DNA of 64,000 nucleotides from assembly GCA_050084515.1 (NCBI GenBank), contig CM114271.1, forward strand, positions 8,556,001 through 8,620,000, written 5' to 3'. A program made the position numbers and the translations under genes. Below, piece after piece: positions 1 through 64,000 of this stretch. The notes below the pieces were generated by a model that saw only the letters and a list, made by a program, of their open reading frames with translations, was not told the origin of the DNA and did not search any database. How positions within the stretch are numbered: position 1 is the stretch's first letter; each line of letters starts with the position of its first letter. This stretch comes from Blasia pusilla (lineage: Eukaryota).

Positions 1-72
1 TTCCTTAGGTACTCATTCTCCTGGGTGTCTTTCATGTATCCCTCATGAATCCTTCTTTCGTGATCTCTTTCC

Positions 73-1400
73 TTGGGGAACATTGCTCTCAAGACCCGTG
101 TTGTCGATGGCATGTCCTCATCCCTACGACTCAACGCATCTGAAATGACATTATCCTTCCTTGGCTTGTGGATCAATTCCACATTCATCAATACCAAGGT
201 ATCATGCAATCGCAGTTGTTTTGGGGTCACTCGATTCTGGGTGTCAAAATACTTGAGTGATACGCTATCGGTGAACACTTGAGTCCTGTGAAGTCTAAAG
301 TAGTGACGCCACTTCCTCGAGCAATGAACCATCGTGAACAACTCTTTCTCATGAGTGGGTCACCTCTTGTTGGTGTCACTAAGCTTCTTGCTCTCATAGG
401 CTACAGGTCTCCCTTCTTGTACCAACATTCTTGCAATCGCAAAATCACTAGCATCACTATGCACCTCAAACGATAAGACGAACTCTGGAAGCTTCAATAC
501 TGGCTCCTGCGATAGGATCTCCTTGACTCGGTTGAGCGCGTCATTCACTTATTGGGTCCACGTCATATTAGCGTACTTCGCGGTCCAATCCGTGAGAGGT
601 CTCACAATTCTTGAAAATTTCCTCACACAGGTTCTATAGAATTGAACCGTGCCGATGAATCTCTTCATTCCCTTCACTGTGGAAGGCAATTTTCATTCGA
701 TGATCAATTTCACCTTGTCCATATTTGAACTAACTCCATTTGCGCTAACCACATGAGCCAAGAACTTGATCTTGCGCAACCTGAACTCACCCTTTTCCAT
801 ATTTGCATACAAATTGTTTTCCCTTAGTTTCAACAACACCGCTCTCAAGTGTCGAATGTGCTCCTCTAGTGACTTTGAATAGATGAGTATATCATCTATG
901 TAGATGATAACGAACTCATGATCATGTGTCTCCTCATGGAAAATTGAGTTCATCAATGTGGTGAACGTCGGAGGCGCATTACATAGACTGAAGGGCATCA
1001 CCACAAACTCGAACGAGTCATATCTTGTTCTACATGCTGTCTTCTCCACATCCGCTTTAGAAATCCAAATCTGGTAATATCCTGACTTCAAGTCAATCCT
1101 ACTAAAGTATTTCGCCCCCAAAAGTCTATCAAAGAGGTCATCAATCCTTGACAGAGGGTAATTTTTTCTCACCGTCACCTTATTCAGCACACGATAATCC
1201 ACACAAAGTCCCATTTTTCCATCCTTCTTCTTCACACAGAGAACATGTGCTCCTTACGGTGACTTGCTGGTACTGATGTAGCCCTTCTCCAAGAGCTCAC
1301 TTAATTGCTTTTTCAAATCATCAAATTCCTCCTGATTCAATCTTTATAGGGCCTTGGAAGGTGGTTGAGATCCGGGAATGACCTATATCTTATGATCAAT
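73..1400 (-). pseudogene. Gypsy RT-RNase H (family A), disrupted
   Basis: LCVDYRVLNK, SRIDLKSGYYQI, VMPFSLCNAP and IYIDDILIYS motifs, plus RNase H DASD. Confidence 0.93.
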
Positions 1401-3198
1401 TGCCCTATGTGGTGGCAACTTGTTCGAAACCTCATTCGTCAAGACATCACCAAACTCCTTCACCACTCTTTGGAATAGTTTTTGGATTCCCCTCGAAGTC
1501 GCATCCTAATCTCTACGCTTCTTGCATGTGGCTTTCTCTACCTGTCTCATTAAGCAAAGAAACCCATCTTCCATCTCGGTCAAAATCCTTCTCGTAATGG
1601 CGTTTACCAACTCATTTTTCACATGAACCTCACGAACCAACCTCAATTGCAACCATTTTCCTTTCACTAAGACGTTCAACCTAAACGATCTCCGCCTCAG
1701 CCCCACCTCATATGCATCCAAGAATGTATTGCCCAAGACCCCGTCAATACCATTCATCTCGCACATGGTGAAATTCTCCTTCAACTCGAATACTCGGCAT
1801 CATATTGTGAGTCTAGCACCAACTTGGAAGTTCGATGAGACTTGCCTCCAACAAAGCCTACTCGGATGGGCTAGTCGGCCTTGGAGGTTGACAGAACCAA
1901 CTCCTTCATAATTCTCAGGCTTAGGAAGGAGTGCATCGTACCTGTATCCACGAGCAACATCACATCACAATTAGAAATCTTTGATCTCAAGTACACCAAG
2001 TTGGGCGTCCTCTTGGTGATTTGAAGAGACATCTCTAGACCTCCGCCAACAAGTGCTTAGCAGCTAACGCAATCATACTCCAAGTACTAACCTTTGGTTT
2101 GGAGTATCCCTTTGCCATGTGCTTAGGTTTTCCACAGTTGTAGCATATCACCTTGCTGTTTTCCGACTTCGGATGCTACGCTCCTTTTGGCTTAGCATGG
2201 TGTTCCTGTCGCTTTGCCGCCGGGTTGAGAGACTCTTCTTGGTCACGCTCAACTCCACTTCAGACTCTCTTGGATGCCCCTTGTTCTTCAAACTCTTCAA
2301 AAAAAATTTGGTCTCAAAGGGCCTTGGTGTTTGGACCTCATCGTCCCCAATCCACTCCGCTAGCCTCAAAAGTTCCACATAGGTGTTAGGCAACTCCGGC
2401 ATTCTGCACACGGCCTTCTCCGCACTCGATTTAAGTCCAATAATAAAGATCACCTTCTACACAGCCTCATCAATCTTAGGAATGGAGATCAAATTTGCGT
2501 TGAACTCCCTCACATAAGCGCTAAGGGACCCGGTCTCCCGTAGCCGCACGAGCACTATCGTATCGCAAAGTTCTTTGTACTCCAGAGTGAATCGATCAAC
2601 AATCAACACCTTTAACTCCTCCCAATGCAGAGGTGAATCACCAGCCACATGTTCTTCTCGTTGAGTTTTCCACCATTATAGCGCATGATCCCTTAGGAAC
2701 GTGACTGCCACTATCACCTTATCCTGCTCCGCTACCCTCTGCGCCTGGAAGTAGAGTTCCAACTTTGTAAGGAAATCCTTTACCTTTTGAGAATGACCCA
2801 CTCCAGTGAATGGCATGGGCACGTTCTTCTTGCACAACTTTTTCCTGGAACTCGAAGATCGGTCTGACTCAAGCTCTCGAATCTATGTGCTTTGCTAGGA
2901 TATTTTCTCGGTCATCAGCTTCATTAAGTCCATCATTTGGGCATAGAATGTTGGGTCACTTGAGTTTGGAGTCAATGGCCCTGCCAAAGGGTAAACATTT
3001 GGGACATCCTCATGTCTCGTGTGCGGCACCTCGAGAGTCAGAGTCTCCTCCACGGGCTCTTGATTCGGCATCGGTTCGTCTCTCGATTCACGTCGCTTGA
3101 TTTGGCATTTCCGTGGTTCATCACCTGCAGTCACCATCTTCAAGATACCTCACTCAGATCTCCTCCTTGTTTCTTATGTCCCTCCCTGAGTGTCCGGG

Positions 3199-4056
3199 TG
3201 TGATACTTTCAACTTTCAAAATTTTGAGGATAGGCACAATTTTGTATCAAAAAGAGTACAAAAGTCTTCAGAAATGACTTTCAGAGCAGATAGGAAAGTA
3301 GGAAAGTTATGACTAGCGGATTCATAGGGATCACATGAAGAGTCAAGAGAACCGTAGATTACAGTAGTGTAAAGATCCCAAGAGGTGCCTACTTAGCCAG
3401 AAGCGCTTCAGATCCTTGGTACAGACCTTGTTTGAAAGGCTATTTAAAGATCATCAATGTAGTTCCCACTACCATTCCCTTAGGACATCCTTATGCTATA
3501 GGAATGGTCGAGAAAGGGAGCAGTACCCTCTCGCGCTTGTAAACACTTTGAAGCCTTCTTGCTCTTAATGGAATAGTAAAGACCTCATTTCTTCATTCTG
3601 ATGTGCAGCGTATATGCATGAGTGATCTGATTGGGTTTGCGGAGTGAGGAGTGAGGAGTGGATTGGAAGACCAGCTTTCACCAAAAGAAAAATCAATTGT
3701 GAGATGTGAGAAATATGTTTGATAGAGAGTAGCCTGCCAAGACGGATTGAGTTTTGAGAGTAGGAGAAGCCATCTAGTTGCTAAAATCTCTGTCAAGTTC
3801 TTTGGTATTGAGTGAGAATGTGCTTGAGTATTCGTCCTATTCCACTTGAGAGGACACATGGAAGGAAATCTTGGTACTTGAGAGAAGAAGAATGACATGA
3901 TGAATATTTGAATCAAATTTGTATACACACAATTATAATTTTTACATGATAACAACATACATTAAGCTCTCTTTTCAGATAATAGTGATCTTCTTGGGGA
4001 TTGAACTTCATAAATAATCATAAAAAGATCATTTTCTATTATCTTTGTACATTATA
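3199..4056 (+). mobile_element. Solo LTR related to family B, inserted in the family A gag
   Basis: Starts TGTGATAC; homologous to ~6380-7110; flanked by CCGGG (3194-3198) and CTGGG (4057-4061), a 5-bp TSD with one C>T change. Confidence 0.8.
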
Positions 4057-4150
4057 CTGGGCCTTGCGGCTACCTTGGGTTTCCCCCAAGCGTCTGGTTG
4101 CTCCCATGACCCCAAGTTCTCACTCACCAAGGATAAGCTCTGATACTACA

Positions 4151-5116
4151 TGTCGTGCGACTACTTCTTTTGAATGTCAATCTTAGAGTTGCAGAAGCGT
4201 ACGTTCAGTAGGACATGCTCTCAACGCCACCCTGCACCCAAACACACTTACGATAGTCTGGTTTGGGTCAAACGGCCTTCCCTCATTCCTAGGCTCCCCA
4301 TACGAGCAAGTCTTCCGAGACTTTAACAAATTTTTTTGGTTAGTCTAAGCACCTTAAACGATGTCAGAGCGCCTAGCGGTCCCAACTCTCCAATAGACCT
4401 TGCATCAGTCCCCAACCAAGACTCAAAAATATGAGTTGCAAGTTGGAATCCAAAAGGGACCTCCAAAATCCATTCTATTGGACTTGGTTCGGGTTCCGAA
4501 GACCAACGCCAAAACTCCCGATCCATTCGGTGCCCTTGAGTCGCCTCGCGGCGCCAAAAGTGGGGTTTGAGTTCCAAAGCACCCTTGGAGACTTTCCCCC
4601 TTACTAGTACTTATGGGGACTCTCGGCCTCCCCCTAACTTTGGGGAAGGACCACCCAAGCCCCTCTTTTTGGCCCTCAACCCGACTTCCCATACTCCCCG
4701 TCGGATTTGGCCCATATGTCTGCTTTTGCTTGAGCGTTTGCAAAGATATTTGATGTGTTAGAATTTACTCAACATGAGCTTCCCAACGCTACCTTATTTG
4801 TCCCAAATGCATAATGAGACTAAAAGTTATGGTCAAAACTACAGTCAAAAACTCCAAACGTAAGCCGCGTCCCTAGTCCGGTTCTCACCCCATAGCCACG
4901 TCTCCTCTAAGACTCGACTTCTCTTAAGTCTAGGTTCCGCTTTTGGATCTAGTCTCCTTAGTCGCGAAAAAAAATGCATGAAACACTTGAAACGCTTGCC
5001 TCGCTTGGGCCTCACACTTCTGTTTTCCTAACTCCAAAGCAAATACCATCCTAGTGTGAGCTCTTTAGAGTTTGGATGTTTCGCTTGGTACTCGTTTGGT
5101 TACGAGGGTTGCAAAA
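4151..5116 (-). repeat. 5' LTR of the family A element
   Basis: Adjacent to the PBS; homologous to solo LTRs at 42743, 51082 and 55352. Confidence 0.85.
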
Positions 5117-5299
5117 GATGCCCCCAACAATCCTTGTCAGTTTTTGTTGGAAGGGTTAATGGACAAACCAATTTGAAATTGTCGTAGATCAAGAAGCTTT
5201 GTATGTTGTGGAAGAAACAGTGCGCAATTTTGGGATGGGACAAGAAAATTATGGTCGATCTTGCAAGCTCCCATAGTTGCCATTGCAATTTCAAAAAAA

Positions 5300-5800
5300 A
5301 TTAGGGTAAAAACTTTAAATCCTAAAATTGAAACCGTCACCGTCATCGTCACCATTTCCATTGATGTTCACCATTTTCTACGATTTTGGATGTCTGTCGT
5401 CGCCATCGCCATTCAACGCCGCGTCTGGCCGCTGCCGCCAAACTTGGTCGAGTCCCTCCATGCCACCACCATTTGTGCCCTCCTTGGCTTCAACAAGATG
5501 ACCTTGAATTTCATGGGGTTGAATTTTTTGTCTCACTTTGCTATGCTTTGAGAGTTGTAGCTGCTCGACGACGATCAAGTACCGTGTCGTGACACTTGCA
5601 ACTGCAACGCGAGATACCGTTGATGGCCGCACTGCACCGTCTTGATTGCATAGCCACACCATTATTGAGGAGCAGAGCGTGTGTTGTTGAAAGAGGAGGG
5701 TATGTTTTTGAATGCCGCATCCCATCACCGAGTGTCGTGCCGTTTGTAGCCGTTCCGTGTCGCACCGTACTATTGTACCCGCACTGCACAAGGGGGCTGG
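5300..5800 (+). repeat. Unclassified dispersed repeat, related copy at ~31050-31640
   Basis: Shared blocks: gtgtcgtgacacttgcaactgcaacgcg (~5584) vs gtgtcatgacacttgtagccgcaacgcg (~31398); gtgtcgcaccgtac...ccgcactgcac vs gtgtcgtaccgtat...ccgcactacac. Confidence 0.5.
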
Positions 5801-5897
5801 TATTCTGGAAGGAGAGAGTAAGAGAGGAGAGGAAGAGAGGAAGAGAGGAGAGTCTCTCTCCAAAAAAAGGGCCAAATCCTTAAACTATCTTCAAAAT

Positions 5898-8800
5898 TGT
5901 GATATCCACAATTTTGTACTTTTGATGAAATATATCTTTTTATTGAACAAAGACTTGTATATACATTATGATTTTGATTATTATATATTATTATGGTGAG
6001 GAAGGAGTAAGATTAAAGTGAATCACGAAGCTCCAAGGACAAGGTAGAGAGATAGAAAATCAAGGATTTGCCTAAGAGGAGAGGAGAATAAAATAATGAA
6101 GTCTCTAGACCCAACAAGAAGCTTCGGAACGACAACAAAGCTCTATGAAGTGCTTTGCTCTATAACGAAGCATAAAGAAGCATGAAGAAGAAGAGAAAGA
6201 AATACAAAGCAGAAAGAACGAATCACCTAGAACAAGAACAAAGAATGGAGAGCTTCGTCTTCAGATTAGGAGAAAGAGCTTCGTCATCAAGCGAAGCAAA
6301 AGAGGTCCAGACTTAGAAGCGAAGCTAAGATTGACAGTGATTTCAAGCGACACATAGTTAGAAGAGTTAGAATAGGAAAAGACGCAACCCTTTGTATCAA
6401 ATTGGTAGTTATGACAGTTTTGTTCTGCGGATTCATAGGGATCTCAGGAAAAGCAAAGAGCACCATAGATCTAGGTAGTTACAAATGTTGAAGAGCCACC
6501 AGCTTCATAAAAAATGCTTCGAATCTTTGGATCATTCCTCCTTCAGAGAGTATGTAAGAAGCATAGAAGTAGCTATCATTATCATTCTCTTACGAAGTCC
6601 TCGTGCTATAGAAATGCTCCGAGCAAGGGAGTAGTACCCTCTTGAGCTTGTATACACTTTGAAGCTTTCTCATTCTTGATGGAGTAGTAAAGCAATCATT
6701 CATTCATTCTGATGTGCGATGCTTATGTCTGAGTATTATTTTTGGGTCTGCAGAGTGAAGAGTGAATCAGGAGAACCTTTATCATCAATGGAATAATCAA
6801 CATAAAGTTGGTAGGAAAACTGTTTGACAGAGAGTAGCCTGCCGAGACGGATTGAGTTCCAAAAGTAGGAGAAGCCAGCTTTCATGTTGAGGTCTCTGTG
6901 ATGTTTCTTGATATCGAGAGGAAATTTACCTGAACATGCTGTCAACTCCACTAGAGAGAATTGAGAAAAGAAACTTTGGTACTAAGAAAGATCCAAAGAT
7001 ATTGATAAGACATTGAATATAAATCATACACATTTAAATACAACTATTACAACAGAATTATAATTTCAAACTCTCTTTTCATCAAACAATGATCCTCTTG
7101 GGGATCGAACCATAAAATTTTTGGCGCCGCTGCGGGGGATCATAAGCTTTGTTGGAGAGGGAGAGAGACACATGGGGAATCCAAGAGTCGAGAAAGAAGC
7201 CTCATCTCCTAGAAGATCCAACCAGCTAGTTCTTACTGAAGACCATATGCTATCTCTAGCTATCCCCCTAAGACAATGGATGAAAGAAGATAACAACCGG
7301 TTTGCTGCATTGGTGCTAGAAAAGATATAACAATTAATTAGTATTGTCAAAGAACCAGTCGCCGAACGGTGCTTCGCCCATGAACTTCAGTTGTACTTGG
7401 TGATGACCCAGTACTTCTATTTATGGGAGGAAAACCGGGCAGGAAGATTAAGAGCACTTGCACACTCCTGTAGGCTTTAGGAATTAGGAAGATCTAATTT
7501 CCCTCCAATTTTCCTATGTATATTCATAAGCAAGAATTGACAACCGATGAGGTGCTGGATTGGTCACAAGTTACTCCCGTCCGCTTACCAAGAAAGAGCG
7601 GAACGGTTACTAGTGGAAGCCGCGAAGTCACCCTGCCACGCAAAGCAACCCCAAAGCAACATCCACATACTTCGGCTTCACAGAAGGATGTGGAGTTCAC
7701 CGAATTGCCAAGACCGTAGCGCGGCAGAGTTAATTTTGAAACACCCTCTGAAACAGAGCCCGCAACCCACGAGGACTCCAACAAGATGCCTCGTGCTAGC
7801 AATCATCGTCCTGCTCTACGTCTCATGTCCCAGACAGCCAACGATATGGTGTGGTTCCTGAATTTGACTGTCTTGGTCATGAATCAACTACAACAAGTTC
7901 TCCACCTGGAAGACACAACCGCGATGGACCAGTATTTACAAGCGCTTGATGACCTCAACTGTAGGGCCCAAGCTTCGTCAGAGAACAAAGCATAGCGCAA
8001 AATGGTAGAAACAAACCTTCAACTGCGGGATCAAGAACTCGAAGACACTACGACGACACTTTGCAAAGTTCAAAGCGACTTGGTCCAGAGTCAATACGAA
8101 GCACGGAACGCACGCCAATGGGAGAGCTTGGCGATTAACATGGAGTGTGGGGCTGATCAGTTAGCTTTGCAGGTCAAGGAAGCTTTGCAACTGATTCAAC
8201 AATACCGACACCAAGTGCATCGTATCAGCCACGAATTCAAGAAATTGGCCACACAAGAACATCAAGAAACAAACAAAGACTTAGTGGCACACATCTCGGA
8301 GGCTACGGGTAAGATCGTTGTCTTGGAGGCAGAACAGAAGCTGCTCAAAGAAGTGCAGTTAGACCCAAAAGATGTCAAGGAGTTCGTCGACAAAGCAGGC
8401 AAGAGTTTCGATTATCAGATGAGCGAGGAGATCGCCTATATCAACAAACATTGGAAGCGAAAATTTGACAACCATACCAAGTCTCTCCCGGAAGTTGTCC
8501 CCAACATCCCAATTACTCTTGAAGAACTCCCACTATTTACTCCATCCGATGTCTTAGTCCAGAACGAAGTAATAGGAAGCTTGCTTGTTGTTTACAAATG
8601 GCGAGAGAAAATGAAAAATCACACCCCCAACATTATCAACAAACCTTCCACTATTCATGGTCGTTTGGGGCCTTCACCTGAGTTTGATAGTTTAGATGAT
8701 ACTTTTTATGGAATTAGAAGAAACATCATGAAGTGTTCGCCGGGGCGGCTCACATTTGAGGGAGGGGGTATGTGATACCCATAATTTTGTACTTTTGAAG

Positions 8801-9977
8801 AATTACATCTTTTTATTCAAAGAAGACTTGTATATACATTATGATTTTGATATTATGGTTGCGTAGTAGAAGAATGAGTGAGATTGAAGTGAATCACGAA
8901 GCTTCAAGGACAAGGTAGAGAGATAGAAAATCAAGGATTTTCCTGAGAGGAGAGGAGAATAAAATAACGAAGTCTAAAGACCCAGCAAGAAGCTTCGAAA
9001 GGACAATGAAGCTCTGTTAAGACCTTGTCTATGAAGTGCTTCGCTCCTGAATGAAGCATGAAGCATGAAGAATAAGAGAAAGAAGTACTTCGCTCTTGAA
9101 CGAAGCACGAAGAACGAAGCACTTGGAACAAGAATAAAGAATGGAGCGCTTCGTCTTCGGATGAGGAGAAAGATCTTTGTCCTCAAGCGAAGCAAAAGAG
9201 GTCCAGACTTAGCAGCAAAGCAAAGCTAAGATTGATAGTGATTTCAAGCCACATATAGTTAGAACAGTTAGAATAGGAAAAGGCGCAACTCTTTGCATCA
9301 GATAGGTAGTTATGACAGTTTTGTTCTGCGGATTCATAGGGATCTTAGGAAAAGAGAAGAATACCATAGATCTAGGTAGTTACAAATGTTGAAGAGACAC
9401 CAGCTTCATCAAGAACGCTTAGAATCTTTGGAACACGCCTACTTCAGAGAGTATTTAAGAAACATGAAAGTAGCTATCATCATCATTCTTTCACGAAGTC
9501 CTTATGCTGTAGGAATGGTCCGAGCAAGGGAGTAGTACCCTCTCGTGCTTGTATACACTTTGAAGTTTTCTCATTCTTGATGGAGTAGTAAAGCACTCAT
9601 TCCTTCATTCTGATGTGCGATGCGTATGTCTGAGTATTCTTTTTGGTATGCAGAGTGAAGAGTGAATCAGGCGAACCTTTCTCATCAATGGAATAATCAA
9701 CATGGAGTTGTAGGAAATCTGTTTGACAGAGAGTAGCCTACCGAGACGGATTGAGTTCTGACAGTAGGAGAAGCCAGCTTTCTTGTTGAGATCTCTGTGA
9801 GGTTTCCTGATGTCGAGAGGAAATTTACCTGAGCATGCTATCAACTCCACTAGAGAGAATTGAGAAAAGAAACTTTGGTACTAAGAAAGATCCGAAGATA
9901 TTGATAAGACATTGAATCTAAATTATTCACACCTAAATACAACTATTATAACATAATTGTAATTTGGAACTCTCTTT
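5898..9977 (+). mobile_element. Non-autonomous LTR element, family B (Athila/Tat-like): LTR-PBS-single accessory ORF-PPT-LTR
   Basis: LTRs 5898-~7115 and 8771-9977 (3' LTR truncated by ~40 bp), both starting TGTGATA; PBS TGGCGCCGCTGCGGGG 7122-7137; PPT gagggagggggta 8758-8770; no gag or pol motifs in between. Confidence 0.88.
7172..8775 (+). pseudogene. Family B accessory ORF with coiled-coil C-terminal half, interrupted
   Basis: ATG 7172, then ORF pieces 7516-7719, 7786-7995 and 8002-8775; YEARNARQWESLA also found at 47473-47715 (-). Confidence 0.65.
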
Positions 9978-10715
9978 AGGAGGGGTCACTCGCACGGGAG
10001 CAGCTGCACCGTCTAGTCGGGTTGGTCCCATGTTCAACCCTGTGGTTGAGTTCTTTGCTGAGTTGAGGGCGAGCTACCAGGGGGTACACACGGAGAAGTT
10101 GCGGAGCATCCACGACTTCCAGAGGCACCCGAGTGAGAGTTTGCGTGAGGCTTACACTCGCTTGCATCGGTTGATCAACGTCACTAAGTGGGTGACAGAG
10201 GCTCATGCTATCCAGTCATGGTACGCGATTCTGGACCGGATCCTACGGACACGGGTGCGGGAGGGGTGCTTCTTATGAACACCTCCCCTACGTTGAGAGA
10301 TGTTTTTAGGACCGCCGAGAACATTGAGCGCAACATGGCGGAGGAGAGCGTAGCCACCATGGGTTCTGGGCGAGAGCAGTCACGATTGTCTACACTACCC
10401 GTGCAGCAACGTGGACTCCGAGATAGGTCGATTGTGGCACCATGAGCTCAAGGAGGATACCGGGAGGCCCTGCCCTAGAGACATGCGCCTTCATATGCGG
10501 CTCAGCAGCAGCCGCCTACTATTACTTTTTGGTCATGTGGTGGAGCCCATCATCAGCGCGATTGCACTCGTCATGCTCATGGACGTGTGCCTCAGCATGG
10601 AGAAGGAGATGGTGTTGCACCAAGAGGTTATCAGTGTGACTATTGTCAAAGGTATGGTCATACACGTGCCAAGTGTTTCAGTCTACATCCTGAGTTACGT
10701 CCGGACTGATGGCTA
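9978..10715 (+). pseudogene. gag with two CCHC zinc knuckles (family M)
   Basis: FQRHPSESLREAYTRL capsid-like motif; (F)WSCGGAHHQRDC at ~10527 and CDYCQRYGHTRAKC at ~10635. Confidence 0.8.
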
Positions 10716-11372
10716 GAGAGGGCACCAGAGCGAGTAGTCGGTCCGGATGGGCCTAGAGATCGTGCACCAAGTGGTCCCGTTGGGGGACGAGGAGCTGGAG
10801 TTGCCCGACAGGGTGGTGGAGCGGCCCGTGGAGGAGGTAGAGTCCTACTACCTAGACGTGTCGAAGGAGATGATGGGCGTGAGGCTAGGATGGCTGATCA
10901 GATACATCAGCAACAGGAGCAGATTGCCGCTATGGCATTCAGATTATCCGATGCCGGATCCAAGGCATCAACATCATATGGAGCAGCGAGAGATATGGAG
11001 GATCCTGGTTGGATGTGCGGGGTTGCCTAGATGGAGGCCGCCGCAGTTGTGACGCGTGGAGCAGCCGTAAAGTTGGATCCACAGCGAGGGGAAGCCAAGA
11101 AATAGACTAGTCTCCCTCAATCTTTCACGTTGTCCAAGGCGATGAGGACCCCATCGATGGGTCCTGATCAGAGTTCCTGGAGAGTTGGTGTGCAGGCACG
11201 GAGGGCGATGGGAGAAGAGAGTCCGATGACTCCTATTGTCGATGCTCAGGAGGGGCATGTGTCGAGCACGTTGTTGGGGGCGGCCACCATTGTGTACCGC
11301 ACTCCTTTATTTTCTGCTTCCGATGTTATGACGTTGGGGGGTACGGCTGCCGAGGCTTTTTGACTAGCCGCT

Positions 11373-12000
11373 ATGCTACGTGAGCGTGGAGTTGGAATTC
11401 TTGCATCACGTTCAGAGGTGATTGCAAAGGAGGTGATGGACCTGCCCTTGGAGCGGATGCTCGGGCCGTCCATATCAGATTCATGGCAGGCTGCGGCTGC
11501 TAGGATGGCGGAGATGCCTGCTAGACCCGCGATAGAGCGTGCCATGGCTTCTCCTAGTGTTGTGTTGCAGGATAAACGAGGAGAGGTCTTCCAGTTGATG
11601 AGTCCCAGAGGTAGAGCTTTTAGTCCGCAACGTGTCTTGTTGGATTCAGGAGTGCAACCCCTAATGTTGGGGAAAGCATCATTCAGAAGATTGGGCTTGA
11701 CGAGAGCCAATGTGGAGCATTGTCCATTCCGGATACAGACATCCTTGGGTGGAGCGAGTACTACACACTATATCACCCGACAGGAGGTCGTGGTGAGGAT
11801 TCGCCCGGGACATCCTACACATGAGTCCGTGGTGCGAGCCAAGGCGATAGTGACTTATGCAGAGTCCTACGACGTCTTGGTTGGTGGAGCAGTGTTATAC
11901 CCGATGGGGTTTTCCCTGGATTACTGGGAGATGTCAGCATCCTACAGATCAGGATGGCAGTCAAGTGATGGGTGCCTTAGCTCATTACCCGTTCGATTCA
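11373..12000 (+). pseudogene. Retroviral-like aspartic protease (family M)
   Basis: RVLLDSG...YDVLVGG in ORF 11373-12368. Confidence 0.8.
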
Positions 12001-12358
12001 CATGTGCAGTGATCGAGCAACGGCCAGGAGAGATGGCGACCTTAGCAGTATTTAGCAGTGCCATCACTTGGCCTAGTGATTTGATTGAGGGACATGTCCA
12101 TGCAGAGGATACACCCATTCCTGACATTTCTATGGAGAGGAGTGTTATGGTAGCCGCATCATTCCATGGAGGAGAGGTGCCGTTGTGGGGCTCGACTGAG
12201 GAGCTTCGACGATTGGCAGATGAGCACATGCAAACCGCGTGGAGCAAGGCGTTTGCATCGGAGCATGACGGGTCTGAGGAACCCGAGGTAGCAAGGAGTG
12301 CTACGATGACACCCTTGGATACCACACCCTTTTTTGGTGTACCCCAGAGGAGGGTATT

Positions 12359-13290
12359 CGAGTGTTAGATCTCTTTGGAGGGATTACCACCGGGTTAGCT
12401 GTTGTTTTTCAGGTAGGAGTACAAGTGCAGCAGTACCCGTATGTGGAGAGTGATGATGTTGCAAGGCGCATCTCACTACAACATGTGGCGCAATTACCAC
12501 TATGTTTTCCCGACTTATTGTTTGCGTACATGGTACAGGGGATCCAGAGTTCCCTACCAAGGGATATTTCGTTGTTGGGGGCGCAGGACTTAGACCGATT
12601 AGGCACCATTGATTTGGTCATTGCCGGTTGGCCATATTAGGGCGAATCGAGTCTTGGACGAGGCAGCGGGTTGGCTAACACTCGGTCCAGGTTGTTTTGG
12701 GTGATGTTGAGGGTTTAGTCTCATTCTCCATCCTATATTTTGGAGAATGATCCGATCTTAGGAGACTCCATGTCACGGGTGGTAACGAGTGCTCATCAGG
12801 TGCATGACTGGATCGGCCCAGCAATGTTCTTGGATGCGGCGAGTGTAGGTTCTAGAGCCCATCGCCCGCGTCTATGGTGGACCAACTTGGTGTCCCATGC
12901 GATGTTACGGAGGGCGTATGCGAGAGTGGAGCGCCCCTCCCATTTGTTAGTGGATTCCATTCTGGATCCAAGTCTTCGCTCACAAGCAGTGAGGCACGAT
13001 GATCGGCCACCATTGACTATGGTCAACAGGGTAGGCAAGCCGCAGGCAGCCTTTCCAACGTTTGTGAGTTTTCCCGCTTCTTATGCATACAAGGAGGCTG
13101 GTCTTGGCTTGGTTTGGGATGACCACGTTCAGAGGTTGGTGGAGCCCAACGCCGACGAGAGAGAGCGGGCGATGGGATTTCCCACAAGAGTGACGGCAGT
13201 ACCGTCAGTATCAGAGGCATCACGACGCCATGTCTTGGGTCACGCGATGGACCTGAACAACTTGACATGGATCTTCAGCTTGGGAGTGGC
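12359..13290 (+). pseudogene. DNMT3-like DNA (cytosine-5) methyltransferase domain within gypsy pol
   Basis: Motifs in order: I LDLFGG (12365); II YVE; III DI; IV IDLVIAGWPY*G (degenerate WPCQG, 12626-12643); VI YILEND (12743); VIII AHRPRLWWTN (12857); IX ERAMGFP (~13163); X RRHVLGHAM (~13222). Confidence 0.9.
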
Positions 13291-13611
13291 TGAGCAACGT
13301 CGGATGAGATCGCGACAAATCACAACAGTTGTGTTGGTGAGCCCCATGCCTATCGAGACGATGGAGGCAGTGGCTAGGGGCGAGACCCGAGGAGATCGAC
13401 ACACCAGGGGAGATCAAGAGAGACACCCTTGGACTTCTTGGGATGTTTTGCAGGTACGCCAGGAGATGAGAGCGTGGTTCCGGGCACTGCATGTGGAGGA
13501 GATCAGAGTTTGCATTTGGCTGAAGGAGAGCGGTCGAGTGTTGTTGTTCGAGACGGGGTCGCACCATAGCAACCACCGATATCCGCGCCGGAGAGTCCTA
13601 CCGTAGTCACG

Positions 13612-15040
13612 ATGGAGACTTGGGAGCCAGATATGGGCCCAAAGTTGACAGGAGGAGAGCGGCGCCGAATACATGAGTTCCTCTGGAGTTATAGGAGTTG
13701 CTTTGCCTTTAGCATGGAGGATTTGGGTACGCTGAAGGGACTAGGGATCCGCATTGAGTTGTCGAGTGATACGCCGATCTTCCGAAGACCCTACACGTAT
13801 AGTGATATGGAGAGGGCTGTGATTTAGAGTAGGAGCCAGGACTTGGTTGGAGCAGGACTAGTGGAGATGTCGGATGGGGAGTATGCATCTGCCACTGTCA
13901 TGCCCGTCAAGAAGGATGTGCATGGCAACTGGACGGATATGCGGATGTGTGGGAATTATCAAACTATCAATCGGCAGACGAAGTCCGATAGGTATGCCAT
14001 GCCCACCCCTGAGGAGATCTTTGATACGATTGGTCATGCAAAGGTTTTGATTCATTGATTTATGAGCCGGATACATCATCACCGCACTATCGATTGGAGG
14101 ACGAGCGTAAGACGGCATCGATCCTCAGGGGAAGGATTGTTTGTACCACTGGCGATTCTTACCATTTCGGTTCAAGAACGTCCCGGATGAGTTTCAAAGG
14201 GTCATGGATAGGATCTTGGCTGGTGTGGATTTTTCTAGGTGTTATATTGATGACATCGTAGTCTTTAGCGCCACGGTTGAGGAGCACGAGCGACATCTCA
14301 GGAGGTGTTTCGACGATTGCAATTACATGGGCTGAAGCTACATCCAGGCAAGTGCAAGTTCTTTTACGACTAGATTGAGTACTTGGGTCATACAAGATAC
14401 CCAATGGGTCTTGGTGTTCAGCAGACAAAGGTAGAGGCTATCTCACGCATTCCACGCCTACAGATATGAGCCGTGTTCGGGCATTCATGGGATTGGAAAA
14501 CTTCTATCGGCGGTACGTCAAGGGATTCAGTTCAATTGCGAGGACGTTGACCTTGCTGACCAAGGTGGATCACGAGTGGCACTGGGGAGATGAGAAGGAG
14601 TGAGCATTTCAGTTGCTCAAGGACAGGTTGACGTGCGCACCCATCTTGAGGAGACCAATCAAGGGGCGTCCTTTCCAATTGCACCCATATTGGAGCATGT
14701 TGGGGCTTGGAGCGGTGCTCACCCAGCATGATGATGAGGGTAGAGAGTTTGTGGTGGCTTACGCTAGCCGCTCAAACAATGTTGGAGAGGTGAAGTATAG
14801 CTCGTATGAGGGTGAGTGCTTGGCTGCGGTGTGGGCTATCGCGCATTTCAGGTGTTACTTATTCGGCAATCCCTTTACCATCATCACTGATCATCAACCA
14901 CTAAAGTGGTTGATGGAGTCCGACAAGCTTACAAGGAAACTTGCGAGATGGGCTTTGTGATTGCAGGATTATGATTTTTAGGTGGTACATAGACCTGGGA
15001 TGCTCAACCAGGATGCATATGGGTTGAGTCGTAACCCATG
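13612..15040 (+). pseudogene. Gypsy RT and RNase H (family M), frameshifted
   Basis: YASATVMPVKK, MRMCGNY, LPFRFKN, CYIDDIVVFS; LGAVLTQ...YSSYEGECLA...TDHQPL. Confidence 0.93.
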
Positions 15041-15379
15041 CCCGAGTCAACAAGATGCGATTGGAGCTCGATGGCATGGAGAGAGTGATGAGGATTCAGT
15101 GCCAGGATGGCACGCGTCGGCCTATTTAGGCATGTTGGCTATGGAGAGCCAGAGTGTGGAGACTTCAATGGCGAGGTCTAGTGGAGAGTCCAACAGATGG
15201 CCGAGATGTTCATGATGATGGAGTAGTCTTGGAGTGCCTTCGTACTGGCAGCGTTGCGAGCACCGTGGGTGCTAGAGAGCGGGATCGGATCCTACAGCGG
15301 GCCAGACGGTTCCGTTGGGAGGGGACACATGTTTTGGGGGTTTGGGAGGATGGAAAAGTACGCGTAGTGCCGTATCCTT

Positions 15380-16500
15380 CGCATAGAGCACGACTAGTGC
15401 AGCATGCCCACGAGGAGTTGGATTACTTTGGGATGAAGCGGACGTACAGCTTGCTCCAGATTCAGTATTGGTGGCGAGGCTTGCAGACTGACGTTCAACA
15501 GTTTGTTGCCAGGTGCATGGTGTGTGATCGGGTCCGAGCATCGTTCAATGCTCCAACTCCACAGTTGCATCCATTACCGATCTTGGGCTTAGGGTATAGA
15601 TGGAGATTGTATTTTGCAAGACCTTTGCCTTTGACGGAGCGTCACAGTCGTTATGTGTTGGTGATGGTCGAGCACTTCTCGAAGTGGATCGAGTTGGTTG
15701 CATTGCTTGACAAAGCGAGTGAGGGAGTAGCTTATGCCTTCCTTGAAAGAGTGTTGAGTCATTATGGCGCACCAGCTGAGGTGTTGACAGACTAGGGTAT
15801 TGAGTTTTGCAGTGAGTTCCAGGCCTTGTGTGATCAGGCGTTGATCGACCATCGCACGACTTTGTGAGATCATCCTGAGGCGGATGGATTAGCGGAGAGA
15901 GTTGTGCAGACCGTGAAGAGGGGTTTATGCAAGTATGGCTTGCAGAGAGGTCACCTAGGAGATTGGGACCTCCAGTTGCCCTGGTTGGCGATGGGATACA
16001 GATTCAGCATGCAAGCATCCTTAGCGTCTTTTTCCCCATACTTGCTACTTTATGGCTGAGAGCCAGATTTACCTGCAGCCATTCGTCGAGATGCTGGTGA
16101 GGTGTTGGACCTTGATGACCTAGATGTATGGATACGAGCATATTCTCAGAGGGCTAAGTTGTTTCGGAGAGTGATGCCCATGGTGTTCGAGAACTTGGCG
16201 ATTGCGCAGCATCGAGATACGTTGAGGTATGCGACTATTCGGGATGGTGGTTATCGACCAACTATCTCGAGGTTTCATCAAGAAGATTATGTCTACTTGC
16301 AGCAGACGGCACCCACGACGTTGGATGTGACTGTAGGGCGCACTATCTTGAGAGTGCATGACGTTTTTCCATCCAATGTTCTCTTGCTGGAGGGACACGA
16401 TGGTATGGTATGGAAGGACCATGTGCGTAATTGTGCGTCATGTCACCTTCCTAACATTGATGGTACAGTAGATCCGAGCTTAGCAGTAGTTTCTGCAGGC
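15380..16500 (+). pseudogene. Integrase (family M)
   Basis: H...YWW...CMVC zinc finger; VMVEHFSKW; VLTD; HPEADGLAER. Confidence 0.9.
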
Positions 16501-16647
16501 TTGCGTTGTATGTTGTGTGGTTCTGCCCGTGGTACAGCCACGATGCTAGTCCGTGATGGATGTTCGTGAGGTTGGCGTATGGCATGTCTGACGCCACCTC
16601 TCACTAGGATTCCTCGGGGACAATGGATGTGTCCTAGATATACATAG
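16501..16647 (+). pseudogene. C-terminal PHD finger of pol, degenerate
   Basis: Read through TGA: CMLCGSARGTATMLV(R)DGCS*GW(R)MACLTPPLTRIPRGQWMCPR(Y)T*, which has C4HC3 spacing and the PHD L.PPL..IP.G.W.CP signature. Confidence 0.85.
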
Positions 16648-16833
16648 AGGAGATACTAGGTAGGTTTTGATTCCAACTTTTTCTGTGATATGGATGACAG
16701 AAAGGCGACTAAGGATGGGGCCACATGAGCACCCGGCCTTCTTGCTCTTAGCGTCCGAGAGATGTATGTCATGGTAGGTAGGGATAGATGGCTATCTGGA
16801 GTTAGAGGGACCTAACCACCAGCTAGGGGGGCG

Positions 16834-17601
16834 ATTGGAGATATTTTAGTACTTCTTGTCTCCTTATTTGGATGCCATGAGTTAGCATGGGATCGTGTGT
16901 GTTTGTGTGTGTGTTCGGTGACAGCGATGTATGTTGTGTAGCAATGTGTATGCGCACGACAGTTGTCACGTCTAGGATAGATCGGTGAGATCTAGTAGAG
17001 CGCCTTCGTGAGTAGTGGAGGACACACTCAATAGGTCGAGGATGACCTGTTGAAGCCCCGAGAAACTTGAGAGAGCAGGTTTCCCCTTCGTTTTGGCTCA
17101 TTTGGAGTCATATTGAGGAACTTACTATTTTAGGTAAGTACCATCTTGAGTATATGATCGACTTTGTATTTTTGGTAAGTGGCCCTTGACCTCCTACATC
17201 AAGTCAAGAGCCAAGGAGGTGACTTGGGAGAATAGGTTATCATGGAGAGAGCTTGCCAGAGGGGAGGGGTATACCTCAAGGAGAGAGAGCTTGAGAGCTC
17301 ATTCTCTGTTTGTTGAACTTCTTGGCATGAGGCGGCGGAGCTATGGTCCCTTGCCTTGTGAGTGTAACCCGAGCCTCTCATTAGGAGAGTGGGTTTGGTT
17401 TAACATGAGAGAGAGTGCACACCTTTGAGAGCTATGGTGTGAGATGGTGTAGAGAGAAATTGGATCTTACTTTATTGGAGATATTTTAGTACTTCTTGTC
17501 TCGTTGTTTGGATGCCATGAGTTAGCATGGGATCATGCGTGTTTGTGTGTGTGCTCGGTGACAGCGATGTATGTTGTGTAGCGATGTGTATGCGCACGAC
17601 A
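16834..17601 (+). repeat. 3' LTR (16964-17601) preceded by a 128-bp duplicate of its own 3' end (16834-16961)
   Basis: Near-identical 128-bp direct repeats at 16834-16961 and 17474-17601; junction GACA-gt-TGTC. Confidence 0.8.
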
Positions 17602-19290
17602 AGGACTTAGTAGGGAACTCTGTCTATAAAATTCAGAGGCTTGTATGCTTTACAGAGTACCACCCACTTCACCAGTGGAACGAGTTTTCTTACACAATCT
17701 TGTTGCGCAATATCTCCTTCAAATATGAGTCCAAAATATTGAGTCTTGTATCACTAGCATGGACTTACCTGCATGAGTGTATTCATAGGAAAATATTCCG
17801 CCATGAATCATGCATTGTTGATGAAATTCAAAGGCATGCAACTTGTAACCTTTGGACCCAAGTTCATGCCACTAAAATCATATCGAAGGCAATGGAGGTT
17901 ATTGGACCTCATATGAAATTTGAGCTATGTATTAAGTCCATTCCTGCTGTTAGTACACCATCTACCCAAGAAGGCAGAACCAACAAGTTTACAAATGAGC
18001 CAGATCTTTCACTGCATTTATTGAATGTTGAACAACATGATCTATACCATAAGATCCAAGATCTATCCTCTGGTTTAGTGTTGATCACCGTCCCACCAAG
18101 TTGTGGTAAGACATTCTTTACACATTTCATGCAGTCATACTGGTCGAGTCTCTTTGTTCCCACGTTGCTCCCTGCTACAACAGGAATTGTTGCACTTCGG
18201 CTGCACAACACTGTTGTCACTGTTCATTCAGCATTTGTTATACCAATAATGGGCGACTTACCTTCCATGCATACAACCTCAGACCAATACATGTGCTTAA
18301 GAGACGCAAAAATTATCATTATAGATGAGTGTTCCATGCTAACGCCCCGCATGCTACAGATTGTTGCCCTAAGGTTGCATCAGGTGTCTCCGTCATCCAG
18401 CCTTAGCCCTTTCTTGACTAAACTTGTAATCTTATTAGGTGATCTCTGCCAGTTATCCCCCATATGCCGCCACAACAAAGGCCCTATCTGCTATTTTTGT
18501 CACATTTCTTCCTCACCATTCTACCCTACTATGGAAATATATACCCTTGCCACACCAATGAGGCATGTTGATGACCATGAATTCCTAAGTTTCTTGTCTC
18601 ACATATGAAGGGATTTACAAACAAAGGACTTGATAGATAGTTGTCTTGGTAGGTGCTTTGTTGATGAAAATACCGCCTCTGATTATATAGGCAAAAACAT
18701 TCATATTATTTGTACACACCGTATCGATGTCCAATTATTCAACCTTATTGCACTTCGCATACTATTTGGCGCAGTTGAGATCTTCCCAATACATGTAACC
18801 ACATATGCTCCTCCCGATCCACACTTTAACGAATGGATATCCGATACTCAATTTCATGAGTTGCAATTTTTAGCTATTGGTTGCACAGTATTGCTCACAA
18901 CAAACATTGACATGCCAAGTCAAGCTACGAACGATGCACAAGCTACCGTTCTAGATTGTACGTACAAACAAGATGACCTTATTGCTATAATAGTGAGCAT
19001 CCACTCAAGCTGCGCTACTGTCCGGCTTACCCAAACAATGTTTGCTACTCTAAGATGCGGAGCCAACGAGAAATACCACAAACATACATTTTCCCTAGTT
19101 CTTGGCTATACCATGACAAGACACAAGAGTCAAGGCCTCACAATCAAAGGCAAGTGCCTACTCAACATCAGATCATCGTTTGCACCTGGGCTAACTTATG
19201 TAATGCTATCTAGAGTCCAAAGTAGGTCACAACTACAAATCCTCGGTAACCTACACCCTGAGGATTTCAAGGTCTTTAATCAGCAGAGTC
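17602..19290 (+). pseudogene. Helitron-type PIF1 helicase relic
   Basis: Degenerate Walker A (VPPSCGKT), ATTGIVA..TVHSAF, IIIDECSML, LLGDLCQLSPI, MRH, TRHKSQGLT and YVMLSRV in ORFs 17571-18608 and 18630-19508, separated by a stop; upstream YTILL...TYLHEC resembles the RepHel linker. Confidence 0.88.
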
Positions 19291-22200
19291 ATGGCAATTG
19301 TTTAGTGGGTGCTAGAACAATGGAAATCAAAGATGGTTCACTAAGAAGACGTGCAAGGATGTCAAGTCTACCAGCTAGCGCCTCATCTGTACCAGACATT
19401 GTTGGAAAATTAAGTGCGACACCACATTCTGCTCCCATCTTGCTTAGCGATAGTGGTTCAGATGATTACCATAAGCCTACTCTGAATATGCAAGGTGTTA
19501 AGCCATAGTTTGATCAACACATTCATCAAGAGACTTAGGTTTGTACAAGCATTTCTGTGCAATAATTATGTTTTCGGTGTTATCAATAGGCTGAACTGAA
19601 AATAACACCTTCAGTTACCAAAGTCCTATCGACTTTGCAAAGATGATACTCGATGACATGCCTACCTTACCCGAAAAGCCCACTGTTCAATTTGTACCAC
19701 CAACCGATGCACAACTTTGATATGCAAACAACCTTGGGTTATACCACTCCCATTATTATAGAGGAATCACAAGCCGTCTCATTAGCCACATGATAGACCA
19801 ACGCAAATCGTGGGCAGCTTCATTCAGGGAATTAAGAACGCAGCCACTAGTCACAGGTACTTATTTCACTCAACTGCTTTTTAGCTATGTTGTTGTAAGA
19901 GCTTTTTCTGTGCATCTATCTAAATTTCTCTGACAATATACTACGCACACTCAGGGATACAAAAGGAGATCATGGCTCACAAGCTGGGTTGAGTTCAATG
20001 AATCAGAGCTTACACACCAACAAGTTGTAGTAAATTATGCAAGATTTACTTGAGGAATAAAGCCCGATCAGTTCTAGGATCTTTGTGTTATCATGAAGCT
20101 CCCTCTTGAAATGTTGATAAGTCTGTCGTCCGCAAAGACTGCCCACCTTCTTGACAGTATAAAAATAGCCCGGGAAGCTGGAGCAATTTCTGAGTACCCA
20201 TCTGATGCAACTTAAATTTTTCCTTCGTCACATTCAACTTCTTCTTCACAATATACAGATGATCTCCTACCTGTTCACTGTCTCCAGCCTCATTTTTATA
20301 GCGAGGGCACTTCATACCAAGGTTTGAAACTGCCAAAATCGCCGAGTAAACGACAGTGCCTTTGACAATTATGTGGCCATGTAAGTGTAAATTGTAAAGG
20401 TGATTCCACTTATCGCCTCTCTGCTCTTCTTCTTGAGACACTTACTTTCGCTCTAATTCTCACCCATTTATTGTATTTCATTGTTTGAACCAGGTATGCA
20501 ACTTCGGCAAGAAGAATTCACAAAATCCTCACCAGTATTGAACCTTGCTTGCTTTTTGCTACGCTTTCTTGAGAGGCAGATCCTCTCTCTCCATGCATTC
20601 AGATCCTTAAATTTTCATGCTCAAGTGCATGAGTCATTTTAGAAGTCGTTACATGGCTAGGCATTGTCTTAGAACTGATTCTGCATTATATGCACACCTA
20701 CATGGTGTCCAATTTTTGCTACCCAATTTCGGTCATATTTTGCGACATGTGTGTAATGTGATTTGCAGTGGTTGTTCCTACATGCTGAGCCCATCTCCAG
20801 CCTTGGCAACTTCTATGCAAGCATATGTTCATTTTCATGAATAAAAACCCCGTTGTCATTGTCTTGTTTAACTGTGTGCACTTTACTTTTTCAAGTACGT
20901 TAATTTCCTGTCTTGAGTCTTCATTGCTTCATGTGCTATACAGAAATGCACGACTGGTGTTTAATCACATGTACATCTTCTATTCGACACATGTTTGAGT
21001 TTAGCAGCATATACACATTTTCCATGTTACTTCCCACTTGTCTTGTGATGTTGTTTTACAAGGGAAAAACTGCAGGCGGAAGCCAAACAAGTACCTACCG
21101 TACTCCTGTCTCGCACAACAATGCAACTCGCAACAGACAACGAAATCGACGCCGCTCAATCAACATAGAGGTTGAGCTGCCAGCCATGGGCGACCCTATA
21201 TACTGCAGCGATAGTATCCCAATATCGTTATTTGATGCTGTACTAAAAAAACATAGGTATTGTTCAAGATCGCCTAGATGAATCTGAGGAACATAATGAT
21301 ATTCTACGCACTGTTATGCATTCGGTAGCGGATGACGGCAAGTACAATGTAGAGTAGTACCAAGTCAAGTCAGTTCAGAAAAAGCTACTCCTACTTCAAA
21401 AACATTTCCTGGACAACTATAGTTGTAATTCTGACCTCCATAGCTTTATTTCAGATTTGCAAGGCTTGTGTGAAGGCAAGAAGCCTGGTCCTATGTAAAA
21501 ATATAGTTTCAGCATTGTTGCTCATGCAAAAGTTAGCTCTCCTTCACTTATGTAGACTTATGTAGACTTATACATACGTTCATAATTGTCTATTCCTCTC
21601 TAAATCTGTGGCTGCCGAGTATGCCGTCAGGTTCACAAACTTGAGATACTTGTGGCTAGTGCCACCATGTTATCTTCCATGTGTTTTTGAGTATGAGCTT
21701 GCCTACATAATCTGAAGCGTTTACAGCTCATCTGATGTTCTCGTGCAATGCTAGAATGTTTGATTACACCACAACCTGTTGCGTGCCAATCATCTCTGTT
21801 TGTTTGCCTTGGTTTTACTTTGAGATCTGCTTACTTTACTTGCAACCTTTGATTTCATAGAAACCACTTGCACACATTCCACTTTATACACACATTTAAC
21901 AAGCACTTTGCAATCATCATCTTACTGAACTTAATTGTTGGCTTTCACATGTCGGCCTGTAATAGCTATGTTTACTAACAATAGATTGCATTTTTATAAC
22001 AAAGCTTGCTCATTGGTTGCATTGCACAGTGTGCATTGCCAGGCCGCATACTTGTGAAGGATCGGTTTGTTTCGCTGCATTATTCGTTAGAAAATTGGTC
22101 TGGTCACAAGGGTGAGGTTGATACGACCACTCACACATGCAATCCGGCTCGTCAATGGATAAATGTCACCTAGGGCCAGATCGCATGCATGGCCTCACGG

Positions 22201-23208
22201 GTTGCACCAGTCACTTTTTCTCCATCGGATAATACAATGGCTCATTTTATGATAAAAATTGTTGAGTTATCTCATTTTCAGGCAAATAATATCATCAAGA
22301 CCCCGCGGTCAGAATGATACTACTACACCAATAGGATGCAGGCCATAGGATGTAAGGTCCAAACTGGAAAGAACTTTTCATTTCCAGAACTTGTCATCCG
22401 GGAAGACCCCAACCCTACGTTCATCCTCCGATAATAATCTTAAAAGGACAACCTTGGTACCTTGTAATTATGGTTTCCAGCTTATGATTCTGTTACAAGT
22501 CCTGAATTGGGTTTTGGCTATGGTAGAGCCTGTTCTCCAGGCAGGTAGGGTGACTGCATATAAGACAGCCAGGACCACCTTAACATACCGTTTCTCCCTA
22601 CAGGGCCAAACCACCCTTGCCTTGAGTGGCATTAACAGGGGATGTGTCCAATGTCTCCTAACAGTCAAACATGAGGCCCAGCTGTATGACATGCTGTGGA
22701 CTACAAAATTTACAGAGGACAACATGTCCATTTACTCCAGACTGGGAGATGACAAACTAACATGACTTCAAGAAAAACCATCACCCATCAGGGTAAAGCA
22801 CATGCAGAGCTCCAGGTCACAGGTATTCAACAATAGTTTCCACGTAGATTGGCAAAGACATAAAAAAAAGCATGACATTAAGATTTGTAATGTACAAAGA
22901 AAATATAGCTCCTACATTACTAATTATCATGTCTGATACCTACGTGGGCATATATGTTCAGGCTCCTACACCTACACGCTCTTAAAATCTGATACACCGC
23001 TTCAAAGGGACTCACCGGGCTGTTCCATGACATTTATAAATTGTATAAAGCCAGAAAATCCTCCTGTGAGGTAAGAAACCAGCTGTGGGCCTCTTCCTCG
23101 TCCGTGTCCAATCCCGTGGTTGTGTATGCTGATCGTTATGGGAGGAGTAAATCTCCAATGAAGCCGGAAGTAATTTTAAACGAAGACATTAAACGAAGAC
23201 CAGTCTAC

Positions 23209-23748
23209 CTAGTGCAAAAATGATGCCTGGTAGGCAGGTGGGGGAGGTGGGAGACCACTTCCAAACTGGTAACTACTATATGTGGCAGAAGGATTGCTAT
23301 ATCCACCTGAGCCATAAACAGGTGAACCTAAACCCTCTGCAGAGTAAAGATACGAGCTAGAAAGCGAAACAGGACTGCGACTTCCACCAGTATAGGTGGC
23401 GGAGTATCCCCCTTGGGCTCGCCTGTCGTAGTTGCTTTGGGCGGCAAGGCTGTAAGAAGAGACGCCAACACCACCTGCATACTGGCCCCTCTCAGAACCA
23501 CGGTAGTAGTTCCTTTCCTGGGCGGCTGAGCCTCCTCCATAGCCACCTCCACTGCCACCACTAGCTCTGGGACGTTTAGTTTGAGCTTTCACAGCAACGG
23601 CAGCTCGCTTCCTATCTGACTTTGCTTTCTCTAGTTGTGCCACACGCTTCTGCAATGGAGCAGAAGGATACTGACTCTCAAGTTGGTATTCCTCGATACA
23701 TTTTAGAACTGCTTTCAGTGCGCCAAGTTCCTTCATGGTAGCGTCATT
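23209..23748 (-). CDS. FRL: FRIGIDA-like protein, exon 3
   Basis: AG acceptor at 23750-23749; KELGALKAVLKCIEEYQLES...LQKRVAQLEKAK FRIGIDA C-terminal motif; G/Y/S-rich tail; TAG stop. Confidence 0.92.
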   Translation of the reverse strand, partial: NDATMKELGALKAVLKCIEEYQLESQYPSAPLQKRVAQLEKAKSDRKRAAVAVKAQTKRPRASGGSGGGYGGGSAAQERNYYRGSERGQYAGGVGVSSYSLAAQSNYDRRAQGGYSATYTGGSRSPVSLSSSYLYSAEGLGSPVYGSGGYSNPSATYSSYQFGSGLPPPPPAYQASFLH

Positions 23749-23857
23749 CTGAAGGAGACAATTCAGGACGTACTGTTAGAACCCGATGCTAGAATCAGGT
23801 GGTAAAAAAAATTAGGACACAATCGTCTAAAAATTTACTGATACTTGGGGGAAGTAC

Positions 23858-24033
23858 CTGTGCTGCTGCAGAACTATTCCCATTCTTCAGTATATTTTGT
23901 GCTGTCTTTCGAGCTTCTTTAAGGTAAGCCTTTAAAAGGGGCACAGGCTGCACACGATCCATAATTCCGAATGAATGGGCGAAAGACAAAGCTTCAATTT
24001 GTTTGCCTTCTTTGGCCAACCTGTCCACCACAT
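23858..24033 (-). CDS. FRL: FRIGIDA-like protein, exon 2
   Basis: AG/GT boundaries with consistent phase; DVVDRLAKEGKQIEAL...PVPLLKAYLKEARK. Confidence 0.92.
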
Positions 24034-24759
24034 CTGTCGACACACACAGAGAAAATTAAGGCCTAAGACCGAGACAGTCTACATATCGACTTGGCCCACT
24101 ACGTTTCATGCGACGCCCCATCATAGAGAGCAAGAGGGAGGAAGAAGAATGAGAGGCGTGGGGGTATGCTGAGAGGAGGACGACGAGGAGGTAGTGGGAG
24201 GATACAAGGGTGGCGATGGTTATCAAGCACCTGGGTGGACAAGCGGAGCTCTTTGGAAGATTTGCTTACCTTGCCTCTACAGAGTGCAATCAAGACAACA
24301 TTCCAGTAAAATGCTTTCTGCGACTCCGCACTAACCTCATACCTCGTTAGCTTAAATCTGAAACGGTTCTCGACTCAAGGAGGGAGGAGGAAAGAATGAT
24401 CATCTTCCAAGTGCTAAAGGAGACACTCTTGACCTCTGTGCAGCGAAAATCAAGGGATCCCAATAGTGCCTCAGAGAAGCCTAGGACTCTAAGGCTACAA
24501 AACTTCCAACGAGTCAGATCTGTTCTTAGGAACAGCACACTTACAACATGAGTGTCAAGGAACAGGATTGCCAGGAGACAGCGTTGCTGTAAGATGTAAG
24601 CTATAATTCAAGCATAAAATAGGGAAAATTAATACGCCAGCCCAACATGGATCAGCATGCTACAGATCCTCATCAGGGAAAGCCAAGAGGGGCAATCCAG
24701 AGAGTGGCCCAGCATGTGCCTCGGCCTCGACTTAAGGCCGACTTGAAAGGGACACCAAC

Positions 24760-25990
24760 CTGGTATCTTGGCCGACAGTCCAAGGGACCGGCAGAGCGCA
24801 GGTGACTGCCTGCGCCGCGCAACAGCAGTGACGAGTTTGCACAGCTCATCATCATTATACTCCGAAGCAATACCAAAAGTTGCCAGTAGCTGTAGAAAAG
24901 CCTGAGCATCCAAAGAATTGCCAGACGAGGCATCTCCATGGATTGTCATCTTGGACCTCCATTGGTCTGCGACTTCCTTGGCCGACTCCTTGATATTGGA
25001 GGGCACCACGGGGTGATCCGCTCCTAGTTCAGGATCAGCCAACACCACAGCAAGGCACTCCAGAAGGAGAATGCAAGCACGGCGATTAGCCGATGCTCCT
25101 GATTCCTTCTTGTCTGCCCCTTGGTTGCTTGCGATGGTCCCTGGCTCTGGGTGGTGGTAGCCATCCAACGCACTAAGGACCAAGCGTGCAGGGTCAATCG
25201 CACACTGAAGTGCAGAGGGCAGTTCAGCGCGTAAGGCACCAACATCTTTCCGATGGTCGACGATATACTTTCTCAGCCCATCACCATCCATATTCTCGCA
25301 CAGTGACTTAAGCTGTGGACGCACTCTCACCTCGGGCACTACTGCTTTCAGAGCGGGAGTGCCAGCAGTATCGGTCTTGCCAGCATCCTTGCTAGCGGCA
25401 CCGTTAGCCGCTTCCTCTTTAACAGAGACAGTTACAGTTGCAACGGGAGCTCCAGAAGGCTTTGGCGATGCAACATCTACCTCCATGGCCATAGCACTAC
25501 TAGGGCCGTTTGCTGCCACGGGGGTTTCTGCCTTGATGGTTTCAGCTGCATGATTGACAGCGGGCGTCTCAATAATGGCGTTCTGAGCGGCCTTAGCAGC
25601 GGCTTCAGCTTCAAGCCGTGATCGTTCTTCCAACCACTTGCGTTTCTCCTCGAAAATAGCTGCAATAGCAGAGTCTTTCTGTTCTTGCACACGAGACAAT
25701 GATGCTTGCTCTCTGGCGGAAACGGCCTCTTCCCGTTTGTCAAGGGCCTCTTGTGTTTCTTTGGTTTTGGCCTCAAAAGACTTCTCCTTCGCAGCCAGAT
25801 CTTCCAAACGCTTCTGCACGGCTATTTCAACTTCTGCAAAGTGTTCTTCGAGCTCTTTCCATTCAACAGTGCAGCTTGCCAAAGCAGCTCTCTGAGTCTC
25901 AAGATCGTTAAAGGCTTTCTGCAGCCGTTCCTTCCTTTCAGGAACCGACTCCATGGCTACAGCAAGAGGATCCTCTGTTACTGCCGTCAT
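24760..25990 (-). CDS. FRL: FRIGIDA-like protein, exon 1 (spliced CDS 1947 nt, 648 aa)
   Basis: ATG 25990; N-terminal coiled coil; LKSLCENMDGDGL, DPARLVLSAL, RRACILLLE, AQAFLQLLATFGI; GT donor at 24759. Confidence 0.93.
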
Positions 25991-25999
25991 GCGTCGACA

Positions 26000-26950
26000 G
26001 ATCTATCACAGGTATAGAAACGAGAGCACAAAATAATTCTTTCTGGTATGGACTCCACACCGAAAGACTAAACTGTTCCGACGTGATGTAAAACGCATAA
26101 ACCCTAACAGCTACCCAGGCTCTCTCCGACTCTACACAGCATGACAAACCAAAATGCAAGGACACGGTCTGCTGTTCGCCCAGAGTGATTAGCCCAGACC
26201 CTATTTGCGGAGAACCCGTCTCGCAGAACCGGTGAAATTGCTATCCGATCTAGAAATCAATCGGTACCGAAGATGTTCTCAGAGCGCGGGAAGAAGAAGG
26301 TGTCACATAGACAGAAATGCAAATGCAACAACTACGAAAAGGAAGACCCTGATTGTGGCATCAATAGACGACCCAAATCTGGGCGATTAGAGAAAAGACG
26401 CGACGACACTCGGACAGAACTGCCACTCTCGTCTGTGGAGGTAAGTGCCACAGCACTCTAGTGACGAATCTGCTCCTCTGCACGCTCTCGCTCTCCCTGT
26501 CGCACCTCTTTGATAATAGCACGACCGCTGGACTAAGACAATAGCCCCCCCGCGCTCGTACCCAGAGCAACGAGCGAAAGCAAGGTCGGTGGGCGTAACA
26601 GATAGGGCAAACTTTGACCGTCCGATCTTTCATCGTGCGTCACTCAAGCCTCTCGCCCCGCTGGAGTACGCCGACGTTGCGAACCGCCTAACATTCCAAG
26701 CAATACGTACGCACGCTTTCATTCCCCAATATGATCTAACTTGCTCATCCATACAAAATGGACATCCTTCCCAGGCCTTGTGGATTCTTTTGCCCGGGCT
26801 GCCCGGGAACTTAGCACATAAGCCGCAAAGGTTTTCAGCGGTTGCGGTAGTTTTGCGGTGGTCATTCCGGGTCGTCCGGAGAAGATATTTTCCCGGATTC
26901 GAACGCATGCTAGTTGAATGAAGTGAATCGATCCTTTGTGGTTTCGCAAT
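26000..26950 (-). promoter_or_regulatory. Putative 5' UTR/promoter of the FRIGIDA-like gene (CpG-rich)
   Basis: Immediately upstream of the ATG; visibly richer in CG than the flanking decayed repeats. Confidence 0.45.
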
Positions 26951-27211
26951 CGGTTATAGTGGGATAATGCAAGCATGAAAATCACCCGTGACGAAATACA
27001 TCTCTTTAATTTAGTTGATCGTGTTAGTTTGGCTTTTCTTATGATAGTTTCAGTCATGGCAAGAAGAAAAATATACATGTGTCAACATCCATGAATGGGT
27101 ATTCAAACCCATCCTCTTTTAATAATATAGATTTTTATATTGGGATGCAAATCAATTATTTTGATGATTTAATTGAAACACCTCGAGGACAATTCACAAA
27201 AGGATAGCCCG

Positions 27212-27412
27212 TATGGAGTGTGTGAAGAGGCAATGGTTCATGAGTCTAGAGTTCCTTTCTCACTTTATCACCTTATTCCATCACAAACCAAACTTTGATC
27301 TTAGATTCACTCATATGGAGTGTGTGAGGAGGCAATGGTTCATGAGTCTAGGGTTCCTTTCTCATTTTGTCGCCTTGTTTCATCACAAACCAAACTTTGA
27401 TCTTAGATTCAC
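27212..27412. repeat. Tandem duplication, 2 x ~102 bp
   Basis: tatggagtgtgtga...cttagattcac starting at 27212 and 27314. Confidence 0.9.
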
Positions 27413-27415
27413 AGT

Positions 27416-27843
27416 CACTACTAGAGATAAAGGCATCAAGACGATTCCATTGCGAGTCCATTATGGCCAAGAGCGTCTAATTTGAGAGTCCACTTTGTGC
27501 AATTCCATTTAGAGCCGATTGCGAGTCCACCTGGGTTTGCAAGTCACAACTGCTATGCAAGTCCAATTAGCCATTCTAGCATTTCAACTTCAAAGACTGA
27601 AGATGGGTTCGCAAATTCCGACTTTTCAGACTCACACTTTACGACTATGGGGGCTCTTAATGGACTCACAATGGGTTGTTAGAAGTCACAAATGTGCATG
27701 GTTGTCTTTTATTCCTCACAAAAGGCACTTCGAGAGCAGCGGAATCCTCATTTTCTGCTTGTGATATCCTACTTGGTGATAAGGAAGATGGGAAGTATCT
27801 CAAAGAGATGGGGAGTGTCTCTTTAGAGTCTTAACCAGTAGTG
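27416..27843. mobile_element. Possible small non-autonomous CACTA element
   Basis: CACTACT...AGTAGTG termini; repeated tgcgagtcca-like subterminal motifs; flanks agt/aat. Confidence 0.35.
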
Positions 27844-28879
27844 AATCCAATGAGATGCAATAGATTTTTTTGTTGCTTCCTTTGGAGAAAGGCATGTATT
27901 CACCCGTCAGTGTAGCAAATGAAGTCCATATGTCAACCGTAGTATCTCCTAAAACATTGAAGGACCCCTCAACATACAAATATTGAGTTGCCCTTGATAC
28001 CAAGCACTAGGCTTGAAAATTTCAAACCCACAAGTAAAAGAAAAAGTTGAAAAGGAGGGAGTATGTGCCTAATAGTAAAGAACGTCAAACCTTCAAGGGA
28101 CGTGTTGCGCACTCCAAGAAAGTTCATGATAGACTCAATTGCCAAAGAAGCACACCAATGGAGGGAATCACATCCATTCATCTATGGCTAAAAAAATGGT
28201 AATTATGTGACAATGCAATAGGTTAGGGACTCAGTTAATTATAGATGTGAATTATCCATTGGATTGTAACAAAATTGTGTAATATACATAAAATGTGTTA
28301 CATCTGTCACTCTACATCATAATGCAAAATATAAAAAAATTTCAAGGTTTGTCTATTCCTAGGGATGTGTATGGCAACATGCTTCCACCTATGAAAGTAT
28401 GGGTGATCCATTTAGAAACATTGCTCCACTTCTAAGGGAAAAATGAAGGGTTTATCAATCTCTCTATCATTCCCTCGGTGGAATCACGTGTCTACCTCAA
28501 ACACACAACAATAGAGGGCACTAGGCTGCGAAGGAGTATCCGATACCATGAGCACCACAAGGCAATGAATTGGAAGATGTGGAAGTCCAACTCTAATACC
28601 TATTCCAACACCCCAAAATATGGAAGTCATCCTTGATAATATTTATGACACATTTGGATGCTCACCATCCTTGCTCAAACGTACAACATACTCCATTTTC
28701 TTGAGTTTGTGCATATCACTCGTCCAACGCCTTGATCCAAAAATGTCAACCACTCCCTTGTAACTAGGTGAATGATTGAGCATTGGGAAGAGACCCCACA
28801 ACTCTCTCCACAATGTGAGGGTAATATAGGGTAATATGTGTGACCTCTTTTATAATGGAACAACAAGTCCTTATGCGAT

Positions 28880-29788
28880 GTTGTGATAGAGACCGAAGAT
28901 TAAGTCTAGTAGGTCATGGGTGACCTACTTGCAAGTAGTGTAACCTAATAGAATAGGTTTCCCTTTTGTGTAGAACCATATGGAGGTTATATGAGGAACT
29001 TATTATTGTGGTAAGTTCCCCATTTATATAAGCTTTGACTTCCTATTCGTGGACAATGGCTCTTGATCCACTATTGTAGGTTTAGGATCAAGTAGATGAC
29101 CTATGTGCGCATATCATCAAGGGGAGGATTTGGCGAGAGAGGGTATACCTCAAGGTGACGAAGCTATGGTGTTCCTTGCCTTATGAGTAACCCCATCCTC
29201 TCATCGTGAGAATGGGTTTGGTTTGATGAGAGAGAGTACTAATTTGTAGTGTCTATCGTAGCCTTGCGACCATAGACCTCGTGCCCTGGTCAGACAGTGC
29301 TTGAGACTACGATGGATGTAGAGATAAGAAAAAGTGAAGAAGGTAACATATAAAAGTAGGGAGACACTCTCATATAGTGTCGATGTTGACCAAAACATAT
29401 GTTGGTGCAGTGCTCCCCAAGTGTCACGAAGAAGCTCTTCACCACACCATCTACTTTACCTCACTATGATCCCCAAAAAACATTACTTACCAATCCAATA
29501 CCTTTGGGCAATGAATCTTGGCTACTTGATGTATTGAACACTTCTGGTGTTACGAGCTTATCAATATCAACATATGCTCATACTTTGTGTGTTGTCGATT
29601 TCGTGCACGAGACCAAGTAGTGACTAGAGGTTTCATCCCCGTCACTACATAAGGTAGGAGATTTAGTCATGCTCTCATCATGCTTTTCTTATGGTTCAAG
29701 GGTATTTCACCCCATCCTACACTTGAACTTAAGTTGGGTTCCCAAGCAAAGGGTTCACCACAAGTAGTTATTCATATTTAGGATATAC

Positions 29789-29871
<83 letters not shown>

Positions 29872-30179
29872 CAAATATCTTGATGGCTTCCTCCATGCTC
29901 TTCTATTGTGAGTGTTTGCCCAGTACTTTGGTTATGGTATCCATAAGTTTTTTCTTATCTTGCTCCCATAGTTCAAGCCCTGTTGGGAGCTTCATTGATT
30001 GGTCAATATCTTTCACCCTTTTTGTCCAAGATTTGGTAAGGGATATACCCAAAGAGAGGGAGCTTGGGAGCTCATTCACTCTTTTTTGAACCTTTTGGCA
30101 TGAGGCAATGGAGCTAAGGTTCTCCTTGCCTTGGGAGTATCGCAAGCCTCTCATAAGGAGAGTGGGTTTGGTTTGACAT

Positions 30180-30205
<26 letters not shown>
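28880..30205 (+). repeat. Diverged LTR fragments related to the family M LTR
   Basis: 28900-29240 and 30030-30190 resemble 17030-17420 (gggtatacctcaagg...ccttgcctt...gggtttggttt). Confidence 0.65.
29793..29869. repeat. (GA)n microsatellite, ~38 units; a shorter one lies at 30180-30205
   Basis: Direct reading. Confidence 0.98.
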
Positions 30206-30210
<5 letters not shown>

Positions 30211-32399
30211 TTTGTGTGAGAGATTTTGAGTGATCTTGATTTATAAAGAGAGAATGAAGGATTGAGAGCTCTACAATGTGGGAGCTCGTTTTTTCTGATT
30301 GCTTTTCCTATTCAACGGCTCATGGGAGCAAGATCCGCTCGTTTGTGTCATCCGGTAGCCACATTTGTGTATGATAGAGAGACATGTCGAAGCATTGGGC
30401 ATTTTTTGTAGGATTTAAGTACATGTTAGTATTTTCCATTGTAGGGCTCTGAAGAGCATCACTTTGCTCGTTGGATTTCTATTGTGTAGATTTATAATTT
30501 TCACGGGATAAATCAGTGTGAAAGTGTTGCAAAAAAATTTTAGGAGTTGAGGCCGTGGGTTGCAAAAAATTATTGCCAATTTCAAATAGAAGGTCGCATG
30601 AAGGAGCTAATTTTCTGGCATCATATATCAATGAGTCATGAACACTCCGAAAGAAAAAGGTGTGCAATTTATATCAATTTAAGCAAGAACGCTATAACCA
30701 CAATGTGAGTGAGCAATTTTGAACTTGGGTGTAACTCTTTACGAGGAGTGTGGAAAAGTAAAAAAACTTGTTATCTTGAGTGGATACTCAATGTAAAACT
30801 TATTAATAAGAGGCAAATGAGCAAAAACTTTCTTTGGTGGGTGTTGACCCAAAATTCTTGGGCTTAGTGGAGTATGAGGAAAATTTGAGATAATTATTAT
30901 GAGTGAACCCTTTTCTTAAGGGGTTAGTGGAGTGGGGAAAGAAAAAAAAGACATCGAATTTTAAGTAAGGTTTAAAAAGAGCCATCTATATCCATGTGTG
31001 ATATTCCATATTCATATAACTACCATTGACGATCATTGACCATCTATCGGTCCACCACCGTCATCTATTTGACTATCGCCAACTACCACTCGTTGCTTCT
31101 AAGCTTTCGTTGACGATTGCCTCTACTATTATTCAACGAACACTTAGAATTTTTTCAAACCAAAATTTTCTATCTAAGTATTAGTGACCAAGTGCAAGGG
31201 CTGAATTTTTTACCACTATTTCGTGTTGTCGATGCCAACAAGACCATTGTAGTCACCTCGTCATCAATTGCTACGCACCGATTGATTGCAAATACCAATA
31301 AACGATATTTGAAGACCTTATTAATGATAGGCTTGAGTTATGAGTTTATTTCTACTATGCCTAGTGATTGGTAACCACTCAACATCGATGGTGTGTTGTG
31401 TCATGACACTTGTAGCCGCAACGCGCCACCTATTGCCACGTTGTGCCGCTCGTGGCTGCACTATACTATCTCAATCATAGAGCCACACAAGCATAGAGAC
31501 ATACAAATTTTATTTTTTATGGAGGAGGAGATGTCATTGCTTGTCGCATCCTATTTTCAAGTGCTATGCTATTTGTAATTGTTTTGTGTCGTACCGTATG
31601 GTTGTAACCGCACTACACCGCACACTAAGGAGGTTTAAGCACCGTCAACATCAGGGAGTAAAACTTGCAAATTGGAGGAGTTTTTTCAAAATTAAGTTGG
31701 GCTCAAGTTTTTAGTTGCTCATGAGCGACTTCAACATTGTGTTCATATTATCCATTTTGATCTTTTTCCTTGTACGTATGAGGGATTTTCGGATATTGGA
31801 GTTTGTGAAGATGTCGAGATCATCCTTGATATATGTGGTTAGGGGACATAGAACTATATGGGATGTCCAATATTTTGGATAAGCTATGTCAATGAGACGA
31901 TATACAAGTATCCAAGTAACTGCATTACACACGTCTTAGTGGAAGGTTATGTAGATTGAGTGCCACATGTTTTAATTCCAAGTGATTGAGGGATCAATTA
32001 CAAGGTTGAGAATGATCATGTGAAGGAACAAAAAGGTTGTCACTTCATCCTTTTGGGACTTTGAGATATGAGATGATGTGCTCGAGAGTAGCCCTAGAGG
32101 GTGTACGTGGATTGGGGCAAGGTTTTGAGAGTCTCCATGTGAGGGATCGTCTCGAACTCCGTTTGTGTCTTCCTTTGATGAGAGAAAGGTCTTAGAGGAG
32201 GATTTTGTTAGTGCATTGACGCACGTGTTGAGTGGTCCCACCATTTGGACGAGATAGAAGACCGAAATAAAGGACCATGTACATTTTTGAGAGTTGTGGA
32301 TACCATAGAGTTGCATGACTTCATCACACTTTTAAGAGTTGGTGTGATTTACAAAAGGATAGGAACTCTAAAGATTTCAACCCCTTTATAGCATGGAAT

Positions 32400-35300
32400 G
32401 GTATATTCTAGCACCTAAAAGGAGAACCTATGGGCAATAACCATGAGTTTCCCCATGAGAGGGCTAGGATGATAGGAAGAGCGGAAATGTACGATTCACA
32501 CTTGAGATTAAGGCATGGAGACTCTACTATGACCCACGTTACATGTCATGGACTAAGCCATTTCTAGCTAAGGAGGAGGATTCTTTGCAAAGTTGCAAAA
32601 GATCTACCAAGGGATATAGATTGAGAAGTTTTCGAGCATCCATGAATTTCATAGGCACACGGGGGGAGATTCTACGAGAGGCATTTACTTGCCTACGTTA
32701 GTTGATTACTGTCACTCAAGGGGTGACAGAGGCCTCGGCCGTCCAACCATTGTATCGAATGCTCGAATGAGATATACGAAAATGGGTGAGGGATGCAATA
32801 CCCATACTACCCACCTCACCTATGTTGAGGGATATCTTTGACATGGCTAAGCATATTGAGCGCAACATAGCGGAGGAGAGTGTAGTACCTATGAGTTACA
32901 CGCGAGAGTTGCCACAATTGCCTATAATATTAGTGCAACAATGTGTATCTTGAGAGAGGAGTATGGTGCCACGAGCTCATGGAGGTTATCAAGAGCATGT
33001 GCCACAATATTATATATGGTGCACCTATGTTATTGTATATGGGTCAGTAATAGCCATGAGTAATTTTTGGGCAAGTGGTGGACTCCATCACCAGCAGGAT
33101 TGCACCCGTCAGGATAAGGGACACGTGTCCTAACTCGCAATAGTAGATGGGCCCCCAACATGAGTATTTGAGTGTGACCTTTGTCAACCGTAAGGTTATA
33201 TGCATGCTAGCATCATATAGCTCATCCTTTACTTCATCTAGCTTCATCCCAAAGCACTCACAAAGTTAAGCTTTGGAAGCGGAATACTTAGATTGCCCAT
33301 TCCGTAGGTAGCCAAGAAGCCGCCCAATGCTAGCGCTAATCGGGTCGAGTCTCCCAAAGTGTGTGACATCTCCCTAGAAAGCCTCTTCCTCAAGCCTTGA
33401 CCAATCTCCCCAAGTTGCTCATCTGAAACGAAGCACATAAATTAATTCCTTAAGGTGAGTCCCTTAGCTCAAACTTGAAACACAACCAAACCCGCATCGC
33501 GGTTAGTTCCTAGTTCAAGGGCTTACACGGGTAGGGAAGGAGAGTGTCCCCCCCATAGGTTATTCTCAAGCTCTCAGGGAAAACCCCACCTTCCCCTCGA
33601 GCCCTTGATTTTGGCCCTCAACCCAAACATTGTTCACGATCCACAAATCAGTGTTCGACTAGTTACCCATCAAGATGGCTTGGCGGAGGCTTCTTACAAC
33701 TTATGCAACTCTTCGCTCTCCAAATGCATCTTAGAGCTTAGACCTACATTTCATTTGTCTCATGGCTAGTCCCCATATTGACTCCCCATTTGGCATCTCA
33801 TGGTTGTCTTGCCGCCCTTTTCGTTTCGTGACTAGTCTAGTGGCATCTCACCAATCTTGACTACTCATATGTTCCTTGCTTCCCGTCCTTGACTTGGCGT
33901 TTGGCTCCAAGTTCTAAAGAATTTATTGCCTTGTCTTTTTCCCTACAAGTAGCTATGCCTCTTTCTCACCTAAGGCCAGTCACAAGACATGTGCGCATCT
34001 CACCTAGTGTTAGTCGCGCGGTTGGTTCAACCGCCCTTCTTAGTCTCGCGACTAGCTAGTCTAGGTTGTAACTTTGGTGGGTCACACCAAAGTCTTTCCT
34101 CCTTGGACCAGAAATCATGACTCACTTTCCAAGTCCCCGCTTGTGTAGGCATCAGAGACTTAGCTATTTGCGAGGGCTAGATGTTTTAGCCTACATGCAC
34201 CTTGAGCTATGTCCAAATTGTGGACCAAAGATAGCACCATAGCGAGTTGACGGTACGCGAGGGACCATAGGTTGTGCGCTTGGTGGTCCTATAGGAGGAC
34301 AAGGAGTTGGATTTTTCTATAGAGGAGGTGGATATGCCCCATGTAGGAGGTAGAGTTTTGCCACCTAAATGAGTTGAGGGAGACTCATGGCATAAGGTTG
34401 GGATGGTTGCTCAAGTAGAGCAATTACAATAGTAGATTTCCACAATGGTGTTGAGATTACCTAATGCCAAGTCAATGGTATTGACCTCATGTGGACCATC
34501 CAAAGACATGGAGGATCGTGTTTGGATGTGTAGGGTTGCATAGATGGAGGCAATTGCTATCGTTACTCTTGGAGAAGATGTAGAGTTGGATCCATAGAGA
34601 GGGAAAGCCGAAACAGACATGGATTCCTCAATTATTTACTTTGTTAGAGGCGATGAGGACCCCATCAGTTAGAGTTCCAAGATGGAGATGTTGTTGGTGT
34701 ACATGCACGATGGACATTGGGAAAAGCAATTGCGACGACTACTATTATTGATGCTCAAATGGAGCCCGTGTTGAGTATGTTAATGGGGCGGCCATTGCTA
34801 TGCATCATGCCCTATGGTTTTCAGCCTTTGATGTTTTGACATTGGGAGGTGCGCTCATCAAGGTTTTTTGGTTGGCCGCTATGCTATGTGAGCATGAAGA
34901 TGGGGTTAATACCTTGTGTTCAGTGGTAGTTTGAGAGGAGATTATGGAGTTTCCCTTGGATTCGGTGTTTGGACCGTGCACCTCATATTCATGGTAAGAT
35001 GAGACTGCTAGGATGGCATAGATTCCCACTAGACTTGCTATAGAGCATGTTATGGTTTCTCTAGATGTTATCTTGTTAGTTAACCAGGGAGAGATCTTCC
35101 ATTTGGTGAGTCCAAGAAGTATAATGTTTGCAACATGTCTTGTTGAATTTGAGAGTGCAACCCATGATGTTGGGGAAGGCGGCATTAACAAGATTAGGCC
35201 TAACAAGGGCCGATGTGGAGCATTTCCCATTCAACATATATGTAGATATCCTTGGATGAAGTGACTACAAAGAAATTTATCAATCCACATGAGATCATGG

Positions 35301-35993
35301 TGAGGATTTGACCTCGACATTCGTTATATCAGTTCGGGTGCAAGCCAAGGTGTTAGTGATCGCTGCCAAGTCCTATGACATCCTGATTGGTGGAGAAATT
35401 TTGTATCTTGTGGGTTTCATCCCAGATTACTAGGAGGAGTCCAAGTCCAAGAGAACAAGATATGTAGCAGTTAGATAATGGGCGACTTGCTCATTACCAA
35501 TCCGTTTTACGAATGGAGTGATTGAGCAACGACCAAGAGAGGTGGCGACTATGGAAACATTCAATAGCACCATCATTTGGCATGAGTATTTGATTGAGGG
35601 GCATGTCCATGCAGAGGACACACCCCTGACTAAAACCACTGTAAAGGGGAGTATTATGGTAATTGCATCATTTCGTGGAGGGGAGGTACCTTTGTGGGGC
35701 TCAAGCAAGGAGCTTGGACGCCTAGTTGATAGGCACTGGTATATTGCTTGGAGTTAGACCTTTGCACCAGATCACAATGGATCAGAGGAGCCCAAGGTAG
35801 CAAGGACTCTTACGATTTCACCCTTGGACTCCGCACTGATTGTGGGATGTATCCCAAAGGAGTAAAGTAGAGTGTTGGATCTCTTTGGAGGGATCAACAT
35901 TGGATTAGCTATTTTTTTGTAGGCAAGAGTGCGTATCCAACATTATTTTTATGTGGAGCATGATGAGGTTATAAGGCACATCTCACTTTGATA
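32400..35993 (+). mobile_element. Family M copy 2, 5' half (gag, protease, start of MTase), with an LTR-like insertion at ~33205-34165
   Basis: Collinear with ~10080-12480; YLIEGHVHAEDTP; RVLDLFGGI at ~35870. Confidence 0.85.
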
Positions 35994-36373
35994 TTTCGTG
36001 CGCTTTTGAACGTCAATCTTAAACATTGTGGAAGCGTATGTTTAGTAGGTAATGCTCCCTCTGTTGATGTGCATCCAAACACACTCTTATTAGTCTTGGT
36101 TTGAGTCAACTAGCCTTCCAACTCATCGAGTTCTCAACTCAGACATCCATCAAGCTCAACAGGTCCTAACTCCTCACTTCCCAACACAAGCAAGTATTCA
36201 TAGACTTGGGACAGAATTTTTGGATAGTCCAACATCTAAAATAACACTCGCATGCCTAGTGGTCCCAACTGTCCAATGGAGCTTGCATGAGTCCTTCACC
36301 AAGACCAAAAATTTGAGTTACGCGTTGGAATCCAAGGGTGACATCCGAAAATTACTCCCTTGGACTTAGCTTG
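35994..36373 (-). repeat. Family A solo LTR, first part (second part at 44795-45430)
   Basis: Homologous to ~4151-4490; cut by the copia LTR after GCTTG. Confidence 0.8.
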
Positions 36374-39300
36374 TATTGAAGACTGAGTAACAATCAAGCT
36401 CATCATAGATCCGAATTGCTATATTTGGAACTCATACGAAGTAGGGAAGGTTAATCTTGGTTAGTTAGTGAAGCGTGATTATCTTAACTATGGTGGTTAA
36501 TCACAATTAGTCTAACTCGAGATTAGGGTTAAGATTAGGGTTAGGGTTGCTTGTACATATCCTATATAATCGAGAAGGGGACTAGCCTCCACTTATTGTC
36601 TCATTAACAAATTTCATTCTCGATGATGGTGTGTGAGTGAGAGTTGTTTCCCACCAATTATGCTTCTTAAGTAGTTTTCTATATGGTATCAGAGCGATAA
36701 GAGAACATCAATTGAATTTCTTGGTGTTTGAGGAGAGAAGAGAAGTAAGAGAAGGAACAAATTTAGTTAGGGAGAAGGAAGTTTTGTTCATAGCTTAGTG
36801 GGTGCAGATTTCAGATGGATTTGTGACGGTGATAACATTTTGGAGCCATTTTTTAGGGCTTTCTCGATGGATTTAGCCATCTGGGTCAGCATCGGTCTAC
36901 ATGATGTCAAAGACTGGTTTCAACAGTCTTTTAGAGCTCGTTGAGATCTTTTGAATGCATCCTAAATTGCTCGATTATGACATTATAAGCTCATGCAATA
37001 GCAGTTTAAGTGTAGGAAAGTGCAATTAGTGAAGAAAAGTTGTGTAGTTTGCTATCTACACGCAAATTTTGACTAGTTCTTTCATATAGTTGATCAATTT
37101 TGGAAAATTTCATGTCCATTTCTATTTGCGAGTGATCTATCATTCAATTGGAGTAGTGGAGAGCCTGAAATTATATTTTTTTGAGTAAAATTGTTCTTCA
37201 TGGAGTATTCCTCAACAACAATCACAACCGAGAAGCTAGACAATCAAAATTACAACGTCTAGAAGTTTCGCATAAAACAAATTATCATGGGCCAAGAACT
37301 ATGGGAGCTTGTTACAGGTAATGAGGCCAATCCACAAGGTTATTCAACAGACTTGAATGTTTGTGAATAAACGCGCAAGGCAAGTAATTCACTACATTTT
37401 AATAATTATCAGTTCGCCAATGATAGGTCATATTCAAGATGTTGATACTGCGGAGAAGGCTGGGGATGCATTGAAATTTTTTTTTAGACATCTACAAAGG
37501 CCATAAAACTTCAATTGAAACAGTAATTGAACGAAGTGATGAAAGGATCGCAAAGCATCAATGACTATACTTTGAATATCAGACATATTGTTGATCAGTT
37601 GAATAGCATTGGAATGATAGTAGAAGATAACGATATTATTTGTTTGCTCTTCAAGGCCTTCTAAAGGATTACAAGTCCTTTGAGACATCTATCTTTGTGA
37701 GAAAGAAGTATCAAACCTTTCAGGAGTAAGTCCCACTGTTAATGAGTGAAGAGATGCGCCTAGTAGATAGCGATAGCTCGTCTAGTCTGCAAGAGAGTGC
37801 ATTAATTGCAGGTAATGGATTAGACAAAGGCAAGGGCTGTCGTAGAAGCTTTTGTGGTCGTAGTGTATATCAAGAGACACTCAATTGAATATCACTCAAT
37901 CACCTACAAATGAGTATTAGATAGAATCACAAGGTGGTGATGGTGGAAACCCTTGGGGTCGAGGTCAATAGTAGAGGATCCCTAAGTCTTGCAATTAGTG
38001 TGGAATAAAGGGTCACTATGCAAAAAATTTCTTTAAGAAGAAGGCAGATATGAGAACATGAACCTTACAGCAAAAAAACTATGTGGAGCAACAATACCAA
38101 GGGGAGTATCAAGAACAACAATATTTACAAACTGAGCATCTCTTGGTCATGACTCATCATATGGGAGCAATGGTCAAGAAAGATCCGACATCAAATTTTT
38201 ATATCGACTCTGATGCATCAAATCACATGTCCTCACAAGCTAAATAGCTTAGTAGTATGGAGCCGATGAAAGATTATGCAGTAGTGCTCACAAAAGATGA
38301 CACTAAGCATCATATCACGCATACCGGTAAGTTCAAATAGCATCACATGGTCTTTGTGCTCTTGGAAATATTCTCTATATTCCTCCCATTGCAAGAAACT
38401 TTATTTTTGTAGGGCAAATAGTATAAGAGGATTATCAAGTGAAGTTTAACAAAACTGGTTGTTTCATTGAAATAACGGGTGACCATACTACGATAGCCAA
38501 AAGAACTAGATTTGGCAAAATATTCAAATTAGATGTTTCTATGCCAAAGGTTCAAACAACAATATATGGTCGAATTGGCCAACAAGTCACAGATCTAAAT
38601 GTGTGGCATAAGAGAATTAGACATATGAATCTTCGAAGATTACATAGTCTTTCTTCGTCTAGTCCAGTAATATGACTTTTTAAATTAGCGAGTCTTGTTA
38701 CGTTAGAGGTTGGCCTTGCTTGCCAATTTGGAAAACAAGGTAGATTTCCATTTCCAAGGCAAGGTAGAAGAGCATCCAAGATATTGGAGTTGATTCACAT
38801 TGATGTGTGGACAATATCACAACATAGCCTTAGTGGTTTCCAATACTTTGTTTTATTTATTGATGATTTCTCTAGGTATATATGGATATATTTTCAGAAA
38901 GCCAAGTGAGAGGTATTCTTAGTGTTCCAAACATTTAGAGTTCTACCAGAGAAGTAGATTAGAGAACACATTCTGAAATTGCATTGTGGTGGAGGAGGAG
39001 AGTATCTTCCAACAAAGTTTGATGACTACTCGTATCATCCAACGTCAAATGACTTGCCATTACACTCCATAACAAAATGGAATGGTTGAAAGGAAGAATC
39101 AACATGTTTCTTAGGCGGCACGAGCTATGTTGAATAAGAAGAACACGCCTAAGGTGTATTGGATAGAGGTTATAACGTGTGCAATCTTCTTAATCAACCA
39201 AACTCCAAAGTACAACATGAGTTCATGATAAGACTCCATTCAAAGTCTTCACAGGGAGTAACCTGATTTTTCCTTCTTGAAAGTCTTTGGATGTATTAGT

Positions 39301-41826
39301 TATGCTCATGTTCCTTCTGGAAGACGTCAGAAATTAGACCCCGAGTCTGAAAGATGTATCTTCATTGGCTACGCTGATGGAACTAAGGAATATAAGTGTT
39401 ACATTCTATCCACTACGCAACTTACTGTTAGTTGCAATGTTACCTTTGATGAGCTAAAGTTATGGTATGCTCCATCTGAGCCTGTTCCAGCTCTAACCTC
39501 GTTTGTTGAGGGGGAGAATATGACTATCAACCAACAGACATTGCCGACAAATTTCCCAAGTACTAGTGCATAATTACGAGAGGTCTTAGATTCATCCCTT
39601 AAATCTATCAGTCCATGGATGCGAAGAGTACATATTCAATCTGTTGATAGTAGTCAGAGCTCGAGTCAGGTGTTAGAGGCATCCACATCTAAAAAACAAC
39701 TTCGTAGATCAAATAGAGTCACATATCCTATTCATAGATTCATAAATGAAGGATTATTTGTGACATACCATGCATATATGATGATTACTCTTCAATGAAC
39801 AAGAGCCAAGTTATTTTGAAGAAGCTACAAGTAAGGTCGAATGGATTGAAGCTATGGAAGAAGAGATTGTTGCATTAAGACATCAACAAACCTTGGAGGA
39901 GGTTGATATACCTTATGGTAAGGAAGTTATTGGTTGGAAATGGATTTACAAAATCAAACGCAATGAAGATGGCATAGTAAATAGATACAAAGCCAAATTG
40001 ATGGCTAAGGGCTATGCACAACCATATGGCATTGATTAAGAAGACATATTTAGCCTTGTTGCAAAGATGGCAACTACGAGAATAGTGGTTGCAATTACAA
40101 TAATTAAGAAGTGGAGATTACATCATATGGACGTCAATAATGCCTTCTTGAATGGAGATCTATACGAGGAGATATATATGACTCATCCATCTGGATATGA
40201 GCATCTGGAGTTTCTATGTTGCGTATAGAGGTTGAAGAAAGCTCTATACGGGCTCAAACAAGCTCCAAGAGCTTGGTATAGCATGATTACATACGTCCTA
40301 CAAGAGTTGGGCTTTAGGGTATGTGATTATGACTCCTCGTTATATATCTTGAGATGACAAGATCATACGGTTATCATTATGTTGTATGTTGACGACCTCT
40401 TGATTATTGGGAATACTGAGGATATTGTATAACAAGTCAAGCTAAAGTTATAAGCATAATTTGATATGAAGGACTTGGGAGAACTCAAGTACTTCCTTGG
40501 TGTTGAGTTTATCAAGATTGGAGATAATATATGGTTATTACAATGACAAGATGCTCTTCACATGCTTTGAAAATATGATATGATGGCTTGTAAGCCAATC
40601 GCTACACCGTTGGACCAAAGTGTGAAGCTAAGAGTGGATGAAGGAGAGTTGCTTGTAGATTCTAATATGTAGAGGCCCATGGTTGGAAGTTTGATCTATC
40701 TTACTATAACCATGCGAGATTTGAGTTCCAGAGTTGGAATTGTGAGCCAATTTATGCAAGCATCTCGAAAAACTCAACTTAATATTGTGTAAGCCAATCT
40801 CTACATTTTTGGACCAAAGTGTGAAGCTTAGAGTGGATGAAGGAGAGTTGCTTGTAGATTCTAATATAGGGAGGCGCATCGTTGGAAGTTTGATGTATCT
40901 GACTATAACCATGCGAGATTTGAGTTTGAGTTCCATAGTTGGAGTTGTGAGCCAGTTTATGCAAGCATCTCGAAAACCTCACCTTAATATTGTGAGGAGG
41001 ATTATGCGATATGTGAAATTATTTTTTCAATTTGGGTTTCAATTTGAACCTTCTCAGAGTTTACAATTACAAGGATCCATAGATGCGGATTGGGCAGGAA
41101 GCGTGTCTAATAGACATTCCATATTTGGTTATTCAATTACCTTGGGAAGCGCAACTATGAGTTGGGCTTAAAAAAGCAAGCTACAGTTGCTTTATCTTCA
41201 ACAGAGGATGAATACATAGTAGCAACCAATGCAACATTTGAGGCGGTGTGGCTTTATCGATTACTTGTTGAGATTGGTGTTAGTAAGTTAGGACCTAGTA
41301 TAATAACCATGTATTTCCAGCTCGAACAAAGCATGTTGAGGTGTACTATCATTATATCAGAGAATAAGTGCTTGCATGAGAAATTGATCTTGTATATGTA
41401 AGTACAGATCAACAAATTGTTGATCTCTTTACAATGGTATTGTCTAGAAATAAGTTTGAGATGTTTAGAAACGATTTAGGCGTTAGAGATATGGATATGA
41501 GCTTGAGGGTGAGTATTGAAGACTGAGTTACAATCAAGCTCATCATACATCCGAACTCCTATATTTGGTACTCATACGAAGTAAGGAGCCTTAATCTTGG
41601 TTAGTCACTTAAGCGCGATTATCTTAACTAGGGTTAGTTAATCATAACTAGTCTAACTCGAGACTATGGTTAGGATATGGGTAAGGGTTGCTTGTACATA
41701 TCCTATATAGTTGAGAAGGGGACCATCCTCCACTCATTCTTTCATTCCAAAATTTTTTTCTCCATGATGTTGTATGAGTGTGAGAGTCGTATCCCACCAG
41801 TTATGCTTCTTTACCAGTTTTCTTCA
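36374..41826 (+). mobile_element. Ty1/copia retrotransposon, full-length but degenerate
   Basis: LTRs 36374-36683 and 41514-41826; PBS tggtatcagagc 36684; gag CCHC ~37990; protease IDSDASNHM; WHKRIRH; integrase; RT (KWIYKIK, YVDD); RNase H DADWAG; PPT ~41505-41513. Confidence 0.93.
40589..40993 (+). repeat. ~200-bp tandem duplication inside the copia pol
   Basis: tgtaagccaatc...cttaatattg starting at 40589 and 40788. Confidence 0.9.
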
Positions 41827-42519
41827 CCTATCAACTACTAACCCTTTATGTTCCCATCTCAAGTGGAACTCATCTCACACATATTTGCATGAGATGTTTG
41901 CATTTTTCAATCATGCATGATAATTTTCCTTATTCGAGTCCTTGACAAAAAATTTCAACAAAACCTTTCAAAATGGATGGGGATCCATATGCCTCAAACT
42001 ATATGACAATAGGTGGGAAGGAAGAAAATCGATCATACCTTGAGGCCATTCTTGCTTTTGAAGGATTACGTGATGCAAGTGGATAACTTTCTGATGGGGT
42101 GAATCATTGTGTGTGAAGTGGAGACGTCACAAGAACAAAAGTGAGATATGTGTGTATCTTTTTGTGGTGTATGATGATCTAATTGATGAGAGACGGGGAC
42201 CCTTACGAAGAAGCATAGAGAGTGTATGTGTAGAGGATAAACTCAAGGGTAATGAGGGCAGTGTTTTTGAAGATGAAATGAAAGATTCAAATGTACATGG
42301 ATAAGAGAGGGCGGAAGGGGAAAGCTAACCAAGGCCAAGATAGGAATGATGATATGCAAGATAGGATCTCAATTGCATCTATGGTTAAAGAGAGTGGTGA
42401 TGACTCCTCTATGGATGTGAACATTGAGGGGAACCTTGAGAAATGTGGTATGGAAGAGTATACTTGTAAAGGGGAAAGCATATTGTGTGTGTCCAAGAGG
42501 GCGATAGATTAGGGTAACA

Positions 42520-44794
42520 GTTCAAAGACCCTTTAATGTATCCAAATTAGGAAAATTAAATGCAAAATAACTCTATGACTCCTAAGGAATTGATGTATCT
42601 AGGCTGATCTCCTCACGTCAAGTCAAGGTTCATATTTGGCTCCTAAGTTAATATCGTACTTCTATAGGACTCTCTATCACAAGTGGTTTGGTTAGTATGG
42701 TGCGATCCTATCTCAAACAATAGAACTCGATTACTCCCTTATTGCCGTGGGCCTACTCCCCTTGAACGTCAATCTCTAGTGTTGCGGAAGCGTATGTTGA
42801 GTAGGACATGCTCTCACTGTTGAGCTGCACCCAAACACACTCACGTTAGTTTGATTTGGTTCAATCAACCTTCCAACCCACCAAGTTCTCAACTCAACAC
42901 TTCATCAAGCTTAAACTTCATAGTTCCTCAGTTCCCAACACAGCCAAGTCTTCTGAGACTTGGGACACACTTTATGGATAGTCCGGGCATCTAAAACGGC
43001 GCCTACATGCGTAGCACTCCCAACTGTCCAATAGATCTTGCATAAGCCCCTAACAAAGATCCACTTAAGTGAGTTGTAGGTTTGAATCCAAAAGTGGCCT
43101 CTAAAATCCACTCTATTGGACTTGGTTCGCGTTTCGAATCCCAATGCCAAACTTCCGATCCATTTTTTGCCCTTGGTTTGCCCTGCGGCGCCCCAAAGTG
43201 GTGTTTGAGTCTCAAGCATTCTTGGACACCTTCCCCCTTAGTAGTACTTGTGGGGCTCTCCGCCCTTTCCCTATCTTTTGAGAAAAGACTCTCAAGCCTT
43301 GCTTTTTGGCCCTCAACCTAACTCCCCATACCATCGTCTGCAGGTGGTTTCTCAACCTCTTATTGTAAATTTGCTAATATCTTTAAAGCATTGGAACTGA
43401 ATTTGCATAAGTTTTCCAAAAATATCTTAATAGTCCCAAAACCATCTTGGGACTAAAAGTTATGGTCCAAAATATAGTCAAAACCCCAAACGCTAGTCAC
43501 ATTCTAAATCCGGTTCTCACCTCTTTAGCAACCACTCTTCCTAAACTCAGCTCCTCACAAGTCTTGCTCATATTTGGTTGAGTTTTCCTAATTGTGACCA
43601 TAGATATATGAAATGCTCAACCTTGTTTGTGTCTCAACCTTGTTCCTCCAATGCCCAAACCATCATAGTGTGAGCCCACTAGAGTGTTGATGTTCCGCTT
43701 GGCGCTCGTTTGGTTATAAGGGTCATGACACTTGTAGCCAACTTGGACATATGATCTCATATTGCTCCTCGATGGGTAGGACCATTAACCATGCTCGTTG
43801 TTTTGGTTTTCATCTCTATTTTGGTGTACATGCAACATATCCCAAGAAGTCCAAGGGTGTATGTCCCACTTACCTTTGATGTATTGATGTCTTCGGATCT
43901 CACCCCTAGCCACTTCCTCAACCATCTTTGTAGGCATGGGGCTACCAAATGCAAAAGAAGTAAGCTATCACAATCGTATCCAACAATACTCAACTACTCC
44001 TAAGCTGAGAATCCATAACAAGTAGTTATGGTCCATCGCATGATCCAAGACATGATGTTGGGATGTCTCTGATAAAAACAATATTGCTATCACTCTTGTG
44101 GTGAACCCCATCGCCCACTCTCTATCATAAGCGTTGGGCTCCACCAACCGTTGTGCCTAGTCATCCCAAAACAAGCAAGCACTTATATGCAGAGGAAGCG
44201 GAAAAATTGACAAACTTTGGAAAGGCTATGCGTGACATGCTAATCTTGTTGGCCATCGTCGATACAATTTGATTATTGCACCTCATTTCTTGTGATCAAC
44301 GTTTTGGATCCAAAATGGAATCCACCAAAAAATGGAAGGGACGCTTCACTCTTACATATGCCCTCCTCAACATCTTGTGTGGCACCAAGTTGGTCCACCA
44401 TAGACACACGCGGTGTGCTCGTGAACCACACTCGCCGCATCCAAAAATATTTTTGGGTTGGTCCATGCAAGAATATGATGTGCACTAATCACCACTCGTG
44501 ATTAGTGCCCAAGATGGATACATTCTCCAAAATATAACGTGGAGTGGGATTGATGTTTTTGCTAATGCCGCAAGATCCTCATCATCTCCCAAAGAACTTG
44601 GAGTGAAGTTAGCCAAACAACCACCTCATCCAACACTTGATTAGCCTTGACGCGGCTAATTTAGAATGACCAAATTAATGGTCCCTGTCCGATCCAAGTC
44701 CTACAACCCCAACAAGAAATATCCCTCGATATGGAACTTTGATAATCCTATACCACTGAGACAAGAACCGAGTCAAGAAGTTGTGCCACATATT
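42520..44794 (-). mobile_element. Family M copy 2, 3' half (MTase motifs III-X and RT start), inverted
   Basis: Reverse complement is collinear with ~12480-13745; contains PRQG (44644-44655) and YILENV (~44519-44536). Confidence 0.85.
42743..43730 (-). mobile_element. Family A solo LTR
   Basis: TG...CA termini; TSD CTTAT/CTTGT. Confidence 0.85.
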
Positions 44795-45430
44795 TTTCAT
44801 GACCCTCATAACCAAACATGCACTGATGTGAAACATCAAGACTCTAGTAGGCTCATATTAGGATGGATATTCGTTGGAGAAGTCTCTTGAAGGAGTCATG
44901 AGATGTGAGATATGAATAAGGTTGAGCGTTTCATGTGTTAACAATCGCAACTCAAGAAATATATACCAACTGCAAACTAAGACTTGAGAAGAGTCGAGTC
45001 TAAAACGAGTGGGTGACCAAATAGGATGAGAACCGAAATTGAAACTTGATTAGCATTTTAGGATTTAATGTGTTTTAGGTCATAACGACCAGATCCAAGA
45101 TGTGTTTGGGACAAATAATATGGCGTTGGTAAGCTTATGTAAATACAATTCCAACCTCAAGATCCCAACACACCAAAGATCTAAAAAAATGCATGAGTAG
45201 AGACCAATAAACTATCCAAAAACTACCGGAAGGATAGTTGGATTAAGAGCCAAAAGCAACGGCCCAAGAGTACTTTCCCAAATATAGGGGAAGCGAGAGA
45301 ACCAAACAAGTATATAGAAAGGGGAGGATATCCAAGGATGCTTGGGATGTGAACTCCATTTGGAGAGCCATAGGATGAACCAAGGACATATAATGGGTCG
45401 GGGATTGGCGTTGGAGTGTGAACACCAAGC
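44795..45430 (+). repeat. Family A solo LTR, second part (inverted relative to 35994-36373)
   Basis: Homologous to ~51082-51715; ends CAAGC, the reverse complement of GCTTG. Confidence 0.8.
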
Positions 45431-46431
45431 TGTAGAAAATTGCTAAAAAAGCACTCACAAACCATCACGGAGAATGAAATTTTGCAATGAAATATTAAGT
45501 TGGGGATGGTCCCCTTTTCAATTATATAGGTTATGTATAAGAAACCCAAATCCTAATCTTAACCATAGTCTTGAGTTAGACTAATTATGATTAACTTATC
45601 CTAGTTAAGATAATCGCGCTTAAGTGACTAACCAAGATTAAGGCTCCCTACTTCGTATGAGTACCAAATGTAGGAGTTCGGATGTCTAATGAGTTTGATT
45701 GTAACTCAATCTTCAATACTCCCCCTCAAGCTCATATCCATATCTCTAACGCCTTAATCATTTTTAAACATCTTAAACTTATCTCGAGACAATACCTTTG
45801 TAAGGATATCAGCAATTTGTTGATCTGTACATACATACACAAGATCAATTTCTCCTACAAGCACTTATTCTCTGATAAAATGATAGTGCACTCAACATGC
45901 TTTGTTTGAGCTTGAAACACATGATTATTAGTAAGTTTTATGCTACTAATATTGTCTGCGTATATTATACTAGGTCCTAAGTTACTTACATCAATCTCAA
46001 CAAGTAATCGATGAAGCCACACCACCTTACATATTGCATTGGTTGCTTATATGTATTCACCCTCTATTGAAGATAAAGCAAATGTAGCTTGCTTTTTGAA
46101 GCCCTACTTATAGTTGCGCTTCCCAAAGTAAGGGAATAACCAGATGTGGAATGTCTATTAGACACACTTTTTGCCCAATCCGCATCTATGAATCCTTGTA
46201 ATTGTAAACTCTGAGAAGGTTCAAATTGAAGCCAAAATTGAACAAATAATTTCACATATCGCATAATCTTCCTCACAATATTAAGATGAGGTTTTCAAGA
46301 TGCATGCATAAACTAGCTCACAATTCCAACTCTGGAACTCAAACCTGGTGTGGTTATAGTCAAATAGATTAAACTTACAACCATGCGCCTCTACATATTA
46401 GAATCTACAAACAACTCTTCTTCATCCACTA

Positions 46432-48976
46432 TTTGGCACTCATTGGCGAAGAGTCCTCCTTGGCGAAGAGTCCTCCAAAGCATTATATATCCTTCTACTC
46501 CTATTCTTAATATACCTTCCCGTTTTGTGAAGACTCTTTGACTTCTTCTGCTTCTTCTTCTTCCTTCTTTGAGTTATTAGTCTGTGCTCTCGAGTCTTCT
46601 CTCTTCGTTCTTCATTCTTTGAACCCAATCTTTGCACAAAGACTACCTTCATTCTTCTTTGCAAAGAAGCTTTTTCCAGTCTTCGTTAACAGTCTTTTAC
46701 ATTGTTCTTACTGCGGTCTTCCTTGCGAAGCACCTACGCATCTTCCTCTAACTTCTTTGCCTATCTTTCCTTACTTTTATACAATTCTCACTCTTCCAAG
46801 ACAATCCTCGATCTTCTAACATCTTTTGTCCTCTCATCAAAGTTATGTCAGTCAATGTTTTCACAAAATTTCAATAAAGTAAGACTCTTTACTTCCGGTA
46901 TTGAGTCTATAGTCTTCGCTCAAGCAAGACTTCTGTAGCAAAATTGATTTTTCTGTCAAAATTTCAAAAAAGGGCACTACATACCTCCTCACTCAAATGT
47001 GAGCGGTCCTGGTGAACACTCTTCTCGGTTCTACTCTACTACCGCAATGTTCCCAAGGACTCATATCATCTGGCAATTCTACAATTTCTACATCAAGGGG
47101 AGGTCGGCCAAGAATGGTCGATGGTCGGTTGACAATATTTGGCGTGTTGTTATTCATCCTCTCCCTCTACCCTGCTATTGCCTTCGAAGAACTTAATACT
47201 TCGTTCTACACTCTTACCTCCAAAAGTAAGAAAAATGCTATGGGCGGTTCCCGTAAACATGGTGGTTCTGCCACGTCAGGTAATGCAGTATTATGTTGCT
47301 CAAACTGCCTCTTCCAATGCTCGTCGACATACTCCAGCTCCTCCGTGATTTGGGCTTCAAAATTTTGGATTGCCTCGTTGATTAGATCGTGGGCCTCTTC
47401 TGGTTCTTCGTGTACCTCTGCCCTAAGTTTATGATCGGCCTCCAGCATTGCTATCTTCACTGTTGCTTGGCTTCATTGAGATACCAAGTCATTGTTCTTC
47501 TGTTGCTGATCCATAATCAGCTTCCCCTTCTTCATACTCTCCAACATCACACTTTGCAGAGTGGCTTGGAGAAGATCAATCTGCTCTTGCAACTTCTTTG
47601 TGTGAAGCACAGAATGTTGTAATTGCACAAAGAGCTGATCCGCTCCGTGCTCGATGTCAGTCGCCAAGCTCTCCCATTGTTGAGCATTACGCGCTTCATA
47701 CCGGGCTTCCACCACTTATGCTTCCGCCCGACAAAGAGCCTTCTTAAGTTCTTCAATTTCCTTCTCGTGCGCACGATTCTGTCTTTCCATGGACTCGTTG
47801 ATCATCCTCACCATCTGAGTAAGCTGCAAGTTCATGAGGACTACCATGTAATCCTATATTGGCGCATGGTCAGGCAAGTTCCCGATCTTCTTTAACTCTT
47901 CAATAACCAGTTTGGCGACTCCCAATAACAAAGTCAAATGCCTCAAGGTCGTATGCACAAGCTGCACTGCCAAACTGTTCCCCAAGCTTGAAGGGACTAC
48001 TACTGGTTCTATTGCATTGAACACGAATGTTTCCGCGGCCTCTACTTCTTTTTCTTCCTCTTCCGGTGCTTTGATTATGACCCTCTTGGATCTTGGTACA
48101 TCAGGCGATTGTGAGGGCGGCCAGGACGAAGATGCTTCCGCGGGCCTCTGCCTAGTTCTTGGCACACTTTGAGATGTTGTCGCTGATGTTACTGTTGTTG
48201 CTTCTTGAGTACCGGAAGCAGATGCTTCGGTTGTCTTTGGCCTTCGAGTTGGGATAGCCGTGACCCACTCCGTAGACTCGTTACGGTGAATTTCCCCGAC
48301 TTGGAGTTACAAATGAATTAAGAAGGGAGAGCGATAAGACTTCTCTATCGGTGTTAAAGCTCCTATCAAATCGATGACATAGGCATGCACCAGCCCCGCA
48401 AAGTCTACTCCTGGCTCTTCGGGCTGCAGATGCATATTTCATAGAGTATAATATTGCTTCACAAGCTTATTACTCATATAATAGGTCCTACGAGGATTGA
48501 ACATAACTTGGTATAACTTACAAAATTTTGCGAATAGAGGAGGACTCAACATTTGCGGCTTGAAGCCGTTCCTGCCTAATCGTTTTGCTGTGACACACCC
48601 AAGTTCTTCAAGCTCCTCCTGTGATACAAGAGCATCACCGTCCAGTTCTTCTTCAGGAGACACGAGAAGCTCATATGCGATACACCATAAATTGGCGGAC
48701 CAAGTATCCGGATGCGCCCAACATTTGTAATCCTTCTTGCCAAATTCAATCACCTTGGAGCTTGAATGTAGCTGCGCAAGTAACCCCACCAAAGACTACG
48801 ACCATTTGGCTCCAAAGAACTACCACAAAGATCTCTCCTCCAAGGCTTCGCGTAGTTCATTCGAAATACCTAACGCTGGATACACCCGCACTTCATGAGA
48901 GCCATGTCCTCCTTCCGACCCGGGTCTGCCTGCTCCCAACCCATGTCTTCCTGCTTCCGATCCTCTCACTTGGCTT
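46432..48976 (-). mobile_element. Family B-related fragment: accessory ORF, PPT and partial LTR
   Basis: Reverse complement ctcacatttgagtgaggaggta|TGTAG matches 8750-8775; ORFs 47206-48792 are homologous to 7516-8775 and 60940-62130. Confidence 0.8.
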
Positions 48977-51081
48977 TCAAAAAATATATTCATATATACC
49001 TAGAGAAATCATCGTTAAAAAAACAAAGTACCGGCAACTACTAAGGCTATGTTGTGATGTTGTCCACACATCAGTGTGAATCAACTCCAATATCTTGGAT
49101 GCTCTTCTACCTTGCTTTGGAAATGGAAATCTAGTTTGTTTCCCAAATTGGCAAGCAGGACAAACCTCTAACGTAACAAGACTCGCTAATTTAGGAAGTT
49201 CTATTACTATACTAGATAATGAAAGACTCAGTAATCTTTGAAGATTCATAAGCCCAGTTCTCTTATGCCACATTTTTAGATCTACGACTTGTTTAAATAT
49301 ATGTCAGTTTGACCATACACTGTTGTTTGAATCGCTACTATAGAAATATCTAATTTGAATATTATGCCAGATCTAGTTACTTTGGTTGACATAGTATGGT
49401 CATCCATTCTTTCAACGAAACAACCATTTGCGTTCAACTTCACTTGATAACCATGTTTTCTATCTCTAAAATAGAGATCAAATTTCTTGCAACGGTAGGA
49501 ACATAAAGAACATTTCCAATAACGCAAAGACCATTTGATGCTATTGGAACTTTATCGATATGCATGATATGATGTTGAGTATCATCTCATGTAAGCACTA
49601 TTGTAGGATCTTTGACTGGCTCCATACTACTTAACCATTTAACTTGTGAGATCATGTAATTTGGTGCACTAGAGTCAATGTACCAAAGAACTGTCAAGTC
49701 TTCATTGACAATTGTTCCCATATGTTGACTCATGACCAAAAGGTGCTAAGTTTGTAAAAGTTGATCTTCTTAATACTGCCCTTGGTGTTGTTGCTCCACA
49801 TAGTTTTGTTGTTGGAAGGCTCATATTCTCATATCTACCATCTTTTTGAAGAGAAACTTTTATAGTGATTCTTTATCCCACAGTAATTACGAGATCCAGG
49901 GACCCTCCGTTGCTGACCTAAACCCTAACGGTTTCCATCATCACCACCTTATGATTATGTTTGGTATTGGTTTGCAATTGATTGAGTGAAGTTATGTTGA
50001 GCGGCTCTTCCTCCATATGCTTGATATCCTCCACGACCATGAAAGCTTCTATCACGTCCTTTCCCTCCGTTTGATCCATTACATGCAAATAGGCCACTCT
50101 CTTGCATACTAGATGAGGTACCGCTGCCTACTAGGCACATGTCCTCACTAATTAAAAGTGGGACTAACTCTTGAAAGGTTGGATACTTCTCTCTCATAGA
50201 GATAGAGGTCTCAAAAGACTTCTTATCCTTTGGAAGTCCTTGAAGAGTGAACAAAACTATATCATAGTCTTCTACTTCCACTCCAATGCTATTCAACTCA
50301 TCAACAATATGTCTGATACTCAACATATAATGATTGATGCTTTGCAATCCTTTCCTCACTTCATTCAATTGCTCTTTCAATCGAAGCTTTTTGCCCTTTG
50401 TAGATATTTGGAATAACTTTTCTAACCCATTCCAGGCCTCCTTCGGAATATCAACATCTTGAATGCGACCAATGATCGGCGAACTGATCGTTATTGAAAT
50501 AAAATGGATTACTTGCCTCGTGTCTTATGATTACCCTAGAAGCGTTAATTCCAAGCGCGAACATTCAAGTCTGTTGAGTCACCTTTTGGTTTGGCCTCAT
50601 GACCTGTAATAAGATCCCATAGTTCTTAACCCATGAGAAATTATTTCATGGGAAACTTTCAAACATTGTAATTCTGCTTATGTAGCTTCTCACATGTGAT
50701 TGCTCTTGAGGAAAGTTCCATGAAAAATGATTTTATTCGAAAAGTATCATTTCAAGTTCTTCACTTTCTCCAAGTGAAACAAAGACCTCTCCTAGAGAGA
50801 AATAGACCTCAAATGTTCCAAAATTGATCAATTATATGGAAGAACTAATCAAGATGGGCTTGTAGAGAGCAAGTAGCACAACTTTCATTTACTAATCATA
50901 CTTTCAAACATAAAAATTGCTATTGCAGGAGTTCGGAAGGTCAGAATCGAGTGATTTTGGATGCATAGAAAAGCTCTCAAAGAGCTATAAATAATATTTA
51001 GAACAAGCCTTTGACATTTTTATAACTTTCCTGGATCCAGATTGCTAAACTGATCGAGGAAACCCCAAAAAATACCTCCAA

Positions 51082-52098
51082 TGTCGTGACCCTCATAACC
51101 AAACAACACCAAATACGCGCCAAGCGAAACATCAGAACTCAAAGGAACTCACGCCGCGAGGTTTGCGCTTTGGAGAGGCGTTTGGAAGAGTCTCTTGGAA
51201 AAGTCTAAGAGACGAAACGTGGAACAGAGGTGTGCGTTTCATGCGTTAGTGGTCGCGACCAGGAAACCTAGACCAAACGCGAGCCGAGACTTGAGATGAG
51301 TTGAGTCTTGGAGGTTGGTTGCCAAAGAGGTGAGAACCAGTTTGGAACATGACTAGCGTTTGGGAGAATCTGACTGTGTTTAGGACCATAACGTTGAGCT
51401 CCGAGATGCGTTCGGGACAACTAAGGGCGCGTTGGAAAGCTGATCTTGAGACGCTTCCAACGCACCAAAGATCTCAGCAAACGCATAATTACAGGCTGAG
51501 ATATTGGCCGAAAATGATTCAGAGAGCAATCGGGTTGAGGGCCAGTGGAGGGGCCCGGTGTCTTTCCTAAATGTAGGGGGCCCCGGAGATCCCCAGAAGT
51601 ACTAGTAAGGGGAGTACCTTCTCGAGATGTCTCGGGAAACGAAACCCCACTTTGGGCGCCAAACGGCGTTTGAGGCACGGATGAAACGGGAGTTTGGCGC
51701 GGAAACCCAAACCCAAACCTGATCCAAGGAGTGGACTTTGTACGCCACACTTGGATTCCAACCGAGATTCACTTCATGCGAGTCTTGGTGAGGAACTCAT
51801 TGGATGTTCATCGGACGATTGGAACCGCTAAGCGCGAAACGCCGTTTCAGTTCCCTGAACCGACTGAAAAGTCATCCCAAGTCTTTCGAGACTTGCCCAT
51901 GTTGGAAAGCTGAAACTAGGAAGGTTGAGCTTGAAGAGAGAGTCCGAGACGAGAACTCGGAAAGTAATTCGCTGATTGATCCAAGACCCGACTAACCGGT
52001 GCGTGTTTGGATGCGGATCGGCGTTGAGAGCGTGACCTCATCAACGCACGCTTCCGCAACAAACAAGATTAACGTTCAAGGAGAGTAGGCGAACGACA
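51082..52098 (+). mobile_element. Family A solo LTR, youngest-looking copy
   Basis: TGTC...GACA termini; perfect TSD TCCAA at 51077-51081 and 52099-52103. Confidence 0.95.
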
Positions 52099-52695
52099 TC
52101 CAAAGTCTTGTCACCGTCATAGCTCCACCTGAAATCTTATGCTATTAAGCTCTGATTGAGATTTTGTTCTCCAAACCATAAATTATGCCTTATCTTGCCT
52201 CTGTTCTTTTTTGAAACACCGAGAATCTCGATTGATGTTCTCCTATTGCTTTGATACCAAGTAGAAAACTGTTAAAGAAGCATAAATAGTGGAATATGAC
52301 TCTCACACTCACACACCACCAAGGAGAACGAAATTTTGCAATGAGAGAATGAGTGGTTCCCTTCTCAATTATATAAGGTATGTACAAGCTATCCTAACCC
52401 TAATCCTAACCATAGTCTTGAGTTAGACTAACTTTGATTAAATAATATTAGTTAAGATAATCACGCTTAACTGACTAATCAAGATTAAGTTTCCATACTT
52501 CCTTTGAGTACCAATATAGCAGTTCGGGTGTTTGATGAGCTTGAGTATAGTTCATTCTTGAATCCGCCTGTAATACATCGTCTATCATGAACACAGGTCT
52601 AAGATCCATCTAACTATGAATATTAACATATTTACAAATGAATGACTAGACAACCCCAATGCATTGGGGTTGTTTAGTACATTGTGTACATTGTG

Positions 52696-52757
52696 CCCCC
52701 ACCCCCCCCCCTTCCCCCCCAGCTAGTGGTTAGGTCCCTCTAACTCTTGATAGGCTA
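52696..52757 (-). repeat. Family M 3' end/PPT fragment with expanded G-tract
   Basis: Reverse complement gagttagagggacctaaccactagctgggggg matches ~16799-16831. Confidence 0.7.
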
Positions 52758-53567
52758 CAAAATAAGTCTAAATTATATGCATATTTTCGATGCTAAGATC
52801 ATGAGGTCGACTGCTATGTCGTCTCATAGGCATGGCTCCATCATTTTCTCACAAGCTCATATGCACGCCACGCAACTCAATGCTCGTCCCCAACAACGAT
52901 AAAGAAAACTCTGCACTATGGAAAGAGACTCCACCCTTGCATGTCTCTTCGTGGGACTATCTGCTATAAGAATGTCGTCCGTATGTGTGCTTCTCTCCCC
53001 GAACCCTCTTGATCAACTAACGCCACTTGTGAAAGTTGCAAACGTGGTTATTGTATCCTCACGTGGTCGACTACCACTACCCCTATTAACTACACCGATA
53101 AACGGCTCACCCGCACTAAAACTCCACTCCTAAATATACATCGGCATATTGAGCCATATCCACCCTCTGCTATGAGGGAATCTAGATGCTAGCATCCTAG
53201 CTCCTACACATCCACGCACACACTCATGCAAGAGAGGTGCTCTTAAGGCTCAACATGAGAAAGATGGCTTGAGAAAGCCATCTCTACCTCTCTTATATCC
53301 TTGGGAAGAGCCAAAAGGCTCTTCCCCAAAAAATAGCCCTCCCAATGGTAACCTACGTGCATAGGTAATCGGATGACCGTTGACTCGATCAACGAGTCAT
53401 CTAACGAACTAAAACCAAAATAAGGAAATCGCCACAAATGACGTTCTCGACGCAAGAGACTTGTTGCTAATCTCATCTGACATCTTGGGATGAAGTTACA
53501 CTCGAGATAGTCCGCTAGCTCTTGATGTCTTCGCCAGAGTAGATCTCTACCTATAGGCTACAACGAT

Positions 53568-54061
53568 GTGACACAATGTTCAATTTCTTGTTTTAAAGTA
53601 AATGGCGGTGGTGGATGGCCTGATGGCACCAAGGATTCCTCTCTGCCAACTTCGAACATGGAATATGTTCGAGAAATTCAGTTGGACAAGGATATCGCCA
53701 TGTTGAAGGTGTCGGTCATGACAACTTTGTATGTTGTCAACTTTCCTCCATTTTATGTTCAACCTTATGATGAACATGGAAAGCAATACTTTGGCATTAA
53801 AGAAGAGTTCAACAACTTGGATGTGTTCTAGAAAATGAGGGATGCGGAATTCTGGAAAGTAGTGGCTGGAACAAAGTACAAGTGGATGGAGAACTTGTAC
53901 TTCTTCATTTGGGATGGAAATCATAGATTCATGGCATAGTCCCAGTTTGCAACACAACGCCCAAATTCTTTGGAGGCGCATTTTTGCGTGAGGGTAGTCG
54001 TCCTCCACCCCTATCCTAATCATCTGATCACGGTGGAGATGGCCATGTACTCCATGAACAT
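53568..54061 (+). pseudogene. ParB/sulfiredoxin-like domain relic (IWDGNHR), probably transposon-borne
   Basis: One frame 53568-54061 broken only by two TAG codons (TGG>TAG plausible); YFFIWDGNHRFMA at 53898-53936; GTAAGT donor at 54062. Confidence 0.55.
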
Positions 54062-54102
54062 GTAAGTATTTTCTCTCCCGTTAGTAAAGTTTAGTCATGC
54101 TC

Positions 54103-54418
54103 GCAACCTGTGAGACTCCGACGGGTTGCTACTTTCTCCTTGAGATAGCCTCTTTGGTAGGTGAACTTCTGGGAAAGCGGCAACTTGTCAGACTCTGACA
54201 GGTTGCATCTTTAATCTTGAGCTAGTCCAAACCTCCGGGTAGGGAGCTGGGTGGGGTAATGCAGAAACCCATTAAAATCCAATGGGTTGCTTTGCCATGA
54301 GAGTTGTACAAGTTTTTTGGCCATGATGACACCCGTCGGACTCCAATGGGTTGCAAGATTTTGGTAAAAAACCCCATGCGATTGGCTTTGTGCAACCCGT
54401 CAAAGTTCGATGGGTTGC
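54103..54418. repeat. Five spaced 27-bp palindromic repeats, consensus GCAACCCGTCGGACTCCGACGGGTTGC
   Basis: Units start at 54103, 54180, 54264, 54328 and 54392. Confidence 0.8.
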
Positions 54419-54477
54419 AATTCTAACAAAGAATCTTATTATTTACCTTATCTGTAGTCGGGAGAAACCCTTTGGAC

Positions 54478-55333
54478 TCACCGAGTTCTCAACTCGGCAG
54501 TTCATCAAGCTCAACCTTCCTAGTTCCTCACTTTTCAAGATAGGCAAGTCTTACGAGACTTAAAACATACTTTTTGGAGATTCCAAGCATCTCAAATGGC
54601 GTTCGTCCACCTGGCAGTCCCAACTATCCAACGGAACTTGCATGAGCCCCTAACCAAAACCCACTTAAATGAGTTCCAGATCGAAATTCAAGAGTAACCT
54701 CCGAAATCCACTCTATTGGACTTTGTTTGGGTTTTGAATCCCAATGCCAAACTCCCGATCCATTCCGTGCCCTTGGTTCATCCTACGGTGCCCCAAAGTG
54801 GGATCTTGGTTCCAACCACTCTTGGAGATCTTCCCCCTTGCTAGTACTTTTGGGGTTCTCTAGCCTCCCCCTATCTTTTGAGAAAAGACTCTTGGGCCCC
54901 TCTTTTAGGCCCTGAACCCAACTCCCCCTATAATCATTTTGAGGCAAGTTTTCAACCTTTGCTTAGATATTTCATGCATTAGAATTGGCTTTGGATAAGC
55001 TTTCTAACGCCATCTTACTTGTCCCAAACTCATCTTATGACTCAAAGTTATGGTCCAAAATACAATCAAAACCCTAATGCTAGTCATATTCCAAATGCGA
55101 TTCAGACCTATTTGGCAAACACTCTTCCTAGACTCAACTCTTCTCAAGTCTTGGTTCCCATCTAGTTTCTTAGTTGCAATCATGAAGGCATGAAATGCTC
55201 AACCTTGTTCACGTCTCATATCGTATCTCTCCTCCAAGCTAAGAAACCTCCCAAATTCTCAACCATCCTAACGTGAGCCCACTAGAGTTTTGATGTTCCG
55301 CTTTGCGCTTGTTTCGCTATGAGGGTTATGACA
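54478..55333 (-). repeat. Family A LTR, truncated at the left end
   Basis: Homologous to ~42880-43730; ends gagggttatgaca. Confidence 0.85.
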
Positions 55334-55351
55334 CTTAAGGACCAAGATGGT

Positions 55352-56372
55352 TGTTGTGCGCTTACTCTCCTTGAACGTAAATCATTAATATTGCAGAAGT
55401 GTGTGCTTAGTAGGACATGCTCCCAATCCTGATTTGCCCCCAAACAGGCACTCACGTTAGTCGAGTCTGGGTCAATCAGCATTCTAACTTGCCAAGTTCT
55501 CCACTCGGCCTCTCATCAAGCTCAACCTTCCTAGTTTCGCGGTTTACAACACATACAATTCTTTGAAGACTTGGGACAAACTTTCTAGTCGGTTCAGGAA
55601 CCTCAAATGGTGTTTGAATGCCTAGCGGTTCCAATTGTCCAATGGACATCCAATGAGTCCCTAGCCGTAAGTCAAGAAGATGAATCATAGTTGGAATCCA
55701 AGTGTGGCTTACGAAATCCACTCCCTTGGATCAAGTTTGGGTTTCGAGTTCCAACGTCAAACTCCCGTTCCATCCCGTGCCCTTGAGATGCCGTTTGGTG
55801 CTCAAAGTGGGATTTGTGTTCCAAGTATCCATGGAGGGACTCCCCCTTACTAGTACTTTTGGGGATCCCCGCCCTCTCCCTAAAGTTAGGGAAAGACAGT
55901 CAGGCCCCTCAGATTGGCCCTCTATCCAACTGCTATCACAATTATTTACGGCCAATAGCTTAGCTTGTACTTATGCATTTTCTAAGATCTTTGGTGCGAC
56001 GGTCTTGGCATAAGCTTTCCAACGCATTATTATTTGTCCCAAACGCATATTGGGAATAAAATATGGTCCAAAAAATAGTCAAAATCCGCAAACACTAGTC
56101 GTGTTCCAAAATTGGTTCTCATCTCTTTGGCAACCAATCTTCCTAGACTCAACTCATCTCAAGTCATGGTTCACGTTTGGTTCAGTTTTCCTGGTCGTGA
56201 CCACAAATGCATGAAATGCATAACTCTATTATGAGTTTCGTCTCTTGGACTTTTCCAAAAGATATCTCTAAAAGCCTCTCCAAAGCGCGATCATTATAGC
56301 GTGAGTCAACTAGAGTTATGATGTTCCGCTTGGCACCTATTTGGTGTTTGTTTGGTTATGAGGGTCACGACA
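55352..56372 (-). mobile_element. Family A solo LTR
   Basis: TG...CA termini; TSD ATGGT/ATGAT. Confidence 0.88.
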
Positions 56373-57195
56373 ATGATAGTCTTGTGATGGACACATTAGA
56401 TCATTGCCACTACAGTTTAGTGGTGGTGTGATCGAGCGACGACCTAGAGAGGTGGTGACCTTGGCCTGATTCAACAACGCCATCACTTGGCCAAGATATT
56501 TGATGGAGGGCCATATTCATGTAGAGTACAAGCCTAAGGGTAATACTTCTATGGAGGGGAGTGTCATTATGGCACCATCCCATAGAGGAGAGGTGTTGCT
56601 ATGGGGCTCGCTTTAGGAGCTTTGACCGAGTGTGAATAGGAACATACTGACAACTTGGAGAGAGGTTCACAAACATGGTCAATGGAGCTTGACGTAGTTG
56701 GAAGTGCTTTATCGACACCCTTGGATACCACCATGATTGTGTGGGGAGTCTTTGAGGAGGGTGTGCGAATGTTGGATGTTTTTGGAGGGATCAACATTCG
56801 TTTGATTGTTGTGTTGCACAAAAATAATTGTGTGCAAAAGAACTTGAATGTGGAGCATGACTACGTGGCAAGTCTACCTTCAACAGGTTGCTTTGTTGAG
56901 GCAACGATTTCTTGATCTCTTGCTTGCTTTAGCTATGCAGGGTTACTAGAGTTCCTTACCAAATGACATCTTATTGTTGGGGATGTAGGATCTCGATTAG
57001 GTAGGCACCATCCATTTGGTAATTTCTGGTTGGCCTTGGCCAAGGTCAATCGAGTTTTGGATAAGGGGGTGGCTTGGATGACCCTAGGTCGAGGGTTTTT
57101 TGGAAGATGGTGCAAATATTGTGTCATTTGTAGAAGCATTAACCTTGGTCTCTAGCATACATTCACGAGAATACATTGTTGCTGGATGACTCTAA
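56373..57195 (+). mobile_element. Family M copy 3 fragment (protease-MTase linker and MTase motifs I-VI)
   Basis: ORF 56655-56915 TPLDTTMIVWGVFEEGVRMLDVFGGI; tggccttg(g)ccaaggt = WPCQG with a 1-nt insertion at 57031-57046; YIHENT at ~57158. Confidence 0.85.
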
Positions 57196-59670
57196 CACTA
57201 GAATATTTTTTTTCTTTTTATGATCAGGTTTTATGAGTCATATATCACCTTGAATAACTAGAAATGACTAGTTATTCGTAGAGACACAAAAGCCAAGTCC
57301 TATCTTTGACATATTTTGAATGGACAGCATGGTTTGCTGACATGGCATGAAAATATGAGTCATATTAACATGAGTGCCATGTCATGTAGATGATGTCGCA
57401 AGTGATTTGATGACATGGACTAAATGACAAAAACTTTTGTCTAATCATATGCTTCATCCTCCATCTGTCTATCCATCCCTCCATCCATTATTTCCGTCCA
57501 TATGCCTTACCCTCCATATGTTACTTCCATTCGTATGTCACACCCTCTATCCGGATCCCTCCCACCTTCCACCTTCCATCTTCCATATGTCCATCAATTA
57601 AGTTTGTCCATTATTACTCCATCCATTGCCCCCATCCGTCCATGAACTCCTTCTCCATCCAAACTCCATCTATTAATCCCATTCGTGAACTCCAACCATC
57701 CATTCTTCTCCTTCCAAACTCCATCCATCCATTCTTCTCCATCCAAACTCCATCCATCAACCTTGTTCCATCCATTAACCCCATCTGTTCATGCATTCTA
57801 TCCCCCCCATCTATTTATGATCTCCGTCTCCGTCGAGCCATCCATGTGCCCCACCTTACATCCATCATCCTGGTATGCCAGAACATGTCTTGAGCAAGAC
57901 TCAAACTTGCACCACTAGGCCCATAATTGAATCTTTTGCCACTACCCCATATATTATTATATGTACATGTGCAACAAATTTCAATAGATATAGAAAATTT
58001 TTTCGGGGGCATAATTATACTTCTAAAAACTCATATTTATATTATTTTGTTTCACAAATAATTCAAATATTATGAACATTTATTTTAAAGTCTTGAAATA
58101 GGTAAAAATACATATATAATATTACATATTTTTTTATATTATAAAATACATGATAATAGTGAAAAAATTAATATAATCCAATATGATCGTTTATTGGAAC
58201 ATATAAAGTCTTAAAATAACCTAATGCTCACAAAAGTTTATCATTGGAAAAATATTTTAAAACGATTTTGTATTAAATCAAAAAAATGAATTCAATTATT
58301 GGTATGTTGGTGAGTGGATATTTATTGATTCTAAAATTTGAAATTTGGAAATAATGTTGTCACAAGATGAAGATGAAAATACAAACGACACTTGAAATAT
58401 TTCCCCTCAAAGTCCCCTATTTTTCTTTCTTCCTTCTTTTTATTGTTCTCTCTAAAACAAAATGCACAAATCATGCAACTTTGTTACACTATACATTCGG
58501 GTCTCAAGAACTAGACCAAAAATAAAATCCCAAAATGAACATTCGAAGAGGGAATTGAAAATCACAAACTTTAAATTTTGGTTTCAAATTCTTGTTTCAT
58601 CATGGAACAGTAAATAAAATATCTAAACCATTCAAGTGGGATAGGGCCTTCCCAACATCAAGTCCTCCAACTTCTATCTCAATCCAACGGTAGGGACAAA
58701 TGATGTTTCAAGATGAATATGAAAATACTATAAATTTTGAAAATATTCCCATTTAAAGTTCTCCTCTTTCTTTGTCTCTTCTTGTTTGATCTTTCTCTCT
58801 AACCAAAAGTTCATAAATCACAATATGAAAATTGGACTTAGAATCCACGGTCAAATCAAGAATATTGAAATGATCATTCAACAAGGGAATTAAAAATCTT
58901 AAACCCTAAATATGGTCTCCTAATTATGGTTTTATCATATAAGACTAAATTGAAGATCTGATCCAATGAAGTAGTAGAGGATCTTACCAAAATCCACTCC
59001 TCTAAGTTTTAATTCGATCCAACGGTGGGGACTAATGATGATTCAAGATGAAGAAAATACAAAGAAAAATGCTCGTGACATCTCCACTCAAATACAATGT
59101 TAAATACTGTGATTAGTCTTCCTTGTTTATTTATCCTTCATTCAAACTAGCTTAAGGACACTGACTGATATAAAGATTTTCATATGTATACTTTAAGATA
59201 AAGGTGAAATTCTAACGAGAAATATGGACGTTTCCCCACCATATGGAATTATAAAGGGAAAATGGATATTTTGATTTCAAATTTAAAAAGTTAACAAGAA
59301 TGTAAAAATAAAAACAAAATTGAAGAGGTGTTAAATGCAATGTGGGCATTCTTCCAGATTCTGATATGACCACATATAGATGGTTAACGTCGGAAAGTGT
59401 CAGGGTCTCAATGAAATAGTGCCTCAATGCTTCACTGCAACGGAATGCCTAGAATAAATTATATCCCAAGATAAAAAAAAAAACATCATCTGATTGGAGG
59501 ATGACATCCTAAAAAACATAAGTAATTATTCATAACTCACAAATATTAGACAAGTGAGAAGATATGACTTGTTTATGACTAAAGAACTAGATGAGCATCA
59601 GAATCCTAAAGTGAATGACTAAACCATTTTAGTCATGGTTTGAGTTATTCTTTCCGGCAGTCATTTAAAG
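57196..59670. mobile_element. Probable non-autonomous CACTA-like element, AT-rich
   Basis: Begins CACTAG where family M homology stops; atgact/agtcat motifs near both ends; CCAT-rich tract at 57460-57870; right terminus not found. Confidence 0.4.
58363..59060. repeat. Diverged tandem repeat, unit ~340 bp
   Basis: caagatgaa..gaaaatac at 58363, 58709 and 59044; tccaacggt.gggac at 58683 and 59018. Confidence 0.75.
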
Positions 59671-59679
59671 TTTAGTTAC

Positions 59680-62600
59680 AAAAACGGAATATTTCTTCTA
59701 GTGTATACGTCACGAGTGGTGATAATATATTGTACATAAGATCTATGTATTGATTAGACCATGTAATGTACAACTCAAGGAAAAATATACTTTTTCTATC
59801 GTAAAGCACTAAGTTCGTTATCAAGAGACCACTATTTCCTGAGTAAAGAGAGGTTTTGTAAATAATATCAACAATAAACTCCTTCTTCACTAAAATGCTT
59901 TACTAACTACAACGACACAGTCCTACAAGTACAAAAGAATAAAAGGCTTTTATTTCCTCTTGGAAAAAGACTTTCTCAAGTGCATACGAAAAATCTTGTG
60001 AATCTTTAATAACAAAGCTCCACGAAGATCTCAAAGAGACCTCAAGAATGGTGGCTCATCATACTTTTAGAACTAAACGTGGTTACTCATTGTTTAACAA
60101 CTTTCCTACACTTCTTCTTGATTATATGTTGGAATTCTGAAACTACAAGACTCAACTCTCATTTCTATTGCAACCCAATAAGATCCAATTTCAATTCCGC
60201 ACATCAGAAAGCATGAGAGAAGACTCTTCTTCTACATCAAAGAGTGGAAAGAACTAGAAAAGTATTACAAGCTTCAGAAAAGAAAAGACTCTTCTGCTTA
60301 CATCATCCCTCAACAAAACTTCCCACACTCTCACCAAGACTGTTGGTAAACTCAAGATACATATAACAATATTGAGGAATTCAAGACACAAGGGAATGAT
60401 CCATTATTCTCCTAATTTGCTCTTTAAATATTCTTTTACAATTCCTTATTGCTCTTCATATTCTAATCTAGATTTAGAACTGCTAATCCTAACCTCCTCG
60501 GTTCAAATTATCTAACCCTCCATCTTCCTAAGTTGCTTGGTTTCCTTGGCGATTCATTTCTGCTCCCTTTATCCCGATGCGCCGCTCCATTTTTGGCTTC
60601 CAAAACCTCCGCGACCGTTTAGTCTTAACAGTCTTCGCGCTCCTATTTTTGAGCTCCTATGTTCGTGCGAAGACTCTTTATCCTTCTGCCGCTGCAAATA
60701 GTCCTTCTTTCGACTTTCTTTCACTCCGTTGTCTTCAAAACATCTCTTGTCTTTCTATCCCTATTCTTAATACACTTTTCCGCTTTCTAAAGACTCTTTG
60801 ACTTCTTCTACTTCTTTCTCTGCCTTCTTAGAGTTCTTAGTCTTTGCTCTTCGTTCCTTGTACTTGGTTTTTGCACAAAGACTATCTTCAATTTTCTTTA
60901 CAAAGAAGCTTTTTCTCAATCTTTGATGATAGTTTAAATTGCCATTGATCGTACGCTGCATCTGAGTGAGCCGCAGGTTTCTGAGGACGTTTATGTACTC
61001 TTGTCCCGTGGCGTGGTTAGACAAGTTTCCTATCTGTTTGAGCACACCGACTAGTGGTTCCACAATTTGTAGAAACGAAGTCAAATGTCTTAAGGTTGTG
61101 TGCAGAGGTTGCACCACCAAACTTTCAACAGAATCGGAAGGGACAACCGATGGTTTGACAGCTTCGGTCGCGGGTGTTTCTCCTACTTGCTCGTCCGCTT
61201 CTTGATGTGGTTTGATTCGAACCCTCTTAGGTCTTGGTACCTCCGGCGATTATGAGGATGGCCAAGATGAAGACCCTTTTTTTGGCCATTTCTTGGTCCT
61301 CGACACACTTTGAGGTGTCGCCGCTTGTGGTAGTGCCGCTACGTCTCTAGAATCCAAAGCAGATGCTTTGGTGGGCTTTGGTCTTAGAATCGGAGTAGCT
61401 GTGATCCACTATGAAGACTCGTCGAGGGTAATCTTCCCGACTTGTGAATACAACCGAATTAAGAAGGGAGAGAGATACGATTTCTCCCCTCGTGTTAACG
61501 ATGCTATCAAATCGAGTACATGGGCCTTTACAAGCCCCAAAAAATCAACTCCTGGCTCTTTGGGTGGCACATGCATATTCCAACGAGTGTAACATTGCTT
61601 TACAAGCTTATTACTCATAGAATAGTTCCAAGCTAGATTGAACAAGACTTGGTACACCCTACAAAATTGCGCAAATAGAGGAGGACTCAACATCTGCAGC
61701 TTGTAGCTGTTCCTCACTAATCGCTATGCTGTGACGCACCCCAATTCTTCAAGCTCCTCTTGTGGGACAAGAGCGTCACAATCTAGTTCCTCCTCTGGGC
61801 CCATAGGTAACTCATATGTGACCCAATTGTTTGGTTGCGCCCGATACTTGTATCCCTTCTTACCAAATTCAATCACCTTGGAGCTCGAATGTAGCTCTGT
61901 GAGTAACGCCACCAAAGACTGCCACCAATCTACTCCAAAGAACTGCCACAAAGACCTTTCCTCCAAGGCTTCGTATAGTTCACTCAAAATCCCTAACGAA
62001 AGATACACCCCGCACTTCATGAGCGCCATGTCTTCCTTGGTACTCTTGTCTGTCTACTTCCGACGGTTCTTGCGCGATCTCAACAGTGCCCTCTTTGGTA
62101 AACTTTTGATAGTTCCGGGTTCTCTTGCCATGAGAAATGAGCAAACTCATGCCCCCGGTGTGACTACTCTACGCCCGATAACCGCCAGTCTTATGTAACG
62201 GCCGCCTCTCCCGTAACGGCCTCTTGGCACTCTTTGTGATTTAGGGCAAAAAACTCGAGGACAACGACTCTGCTGGAAGAGACAGAGACTGCGAAGACAA
62301 AGAAGGAAAAGACTCGAAGATCACCATTCCTTGTCTTTCCCGAGTCTTTGCGAGTCCTTGGAGTCCTTACTTCACCCGTATGAAATGTTTAGCGCTAGGT
62401 CCTGTGCTTGCGCTTTCTCTACCCCCTCCCTCAGTCTTCAGGCAGGTGTATAATATCTTCGCACATGCATGCCATTTACCCTTGTTGGAAATGCTTCTCC
62501 TTTCAATGTCTCCAATTGTAAAAAACCATTTTCAAAAATCTCCATAACCCAGTAAGGCCCCATCCAGTTTAACTTAAGCTTCCCTAGGAACTTTATACAA

Positions 62601-64000
62601 CGGTCGGCAAAAATTAGCACCATGTCCCCTTCTCTTCTTGATTGTGGTCTCAAGTTCTTGTCATAGCGTGTCTTCCTTTGTGCTTGGACAGTCTTTATAT
62701 GTCTAAGGGCAAGATGTCTTGCCTCCTCCACCGCTACCAGGTCTTTGTTCCTTTTTGCTGTGGTAGCCGACTCTTCTCCGTCCCTCTCTTCTTCTAAAAT
62801 TTAGTAGGTTGGCACCTCCCATTCAATTGGAATGGTGTGTACTTGGTAGTGACTTTCTCCATATGTTGGTATACCCAGAGGGAAACAAGAATCTTGGTAT
62901 CCTAGTCATATGAATAGGTGACAGTCAGGCGGTTCAAGATCCTACAAATAAGCCCATTGGACGTCTTAGTTAACCCATTAGCTTTGGGGTTGTATGGGGT
63001 AGTCTTCTTGTGATTGATCAGGAAATGGTCGGTCAAAGCTTCGATTGTCTGGTTGAGGAAATGGGTTCCTCGGTCGCTCACCAACTCCAAAGGACAGCCA
63101 TGTCTATTAATGATCATTTCATATACAAATTTAGCTAATGCCTTAGTGTCATCCTTCTTAGTAGCGACCGCTTCCACCATCTTGGTACAATAATCCGAGT
63201 GGCAGGTGAGATGGGCCCCATGAAGTCGATACCGCACTTCTTAAATGGGGTTAAGGGAAGAATAGGTACCAATGGCCAATGGGAGGTTGCCGTGGGCCTT
63301 CTTATCTTTGACAAGCATCACACTATGGTATAAAGAACCTAACATCTCGATACATGGTGGGCAACCAATAGCGTGCGGCCAAGATCTTTTTGACCATATT
63401 CTTGACCGTATTCTTAAGTGCATAATGCCCTTTTTCATCCACCTTGTGCATAGCAGCAATCACTCAAGGTACTTCCTTATTCTCCTAGCATCTCCGGTAT
63501 TCTTCGTCCACGCTAAGCTTGAATAATACCTCATGGCAGAGCTCATAAGGCCCTACCTTACCTAAAAACACTGCATGTTCTTCTGCTGTCATAGGGGCTG
63601 GAAATTTGAAAGTGACAAGGAACCGCAAAATGTCCTCGTATGAAGATATTCTCAAGGTCTCTTTGCTTATCAGGAATAGCTCCTTGTCCGGAAAATCATC
63701 TTCGAGGGTCTTCGTGAGGTCGGACTCCGGCGTTCTCAACCGTGATAGGAAATCCGCATTGGGGTGGATTTTCCCTGCCCTTGTTACCACGTCAAATGTG
63801 AACTCTTGTACCAAGAGAATCCACTGAGCAATCCTGCCTGATAAATCTGCTTTGGGCACCAAGGCACAAAGCGCAAAATGATCGACATGAAAAACAAATG
63901 GGTACCCCAGCAAGTAATGCCGGAACTTCTTGCAAGCAAAGACCATTCCCAGGTCCTCCCTCTATGTAGTAGTCTACTTTTGCTCCGTCATTGAGAGTTT
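59680..64000 (-). mobile_element. Athila/Tat-like Ty3/gypsy element related to family B: RNase H, integrase, accessory ORF, partial LTR
   Basis: RNase H (KFRHYLLG...VDH, 63485-63946); integrase (LVSDRGTHF, TTPYNPKANG, WMGPY; 62438-63460); accessory ORF ~62130-60940; LTR-like 59680-60920 similar to 46440-46700. Confidence 0.88.

Follow-up and report, generated by a model that had tools for sequence, protein, structure and literature searches.

Is a DNA methyltransferase a standing component of the polyprotein of a retrotransposon in this genome, or did one copy simply acquire a stray domain? The question is raised by a Ty3/Gypsy-like element at positions 9978-17601 of the window, the 64-kb stretch of DNA analyzed here. 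We consider it very probable that this element represents a dead member, truncated at its 5' end, of a family in which a DNMT3-like cytosine-5 DNA methyltransferase is a constant polyprotein component. All features described below lie on the forward strand unless stated otherwise.

Despite its decay, the element is colinear with two Marchantia models, P0078 (from residue 112) and P0084, and with ORF2 of the relative L080. What is left of gag occupies 9979-11363 (tblastn to P0078 residues 112-~600; weak Pfam Retrotrans_gag match) and includes two CCHC zinc knuckles, seen as CX2CX4HX4C strings in a read-through of 10269-11363. An aspartic protease active site, LLDSG, follows at 11637-11651, and relatives match Pfam Asp_protease_2. 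Beyond the methyltransferase lie remnants of a reverse transcriptase (13612-14457; tblastn identity of 72-74% to P0084 and 55-63% to L080 ORF2, weak Pfam RVT_1 match), an RNase H (14454-15158; tblastn, and Pfam RT_RNaseH at E=2.9e-31 on the ORF at 14604-14957) and a DDE integrase comprising an H2C2 zinc domain and rve core (15205-16470; tblastn to L080 ORF2, with Integrase_H2C2 at E=1.2e-13 and rve at E=1e-4 on the ORF at 15130-15792). The integrase C-terminus carries a PHD finger remnant (16507-16638; PF00628 at E=4.9e-5 and 23.7 bits, just under the cut-off of 24, when X is placed at a stop) that is intact in L080, P0129 and P0156. No Pfam table contained a tyrosine recombinase (PF00589); Integrase_H2C2 and rve were found instead. 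The original reading as a Ty3/Gypsy-type element therefore holds: the order is protease, reverse transcriptase, RNase H and integrase with gag upstream, and the methyltransferase is inserted between protease and reverse transcriptase. The land-plant host that had been surmised is also borne out by a FRIGIDA-like host gene 92% identical to its M. polymorpha counterpart, which places the host among Marchantiales liverworts rather than mosses.

The inserted domain spans 12338-13300 and contains cytosine-5 methyltransferase motifs I-X in canonical order, colinear with DNMT3A: motif I (LDLFGG, 12365-12382), IV (VIAGWPY and a stop, 12617-12640), VI (ILEND, 12737-12751), VIII (AHRPRLWWTN, 12857-12886), IX (ERERAMGF, 13157-13180) and X (RRHVLGHAMD, 13223-13252). 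When a read-through of 12278-13603, with X at two stops, was compared to the PDB with phmmer, the best match was DNMT3A (2qrv_A, E=4.3e-8), far above chance; the first 29 of 35 rows were DNMT3A/B/C, with DRM chains next. These results uphold the original prediction of a C5 methyltransferase that is not permuted as in DRM2. The Pfam search proposed with it gave a divided answer: PF00145 reached only E=0.033 on the decayed focal domain and found no match on its separate ORF pieces, whereas intact relatives scored 46-51 bits against a cut-off of 22.

Catalytic residues that are conserved in the family have been lost from the focal copy. Motif IV, previously read as GWP-x-x-G, is a ruined PCQG (codons CCA TAT TAG GGC) in which tyrosine takes the place of the catalytic cysteine of the family consensus VIAGWPCQG and the following codon is a stop. 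The EN reported for motif VI is indeed present, but the focal copy reads END where the family has ENV. In-frame stops fall inside the domain at 12638-12640 and 12716-12718, and the element as a whole has ~20 such stops and changes frame at least 7 times (frame series 1,0,2,1,2,1,0,1). Position 9978, initially taken as the start of the element, is a truncation point, matched by tblastn to the Marchantia gag at around residue 112. Because the catalytic cysteine is gone, the domain and the rest of the element are interrupted, and the 5' end is missing, this copy cannot encode the enzyme; the idea that the element makes its own methyltransferase fails here, and the locus says nothing about present function.

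The domain had also been placed between protease and reverse transcriptase, inside pol. The position stands, but the assignment to pol does not, since the enzyme precedes a conserved in-frame stop (TAG CAA CCA, 13567-13575) and so belongs to ORF1 (gag-protease-methyltransferase) rather than to the reverse transcriptase-RNase H-integrase portion. At the equivalent site L048 has TAG CAA CCA, L080 has TAG CAG TTA and 12 subfamily copies have TAG/TAA CAA CCC; UAG_CAR_YYA is a leaky-stop motif (PMC3542737). P0103, P0122 and P0096 have no stop at this position.

The downstream boundary at 17601 proved to be the real 3' terminus. Repeat B2 (17474-17601), which ends in CGCACGACA, is 95% identical to an internal repeat, B1 (16834-16961). 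Between them lies A2 (16962-17473), an internal duplicate of the 5' terminal repeat A1 that this copy lacks, with A proper beginning TGTCACG at 16964. A polypurine tract (AGGGGGG, 16825-16831) adjoins B1 upstream in a context, ACCACCAGCTAGGGGGG, common to L076, L073 and L038. The element thus retains B1-A2-B2 (16834-17601) of an A-coding-B-A-B arrangement, A1 having been lost through truncation; L076, L073 and L038 show the layout in full. This is not a pair of identical LTRs: A forms the left end and B the right, and repetition is confined to A and B. Of the standard ends, the focal copy shows a 3' CA and the polypurine tract and no more; all three complete metagenome relatives examined have A...B-A-B, TG...CA ends and a 4-bp target duplication (CATA, AAGG and TCTC).

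Could the methyltransferase have been captured by chance, as a fragment of a host DNMT3 or a nested insertion, in one copy only and without a role in the element? The decayed state of the focal copy, and its position within a nest of other transposons, would suit such an origin. However, the same domain occupies the same place in three other decayed pieces of the family in the window: a second copy running from the gag start to methyltransferase motif I (32245-35988; blastn identity of 65-70% to the focal element, and tblastn), a third piece on the reverse strand from motif IV to the end of the domain (43815-44715; blastn identity of 72%, and tblastn; arginine at the cysteine position) and a fourth from the protease to motif VI (56380-57208; frame disturbed at the cysteine codon). 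Repeat A2 is related to 28942-29237 and 30039-30188, both upstream of the second copy.

Beyond the window, we found 75 homologues of similar length and 27 longer ones. The domain was present in 268 of 272 proteins scanned (P0001-P0272). It lies in frame within unbroken polyproteins of up to 2324 residues; the largest, P0103, is a single ORF encoding gag-CCHC, protease, methyltransferase, reverse transcriptase, RNase H and integrase. Neither a separate target duplication nor an intron bounds the domain. This multi-copy, in-frame conservation rules out incidental capture, to which we assign a negligible probability, and agrees with the family feature originally expected.

A family profile search returned 14798 matches at E<=1e-3; at the stricter E<=1e-30, representative clusters numbered 489. 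Among the homologues, GWPCQG and ENV are intact in models from Marchantia polymorpha, Calypogeia fissa, Riccia sorocarpa and Sphagnum, and intact relatives also occur in a Scenedesmus alga (P0156, annotated as 'pol [Scenedesmus sp.]') and on many metagenome contigs. Methyltransferase-carrying retrotransposons are thus common not only in liverworts but also in mosses and green algae. In an alignment of 12 sequences (42-85% identical), 51 columns were invariant, including G-W-P-x-Q-G and E-N. Median pairwise dN/dS, a check called for at the outset, came to 0.61-0.63 in the methyltransferase, against 0.46 in the reverse transcriptase of the same copies. A ratio of ~0.6 is only moderate and reflects both selection and the neutral decay that dead copies undergo. 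Intact members are ~9.2 kb long and read A1-5'UTR-ORF1-UAG-ORF2-polypurine tract-B1-A2-B2, with gag (including CCHC knuckles), protease and methyltransferase in ORF1, a tobamovirus-type leaky context at the UAG, and reverse transcriptase, RNase H, DDE integrase and PHD finger in ORF2. Their ends are 5'-TGTCATG...CATGACA-3', flanked by a 4-bp target duplication.

Some of these models are annotated as ordinary genes in public proteomes (Mp_4g09160 etc.), as would be expected of domesticated host genes, in which case the copy in the window would be a pseudogene of one of them. That reading is highly improbable and is ruled out by transposon anatomy: the models encode gag, protease, reverse transcriptase, RNase H and integrase, each genome contains them in many copies, and they are bounded by terminal repeats and TG...CA ends with target duplications. 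Contig depth of the DNA is also very high across the focal element.

The affinity of the domain was assessed by profile and by fold. Against the PDB, the family profile matched DNMT3A best (2.3e-21), followed by tobacco DRM (1e-12), DRM2 (7e-10), M.HaeIII (1e-7) and DNMT2 (3e-6), with no DNMT1 row at E<=0.01. Together with the canonical motif order, this places the closest solved enzyme in DNMT3. A DRM-type circular permutation (VI-X before I-V) is absent, the order being I, IV, VI, VIII, IX, X; plant DRM2, a distant member of the same superfamily, is permuted, unlike the family, and aligns only through its C-terminal part, to profile positions 13-139. A predicted structure of the relative P0002, of middling confidence (mean pLDDT 59.2), likewise pointed to DNMT3, with the best 48 Foldseek matches all DNMT3A/B/C (TM (target) ~0.70, E ~1e-13).

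The mammalian DNMT3A/3B/3C catalytic domain, the best match in both sequence and fold, shares the motif order and visibly resembles the family in motifs VIII-X, the likeness first noted, which align with DNMT3A. It differs in that identity is ~20%, the family has a longer, poorly modelled stretch between motifs VIII and IX, and Pfam found no PWWP or ADD reader in the polyproteins, which instead have the PHD finger after integrase. Motif IV is PCQG in the family, closer to bacterial enzymes than to DNMT3 (PCN).

An origin in the C5 methyltransferase of a bacterium, phage or giant virus, only DNMT3-like and not descended from a host DNMT3, would accommodate PCQG, the match to a bacterial-looking protein (P0075, E=7e-6), the phage clusters among protein-atlas neighbours and the published finding that the copies from Klebsormidium fall into 'a more divergent clade' (PMC5890265). 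We regard it as unlikely, given profile scores of 79 bits for DNMT3A versus 34 for M.HaeIII and 33 for M.HhaI, the predicted-fold ranking and the alignment of motifs VIII-X. Descent from a host DNMT3 is suggested by architecture and PDB ranking; the tree that we built comprised transposon-borne domains and one bacterial-like outgroup.

A precedent exists in the alga Klebsormidium nitens, whose KnitGypsy-Dnmt3 is described as having Gypsy domains and the same repeat structure as DIRS, 'A-coding region-B-A-B' (de Mendoza et al. 2018, Nat Commun 9:1341, PMC5890265). As far as its published description goes, it shares with the family a Gypsy-type organization, a non-permuted DNMT3-like domain in an intronless polyprotein ORF, signs of purifying selection, a streptophyte host and A-coding-B-A-B instead of plain LTRs. 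Because these repeats are common to both, the family belongs to the published kind; shared architecture and PDB ranking indicate that the two are probably of one lineage. The comparison is with the description rather than the sequence, and the family differs in having a liverwort, land-plant host. Among the named matches of the homologue and profile searches, none came from Klebsormidium. The portion of the KnitGypsy-Dnmt3 account covered does not mention a leaky stop, a PHD finger, inverted ends at the termini or a 4-bp duplication such as the family has, and the term 'PHD' does not occur in the text available from that source. The kind was therefore first described in an alga in 2018; new here are the leaky-stop context that places the enzyme in ORF1, the PHD finger after integrase, and the TG...CA ends with 4-bp target duplications in complete relatives. 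Our literature search found no paper describing a land-plant example of a DNMT-carrying retrotransposon, in line with the earlier view that no well-characterized one is known.

SymbioDIRS-Dnmt3 of Symbiodinium, as described in the same paper, also combines a DNMT3-like domain in a retrotransposon polyprotein with A-coding-B-A-B repeats and two domain orders within one group. It is, however, a DIRS element with a tyrosine recombinase, whereas the family has a DDE integrase (rve), Gypsy-type reverse transcriptase and RNase H, and 4-bp target duplications. Chromoviruses (Ty3/Gypsy, integrase chromodomain) similarly append a chromatin reader to the integrase C-terminus; in the family the reader is a PHD finger, and a methyltransferase is added.

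From sequence context, an intact member would produce ORF1 in bulk, with methyltransferase at the level of gag, and occasional read-through of the stop would add reverse transcriptase, RNase H and integrase; the protease would cleave the products. With both termini duplicated at the internal B1-A2 junction, full ends could be rebuilt, as proposed for DIRS-like elements. Integrase would then insert linear cDNA, the PHD finger perhaps steering it to chromatin, and the putative methyltransferase may modify the new cDNA or the insertion site. Alternatively, the domain might act on RNA, on host DNA in trans, or as a DNA-binding or targeting module, a less likely prospect that nonetheless deserves some weight. 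Placement in ORF1 with gag would set it beside packaged RNA; RNA methylation was raised by the authors for a LINE-borne enzyme, and in yeast the KnitGypsy-Dnmt3 domain gave no methylation, an outcome they call inconclusive (PMC5890265). Against this, the family conserves the full catalytic motif set of DNA C5 methyltransferases, SymbioDIRS-Dnmt3 enzymes methylate CG in yeast according to the same account, and the RNA enzyme DNMT2 is a far weaker match.

Sibling copies of the focal element are transcribed. Three RNA runs yielded 287, 369 and 344 reads mapped to 8000-20000 and none in 17624-20000; ~90% of the reads were 95-99% alike and hence came from sibling copies. Reads extending past 17601 entered varied sequences (agreement 0.55), as expected from differing insertion sites. 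The majority of first mates lay on the minus strand, and reads leaving repeat A2 at 17473 ran into a different, fairly consistent sequence.

Stop-to-stop ORFs, together with tblastn using intact relatives, defined a single retroelement on the plus strand at 9978-17601. From 5' to 3' it carries a gag remnant with two CCHC knuckles (9979-11363), a protease (PR) with the sequence LLDSG (11637-11651), a C5 cytosine methyltransferase domain (MT; 12338-13300), reverse transcriptase (RT; 13612-14457), RNase H (RH; 14454-15158), a DDE integrase (INT; 15205-16470), a PHD finger remnant (16507-16638; PF00628, E 4.9e-5, 23.7 bits) and direct repeats at the 3' end. The original prediction, a Gypsy retrotransposon with a DNMT3-like methyltransferase in its polyprotein, was right as to the kind of element, but the capacity to make the enzyme that it also proposed does not hold for this copy. 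The codons of motif IV read CCA TAT TAG GGC, where intact relatives encode P-C-Q-G, so that the catalytic-motif Cys codon is TAT and is followed by a stop; the MT has a second stop at 12716-12718 and carries END in place of ENV. About 20 in-frame stops occur over the whole element, and the frame order of the HSPs is 1,0,2,1,2,1,0,1. In tblastn, the alignment with Marchantia gag starts only near residue 112, so the 5' repeat, leader and gag start of the element are missing. This copy is dead. The ratio of observed to expected CpG (0.74 in the element versus 0.61 in the whole window) gave no clear sign of methylation-driven decay.

Motifs I, IV, VI, VIII, IX and X of the MT were found in the canonical order originally described for them, colinear with DNMT3A and unlike the permuted order of DRM. 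The predicted match to PF00145 was recovered only in part: separate ORF pieces of the focal MT gave no Pfam match, whereas the domain with stops read through gave a weak one (E=0.033). Read through its two stops (as X) and compared with the PDB, the MT matched DNMT3A at E=4.3e-8; the top 29 of the 35 rows were DNMT3A/B/C, and the others DRM chains. A family profile built from 12 intact MT domains ranked DNMT3A first (2.3e-21, 79 bits), followed by tobacco DRM (1e-12), DRM2 (7e-10) and weaker matches to M.HaeIII (1e-7) and DNMT2 (3e-6), with no DNMT1 chain at E<=0.01. In an AlphaFold model of a relative, P0002 (mean pLDDT 59.2), residues 80-290 form a confident core, and the best 48 Foldseek matches listed for this model were all DNMT3A/B/C, with target TM of ~0.70. 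On these PDB profile and Foldseek rankings, rather than on a tree, the MT appears DNMT3-like. The PCQG of its motif IV is of bacterial type and would suit an origin outside DNMT3, which we consider improbable; the protein-atlas neighbours of the MT are PF00145, Streptophyta or phage clusters.

The window holds three more decayed pieces of the same family, at 32245-35988 (+), 43815-44715 (-) and 56380-57208 (+), each spanning part of the MT and sharing 65-72% DNA identity with the focal copy. The Cys position is Tyr in the focal copy and Arg in 43815-44715, and falls in a disturbed frame in 56380-57208. These pieces and the intact relatives bear out the MT as a feature of the family rather than of one copy. 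Protein searches returned 75 near-length and 27 longer homologues (40-61% identity) from hosts that include Marchantia polymorpha (many gene models), Calypogeia fissa, Riccia sorocarpa and several Sphagnum species. The Marchantia protein Mp_4g09160 (P0078, 1278 aa) comprises gag-PR-MT with its motifs intact (LDLFGG, GWPCQG, ENV, RAHRARLWWTN, ERERAMGF, RRQVLGQAMD), and the relative P0103 is one ORF of 2324 aa with gag-CCHC, PR, MT, RT, RH and INT (PF00145 at 49.7 bits versus a cut-off of 22). When searched against 1.84 billion representative proteins, the family profile matched 14798 at E<=1e-3, of which 489 reached E<=1e-30; none of the best 150 fell below 245 bits, and many of these are polyproteins 1000-3456 aa long. 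The matches include P0156, annotated 'pol [Scenedesmus sp. PABB004]', and the module therefore reaches chlorophytes.

The 3' end of the focal element is an array of terminal repeats on the plus strand, B1 (16834-16961), A2 (16962-17473) and B2 (17474-17601), in which B1 is 95% identical to B2 and B2 ends the element. All three complete metagenome elements examined (L076, L073, L038) share the layout A1 (~340 bp), coding region, B1 (~115 bp), A2, B2, have the ends 5'-T(G/A)TCATG...CA(C/T)(G/A)ACA-3', and are flanked by 4-bp target duplications (CATA, AAGG and TCTC). Right upstream of their B1 lies the polypurine tract ACCAGCTAGGGGGG, which is common to the window at 16825-16831. Their B1-A2 joint runs from the B end through 2-3 bases into the A start, and therefore contains a copy of both termini. 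Passages in de Mendoza et al. (2018, Nat Commun 9:1341, PMC5890265) describe an 'A-coding region-B-A-B' layout for DIRS elements and, for the Klebsormidium nitens element KnitGypsy-Dnmt3, a DIRS repeat structure combined with Gypsy domains. It is mainly because of this unusual shared trait that we file the window family with KnitGypsy-Dnmt3. Two stretches resembling repeat A (28942-29237 and 30039-30188, 950 bases apart) precede the start of gag in the copy at 32245-35988 by 2-3 kb, so that the 5' end of that copy may be duplicated or interrupted.

An in-frame stop between MT and RT, at the same codon across divergent lineages, splits gag-PR-MT from RT-RH-INT. The window (13567-13575) and the relative L048 share the context TAG CAA CCA, and another relative, L080, has TAG CAG TTA. 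Seventeen subfamily copies were inspected, of which four have lost the frame and one diverges before the site; all 12 that keep the frame there have TAG or TAA followed by CAA CCC. The Marchantia proteins P0078 and P0077 terminate at this position, and some members (P0103, P0122, P0096) do not have the stop. UAG_CAR_YYA is given as the tobamovirus type I read-through motif in a passage of Firth and Brierley (2012, PMC3542737); a given stop would be followed by CAR-YYA in 1 of 512 cases on simple base odds. The sequence context suggests that ORF1 (gag-PR-MT) and ORF2 (RT-RH-INT-PHD) would be joined by read-through, and the MT, lying upstream of the leaky stop, would be produced in gag-like amounts. 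C-terminal to the integrase, where chromoviruses carry a chromodomain, this family instead has the PHD finger, located at residues 990-1034 of ORF2 in L080. The passages of de Mendoza et al. (2018, PMC5890265) drawn on here contain no mention of a PHD finger.

A domain-order scan of 272 proteins (P0001-P0272) found the MT in 268, as a lone domain in 148. In these public data the window-like order, with MT before RT, is the less common (18 proteins versus 102 with MT after RT-RNase H and before INT, the latter made up of 58 RT-MT-INT, 19 RT-MT and 25 MT-INT). Pfam confirmed the order RT-RH-MT-INT-PHD for Scenedesmus P0156 and for P0129; P0099 is another protein of this second architecture. In a FastTree phylogeny of 187 MT domains, weakly rooted on one bacterial-like sequence, the window MT falls in a 24-leaf clade with Marchantia and Calypogeia (support 1.0), and the RT-RH-MT-INT forms all group in a single clade with 124 members (support 0.857), nested within a PR-MT-RT grade. 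Across 12 MT sequences (42-85% identical), 51 columns are invariant, including G-W-P-x-Q-G and E-N. Median pairwise Nei-Gojobori dN/dS for the MT was 0.63 (118 pairs of 16 copies, leaving out two near-identical pairs), a value that covers only one metagenome subfamily, as remoter intact pairs would be saturated. In the same 101 pairs of 15 copies, dN/dS was 0.61 for MT versus 0.46 for RT. These values indicate moderate constraint on the MT, with dead copies in neutral decay diluting the signal.

Three RNA runs, under the same species label as the DNA run that best covered this sequence, were mapped on 8000-20000 and yielded 287, 369 and 344 reads, all within 8802-17623; the few upstream of 9978 lie on a neighbouring LTR element, and 17624-20000 received none in any of the three. 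Depth peaks over 16421-17623. About 90% of the reads are 95-99% alike to the focal element with consistent differences, and are therefore transcripts of sibling copies. First mates fall mainly on the minus strand, which means that the RNA is sense, assuming the usual stranded library. Past 17601 the reads continue into sequences that vary, consistent with a true 3' terminus there. The joints 16833>17474 and 17599>16973 were considered as circles or deletions and rejected; we read them as sibling reads placed on the other B copy or spanning a B-A junction. At 12183-12212, 13-18 reads in each run match these 30 bases alone and on both sides pass into a single foreign sequence with an agreement of 0.99-1, so that an abundant transcript from elsewhere seems to hold this 30-base piece.

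This kind of element is already known: passages of de Mendoza et al. (2018, PMC5890265) report it for Klebsormidium, with a yeast assay of that element's domain that showed no methylation and that its authors do not treat as decisive, and part of a 2026 preprint (10.64898/2026.05.21.726589) mentions 'streptophytes (Gypsy-DNMT3)'. The literature searched held no description of liverwort, moss or other land-plant elements of this kind, although supplements may list bryophyte copies. New here are the land-plant host range, family size, leaky stop, PHD finger and exact termini. As a tentative joint reading, to which we give rather less than even weight, liverworts and mosses would harbor a large, partly active, undescribed Gypsy-type family that makes a DNMT3-like MT at gag level upstream of a tobamovirus-type leaky stop, chooses its chromatin target through a PHD finger on the integrase, and writes cytosine methylation on its own cDNA or insertion site; a single move of the MT within pol would have turned PR-MT-RT into RT-RH-MT-INT, and the module would have spread among green algae. 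If so, the module would rank among the commonest transposon-borne epigenetic enzymes. To our knowledge, the puzzle of transposons bearing the host's own silencing enzyme has so far been studied solely in dinoflagellates and one charophyte alga. Intact copies annotated as Marchantia polymorpha genes shift it to a genetically tractable land plant, for which methylomes, mutants and transposition assays exist, and the leaky stop and PHD finger offer concrete, testable parts of a mechanism. Annotators who count 'DNMT3' or 'C-5 methylase' genes in the genomes of bryophytes and algae should also be warned that transposon ORFs are among them.

An unrelated short LTR element (5898-9977, +), with its own polypurine tract and 1.2-kb LTRs (5898-7078 and 8771-9977, 87% identical), abuts the focal element at its truncated 5' end; 3287-4014 is a third LTR related to these two. 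A target duplication around this LTR element, looked for as a sign that the focal element had been split, was not found, nor was any gag piece of the focal element upstream of it. Directly 3' of the focal element, 17562-19508 (+) holds two adjoining ORFs in one frame with one stop between them, the first with a PIF1-like helicase domain (PF05970, E 2.3e-15) and probably from a Helitron. Other retroelement remnants, at 126-1343, 63539-63994 and 49955-50524 (all on the minus strand), comprise two Gypsy-type RT/RNase H pieces, just 25-38% identical to the focal family, and a copia-type gag (PF14223). An apparently intact FRIGIDA-like host gene, with two ORF pieces and an intron, lies at 23209-26002 (-) and places the host among the Marchantiales liverworts, as a species other than those compared: its protein is 92% identical to M. 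polymorpha MPTK1_1g06900, 92% to M. paleacea, 90% to Riccia fluitans, 74% to Calypogeia and ~64% to mosses.

Follow-up and report, generated by a model that had tools for sequence, protein, structure and literature searches.

Decayed copies of a DNMT3-carrying Ty3/gypsy-type retrotransposon family in the genome of Blasia pusilla

Element copies at the locus

The window analyzed here is a 64,000-nucleotide stretch of the Blasia pusilla genome (GenBank assembly GCA_050084515.1, contig CM114271.1, positions 8,556,001 to 8,620,000 of the forward strand). It holds three copies of a Ty3/gypsy-type element family in which a DNMT3-type C5 DNA methyltransferase lies between protease and reverse transcriptase (RT), and all three are dead. 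In the most complete, copy 1, the order is gag (CCHC), protease, DNMT3, an in-frame TAG, RT, RNase H, integrase, a PHD finger (named after ORF2 of the intact relative L047) and 3' split repeats. The features are as follows, in window coordinates.

10006-17601, +: copy 1, near full-length, 5'-truncated, delimited by frameshift-aware alignments to the intact relatives P0005 and L047
11637-11660, +: protease active-site stretch of copy 1, LLDSGVQP where P0005 has LLDTGAQP
12341-13382, +: DNMT3-type methyltransferase domain of copy 1
12368-12394, +: motif I of copy 1
12623-12643, +: motif IV of copy 1 (WPY, then a stop)
12737-12754, +: motif VI of copy 1 (ILEND)
13151-13180, +: ERERAMGF of copy 1
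13567-13575, +: in-frame TAG CAA CCA of copy 1, between DNMT and RT
13615-16636, +: decayed RT, RNase H and integrase of copy 1, with the PHD finger at the C-terminal end
14604-14957: Pfam RT_RNaseH match in copy 1
15130-15792: Pfam Integrase_H2C2/rve match in copy 1
16834-16961, +: repeat B1 of copy 1
~16962-17473, +: repeat A2 of copy 1
17474-17601, +: repeat B2 of copy 1
30039-30188: A1-like repeat piece upstream of copy 2a, matching 17265-17415 at 83.7%
32581-35993, +: copy 2a (gag, protease, linker, motif I), extending up to an inserted LTR-like repeat, R, whose 5' end it meets
43822-44794, -: copy 2b, the remainder of the copy 2 methyltransferase (motif IV as a stop followed by PRQG, motif VI as ENV), inverted relative to 2a
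56373-57205, +: copy 3, an 833-bp fragment spanning the linker and motifs I, IV and VI, truncated on the 5' side by an R repeat

Because copy 1 matches P0005 at 370 of 687 aligned residues in a frameshift-aware alignment, the stretches of its methyltransferase region are homologous to that protein and not chance resemblances. Farther downstream (13412-16567), 694 of 1209 residues are identical to L047. Damage is spread along the whole copy, with three frameshifts and one stop in gag, four breaks across 11298-13382 in the alignment to P0005, and five frameshifts plus 11 stops, the natural TAG excluded, across 13412-16567. The methyltransferase domain itself carries stops at 12638 and 12716 and a 21-nt deletion upstream of motif VI, and frameshifts flank it just outside (~12330 and ~13412). 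The first of these lies between linker and motif I, where a preliminary description of the region had placed a frameshift, and both the tblastn frames (3 to 2) and the frameshift-aware alignment agree. The 5' end of copy 1 is missing, and no 5' repeat, target-site duplication or flanking LTR pair was found for it.

The B1 and B2 repeats of copy 1 are 95.3% identical over 128 nt. Relatives L031, L069 and L074 have the layout A1...B1-A2-B2, in which A1 and A2 are direct repeats of 290-340 bp accompanied by the B repeats. A1 is missing from copy 1, and the A1-like piece in the window belongs to copy 2.

Copy 2 is one insertion that was split by the nested LTR insertion R, with one half inverted. 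It is read as a single insertion because the end of 2a is the start of 2b in element coordinates, with an overlap of 4-5 nt (GATA/AATA), and because 2a and 2b each adjoin the complementary half of one R copy. This short duplication belongs to the inserted repeat and not to the DNMT element. Copy 2a has 10 stops, including those at 35755, 35863 and 35920, and one frameshift across 34800-35986; copy 2b has nine stops and six frameshifts. The preliminary description had extended the element over 42520-44794, but 42520-43821 lies outside it: copy 2b ends at ~43822, and 42743-43723 is an unrelated LTR-like repeat.

Copy 3 contains nine stops and three frameshifts. Both copies 2a and 3 had been described as running from the linker into motif I in one frame. 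For copy 2a (~35820-35890) this is right as regards frameshifts, of which there are none across 35131-35986, whereas the stop at 35863, with those nearby at 35755 and 35920, interrupts the reading. For copy 3 (56655-56915) the claim fails, since the frame shifts at 56695 and 56862, and only the linker end and motif I between these points are continuous.

What the three copies preserve of the methyltransferase

Motif IV carries a different lesion in each copy, as had been reported. It reads TGG CCA TAT TAG GGC at 12629 in copy 1, TAG CCG CGT CAA GGC at 44658-44644 on the minus strand in copy 2b, and TGG CCT TGG CCA AGG T, with one extra G, at 57031 in copy 3. The description of motif VI was likewise accurate in giving ILEND for copy 1 (12737-12752) and an intact ILENV for copy 2b (44533-44518); copy 3 has IHENT, leaving ENV intact in copy 2b alone.

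The broader claim that the three copies together reconstruct an intact methyltransferase is too strong. All three cover only 127 of the 358 methyltransferase positions, with 225 covered by two copies and six by one. An open consensus frame had been proposed as the check, and no position has a stop in every copy that covers it, but the majority codon is a stop twice: at reference residue 450 (CGA/TGA/TAA) and, in the nucleotide alignment, near residue 476 (TAG/CAA/TAA). Because a strict three-way majority keeps these two stops, an open frame in the ancestor cannot be proven from the window alone.

Class and fold of the methyltransferase

By similarity ranking and motif order, the methyltransferase is of the DNMT3 class. 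The best match of the copy 1 domain in the PDB is DNMT3A (E 4.7e-8), and a profile of intact domains matches DNMT3A at E 3.4e-21, DRM at 1e-12 and the bacterial M.HaeIII at 2e-8. An AlphaFold2 model (pLDDT 76) has DNMT3A/3B as its top Foldseek matches (E 2.9e-16, TM 0.62-0.78), with pLDDT below 50 at 183-189 and 254-267, the region equivalent to the target-recognition domain. DNMT3A/B/C thus come first in the ranking, followed by DRM. When read through with X, copy 1 scores 14 bits against Pfam PF00145, below the cut-off of 22. Relatives L047 (51.1 bits), L046 (46.2) and L069 (37.8) exceed this value, and even in intact relatives the match is partial, covering profile positions 2-120 of 324.

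Host DNMT3A/3B of animals and plant DRM proteins are the closest solved folds and sequences. The motifs of the element are collinear with those of DNMT3, and not circularly permuted as in DRM. In contrast to host DNMT3A/3B, to which it is about 21-23% identical in structural alignment, the element domain is embedded in a retroelement ORF and has neither a PWWP nor an ADD domain.

Relatives and selection

The Ty3/gypsy domain order of protease, RT, RNase H and integrase (RT_RNaseH, Integrase_H2C2/rve) is found in copy 1 and in the intact metagenome elements L046 and L047, in which gag-protease-DNMT is followed by RT-RNase H-integrase-PHD. Many database proteins join protease and DNMT in one ORF. 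Protein database searches returned at least 103, at least 32 and at least 45 matches, with named sources including Marchantia, Calypogeia, Riccia, Sphagnum, Closterium, Cymbomonas and Chlamydomonas eustigma, and the closest named relatives are from liverworts and mosses. Metagenome contigs hold at least 455 relatives. An ORF of at least 700 aa is present in only three of 80 loci. The 80 stem from a small number of metagenomes and probably represent paralogues in few genomes.

Across the family, little or no variation is seen in LFGG of motif I, the catalytic PCQ, ENV or the C-terminal RERAMGF / GQAMD. F, G, E and N are invariant, and 70 of the 73 database homologues that cover motif IV retain PCQ, whereas the window itself has no intact motif IV. 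Between L046 and L047, dN/dS is 0.11 for DNMT, 0.17 for protease, 0.055 for RT and 0.03 for integrase, values that are rough because dS (1.1-1.5) is near saturation. Motif conservation and selection together suggest that the methyltransferase of the ancestral element was catalytically competent. The preliminary proposal, of an enzyme that was fixed in the ancestor, translated and probably active through repeated transposition, is therefore upheld, decisively by the relatives and not by the consensus of the window copies.

The in-frame stop codon

The position of the in-frame TAG of copy 1 is occupied by TAG CAG TTA in L047 and TAG CAA TCA in L046, and this is also where database ORF1 proteins terminate. 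UAG followed by CARYYA is the type I read-through motif (PMC5382211), and these three contexts fit that of the tobamoviruses, in which the stop likewise separates an upstream product from the polymerase. The parallel has limits, since tobamoviruses are RNA viruses and the element is a retrotransposon, most of whose decayed relatives have CAACCC, with a last base other than A. Among 55 sequences, 36 have TAG or TAA followed by CAR-YY-N at 14-22 codons before the RT match. The last base is not A in 31 of these 36, mostly CAACCC, and strict CARYYA is found in five of the 55 (copy 1, L046, L047, L049 and L015). These counts are not independent, because the loci probably are paralogues of few genomes. 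The L069 clade, with six of the 55 sequences, lacks a stop altogether, and read-through can thus not be a general trait of the wider family. Given the location of the TAG, the DNMT forms the C-terminal part of a predicted Gag-protease-DNMT product, and RT-RNase H-integrase would need read-through, which we infer from the stop context.

Insertion history and alternative explanations

The three copies overlap in element coordinates, differ in their flanks and are one another's nearest relatives, and so represent separate insertions; when 2a, 2b and 3 were compared with 80 loci at the nucleotide level, copy 1 stood out as the best match of each by a wide margin. Private changes number 68 in copy 1, 95 in copy 2 and 147 in copy 3. 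A comparison of codon positions had been suggested, and in copies 2 and 3 these changes fall nearly evenly over the three positions, indicating neutral decay. Pairwise dN/dS between window copies is 0.29-0.50, with a downward bias from the protein-guided alignments. Among the copies, copy 1 has a GC content of 0.53 versus 0.44, a CpG observed/expected ratio of 0.73 versus 0.37-0.55, and 29 CWG per kb versus 5-13. Overall, it is very probable that the window records three independent, long-dead insertions of one DNMT3-carrying Ty3/gypsy family of green plants. A direct sign of integration was found for none of the DNMT copies, and copy 3 is a bare fragment.

A first alternative is segmental duplication of one already dead copy in place of separate transpositions. 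Two stop positions are each common to two copies, and copies 2b and 3 both adjoin repeat family R. However, one of these stops would unite 2b with 3 and the other 1 with 3, a conflict, and as each arose by C>T at a CGA or CAA codon, at least one must be a parallel hit. Moreover, R adjoins the copies at different element positions (~12480 and ~11953) and in different orientations. Shared flanks had been named as the sign of such duplication, and no flank similarity among copies exists outside R. Divergence also is highest between copies 2 and 3 (310 differences in 753 sites), and duplication is consequently very improbable. It is harder still to credit that the methyltransferase stretches are host DNMT3 pseudogenes lying beside retrotransposon debris. 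Bryophytes do have host DNMT3 genes (PMC5890265), and host DNMT3A/3B are the best solved-structure matches. Nevertheless, the order protease-linker-DNMT-RT and its junctions are repeated in all three copies and, elsewhere, in single intact ORFs, hundreds of relatives have the same neighbors, and there are no introns.

Two further alternatives concern the methyltransferase of the element. The ancestral DNMT might have been conserved as a non-catalytic part, either a DNMT3L-like cofactor or a module for structure or targeting, as the partial PF00145 matches of intact relatives and the weak modeling of the target-recognition equivalent region could indicate. The near-invariant AdoMet-binding and catalytic motifs and the low dN/dS of the DNMT make this improbable, and retrotransposon DNMTs are reported to methylate CG de novo (PMC5890265). 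Somewhat less doubtful, but still unlikely, is independent capture of DNMT3 by the bryophyte-type element and by KnitGypsy-Dnmt3, the gypsy-type element with a DNMT3 described from Klebsormidium nitens (PMC5890265). DNMT capture by retroelements recurs, that paper placed the acquisition "in the K. nitens lineage," and no Klebsormidium protein is among the matches listed, a weak absence because the searches need shared 5-residue words. In favor of common descent, both have gypsy-type domains, a non-permuted DNMT3 in the coding region and DIRS-like split direct repeats, and relatives of the window element extend to charophytes (Closterium) and chlorophytes.

A model for the element and its relation to known systems

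The ancestral element encoded gag(CCHC)-protease-DNMT3, an in-frame UAG in CARYYA context, and RT-RNase H-integrase-PHD, bounded by DIRS-like split direct repeats. The DNMT may have been made as the C-terminal part of an abundant Gag-protease-DNMT product, and RT-RNase H-integrase-PHD only when ribosomes read through the UAG. The enzyme presumably acted as a de novo methyltransferase, its likeliest targets being the cDNA of the element itself or new insertions, a role for which there is precedent in proposals for other retrotransposon DNMTs. After insertion, the copies were free of selection and subject to GC-to-AT transitions at CG and CWG sites, a probable signature of host 5mC silencing, as well as to indels, nested insertions and the inversion of copy 2.

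This kind of element has already been described from a green alga, and the window element is a further example. As published, KnitGypsy-Dnmt3 is alike in its gypsy domains, its non-rearranged DNMT3 inside the coding region and its lack of introns. Its DNMT is under purifying selection (Ka/Ks <0.2), as between L046 and L047, and its repeat structure is "the same as that of a DIRS retrotransposon" (PMC5890265), to be compared with B1-A2-B2 in copy 1 and the complete layout in three relatives. These traits are all present here, with selection seen in the relatives and the window copies decayed. By that published description, the difference lies in the hosts, here liverwort- and moss-type genomes and further green algae; the main text of the paper mentions neither an in-frame UAG between DNMT and RT nor a PHD finger after the integrase. 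SymbioDIRS-DNMT3 and SymbioLINE-DNMT of Symbiodinium also are retrotransposons with a C5 DNMT in the coding region (PMC5890265), but they are a DIRS element (with tyrosine recombinase) and a LINE, whereas the element here has a DDE integrase and a gypsy-type RT_RNaseH.

A tentative extension is that gypsy-DNMT3 elements form one old green-plant clade with split repeats and a PHD finger, including one subclade in which the methyltransferase lies upstream of a leaky UAG. If this is true, such elements would be no peculiarity of Klebsormidium but would span chlorophytes, charophytes, liverworts and mosses. The methyltransferase would be made in Gag-like amounts and the polymerase only rarely. In bryophyte cells the element would then be dedicated to producing a de novo DNA methyltransferase, with which it could mark its own cDNA or disturb host methylation.

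Copies of the element in the window

The window is repeat-rich streptophyte DNA with a FRIGIDA-like gene, a PIF1-helicase ORF, and copia and gypsy debris. Its decayed Ty3/gypsy-type elements carrying a DNMT3-type methyltransferase (MTase) are listed here together with two further repetitive elements.

10006-17601 (+): copy 1
32581-35993 (+): copy 2a, with gag, protease (PR), linker and MTase motif I
44794-43822 (-): copy 2b, with the rest of the MTase
56373-57205: copy 3
4151-5109, 35994-36367, 42743-43731, 44797-45414 (-), 51079-52102 (-), 54476-55336, 55356-56372: R repeat, LTR-like, with TG...CA ends
36373-41823: 5.45-kb element with 310-bp direct repeats (LTRs) at 36373-36680 and 41513-41823, 85% identical

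The preliminary description had joined 2a and 2b into one of three copies, and their junctions bear this out. In element coordinates, the end of 2a and the start of 2b coincide (~12480-12484 of copy 1) and overlap by 4-5 nt (GATA/AATA). The 2a piece adjoins the 5' end of the R repeat, and 2b adjoins its 3' end. The R pieces beside them each supply one half of the repeat (about positions 20-380 and 398-985) and are parted by the 5.45-kb element, which sits within the R copy that splits copy 2. These junctions are the signature of a nested insertion: copy 2 is one insertion, the 2b half of which was inverted later, and the window therefore contains three copies. Inverted repeats at 40832-41780 and 46430-45452 (85% identical) lie on both sides of 2b.

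Segmental duplication rather than transposition would have left flanks in common. Nothing is shared but R, a repeat of ~985 bp with at least seven pieces in the window (67-77% identical), which is inserted in or adjoins the DNMT copies at three distinct places, differing in element position and orientation; a tandem pair of R precedes copy 3. Copies 2 and 3 cover overlapping parts of the element, the three DNMT-element pieces of the window are mutually related at 66-72% nucleotide identity, and the best nucleotide match of 2a, 2b and 3 is by far copy 1 when compared with 80 relatives from elsewhere. Judged by sequence, the copies thus appear to be separate transpositions of one family. Two gag blocks that adjoin in copy 1 (10662/10674) stand ~980 bp apart in copy 2 (33200-34182), so either copy 2 gained this sequence by insertion or copy 1 lost it by deletion.

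Neighbouring genes and repeats

The sole clear host gene found amid the repeats is the FRIGIDA-like gene at 23212-26002 (-), whose coding sequence is in two or more pieces (Pfam PF07899, E 9.7e-64 and 8e-16); a protein atlas gives no more than 'Streptophyta' for its ORF. The ORF with a PIF1-like helicase domain (17562-19505, +; E 2.3e-15) starts inside the final nucleotides of copy 1's 3' repeat, is followed by a 299-aa ORF, and possibly represents a Helitron-type element. Direct repeats of 1.2 kb at 5898-7078 and 8771-9977 (86.7% identical), with weaker copies at 3287-4014, stop ~30 nt short of the point where gag of copy 1 becomes recognisable, and they resemble the LTRs of a different element, one that has taken the place of copy 1's 5' end. 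Remnants at 48980-50524 (-), 3-1253 (-) and 62905-63961 (-) comprise a copia-type gag/pre-integrase and two more gypsy-type RT/RNase H/integrase regions, and neither of these two has any DNMT match. The AT-rich stretch 58000-60000 (GC 0.295) contains direct repeats at 58353-58728 and 58699-59060.

A search for primer-binding-site patterns gave five matches, compared with 5.4 expected by chance. The one meaningful match is the exact TGGTATCAGAGC site at 36684-36695, which adjoins an LTR end and is part of the 5.45-kb element. Pieces related to that element lie at 45452-46430 (-) and 48962-52563 (-), and a tRNA-iMet-type site with one mismatch lies beside one R copy at 4137-4148 (-).

Reconstruction of the methyltransferase

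Each copy was aligned to P0005, an intact homologous database protein, with a frameshift-aware protein-to-DNA aligner. The preliminary description had read motif IV (PCQ, with the catalytic Cys) as differently broken in copies 1, 2b and 3, and motif VI as END in copy 1 and ENV in 2b, and these readings are exact. Copy 1 (11298-13382) matches P0005 at 370 of 687 residues, with a stop at 11361, the frameshift already reported before motif I (~12330), and stops at 12638 and 12716; nucleotide-level alignment adds a 21-nt deletion ahead of motif VI. Relative to P0005, copy 2a (34800-35986) has 10 stops and one shift, 2b (44762-43901, minus strand) nine stops and six shifts, and copy 3 (56380-57203) nine stops and three shifts. 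Two of the earlier readings have to be corrected: copy 3 does not run in a single frame across 56655-56915, having shifts at 56695 and 56862, and 42520-43821 is not element sequence, with R occupying 42743-43723.

An intact MTase had been expected to emerge cleanly from the three copies, which does not hold as stated, since the three-way majority keeps two stops. Coverage of the 358 MTase positions is threefold at 127, twofold at 225 and single at six. One majority stop is at reference residue 450 (CGA/TGA/TAA), and the other is at ~residue 476 (TAG/CAA/TAA) after nucleotide-level alignment of copy 1's deletion. Each stop reflects C>T at a CGA or CAA codon, and the pairs of copies that share them conflict (2b with 3, and 1 with 3), so at least one parallel hit must have occurred. 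At no MTase position is there a stop in every covering copy. Thus, a naive consensus does retain stops, which the preliminary description had named as a formal ground for refutation, but their pattern is no argument for a dead ancestor.

Intact relatives and the stop before reverse transcriptase

At least 455 relatives came to light in metagenome contigs, and 80 loci were kept. Only three of the 80 have an ORF of at least 700 aa, so the family is largely decayed in metagenomes as well. Two loci, L046 and L047, are intact. In L047, ORF1 (1369 aa, with aspartyl protease and DNA_methylase domains) and ORF2 (1047 aa, with RT, RNase H, integrase and PHD) are parted by a single in-frame TAG. Between L046 and L047, dN/dS is 0.11 for DNMT, 0.17 for PR, 0.055 for RT and 0.03 for INT; dS is close to saturation.

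The stop contexts of copy 1 (TAG CAA CCA at 13567), L047 (TAG CAG TTA) and L046 (TAG CAA TCA) all match UAG+CARYYA, which is described as the type I read-through context of plant RNA viruses (PMC5382211). An RT start is present in 55 sequences, and 36 of them have, 14-22 codons upstream of it, a TAG or TAA and then CAR-YY-N (strict fit, 5); another stop is present in 13, and six lack a stop and have DNMT fused to RT. These counts are not independent, as the loci are probably paralogues that come from a small number of genomes. The six form a divergent, more distant clade (L069, L072, L074, L077-L079; 32-36% identity to P0005) with DNMT, RT and RNase H fused in one ORF. Independent database ORF1 proteins terminate at the same place as the in-frame stop. 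Such an arrangement suggests that DNMT would be made together with Gag and PR, upstream of the UAG, and that RT-RH-INT-PHD would need read-through. The conserved UAG-CARYYA stop, with DNMT in the upstream product, provides a testable statement on the MTase output of the element.

Element anatomy

Compared with L047, copy 1 spans gag (10006) to the PHD finger (16636). From the DNMT C terminus to the PHD, 694 of 1209 residues are identical, with five frameshifts and 11 stops besides the natural one. A search revealed no LTR pair around copy 1 or in L046 and L047. The 3' end of copy 1 carries a 128-nt repeat (16834-16961 and 17474-17601, 95.3% identical) around ~512 nt, an A-like repeat piece lies upstream of copy 2 (30039-30188), and the complete A1...B1-A2-B2 arrangement of split direct repeats is present in L031, L069 and L074. 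This is the DIRS-like structure given for KnitGypsy-Dnmt3 of Klebsormidium nitens in the Fig. 4c legend of de Mendoza et al. (2018; PMC5890265).

A PHD finger (Pfam PF00628) ends the integrase in ORF2 of L046 and L047 (L047:8053-8226) and in several database relatives; that of copy 1 is decayed (16500-16636, +). Many gypsy elements carry a chromodomain at the integrase end, and the PHD finger of the DNMT3-gypsy integrase may be a chromatin-targeting module.

Decay and expression

Private changes number 68, 95 and 147 in copies 1, 2 and 3, of which only the totals and codon positions were used, because polarisation from three copies cannot be relied on for copy 1, in which seemingly 'private' T>C and A>G changes probably reflect parallel C>T decay in the other two. 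A comparison of codon positions between copies revealed that private changes are nearly even across them in copies 2 and 3. Relative to copy 1, these copies have lower GC (0.44 vs 0.53), CpG observed/expected (0.37-0.55 vs 0.73) and CWG sites per kb (5-13 vs 29), a loss that, as expected of silenced plant repeats, fits deamination of methylated cytosines. Pairwise dN/dS among the window copies is 0.29-0.50, a value that is biased by the protein-guided alignment and is a mixture of old constrained divergence and neutral decay. The window copies are dead and have no function.

Raw RNA runs under the same species label yielded 197, 252 and 253 reads at ≥95% identity on copy 1, with the first mate mostly on the minus strand. 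Most are 95-99% alike and differ consistently, and they therefore derive from paralogues rather than demonstrably from copy 1. These data hint that younger family members are transcribed.

Identity and relatives of the enzyme

Pfam found no MTase in the separate ORF pieces of copy 1 and reached only E 0.033 with its read-through translation, so the class was settled by PDB sequences and a profile built from intact relatives. Translated across its stops, copy 1 matches the DNMT3A catalytic domain in PDB (E 4.7e-8). The profile scores DNMT3A (E 3.4e-21) above DRM (1e-12) and bacterial enzymes, and an AF2 model (pLDDT 76.1) has DNMT3A/3B as top matches (E 2.9e-16, TM 0.62-0.78).

With copy 1 as the query, at least 103 database proteins were matched, the best among the matches listed at 62% identity. 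Named hosts are the liverworts Calypogeia, Marchantia and Riccia, plus Sphagnum. Relatives are numerous among annotated Marchantia proteins, where they are labelled only 'hypothetical'; the gene model Mp_4g09160 is a naturally intact example. The longer relatives (at least 32 proteins, or at least 45 with the profile) also have gag CCHC, RT, RNase H, integrase and PHD domains and add Closterium, Cymbomonas and Chlamydomonas eustigma as hosts. PCQ is kept in 70 of the 73 database homologues that span motif IV. No match listed in three database searches is named for Klebsormidium, which is weak evidence because the matches depend on shared words.

Implications

Few retrotransposons are equipped with the enzyme that normally serves to silence them, and in the green lineage, to judge from open-access texts, only those of Klebsormidium are on record. 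The 2018 paper on Klebsormidium nitens (PMC5890265) described a gypsy element with DNMT3. A 2026 preprint refers to 'streptophytes (Gypsy-DNMT3)' with that work as its source, and a 2025 paper, where it treats Gypsy-DNMT3, likewise cites only the 2018 report. No report of DNMT-carrying gypsy elements in bryophytes or liverworts was found in open-access texts, and the main text of the 2018 paper mentions neither the PHD finger nor read-through (PMC5890265). The kind of element is already known, and the window and its relatives usefully add a host range, a putatively leaky stop, a PHD finger and split repeats.

Elements of this type have, as the window and its relatives show, been active in land-plant genomes, here called bryophyte-type after the named relatives of the element. 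The published idea of lineage-specific DNMT acquisition can now be tested, and tallies of DNMT genes for bryophyte genomes may run too high where element-borne copies are included.

Follow-up and report, generated by a model that had tools for sequence, protein, structure and literature searches.

A probable C-terminal integrase PHD finger in a decayed DNMT3-carrying Ty3/gypsy element of a liverwort genome

Why should the pol gene of a retrotransposon end in a cysteine-rich stretch that resembles a histone reader, in an element which also carries a DNA methyltransferase-like domain? The question is raised by positions 16501–16647 (+) of the window, by which the whole 64-kb stretch of DNA analysed here is meant. 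The original prediction for this locus, made from the letters alone, was that a degenerate C4HC3 PHD finger hidden by a TGA ends pol where chromoviruses carry a chromodomain, and that the finger directs integration, so that one element supplies both a reader and a writer of chromatin. The best overall explanation of the locus is probably that it holds the C-terminal integrase PHD finger of a dead DNMT3-carrying Ty3/gypsy element in a liverwort genome.

Frame 1 of the forward strand translates over 16501–16647 as RCMLCGSARGTATMLVRDGCS(TGA)GWRMACLTPPLTRIPRGQWMCPRYT(TAG). The finger occupies 16507–16644 with its first cysteine codon at 16507, the translation is interrupted by an in-frame TGA at 16567–16569, and the pol stop, a TAG at 16645–16647, lies two codons past the last ligand position. 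With the TGA read as X, the stretch matches profile positions 1–46 of the 47 in PF00628; scanned alone, the 48-residue finger scores 28.7 bits (E 1.4e-6), above the curated cut-off of 24, and inside the 195-aa C-terminal piece it scores 23.6 bits (E 5.3e-5), slightly below that cut-off. Cysteine is kept at five of the eight zinc ligand positions, with R, R and Y at positions 3, 5 (the His) and 8, and the full C4HC3 order is absent. As the window finger is 56–58% identical to the fingers of its three closest aligned relatives, and as cysteine or histidine is near-universal in the relatives at the lost positions, the match to PF00628 is, on alignment, far beyond chance. Where the window has its TGA, the relatives have T, R, K, A, S or Q (alignment of 249). 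The stretch can be classed by its sequence as a decayed member of the PF00628 PHD fingers, and the profile scan of the read-through translation, proposed together with the original prediction, bore out the degenerate finger behind the TGA at the end of pol.

The finger does not stand apart from the element. The integrase extends over 15130–16506 (+; PF17921 E 1.2e-13, PF00665 E 1e-4), with an H2C2 zinc domain at about 15376–15540, a DDE core from about 15646 and a C-terminal module, and its frame 1 is open from 15130 to 16644 save for in-frame stops at 15793 (TAG), 15865 (TGA), 16057 (TGA) and 16567 (TGA). A tblastn search with the relative P0153 yields a single alignment across integrase and finger, from 15205 to 16638, with 61.5% identity over 478 aa. 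From this shared frame and single alignment it follows that pol closes with the finger, read in the integrase frame, the order being integrase C-terminal module, PHD finger and stop. In chromoviruses, the chromodomain sits at the end of pol after the integrase C-terminal module, and the finger occupies the corresponding place, as had been claimed. A host gene or exon that abuts the integrase by accident, or a chance cysteine-rich stretch, might be suspected, given that the finger region is found in one window copy only and that its Pfam score in context falls slightly below the cut-off. Such a reading has next to no chance of being right and was rejected: the finger shares frame and alignment with the integrase, it is decayed like the rest of the element, and the same integrase–finger junction recurs in hundreds of relatives from several algal genera. 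A fusion created by gene models is unlikely as well, as P0152 is a single-ORF transcript and the spacing is uniform among relatives.

The finger is the last part of a Ty3/gypsy element of 6.7 kb (about 9950–16650, +) with the domain order gag, protease, DNMT3-like, RT, RNase H, integrase and PHD, which is a pseudogene with several frame changes and many stops. The gag part is recognisable from a fragment at 9952–10278 (+; PF03732 Retrotrans_gag, E 0.0033, 18.1 bits, under the cut-off) and from a CCHC zinc knuckle at 10479–10709 (+), read from the translation as C-x2-C-x4-H-x4-C in CDYCQRYGHTRAKC, where the sole Pfam match, zf-C2H2_10, is weak (23.6 bits, under the cut-off). The protease-like region at 11421–11993 (+) was located by tblastn to residues 598–791 of P0160 (E 1.8e-10), a stretch that contains Asp_protease_2 at 663–711 of P0160; the window ORF itself has no Pfam match. 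Reverse transcriptase is spread over three frames at 13612–14454 (+; PF00078 E 3.8e-8 on 14111–14335, tblastn pieces to residues 17–301 of P0153), and RNase H lies at 14379–15158 (+; PF17917 E 5.3e-33, PF17919 E 6.7e-29, tblastn to residues 278–536 of P0153). By Pfam and tblastn, the element thus shows the Ty3/gypsy pol order of protease, RT, RNase H and integrase, and it is collinear by tblastn from protease through PHD with P0160, whose best solved match is the Ty3 Gag-Pol structure 7q5b (E 3.5e-101). Pfam detects no chromodomain in the window element, which is therefore not a chromovirus by that mark.

Between protease and RT lies a decayed DNMT3-like C5 cytosine methyltransferase domain (12353–13291, +), identified by structure-sequence match, alignment and tblastn. 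Its best matches among solved structures are DNMT3C, 3A and 3B (E 3e-8), tblastn aligns it with residues 949–1275 of P0160 (E 1.5e-65), and PF00145 gives 14.1 bits only. Motifs I, IV, VI, VIII, IX and X can be recognised in an alignment with P0227, P0159, P0160 and P0247. The catalytic cysteine of motif IV is replaced and a stop follows, and two in-frame TAG stops fall at 12638 and 12716. As this copy is a pseudogene, its finger is inert, and neither finger nor DNMT-like domain is predicted to work in it. The claim that one element supplies both reader and writer therefore fails for the window copy, with three ligands lost and a stop in the finger, no catalytic cysteine in the DNMT and frameshifts in pol; it stands at the level of the family, described below.

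The ends of the element are less well preserved. The 5′ side seems to be truncated at about 9978 by an unrelated repeat, 8771–9977, which is 87% identical to 5898–7078. The surrounding region (3287–9977, +) consists of three tandem units of about 2.9–3.1 kb each that are 72–91% alike and hold a 259-aa ORF (7996–8775) without a Pfam match; the last unit adjoins the 5′ end of the Gypsy-DNMT3 element and apparently truncates it. Downstream of pol, a possible 3′ terminal repeat region (16834–17601, +) is bounded by two 128-bp direct repeats of 95% identity, 16834–16961 and 17474–17601, that stand 640 bp apart; a purine run lies directly upstream of 16834. Part of it (17032–17475) resembles 28910–29237 and 30039–30244, two stretches that precede the second decayed copy. 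When the window was compared with itself at low stringency, nothing on the 5′ side matched the region after pol. The repeat pair could represent a tandem or split terminal repeat, like the DIRS-like repeats of the K. nitens Gypsy-Dnmt3 family (de Mendoza et al. 2018, PMC5890265). Directly past the possible 3′ repeat begins a PIF1-like helicase ORF (17562–19508, +; PF05970 E 8.3e-15) with one in-frame stop, which may belong to a Helitron-type or other helicase-bearing element.

Three more decayed fragments of the Gypsy-DNMT3 family are present at 32581–35987 (+), 42526–44755 (−) and 56373–57128 (+), with 65–72% DNA identity to the main copy, and they cover gag to DNMT only. Self-comparison and tblastn detected no integrase or finger in these three further copies. 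A family consensus for the finger could therefore not be drawn from the window, and, with only one integrase-PHD copy there, the state of the family in the liverwort genome rests on that copy.

Whether the finger is a regular part of the family can instead be judged from its relatives. A phmmer search with the read-through integrase-PHD query against 1.84 billion representatives returned 47,299 proteins at E<=0.001, of which the best 150 all have E<=1.4e-85 and mostly align up to the last residues of the query; together with 108 further proteins from a second search, they form a set of 258 relatives. The full C4HC3 pattern stands at the homologous site in 134 of the best 150 representatives, and a complete in-frame finger is found there in 238 of the 258 related polyproteins. 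The 20 relatives in which the full pattern is absent include K. nitens, the sole named streptophyte protein. Pfam agrees, with an E<=1e-5 PHD match in 22 of 23 long relatives and, by hand count, precomputed PF00628 annotation in 117 of 120 relatives among the matches listed. In the alignment of 249 relatives, Cys or His fills seven of the ligand columns in 235–239 of the 236–240 sequences covering them; the eighth column was lost by the extraction of the stretches and is covered by the C4HC3 pattern count instead. In intact relatives, the finger is thus a conserved, predicted zinc-binding C4HC3 module fused to the integrase. Neither of the outcomes that would have counted against the original prediction, a loss of the ligands across the family or a finger out of frame with the integrase in intact copies, was encountered.

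What follows the finger varies. The closest relatives, with 61–65% identity, end 0–15 aa past it, like the window copy, and in 124 of the 238 relatives with a finger, many of them from the chlorophyte branch, more than 200 aa continue beyond it. The named hosts among the matches are Haematococcus lacustris, Pleodorina starrii, Tetrabaena socialis, Chlamydomonas reinhardtii, C. eustigma and Klebsormidium nitens. The C. reinhardtii, Haematococcus, Pleodorina, Tetrabaena and C. eustigma proteins are 41–45% identical to the window integrase-PHD.

The place of the window element among these relatives was assessed with a FastTree tree of 250 integrase-PHD stretches, which omits nine of the 258 relatives because their blastp alignments did not exceed 380 query residues. 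The window falls into a clade of 42 leaves (support 0.998) together with K. nitens KFL_009030040 (P0227), in which 27 proteins have the domain order of the window, none has the other order described below, and 14 could not be classed. A full finger is present in 36 of the 41 relatives of this clade; the five without it include the K. nitens protein P0227, a partial record that ends just before the finger site. This protein is 52% identical to the window integrase over 77% of the latter, and all DNMT motifs align. By tree and domain order, the window element can be assigned to the Gypsy-Dnmt3 clade first described as KnitGypsy-Dnmt3, with which it shares a Ty3/gypsy pol and a non-rearranged DNMT3-like domain before RT (de Mendoza et al. 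2018, PMC5890265). The window copy differs in being dead and in having a land-plant host, a liverwort. That study demonstrated that retrotransposon DNMTs can methylate CG sites de novo, and the term PHD does not occur in its main text (PMC5890265).

If the finger is an integral part of the integrase, the next question is what it would read. A profile built from 24 family fingers matched 86 solved sequences, with E-values from 4e-21 to 1e-11 for the best group. Among the best 60 of the 86 are CHD4, KMT2C/D, Lid/KDM5A/B/D (PHD1 by their coordinates), ATXR5, WSTF, BAZ2A/B and DPF2/3, as well as PHF12, PHF21A, KAT6A/B, UHRF1/2, ORC1b, AIRE, CHD5 and similar proteins, and these solved fingers are presumed here to be readers of the unmodified H3 tail (K4me0, R2, or K14ac with K4me0). 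The family signature ...LLCD.C...H..CL.PPL...P.G.W.CP.C is shared by CHD4, KDM5A/B PHD1, BAZ2A/B, PHF21A, AIRE, UHRF1 and ATXR5. The latter are host chromatin proteins, however, and their presumed preference for unmodified H3 need not transfer to the family. The finger points, short of proof, to a reader of the K4me0 type, and the nearest solved sequence is a weak guide to specificity since similar PHD fingers bind different marks or non-histone partners. Specificity may even differ within the family: many chlorophyte members have an acidic loop behind the second Cys, and in the branch of the window this loop is neutral or basic.

Many PHD fingers are readers of H3K4me3, and the original prediction left the H3K4 state open, so that the family finger might read this mark instead and steer integration to active promoters, like some retroviruses and Ty elements that insert at transcription start regions. 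This is very unlikely. None of the cage-type H3K4me3 readers ING, BPTF and TAF3 is among the best 60 of the 86 solved matches, and the residue three past the fourth Cys, which is taken to be Trp in cage readers, is Gly in 214 of 239 relatives, leaving no aromatic residue at the presumed cage position. New insertions of the Chlamydomonas element Gypsy-7a_cRei, moreover, favour intergenic DNA (PMC9940879).

A reader of the K4me0 type would accord with the following mechanism for the intact relatives. The protease would free the integrase-PHD protein, the finger of which would bind the N-terminal tail of unmodified (K4me0) H3 and thereby keep the intasome at nucleosomes remote from active promoters, in parallel to the chromodomain that tethers chromoviruses on H3K9me. 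The DNMT3-like domain would act as a module of its own, inherited alongside the finger, and could methylate the new cDNA or the insertion. Histone binding, specificity and an effect on insertion sites are all predicted from sequence for the finger of this family. Finger-directed integration is plausible, and the chances that the intact fingers work by such tethering to the H3 tail are about evenly poised. Chromoviruses offer a precedent, since their integrase carries a histone-tail reader at its C-terminus, an arrangement that has served as a model for directed integration (Gao et al. 2008, in PMC6673714), although they use a chromodomain and H3K9me rather than a PHD zinc finger, so that both the fold and the likely mark differ.

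The original prediction also paired the finger with a writer. Pfam detects the DNMT of this family poorly, with DNA_methylase (PF00145) in 6 of 23 scanned relatives and in 16 of 120 with precomputed annotation among the matches listed; a home-made HMM was therefore built from four relatives and iterated once, and all of the following counts of DNMT-like domains depend on that model. It finds the domain in 146 of the 258 relatives: 134 have finger and DNMT, 104 the finger only, 12 the DNMT only and eight neither. Where at least 1000 aa lie upstream of the finger (122 relatives), 95 have a DNMT-like domain, and most of the remaining 27 begin just before RT, so that an upstream DNMT would fall outside the predicted protein. 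Integrase-PHD and DNMT3-like domain are, to judge from these domain assignments, co-inherited across hundreds of algal and streptophyte elements. It is in such relatives that a single element would supply reader and writer, and the nearest counterparts of the window's own DNMT among solved structures are DNMT3A/B/C.

The two modules occur together in two domain orders, which argues that their pairing is selected and not accidental. The DNMT-like domain lies between protease and RT in the window element, in K. nitens KFL_009030040 (P0227), in P0159 and in P0160. In the chlorophyte branch, by contrast, it lies between RNase H and integrase, in a stretch of about 600–750 aa that mostly lacks Pfam annotation and is DNMT-like by the home-made HMM (P0008, P0012, P0014, P0205 and others), and the proteins often extend past the finger. 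In 130 proteins, the DNMT-like domain stands directly upstream of integrase-PHD in this manner, with a median of 529.5 aa from the end of the DNMT to the finger. Motif IV of the chlorophyte DNMT-like domains has E-C as its majority consensus instead of P-C, and it is lost in the C. reinhardtii gene model CHLRE_09g398141v5.

Such proximity allows for another function of the finger, namely that it serves the DNMT and not the integrase. In animal DNMT3, the ADD domain senses H3K4me0, and the finger could likewise sense this state and license or position the DNMT of the element, with no effect on the choice of integration site. The co-occurrence in 134 of 258 relatives would fit, as would the arrangement in 130 of these 134, so that DNMT, integrase and PHD could conceivably share one mature protein in the chlorophyte branch. 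Nevertheless, RT, RNase H and integrase stand between DNMT and finger in the branch of the window, and the C. reinhardtii relative P0205 has kept its finger intact though motif IV of its DNMT-like domain is gone. PHD fingers are also a common accessory of other Chlamydomonas transposons, for which the text consulted mentions no DNMT (Craig et al. 2021, PMC8557442). A role confined to the DNMT is for these reasons unlikely, though a good deal less so than the reading of H3K4me3, and tethering of the integrase is preferred.

A broader view can be put forward tentatively, with somewhat less than even confidence. Within the green lineage, one ancient line of Ty3/gypsy elements, represented by chlorophytes, Klebsormidium and the liverwort fossils, may have carried a DNMT3-like writer together with an integrase-fused PHD reader of the K4me0 type since before the placement of the DNMT diverged. 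On two polypeptides it would rebuild the logic of DNMT3 and its ADD domain, landing on and methylating chromatin that lacks H3K4 methylation, and the stretch of about 600–750 aa in the chlorophyte branch, including that of the C. reinhardtii gene model, would be derived from a DNMT.

Parts of this picture have precedents. De Mendoza et al. (2019) point to the many retrotransposons whose PHD fingers could recognise histone marks. Gypsy-7a_cRei and REM1 of Chlamydomonas resemble the window element in that their Gypsy Gag-Pol protein includes an accessory PHD finger (PMC9940879). For the active Gypsy-7a_cRei, a role of the finger in targeted insertion or in avoiding harmful insertions has been suggested (Craig et al. 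2022, PMC9940879), and 86 new insertions were intergenic 2.6 times above expectation, a bias that, according to the authors, could reflect selection in culture. No DNMT is listed for Gypsy-7a_cRei in the text of that paper, and none of the relatives found here was identified as Gypsy-7a_cRei or REM1. The Chlamyvir clade offers no further parallel: PMC3350952 gives it chromodomains and never mentions PHD. EpiLTRs, which are LTR elements with DAM, DNMT and chromodomain, resemble the family in uniting a methyltransferase and a histone reader in one unit, but their reader is a chromodomain, their DNMT domain is DNMT4-related rather than DNMT3-related, and they live in other hosts; their DNMT acquisition has been set apart from that of the streptophyte Gypsy-DNMT3 elements (bioRxiv 10.64898/2026.05.21.726589).

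Since PHD fingers in Chlamydomonas retrotransposons (PMC8557442, PMC9940879) and DNMT3 in a K. nitens Gypsy (PMC5890265) have already been published, the idea is not new in kind. Mildly new are the breadth and constancy of the pairing of PHD and DNMT, its two domain orders and the decayed copies in a land plant; within the limited library searched on finger–DNMT pairing and Marchantia, no text gives the Gypsy-DNMT3 clade an integrase PHD finger or a liverwort occurrence. The window itself carries little weight, its finger being a fossil in a dead element, yet its decayed copies add a land-plant genome to the range of the DNMT3-carrying Gypsy clade, which had been reported from Klebsormidium. 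At the family level, the value is modest and lies in a model, testable in active Chlamydomonas relatives, of how a retrotransposon might both select and mark its chromatin.

The window also contains sequences of other origin. Copia-type integrase and RT ORFs are found at about 38427–41401. Remnants of RT, RNase H and integrase at 126–1343 (−) and 62824–63958 (−) come from a different Ty3/gypsy family, with 26–31% protein identity to the relatives of the main element. The host can be placed among the Marchantiales liverworts by a FRIGIDA-like gene at 23209–26002 (−), split into two ORF pieces (PF07899 E 9.8e-64 and 8e-16), of which the piece at 24629–26002 (−) has 92% identity with a protein of Marchantia paleacea and 90% with one of Riccia fluitans.
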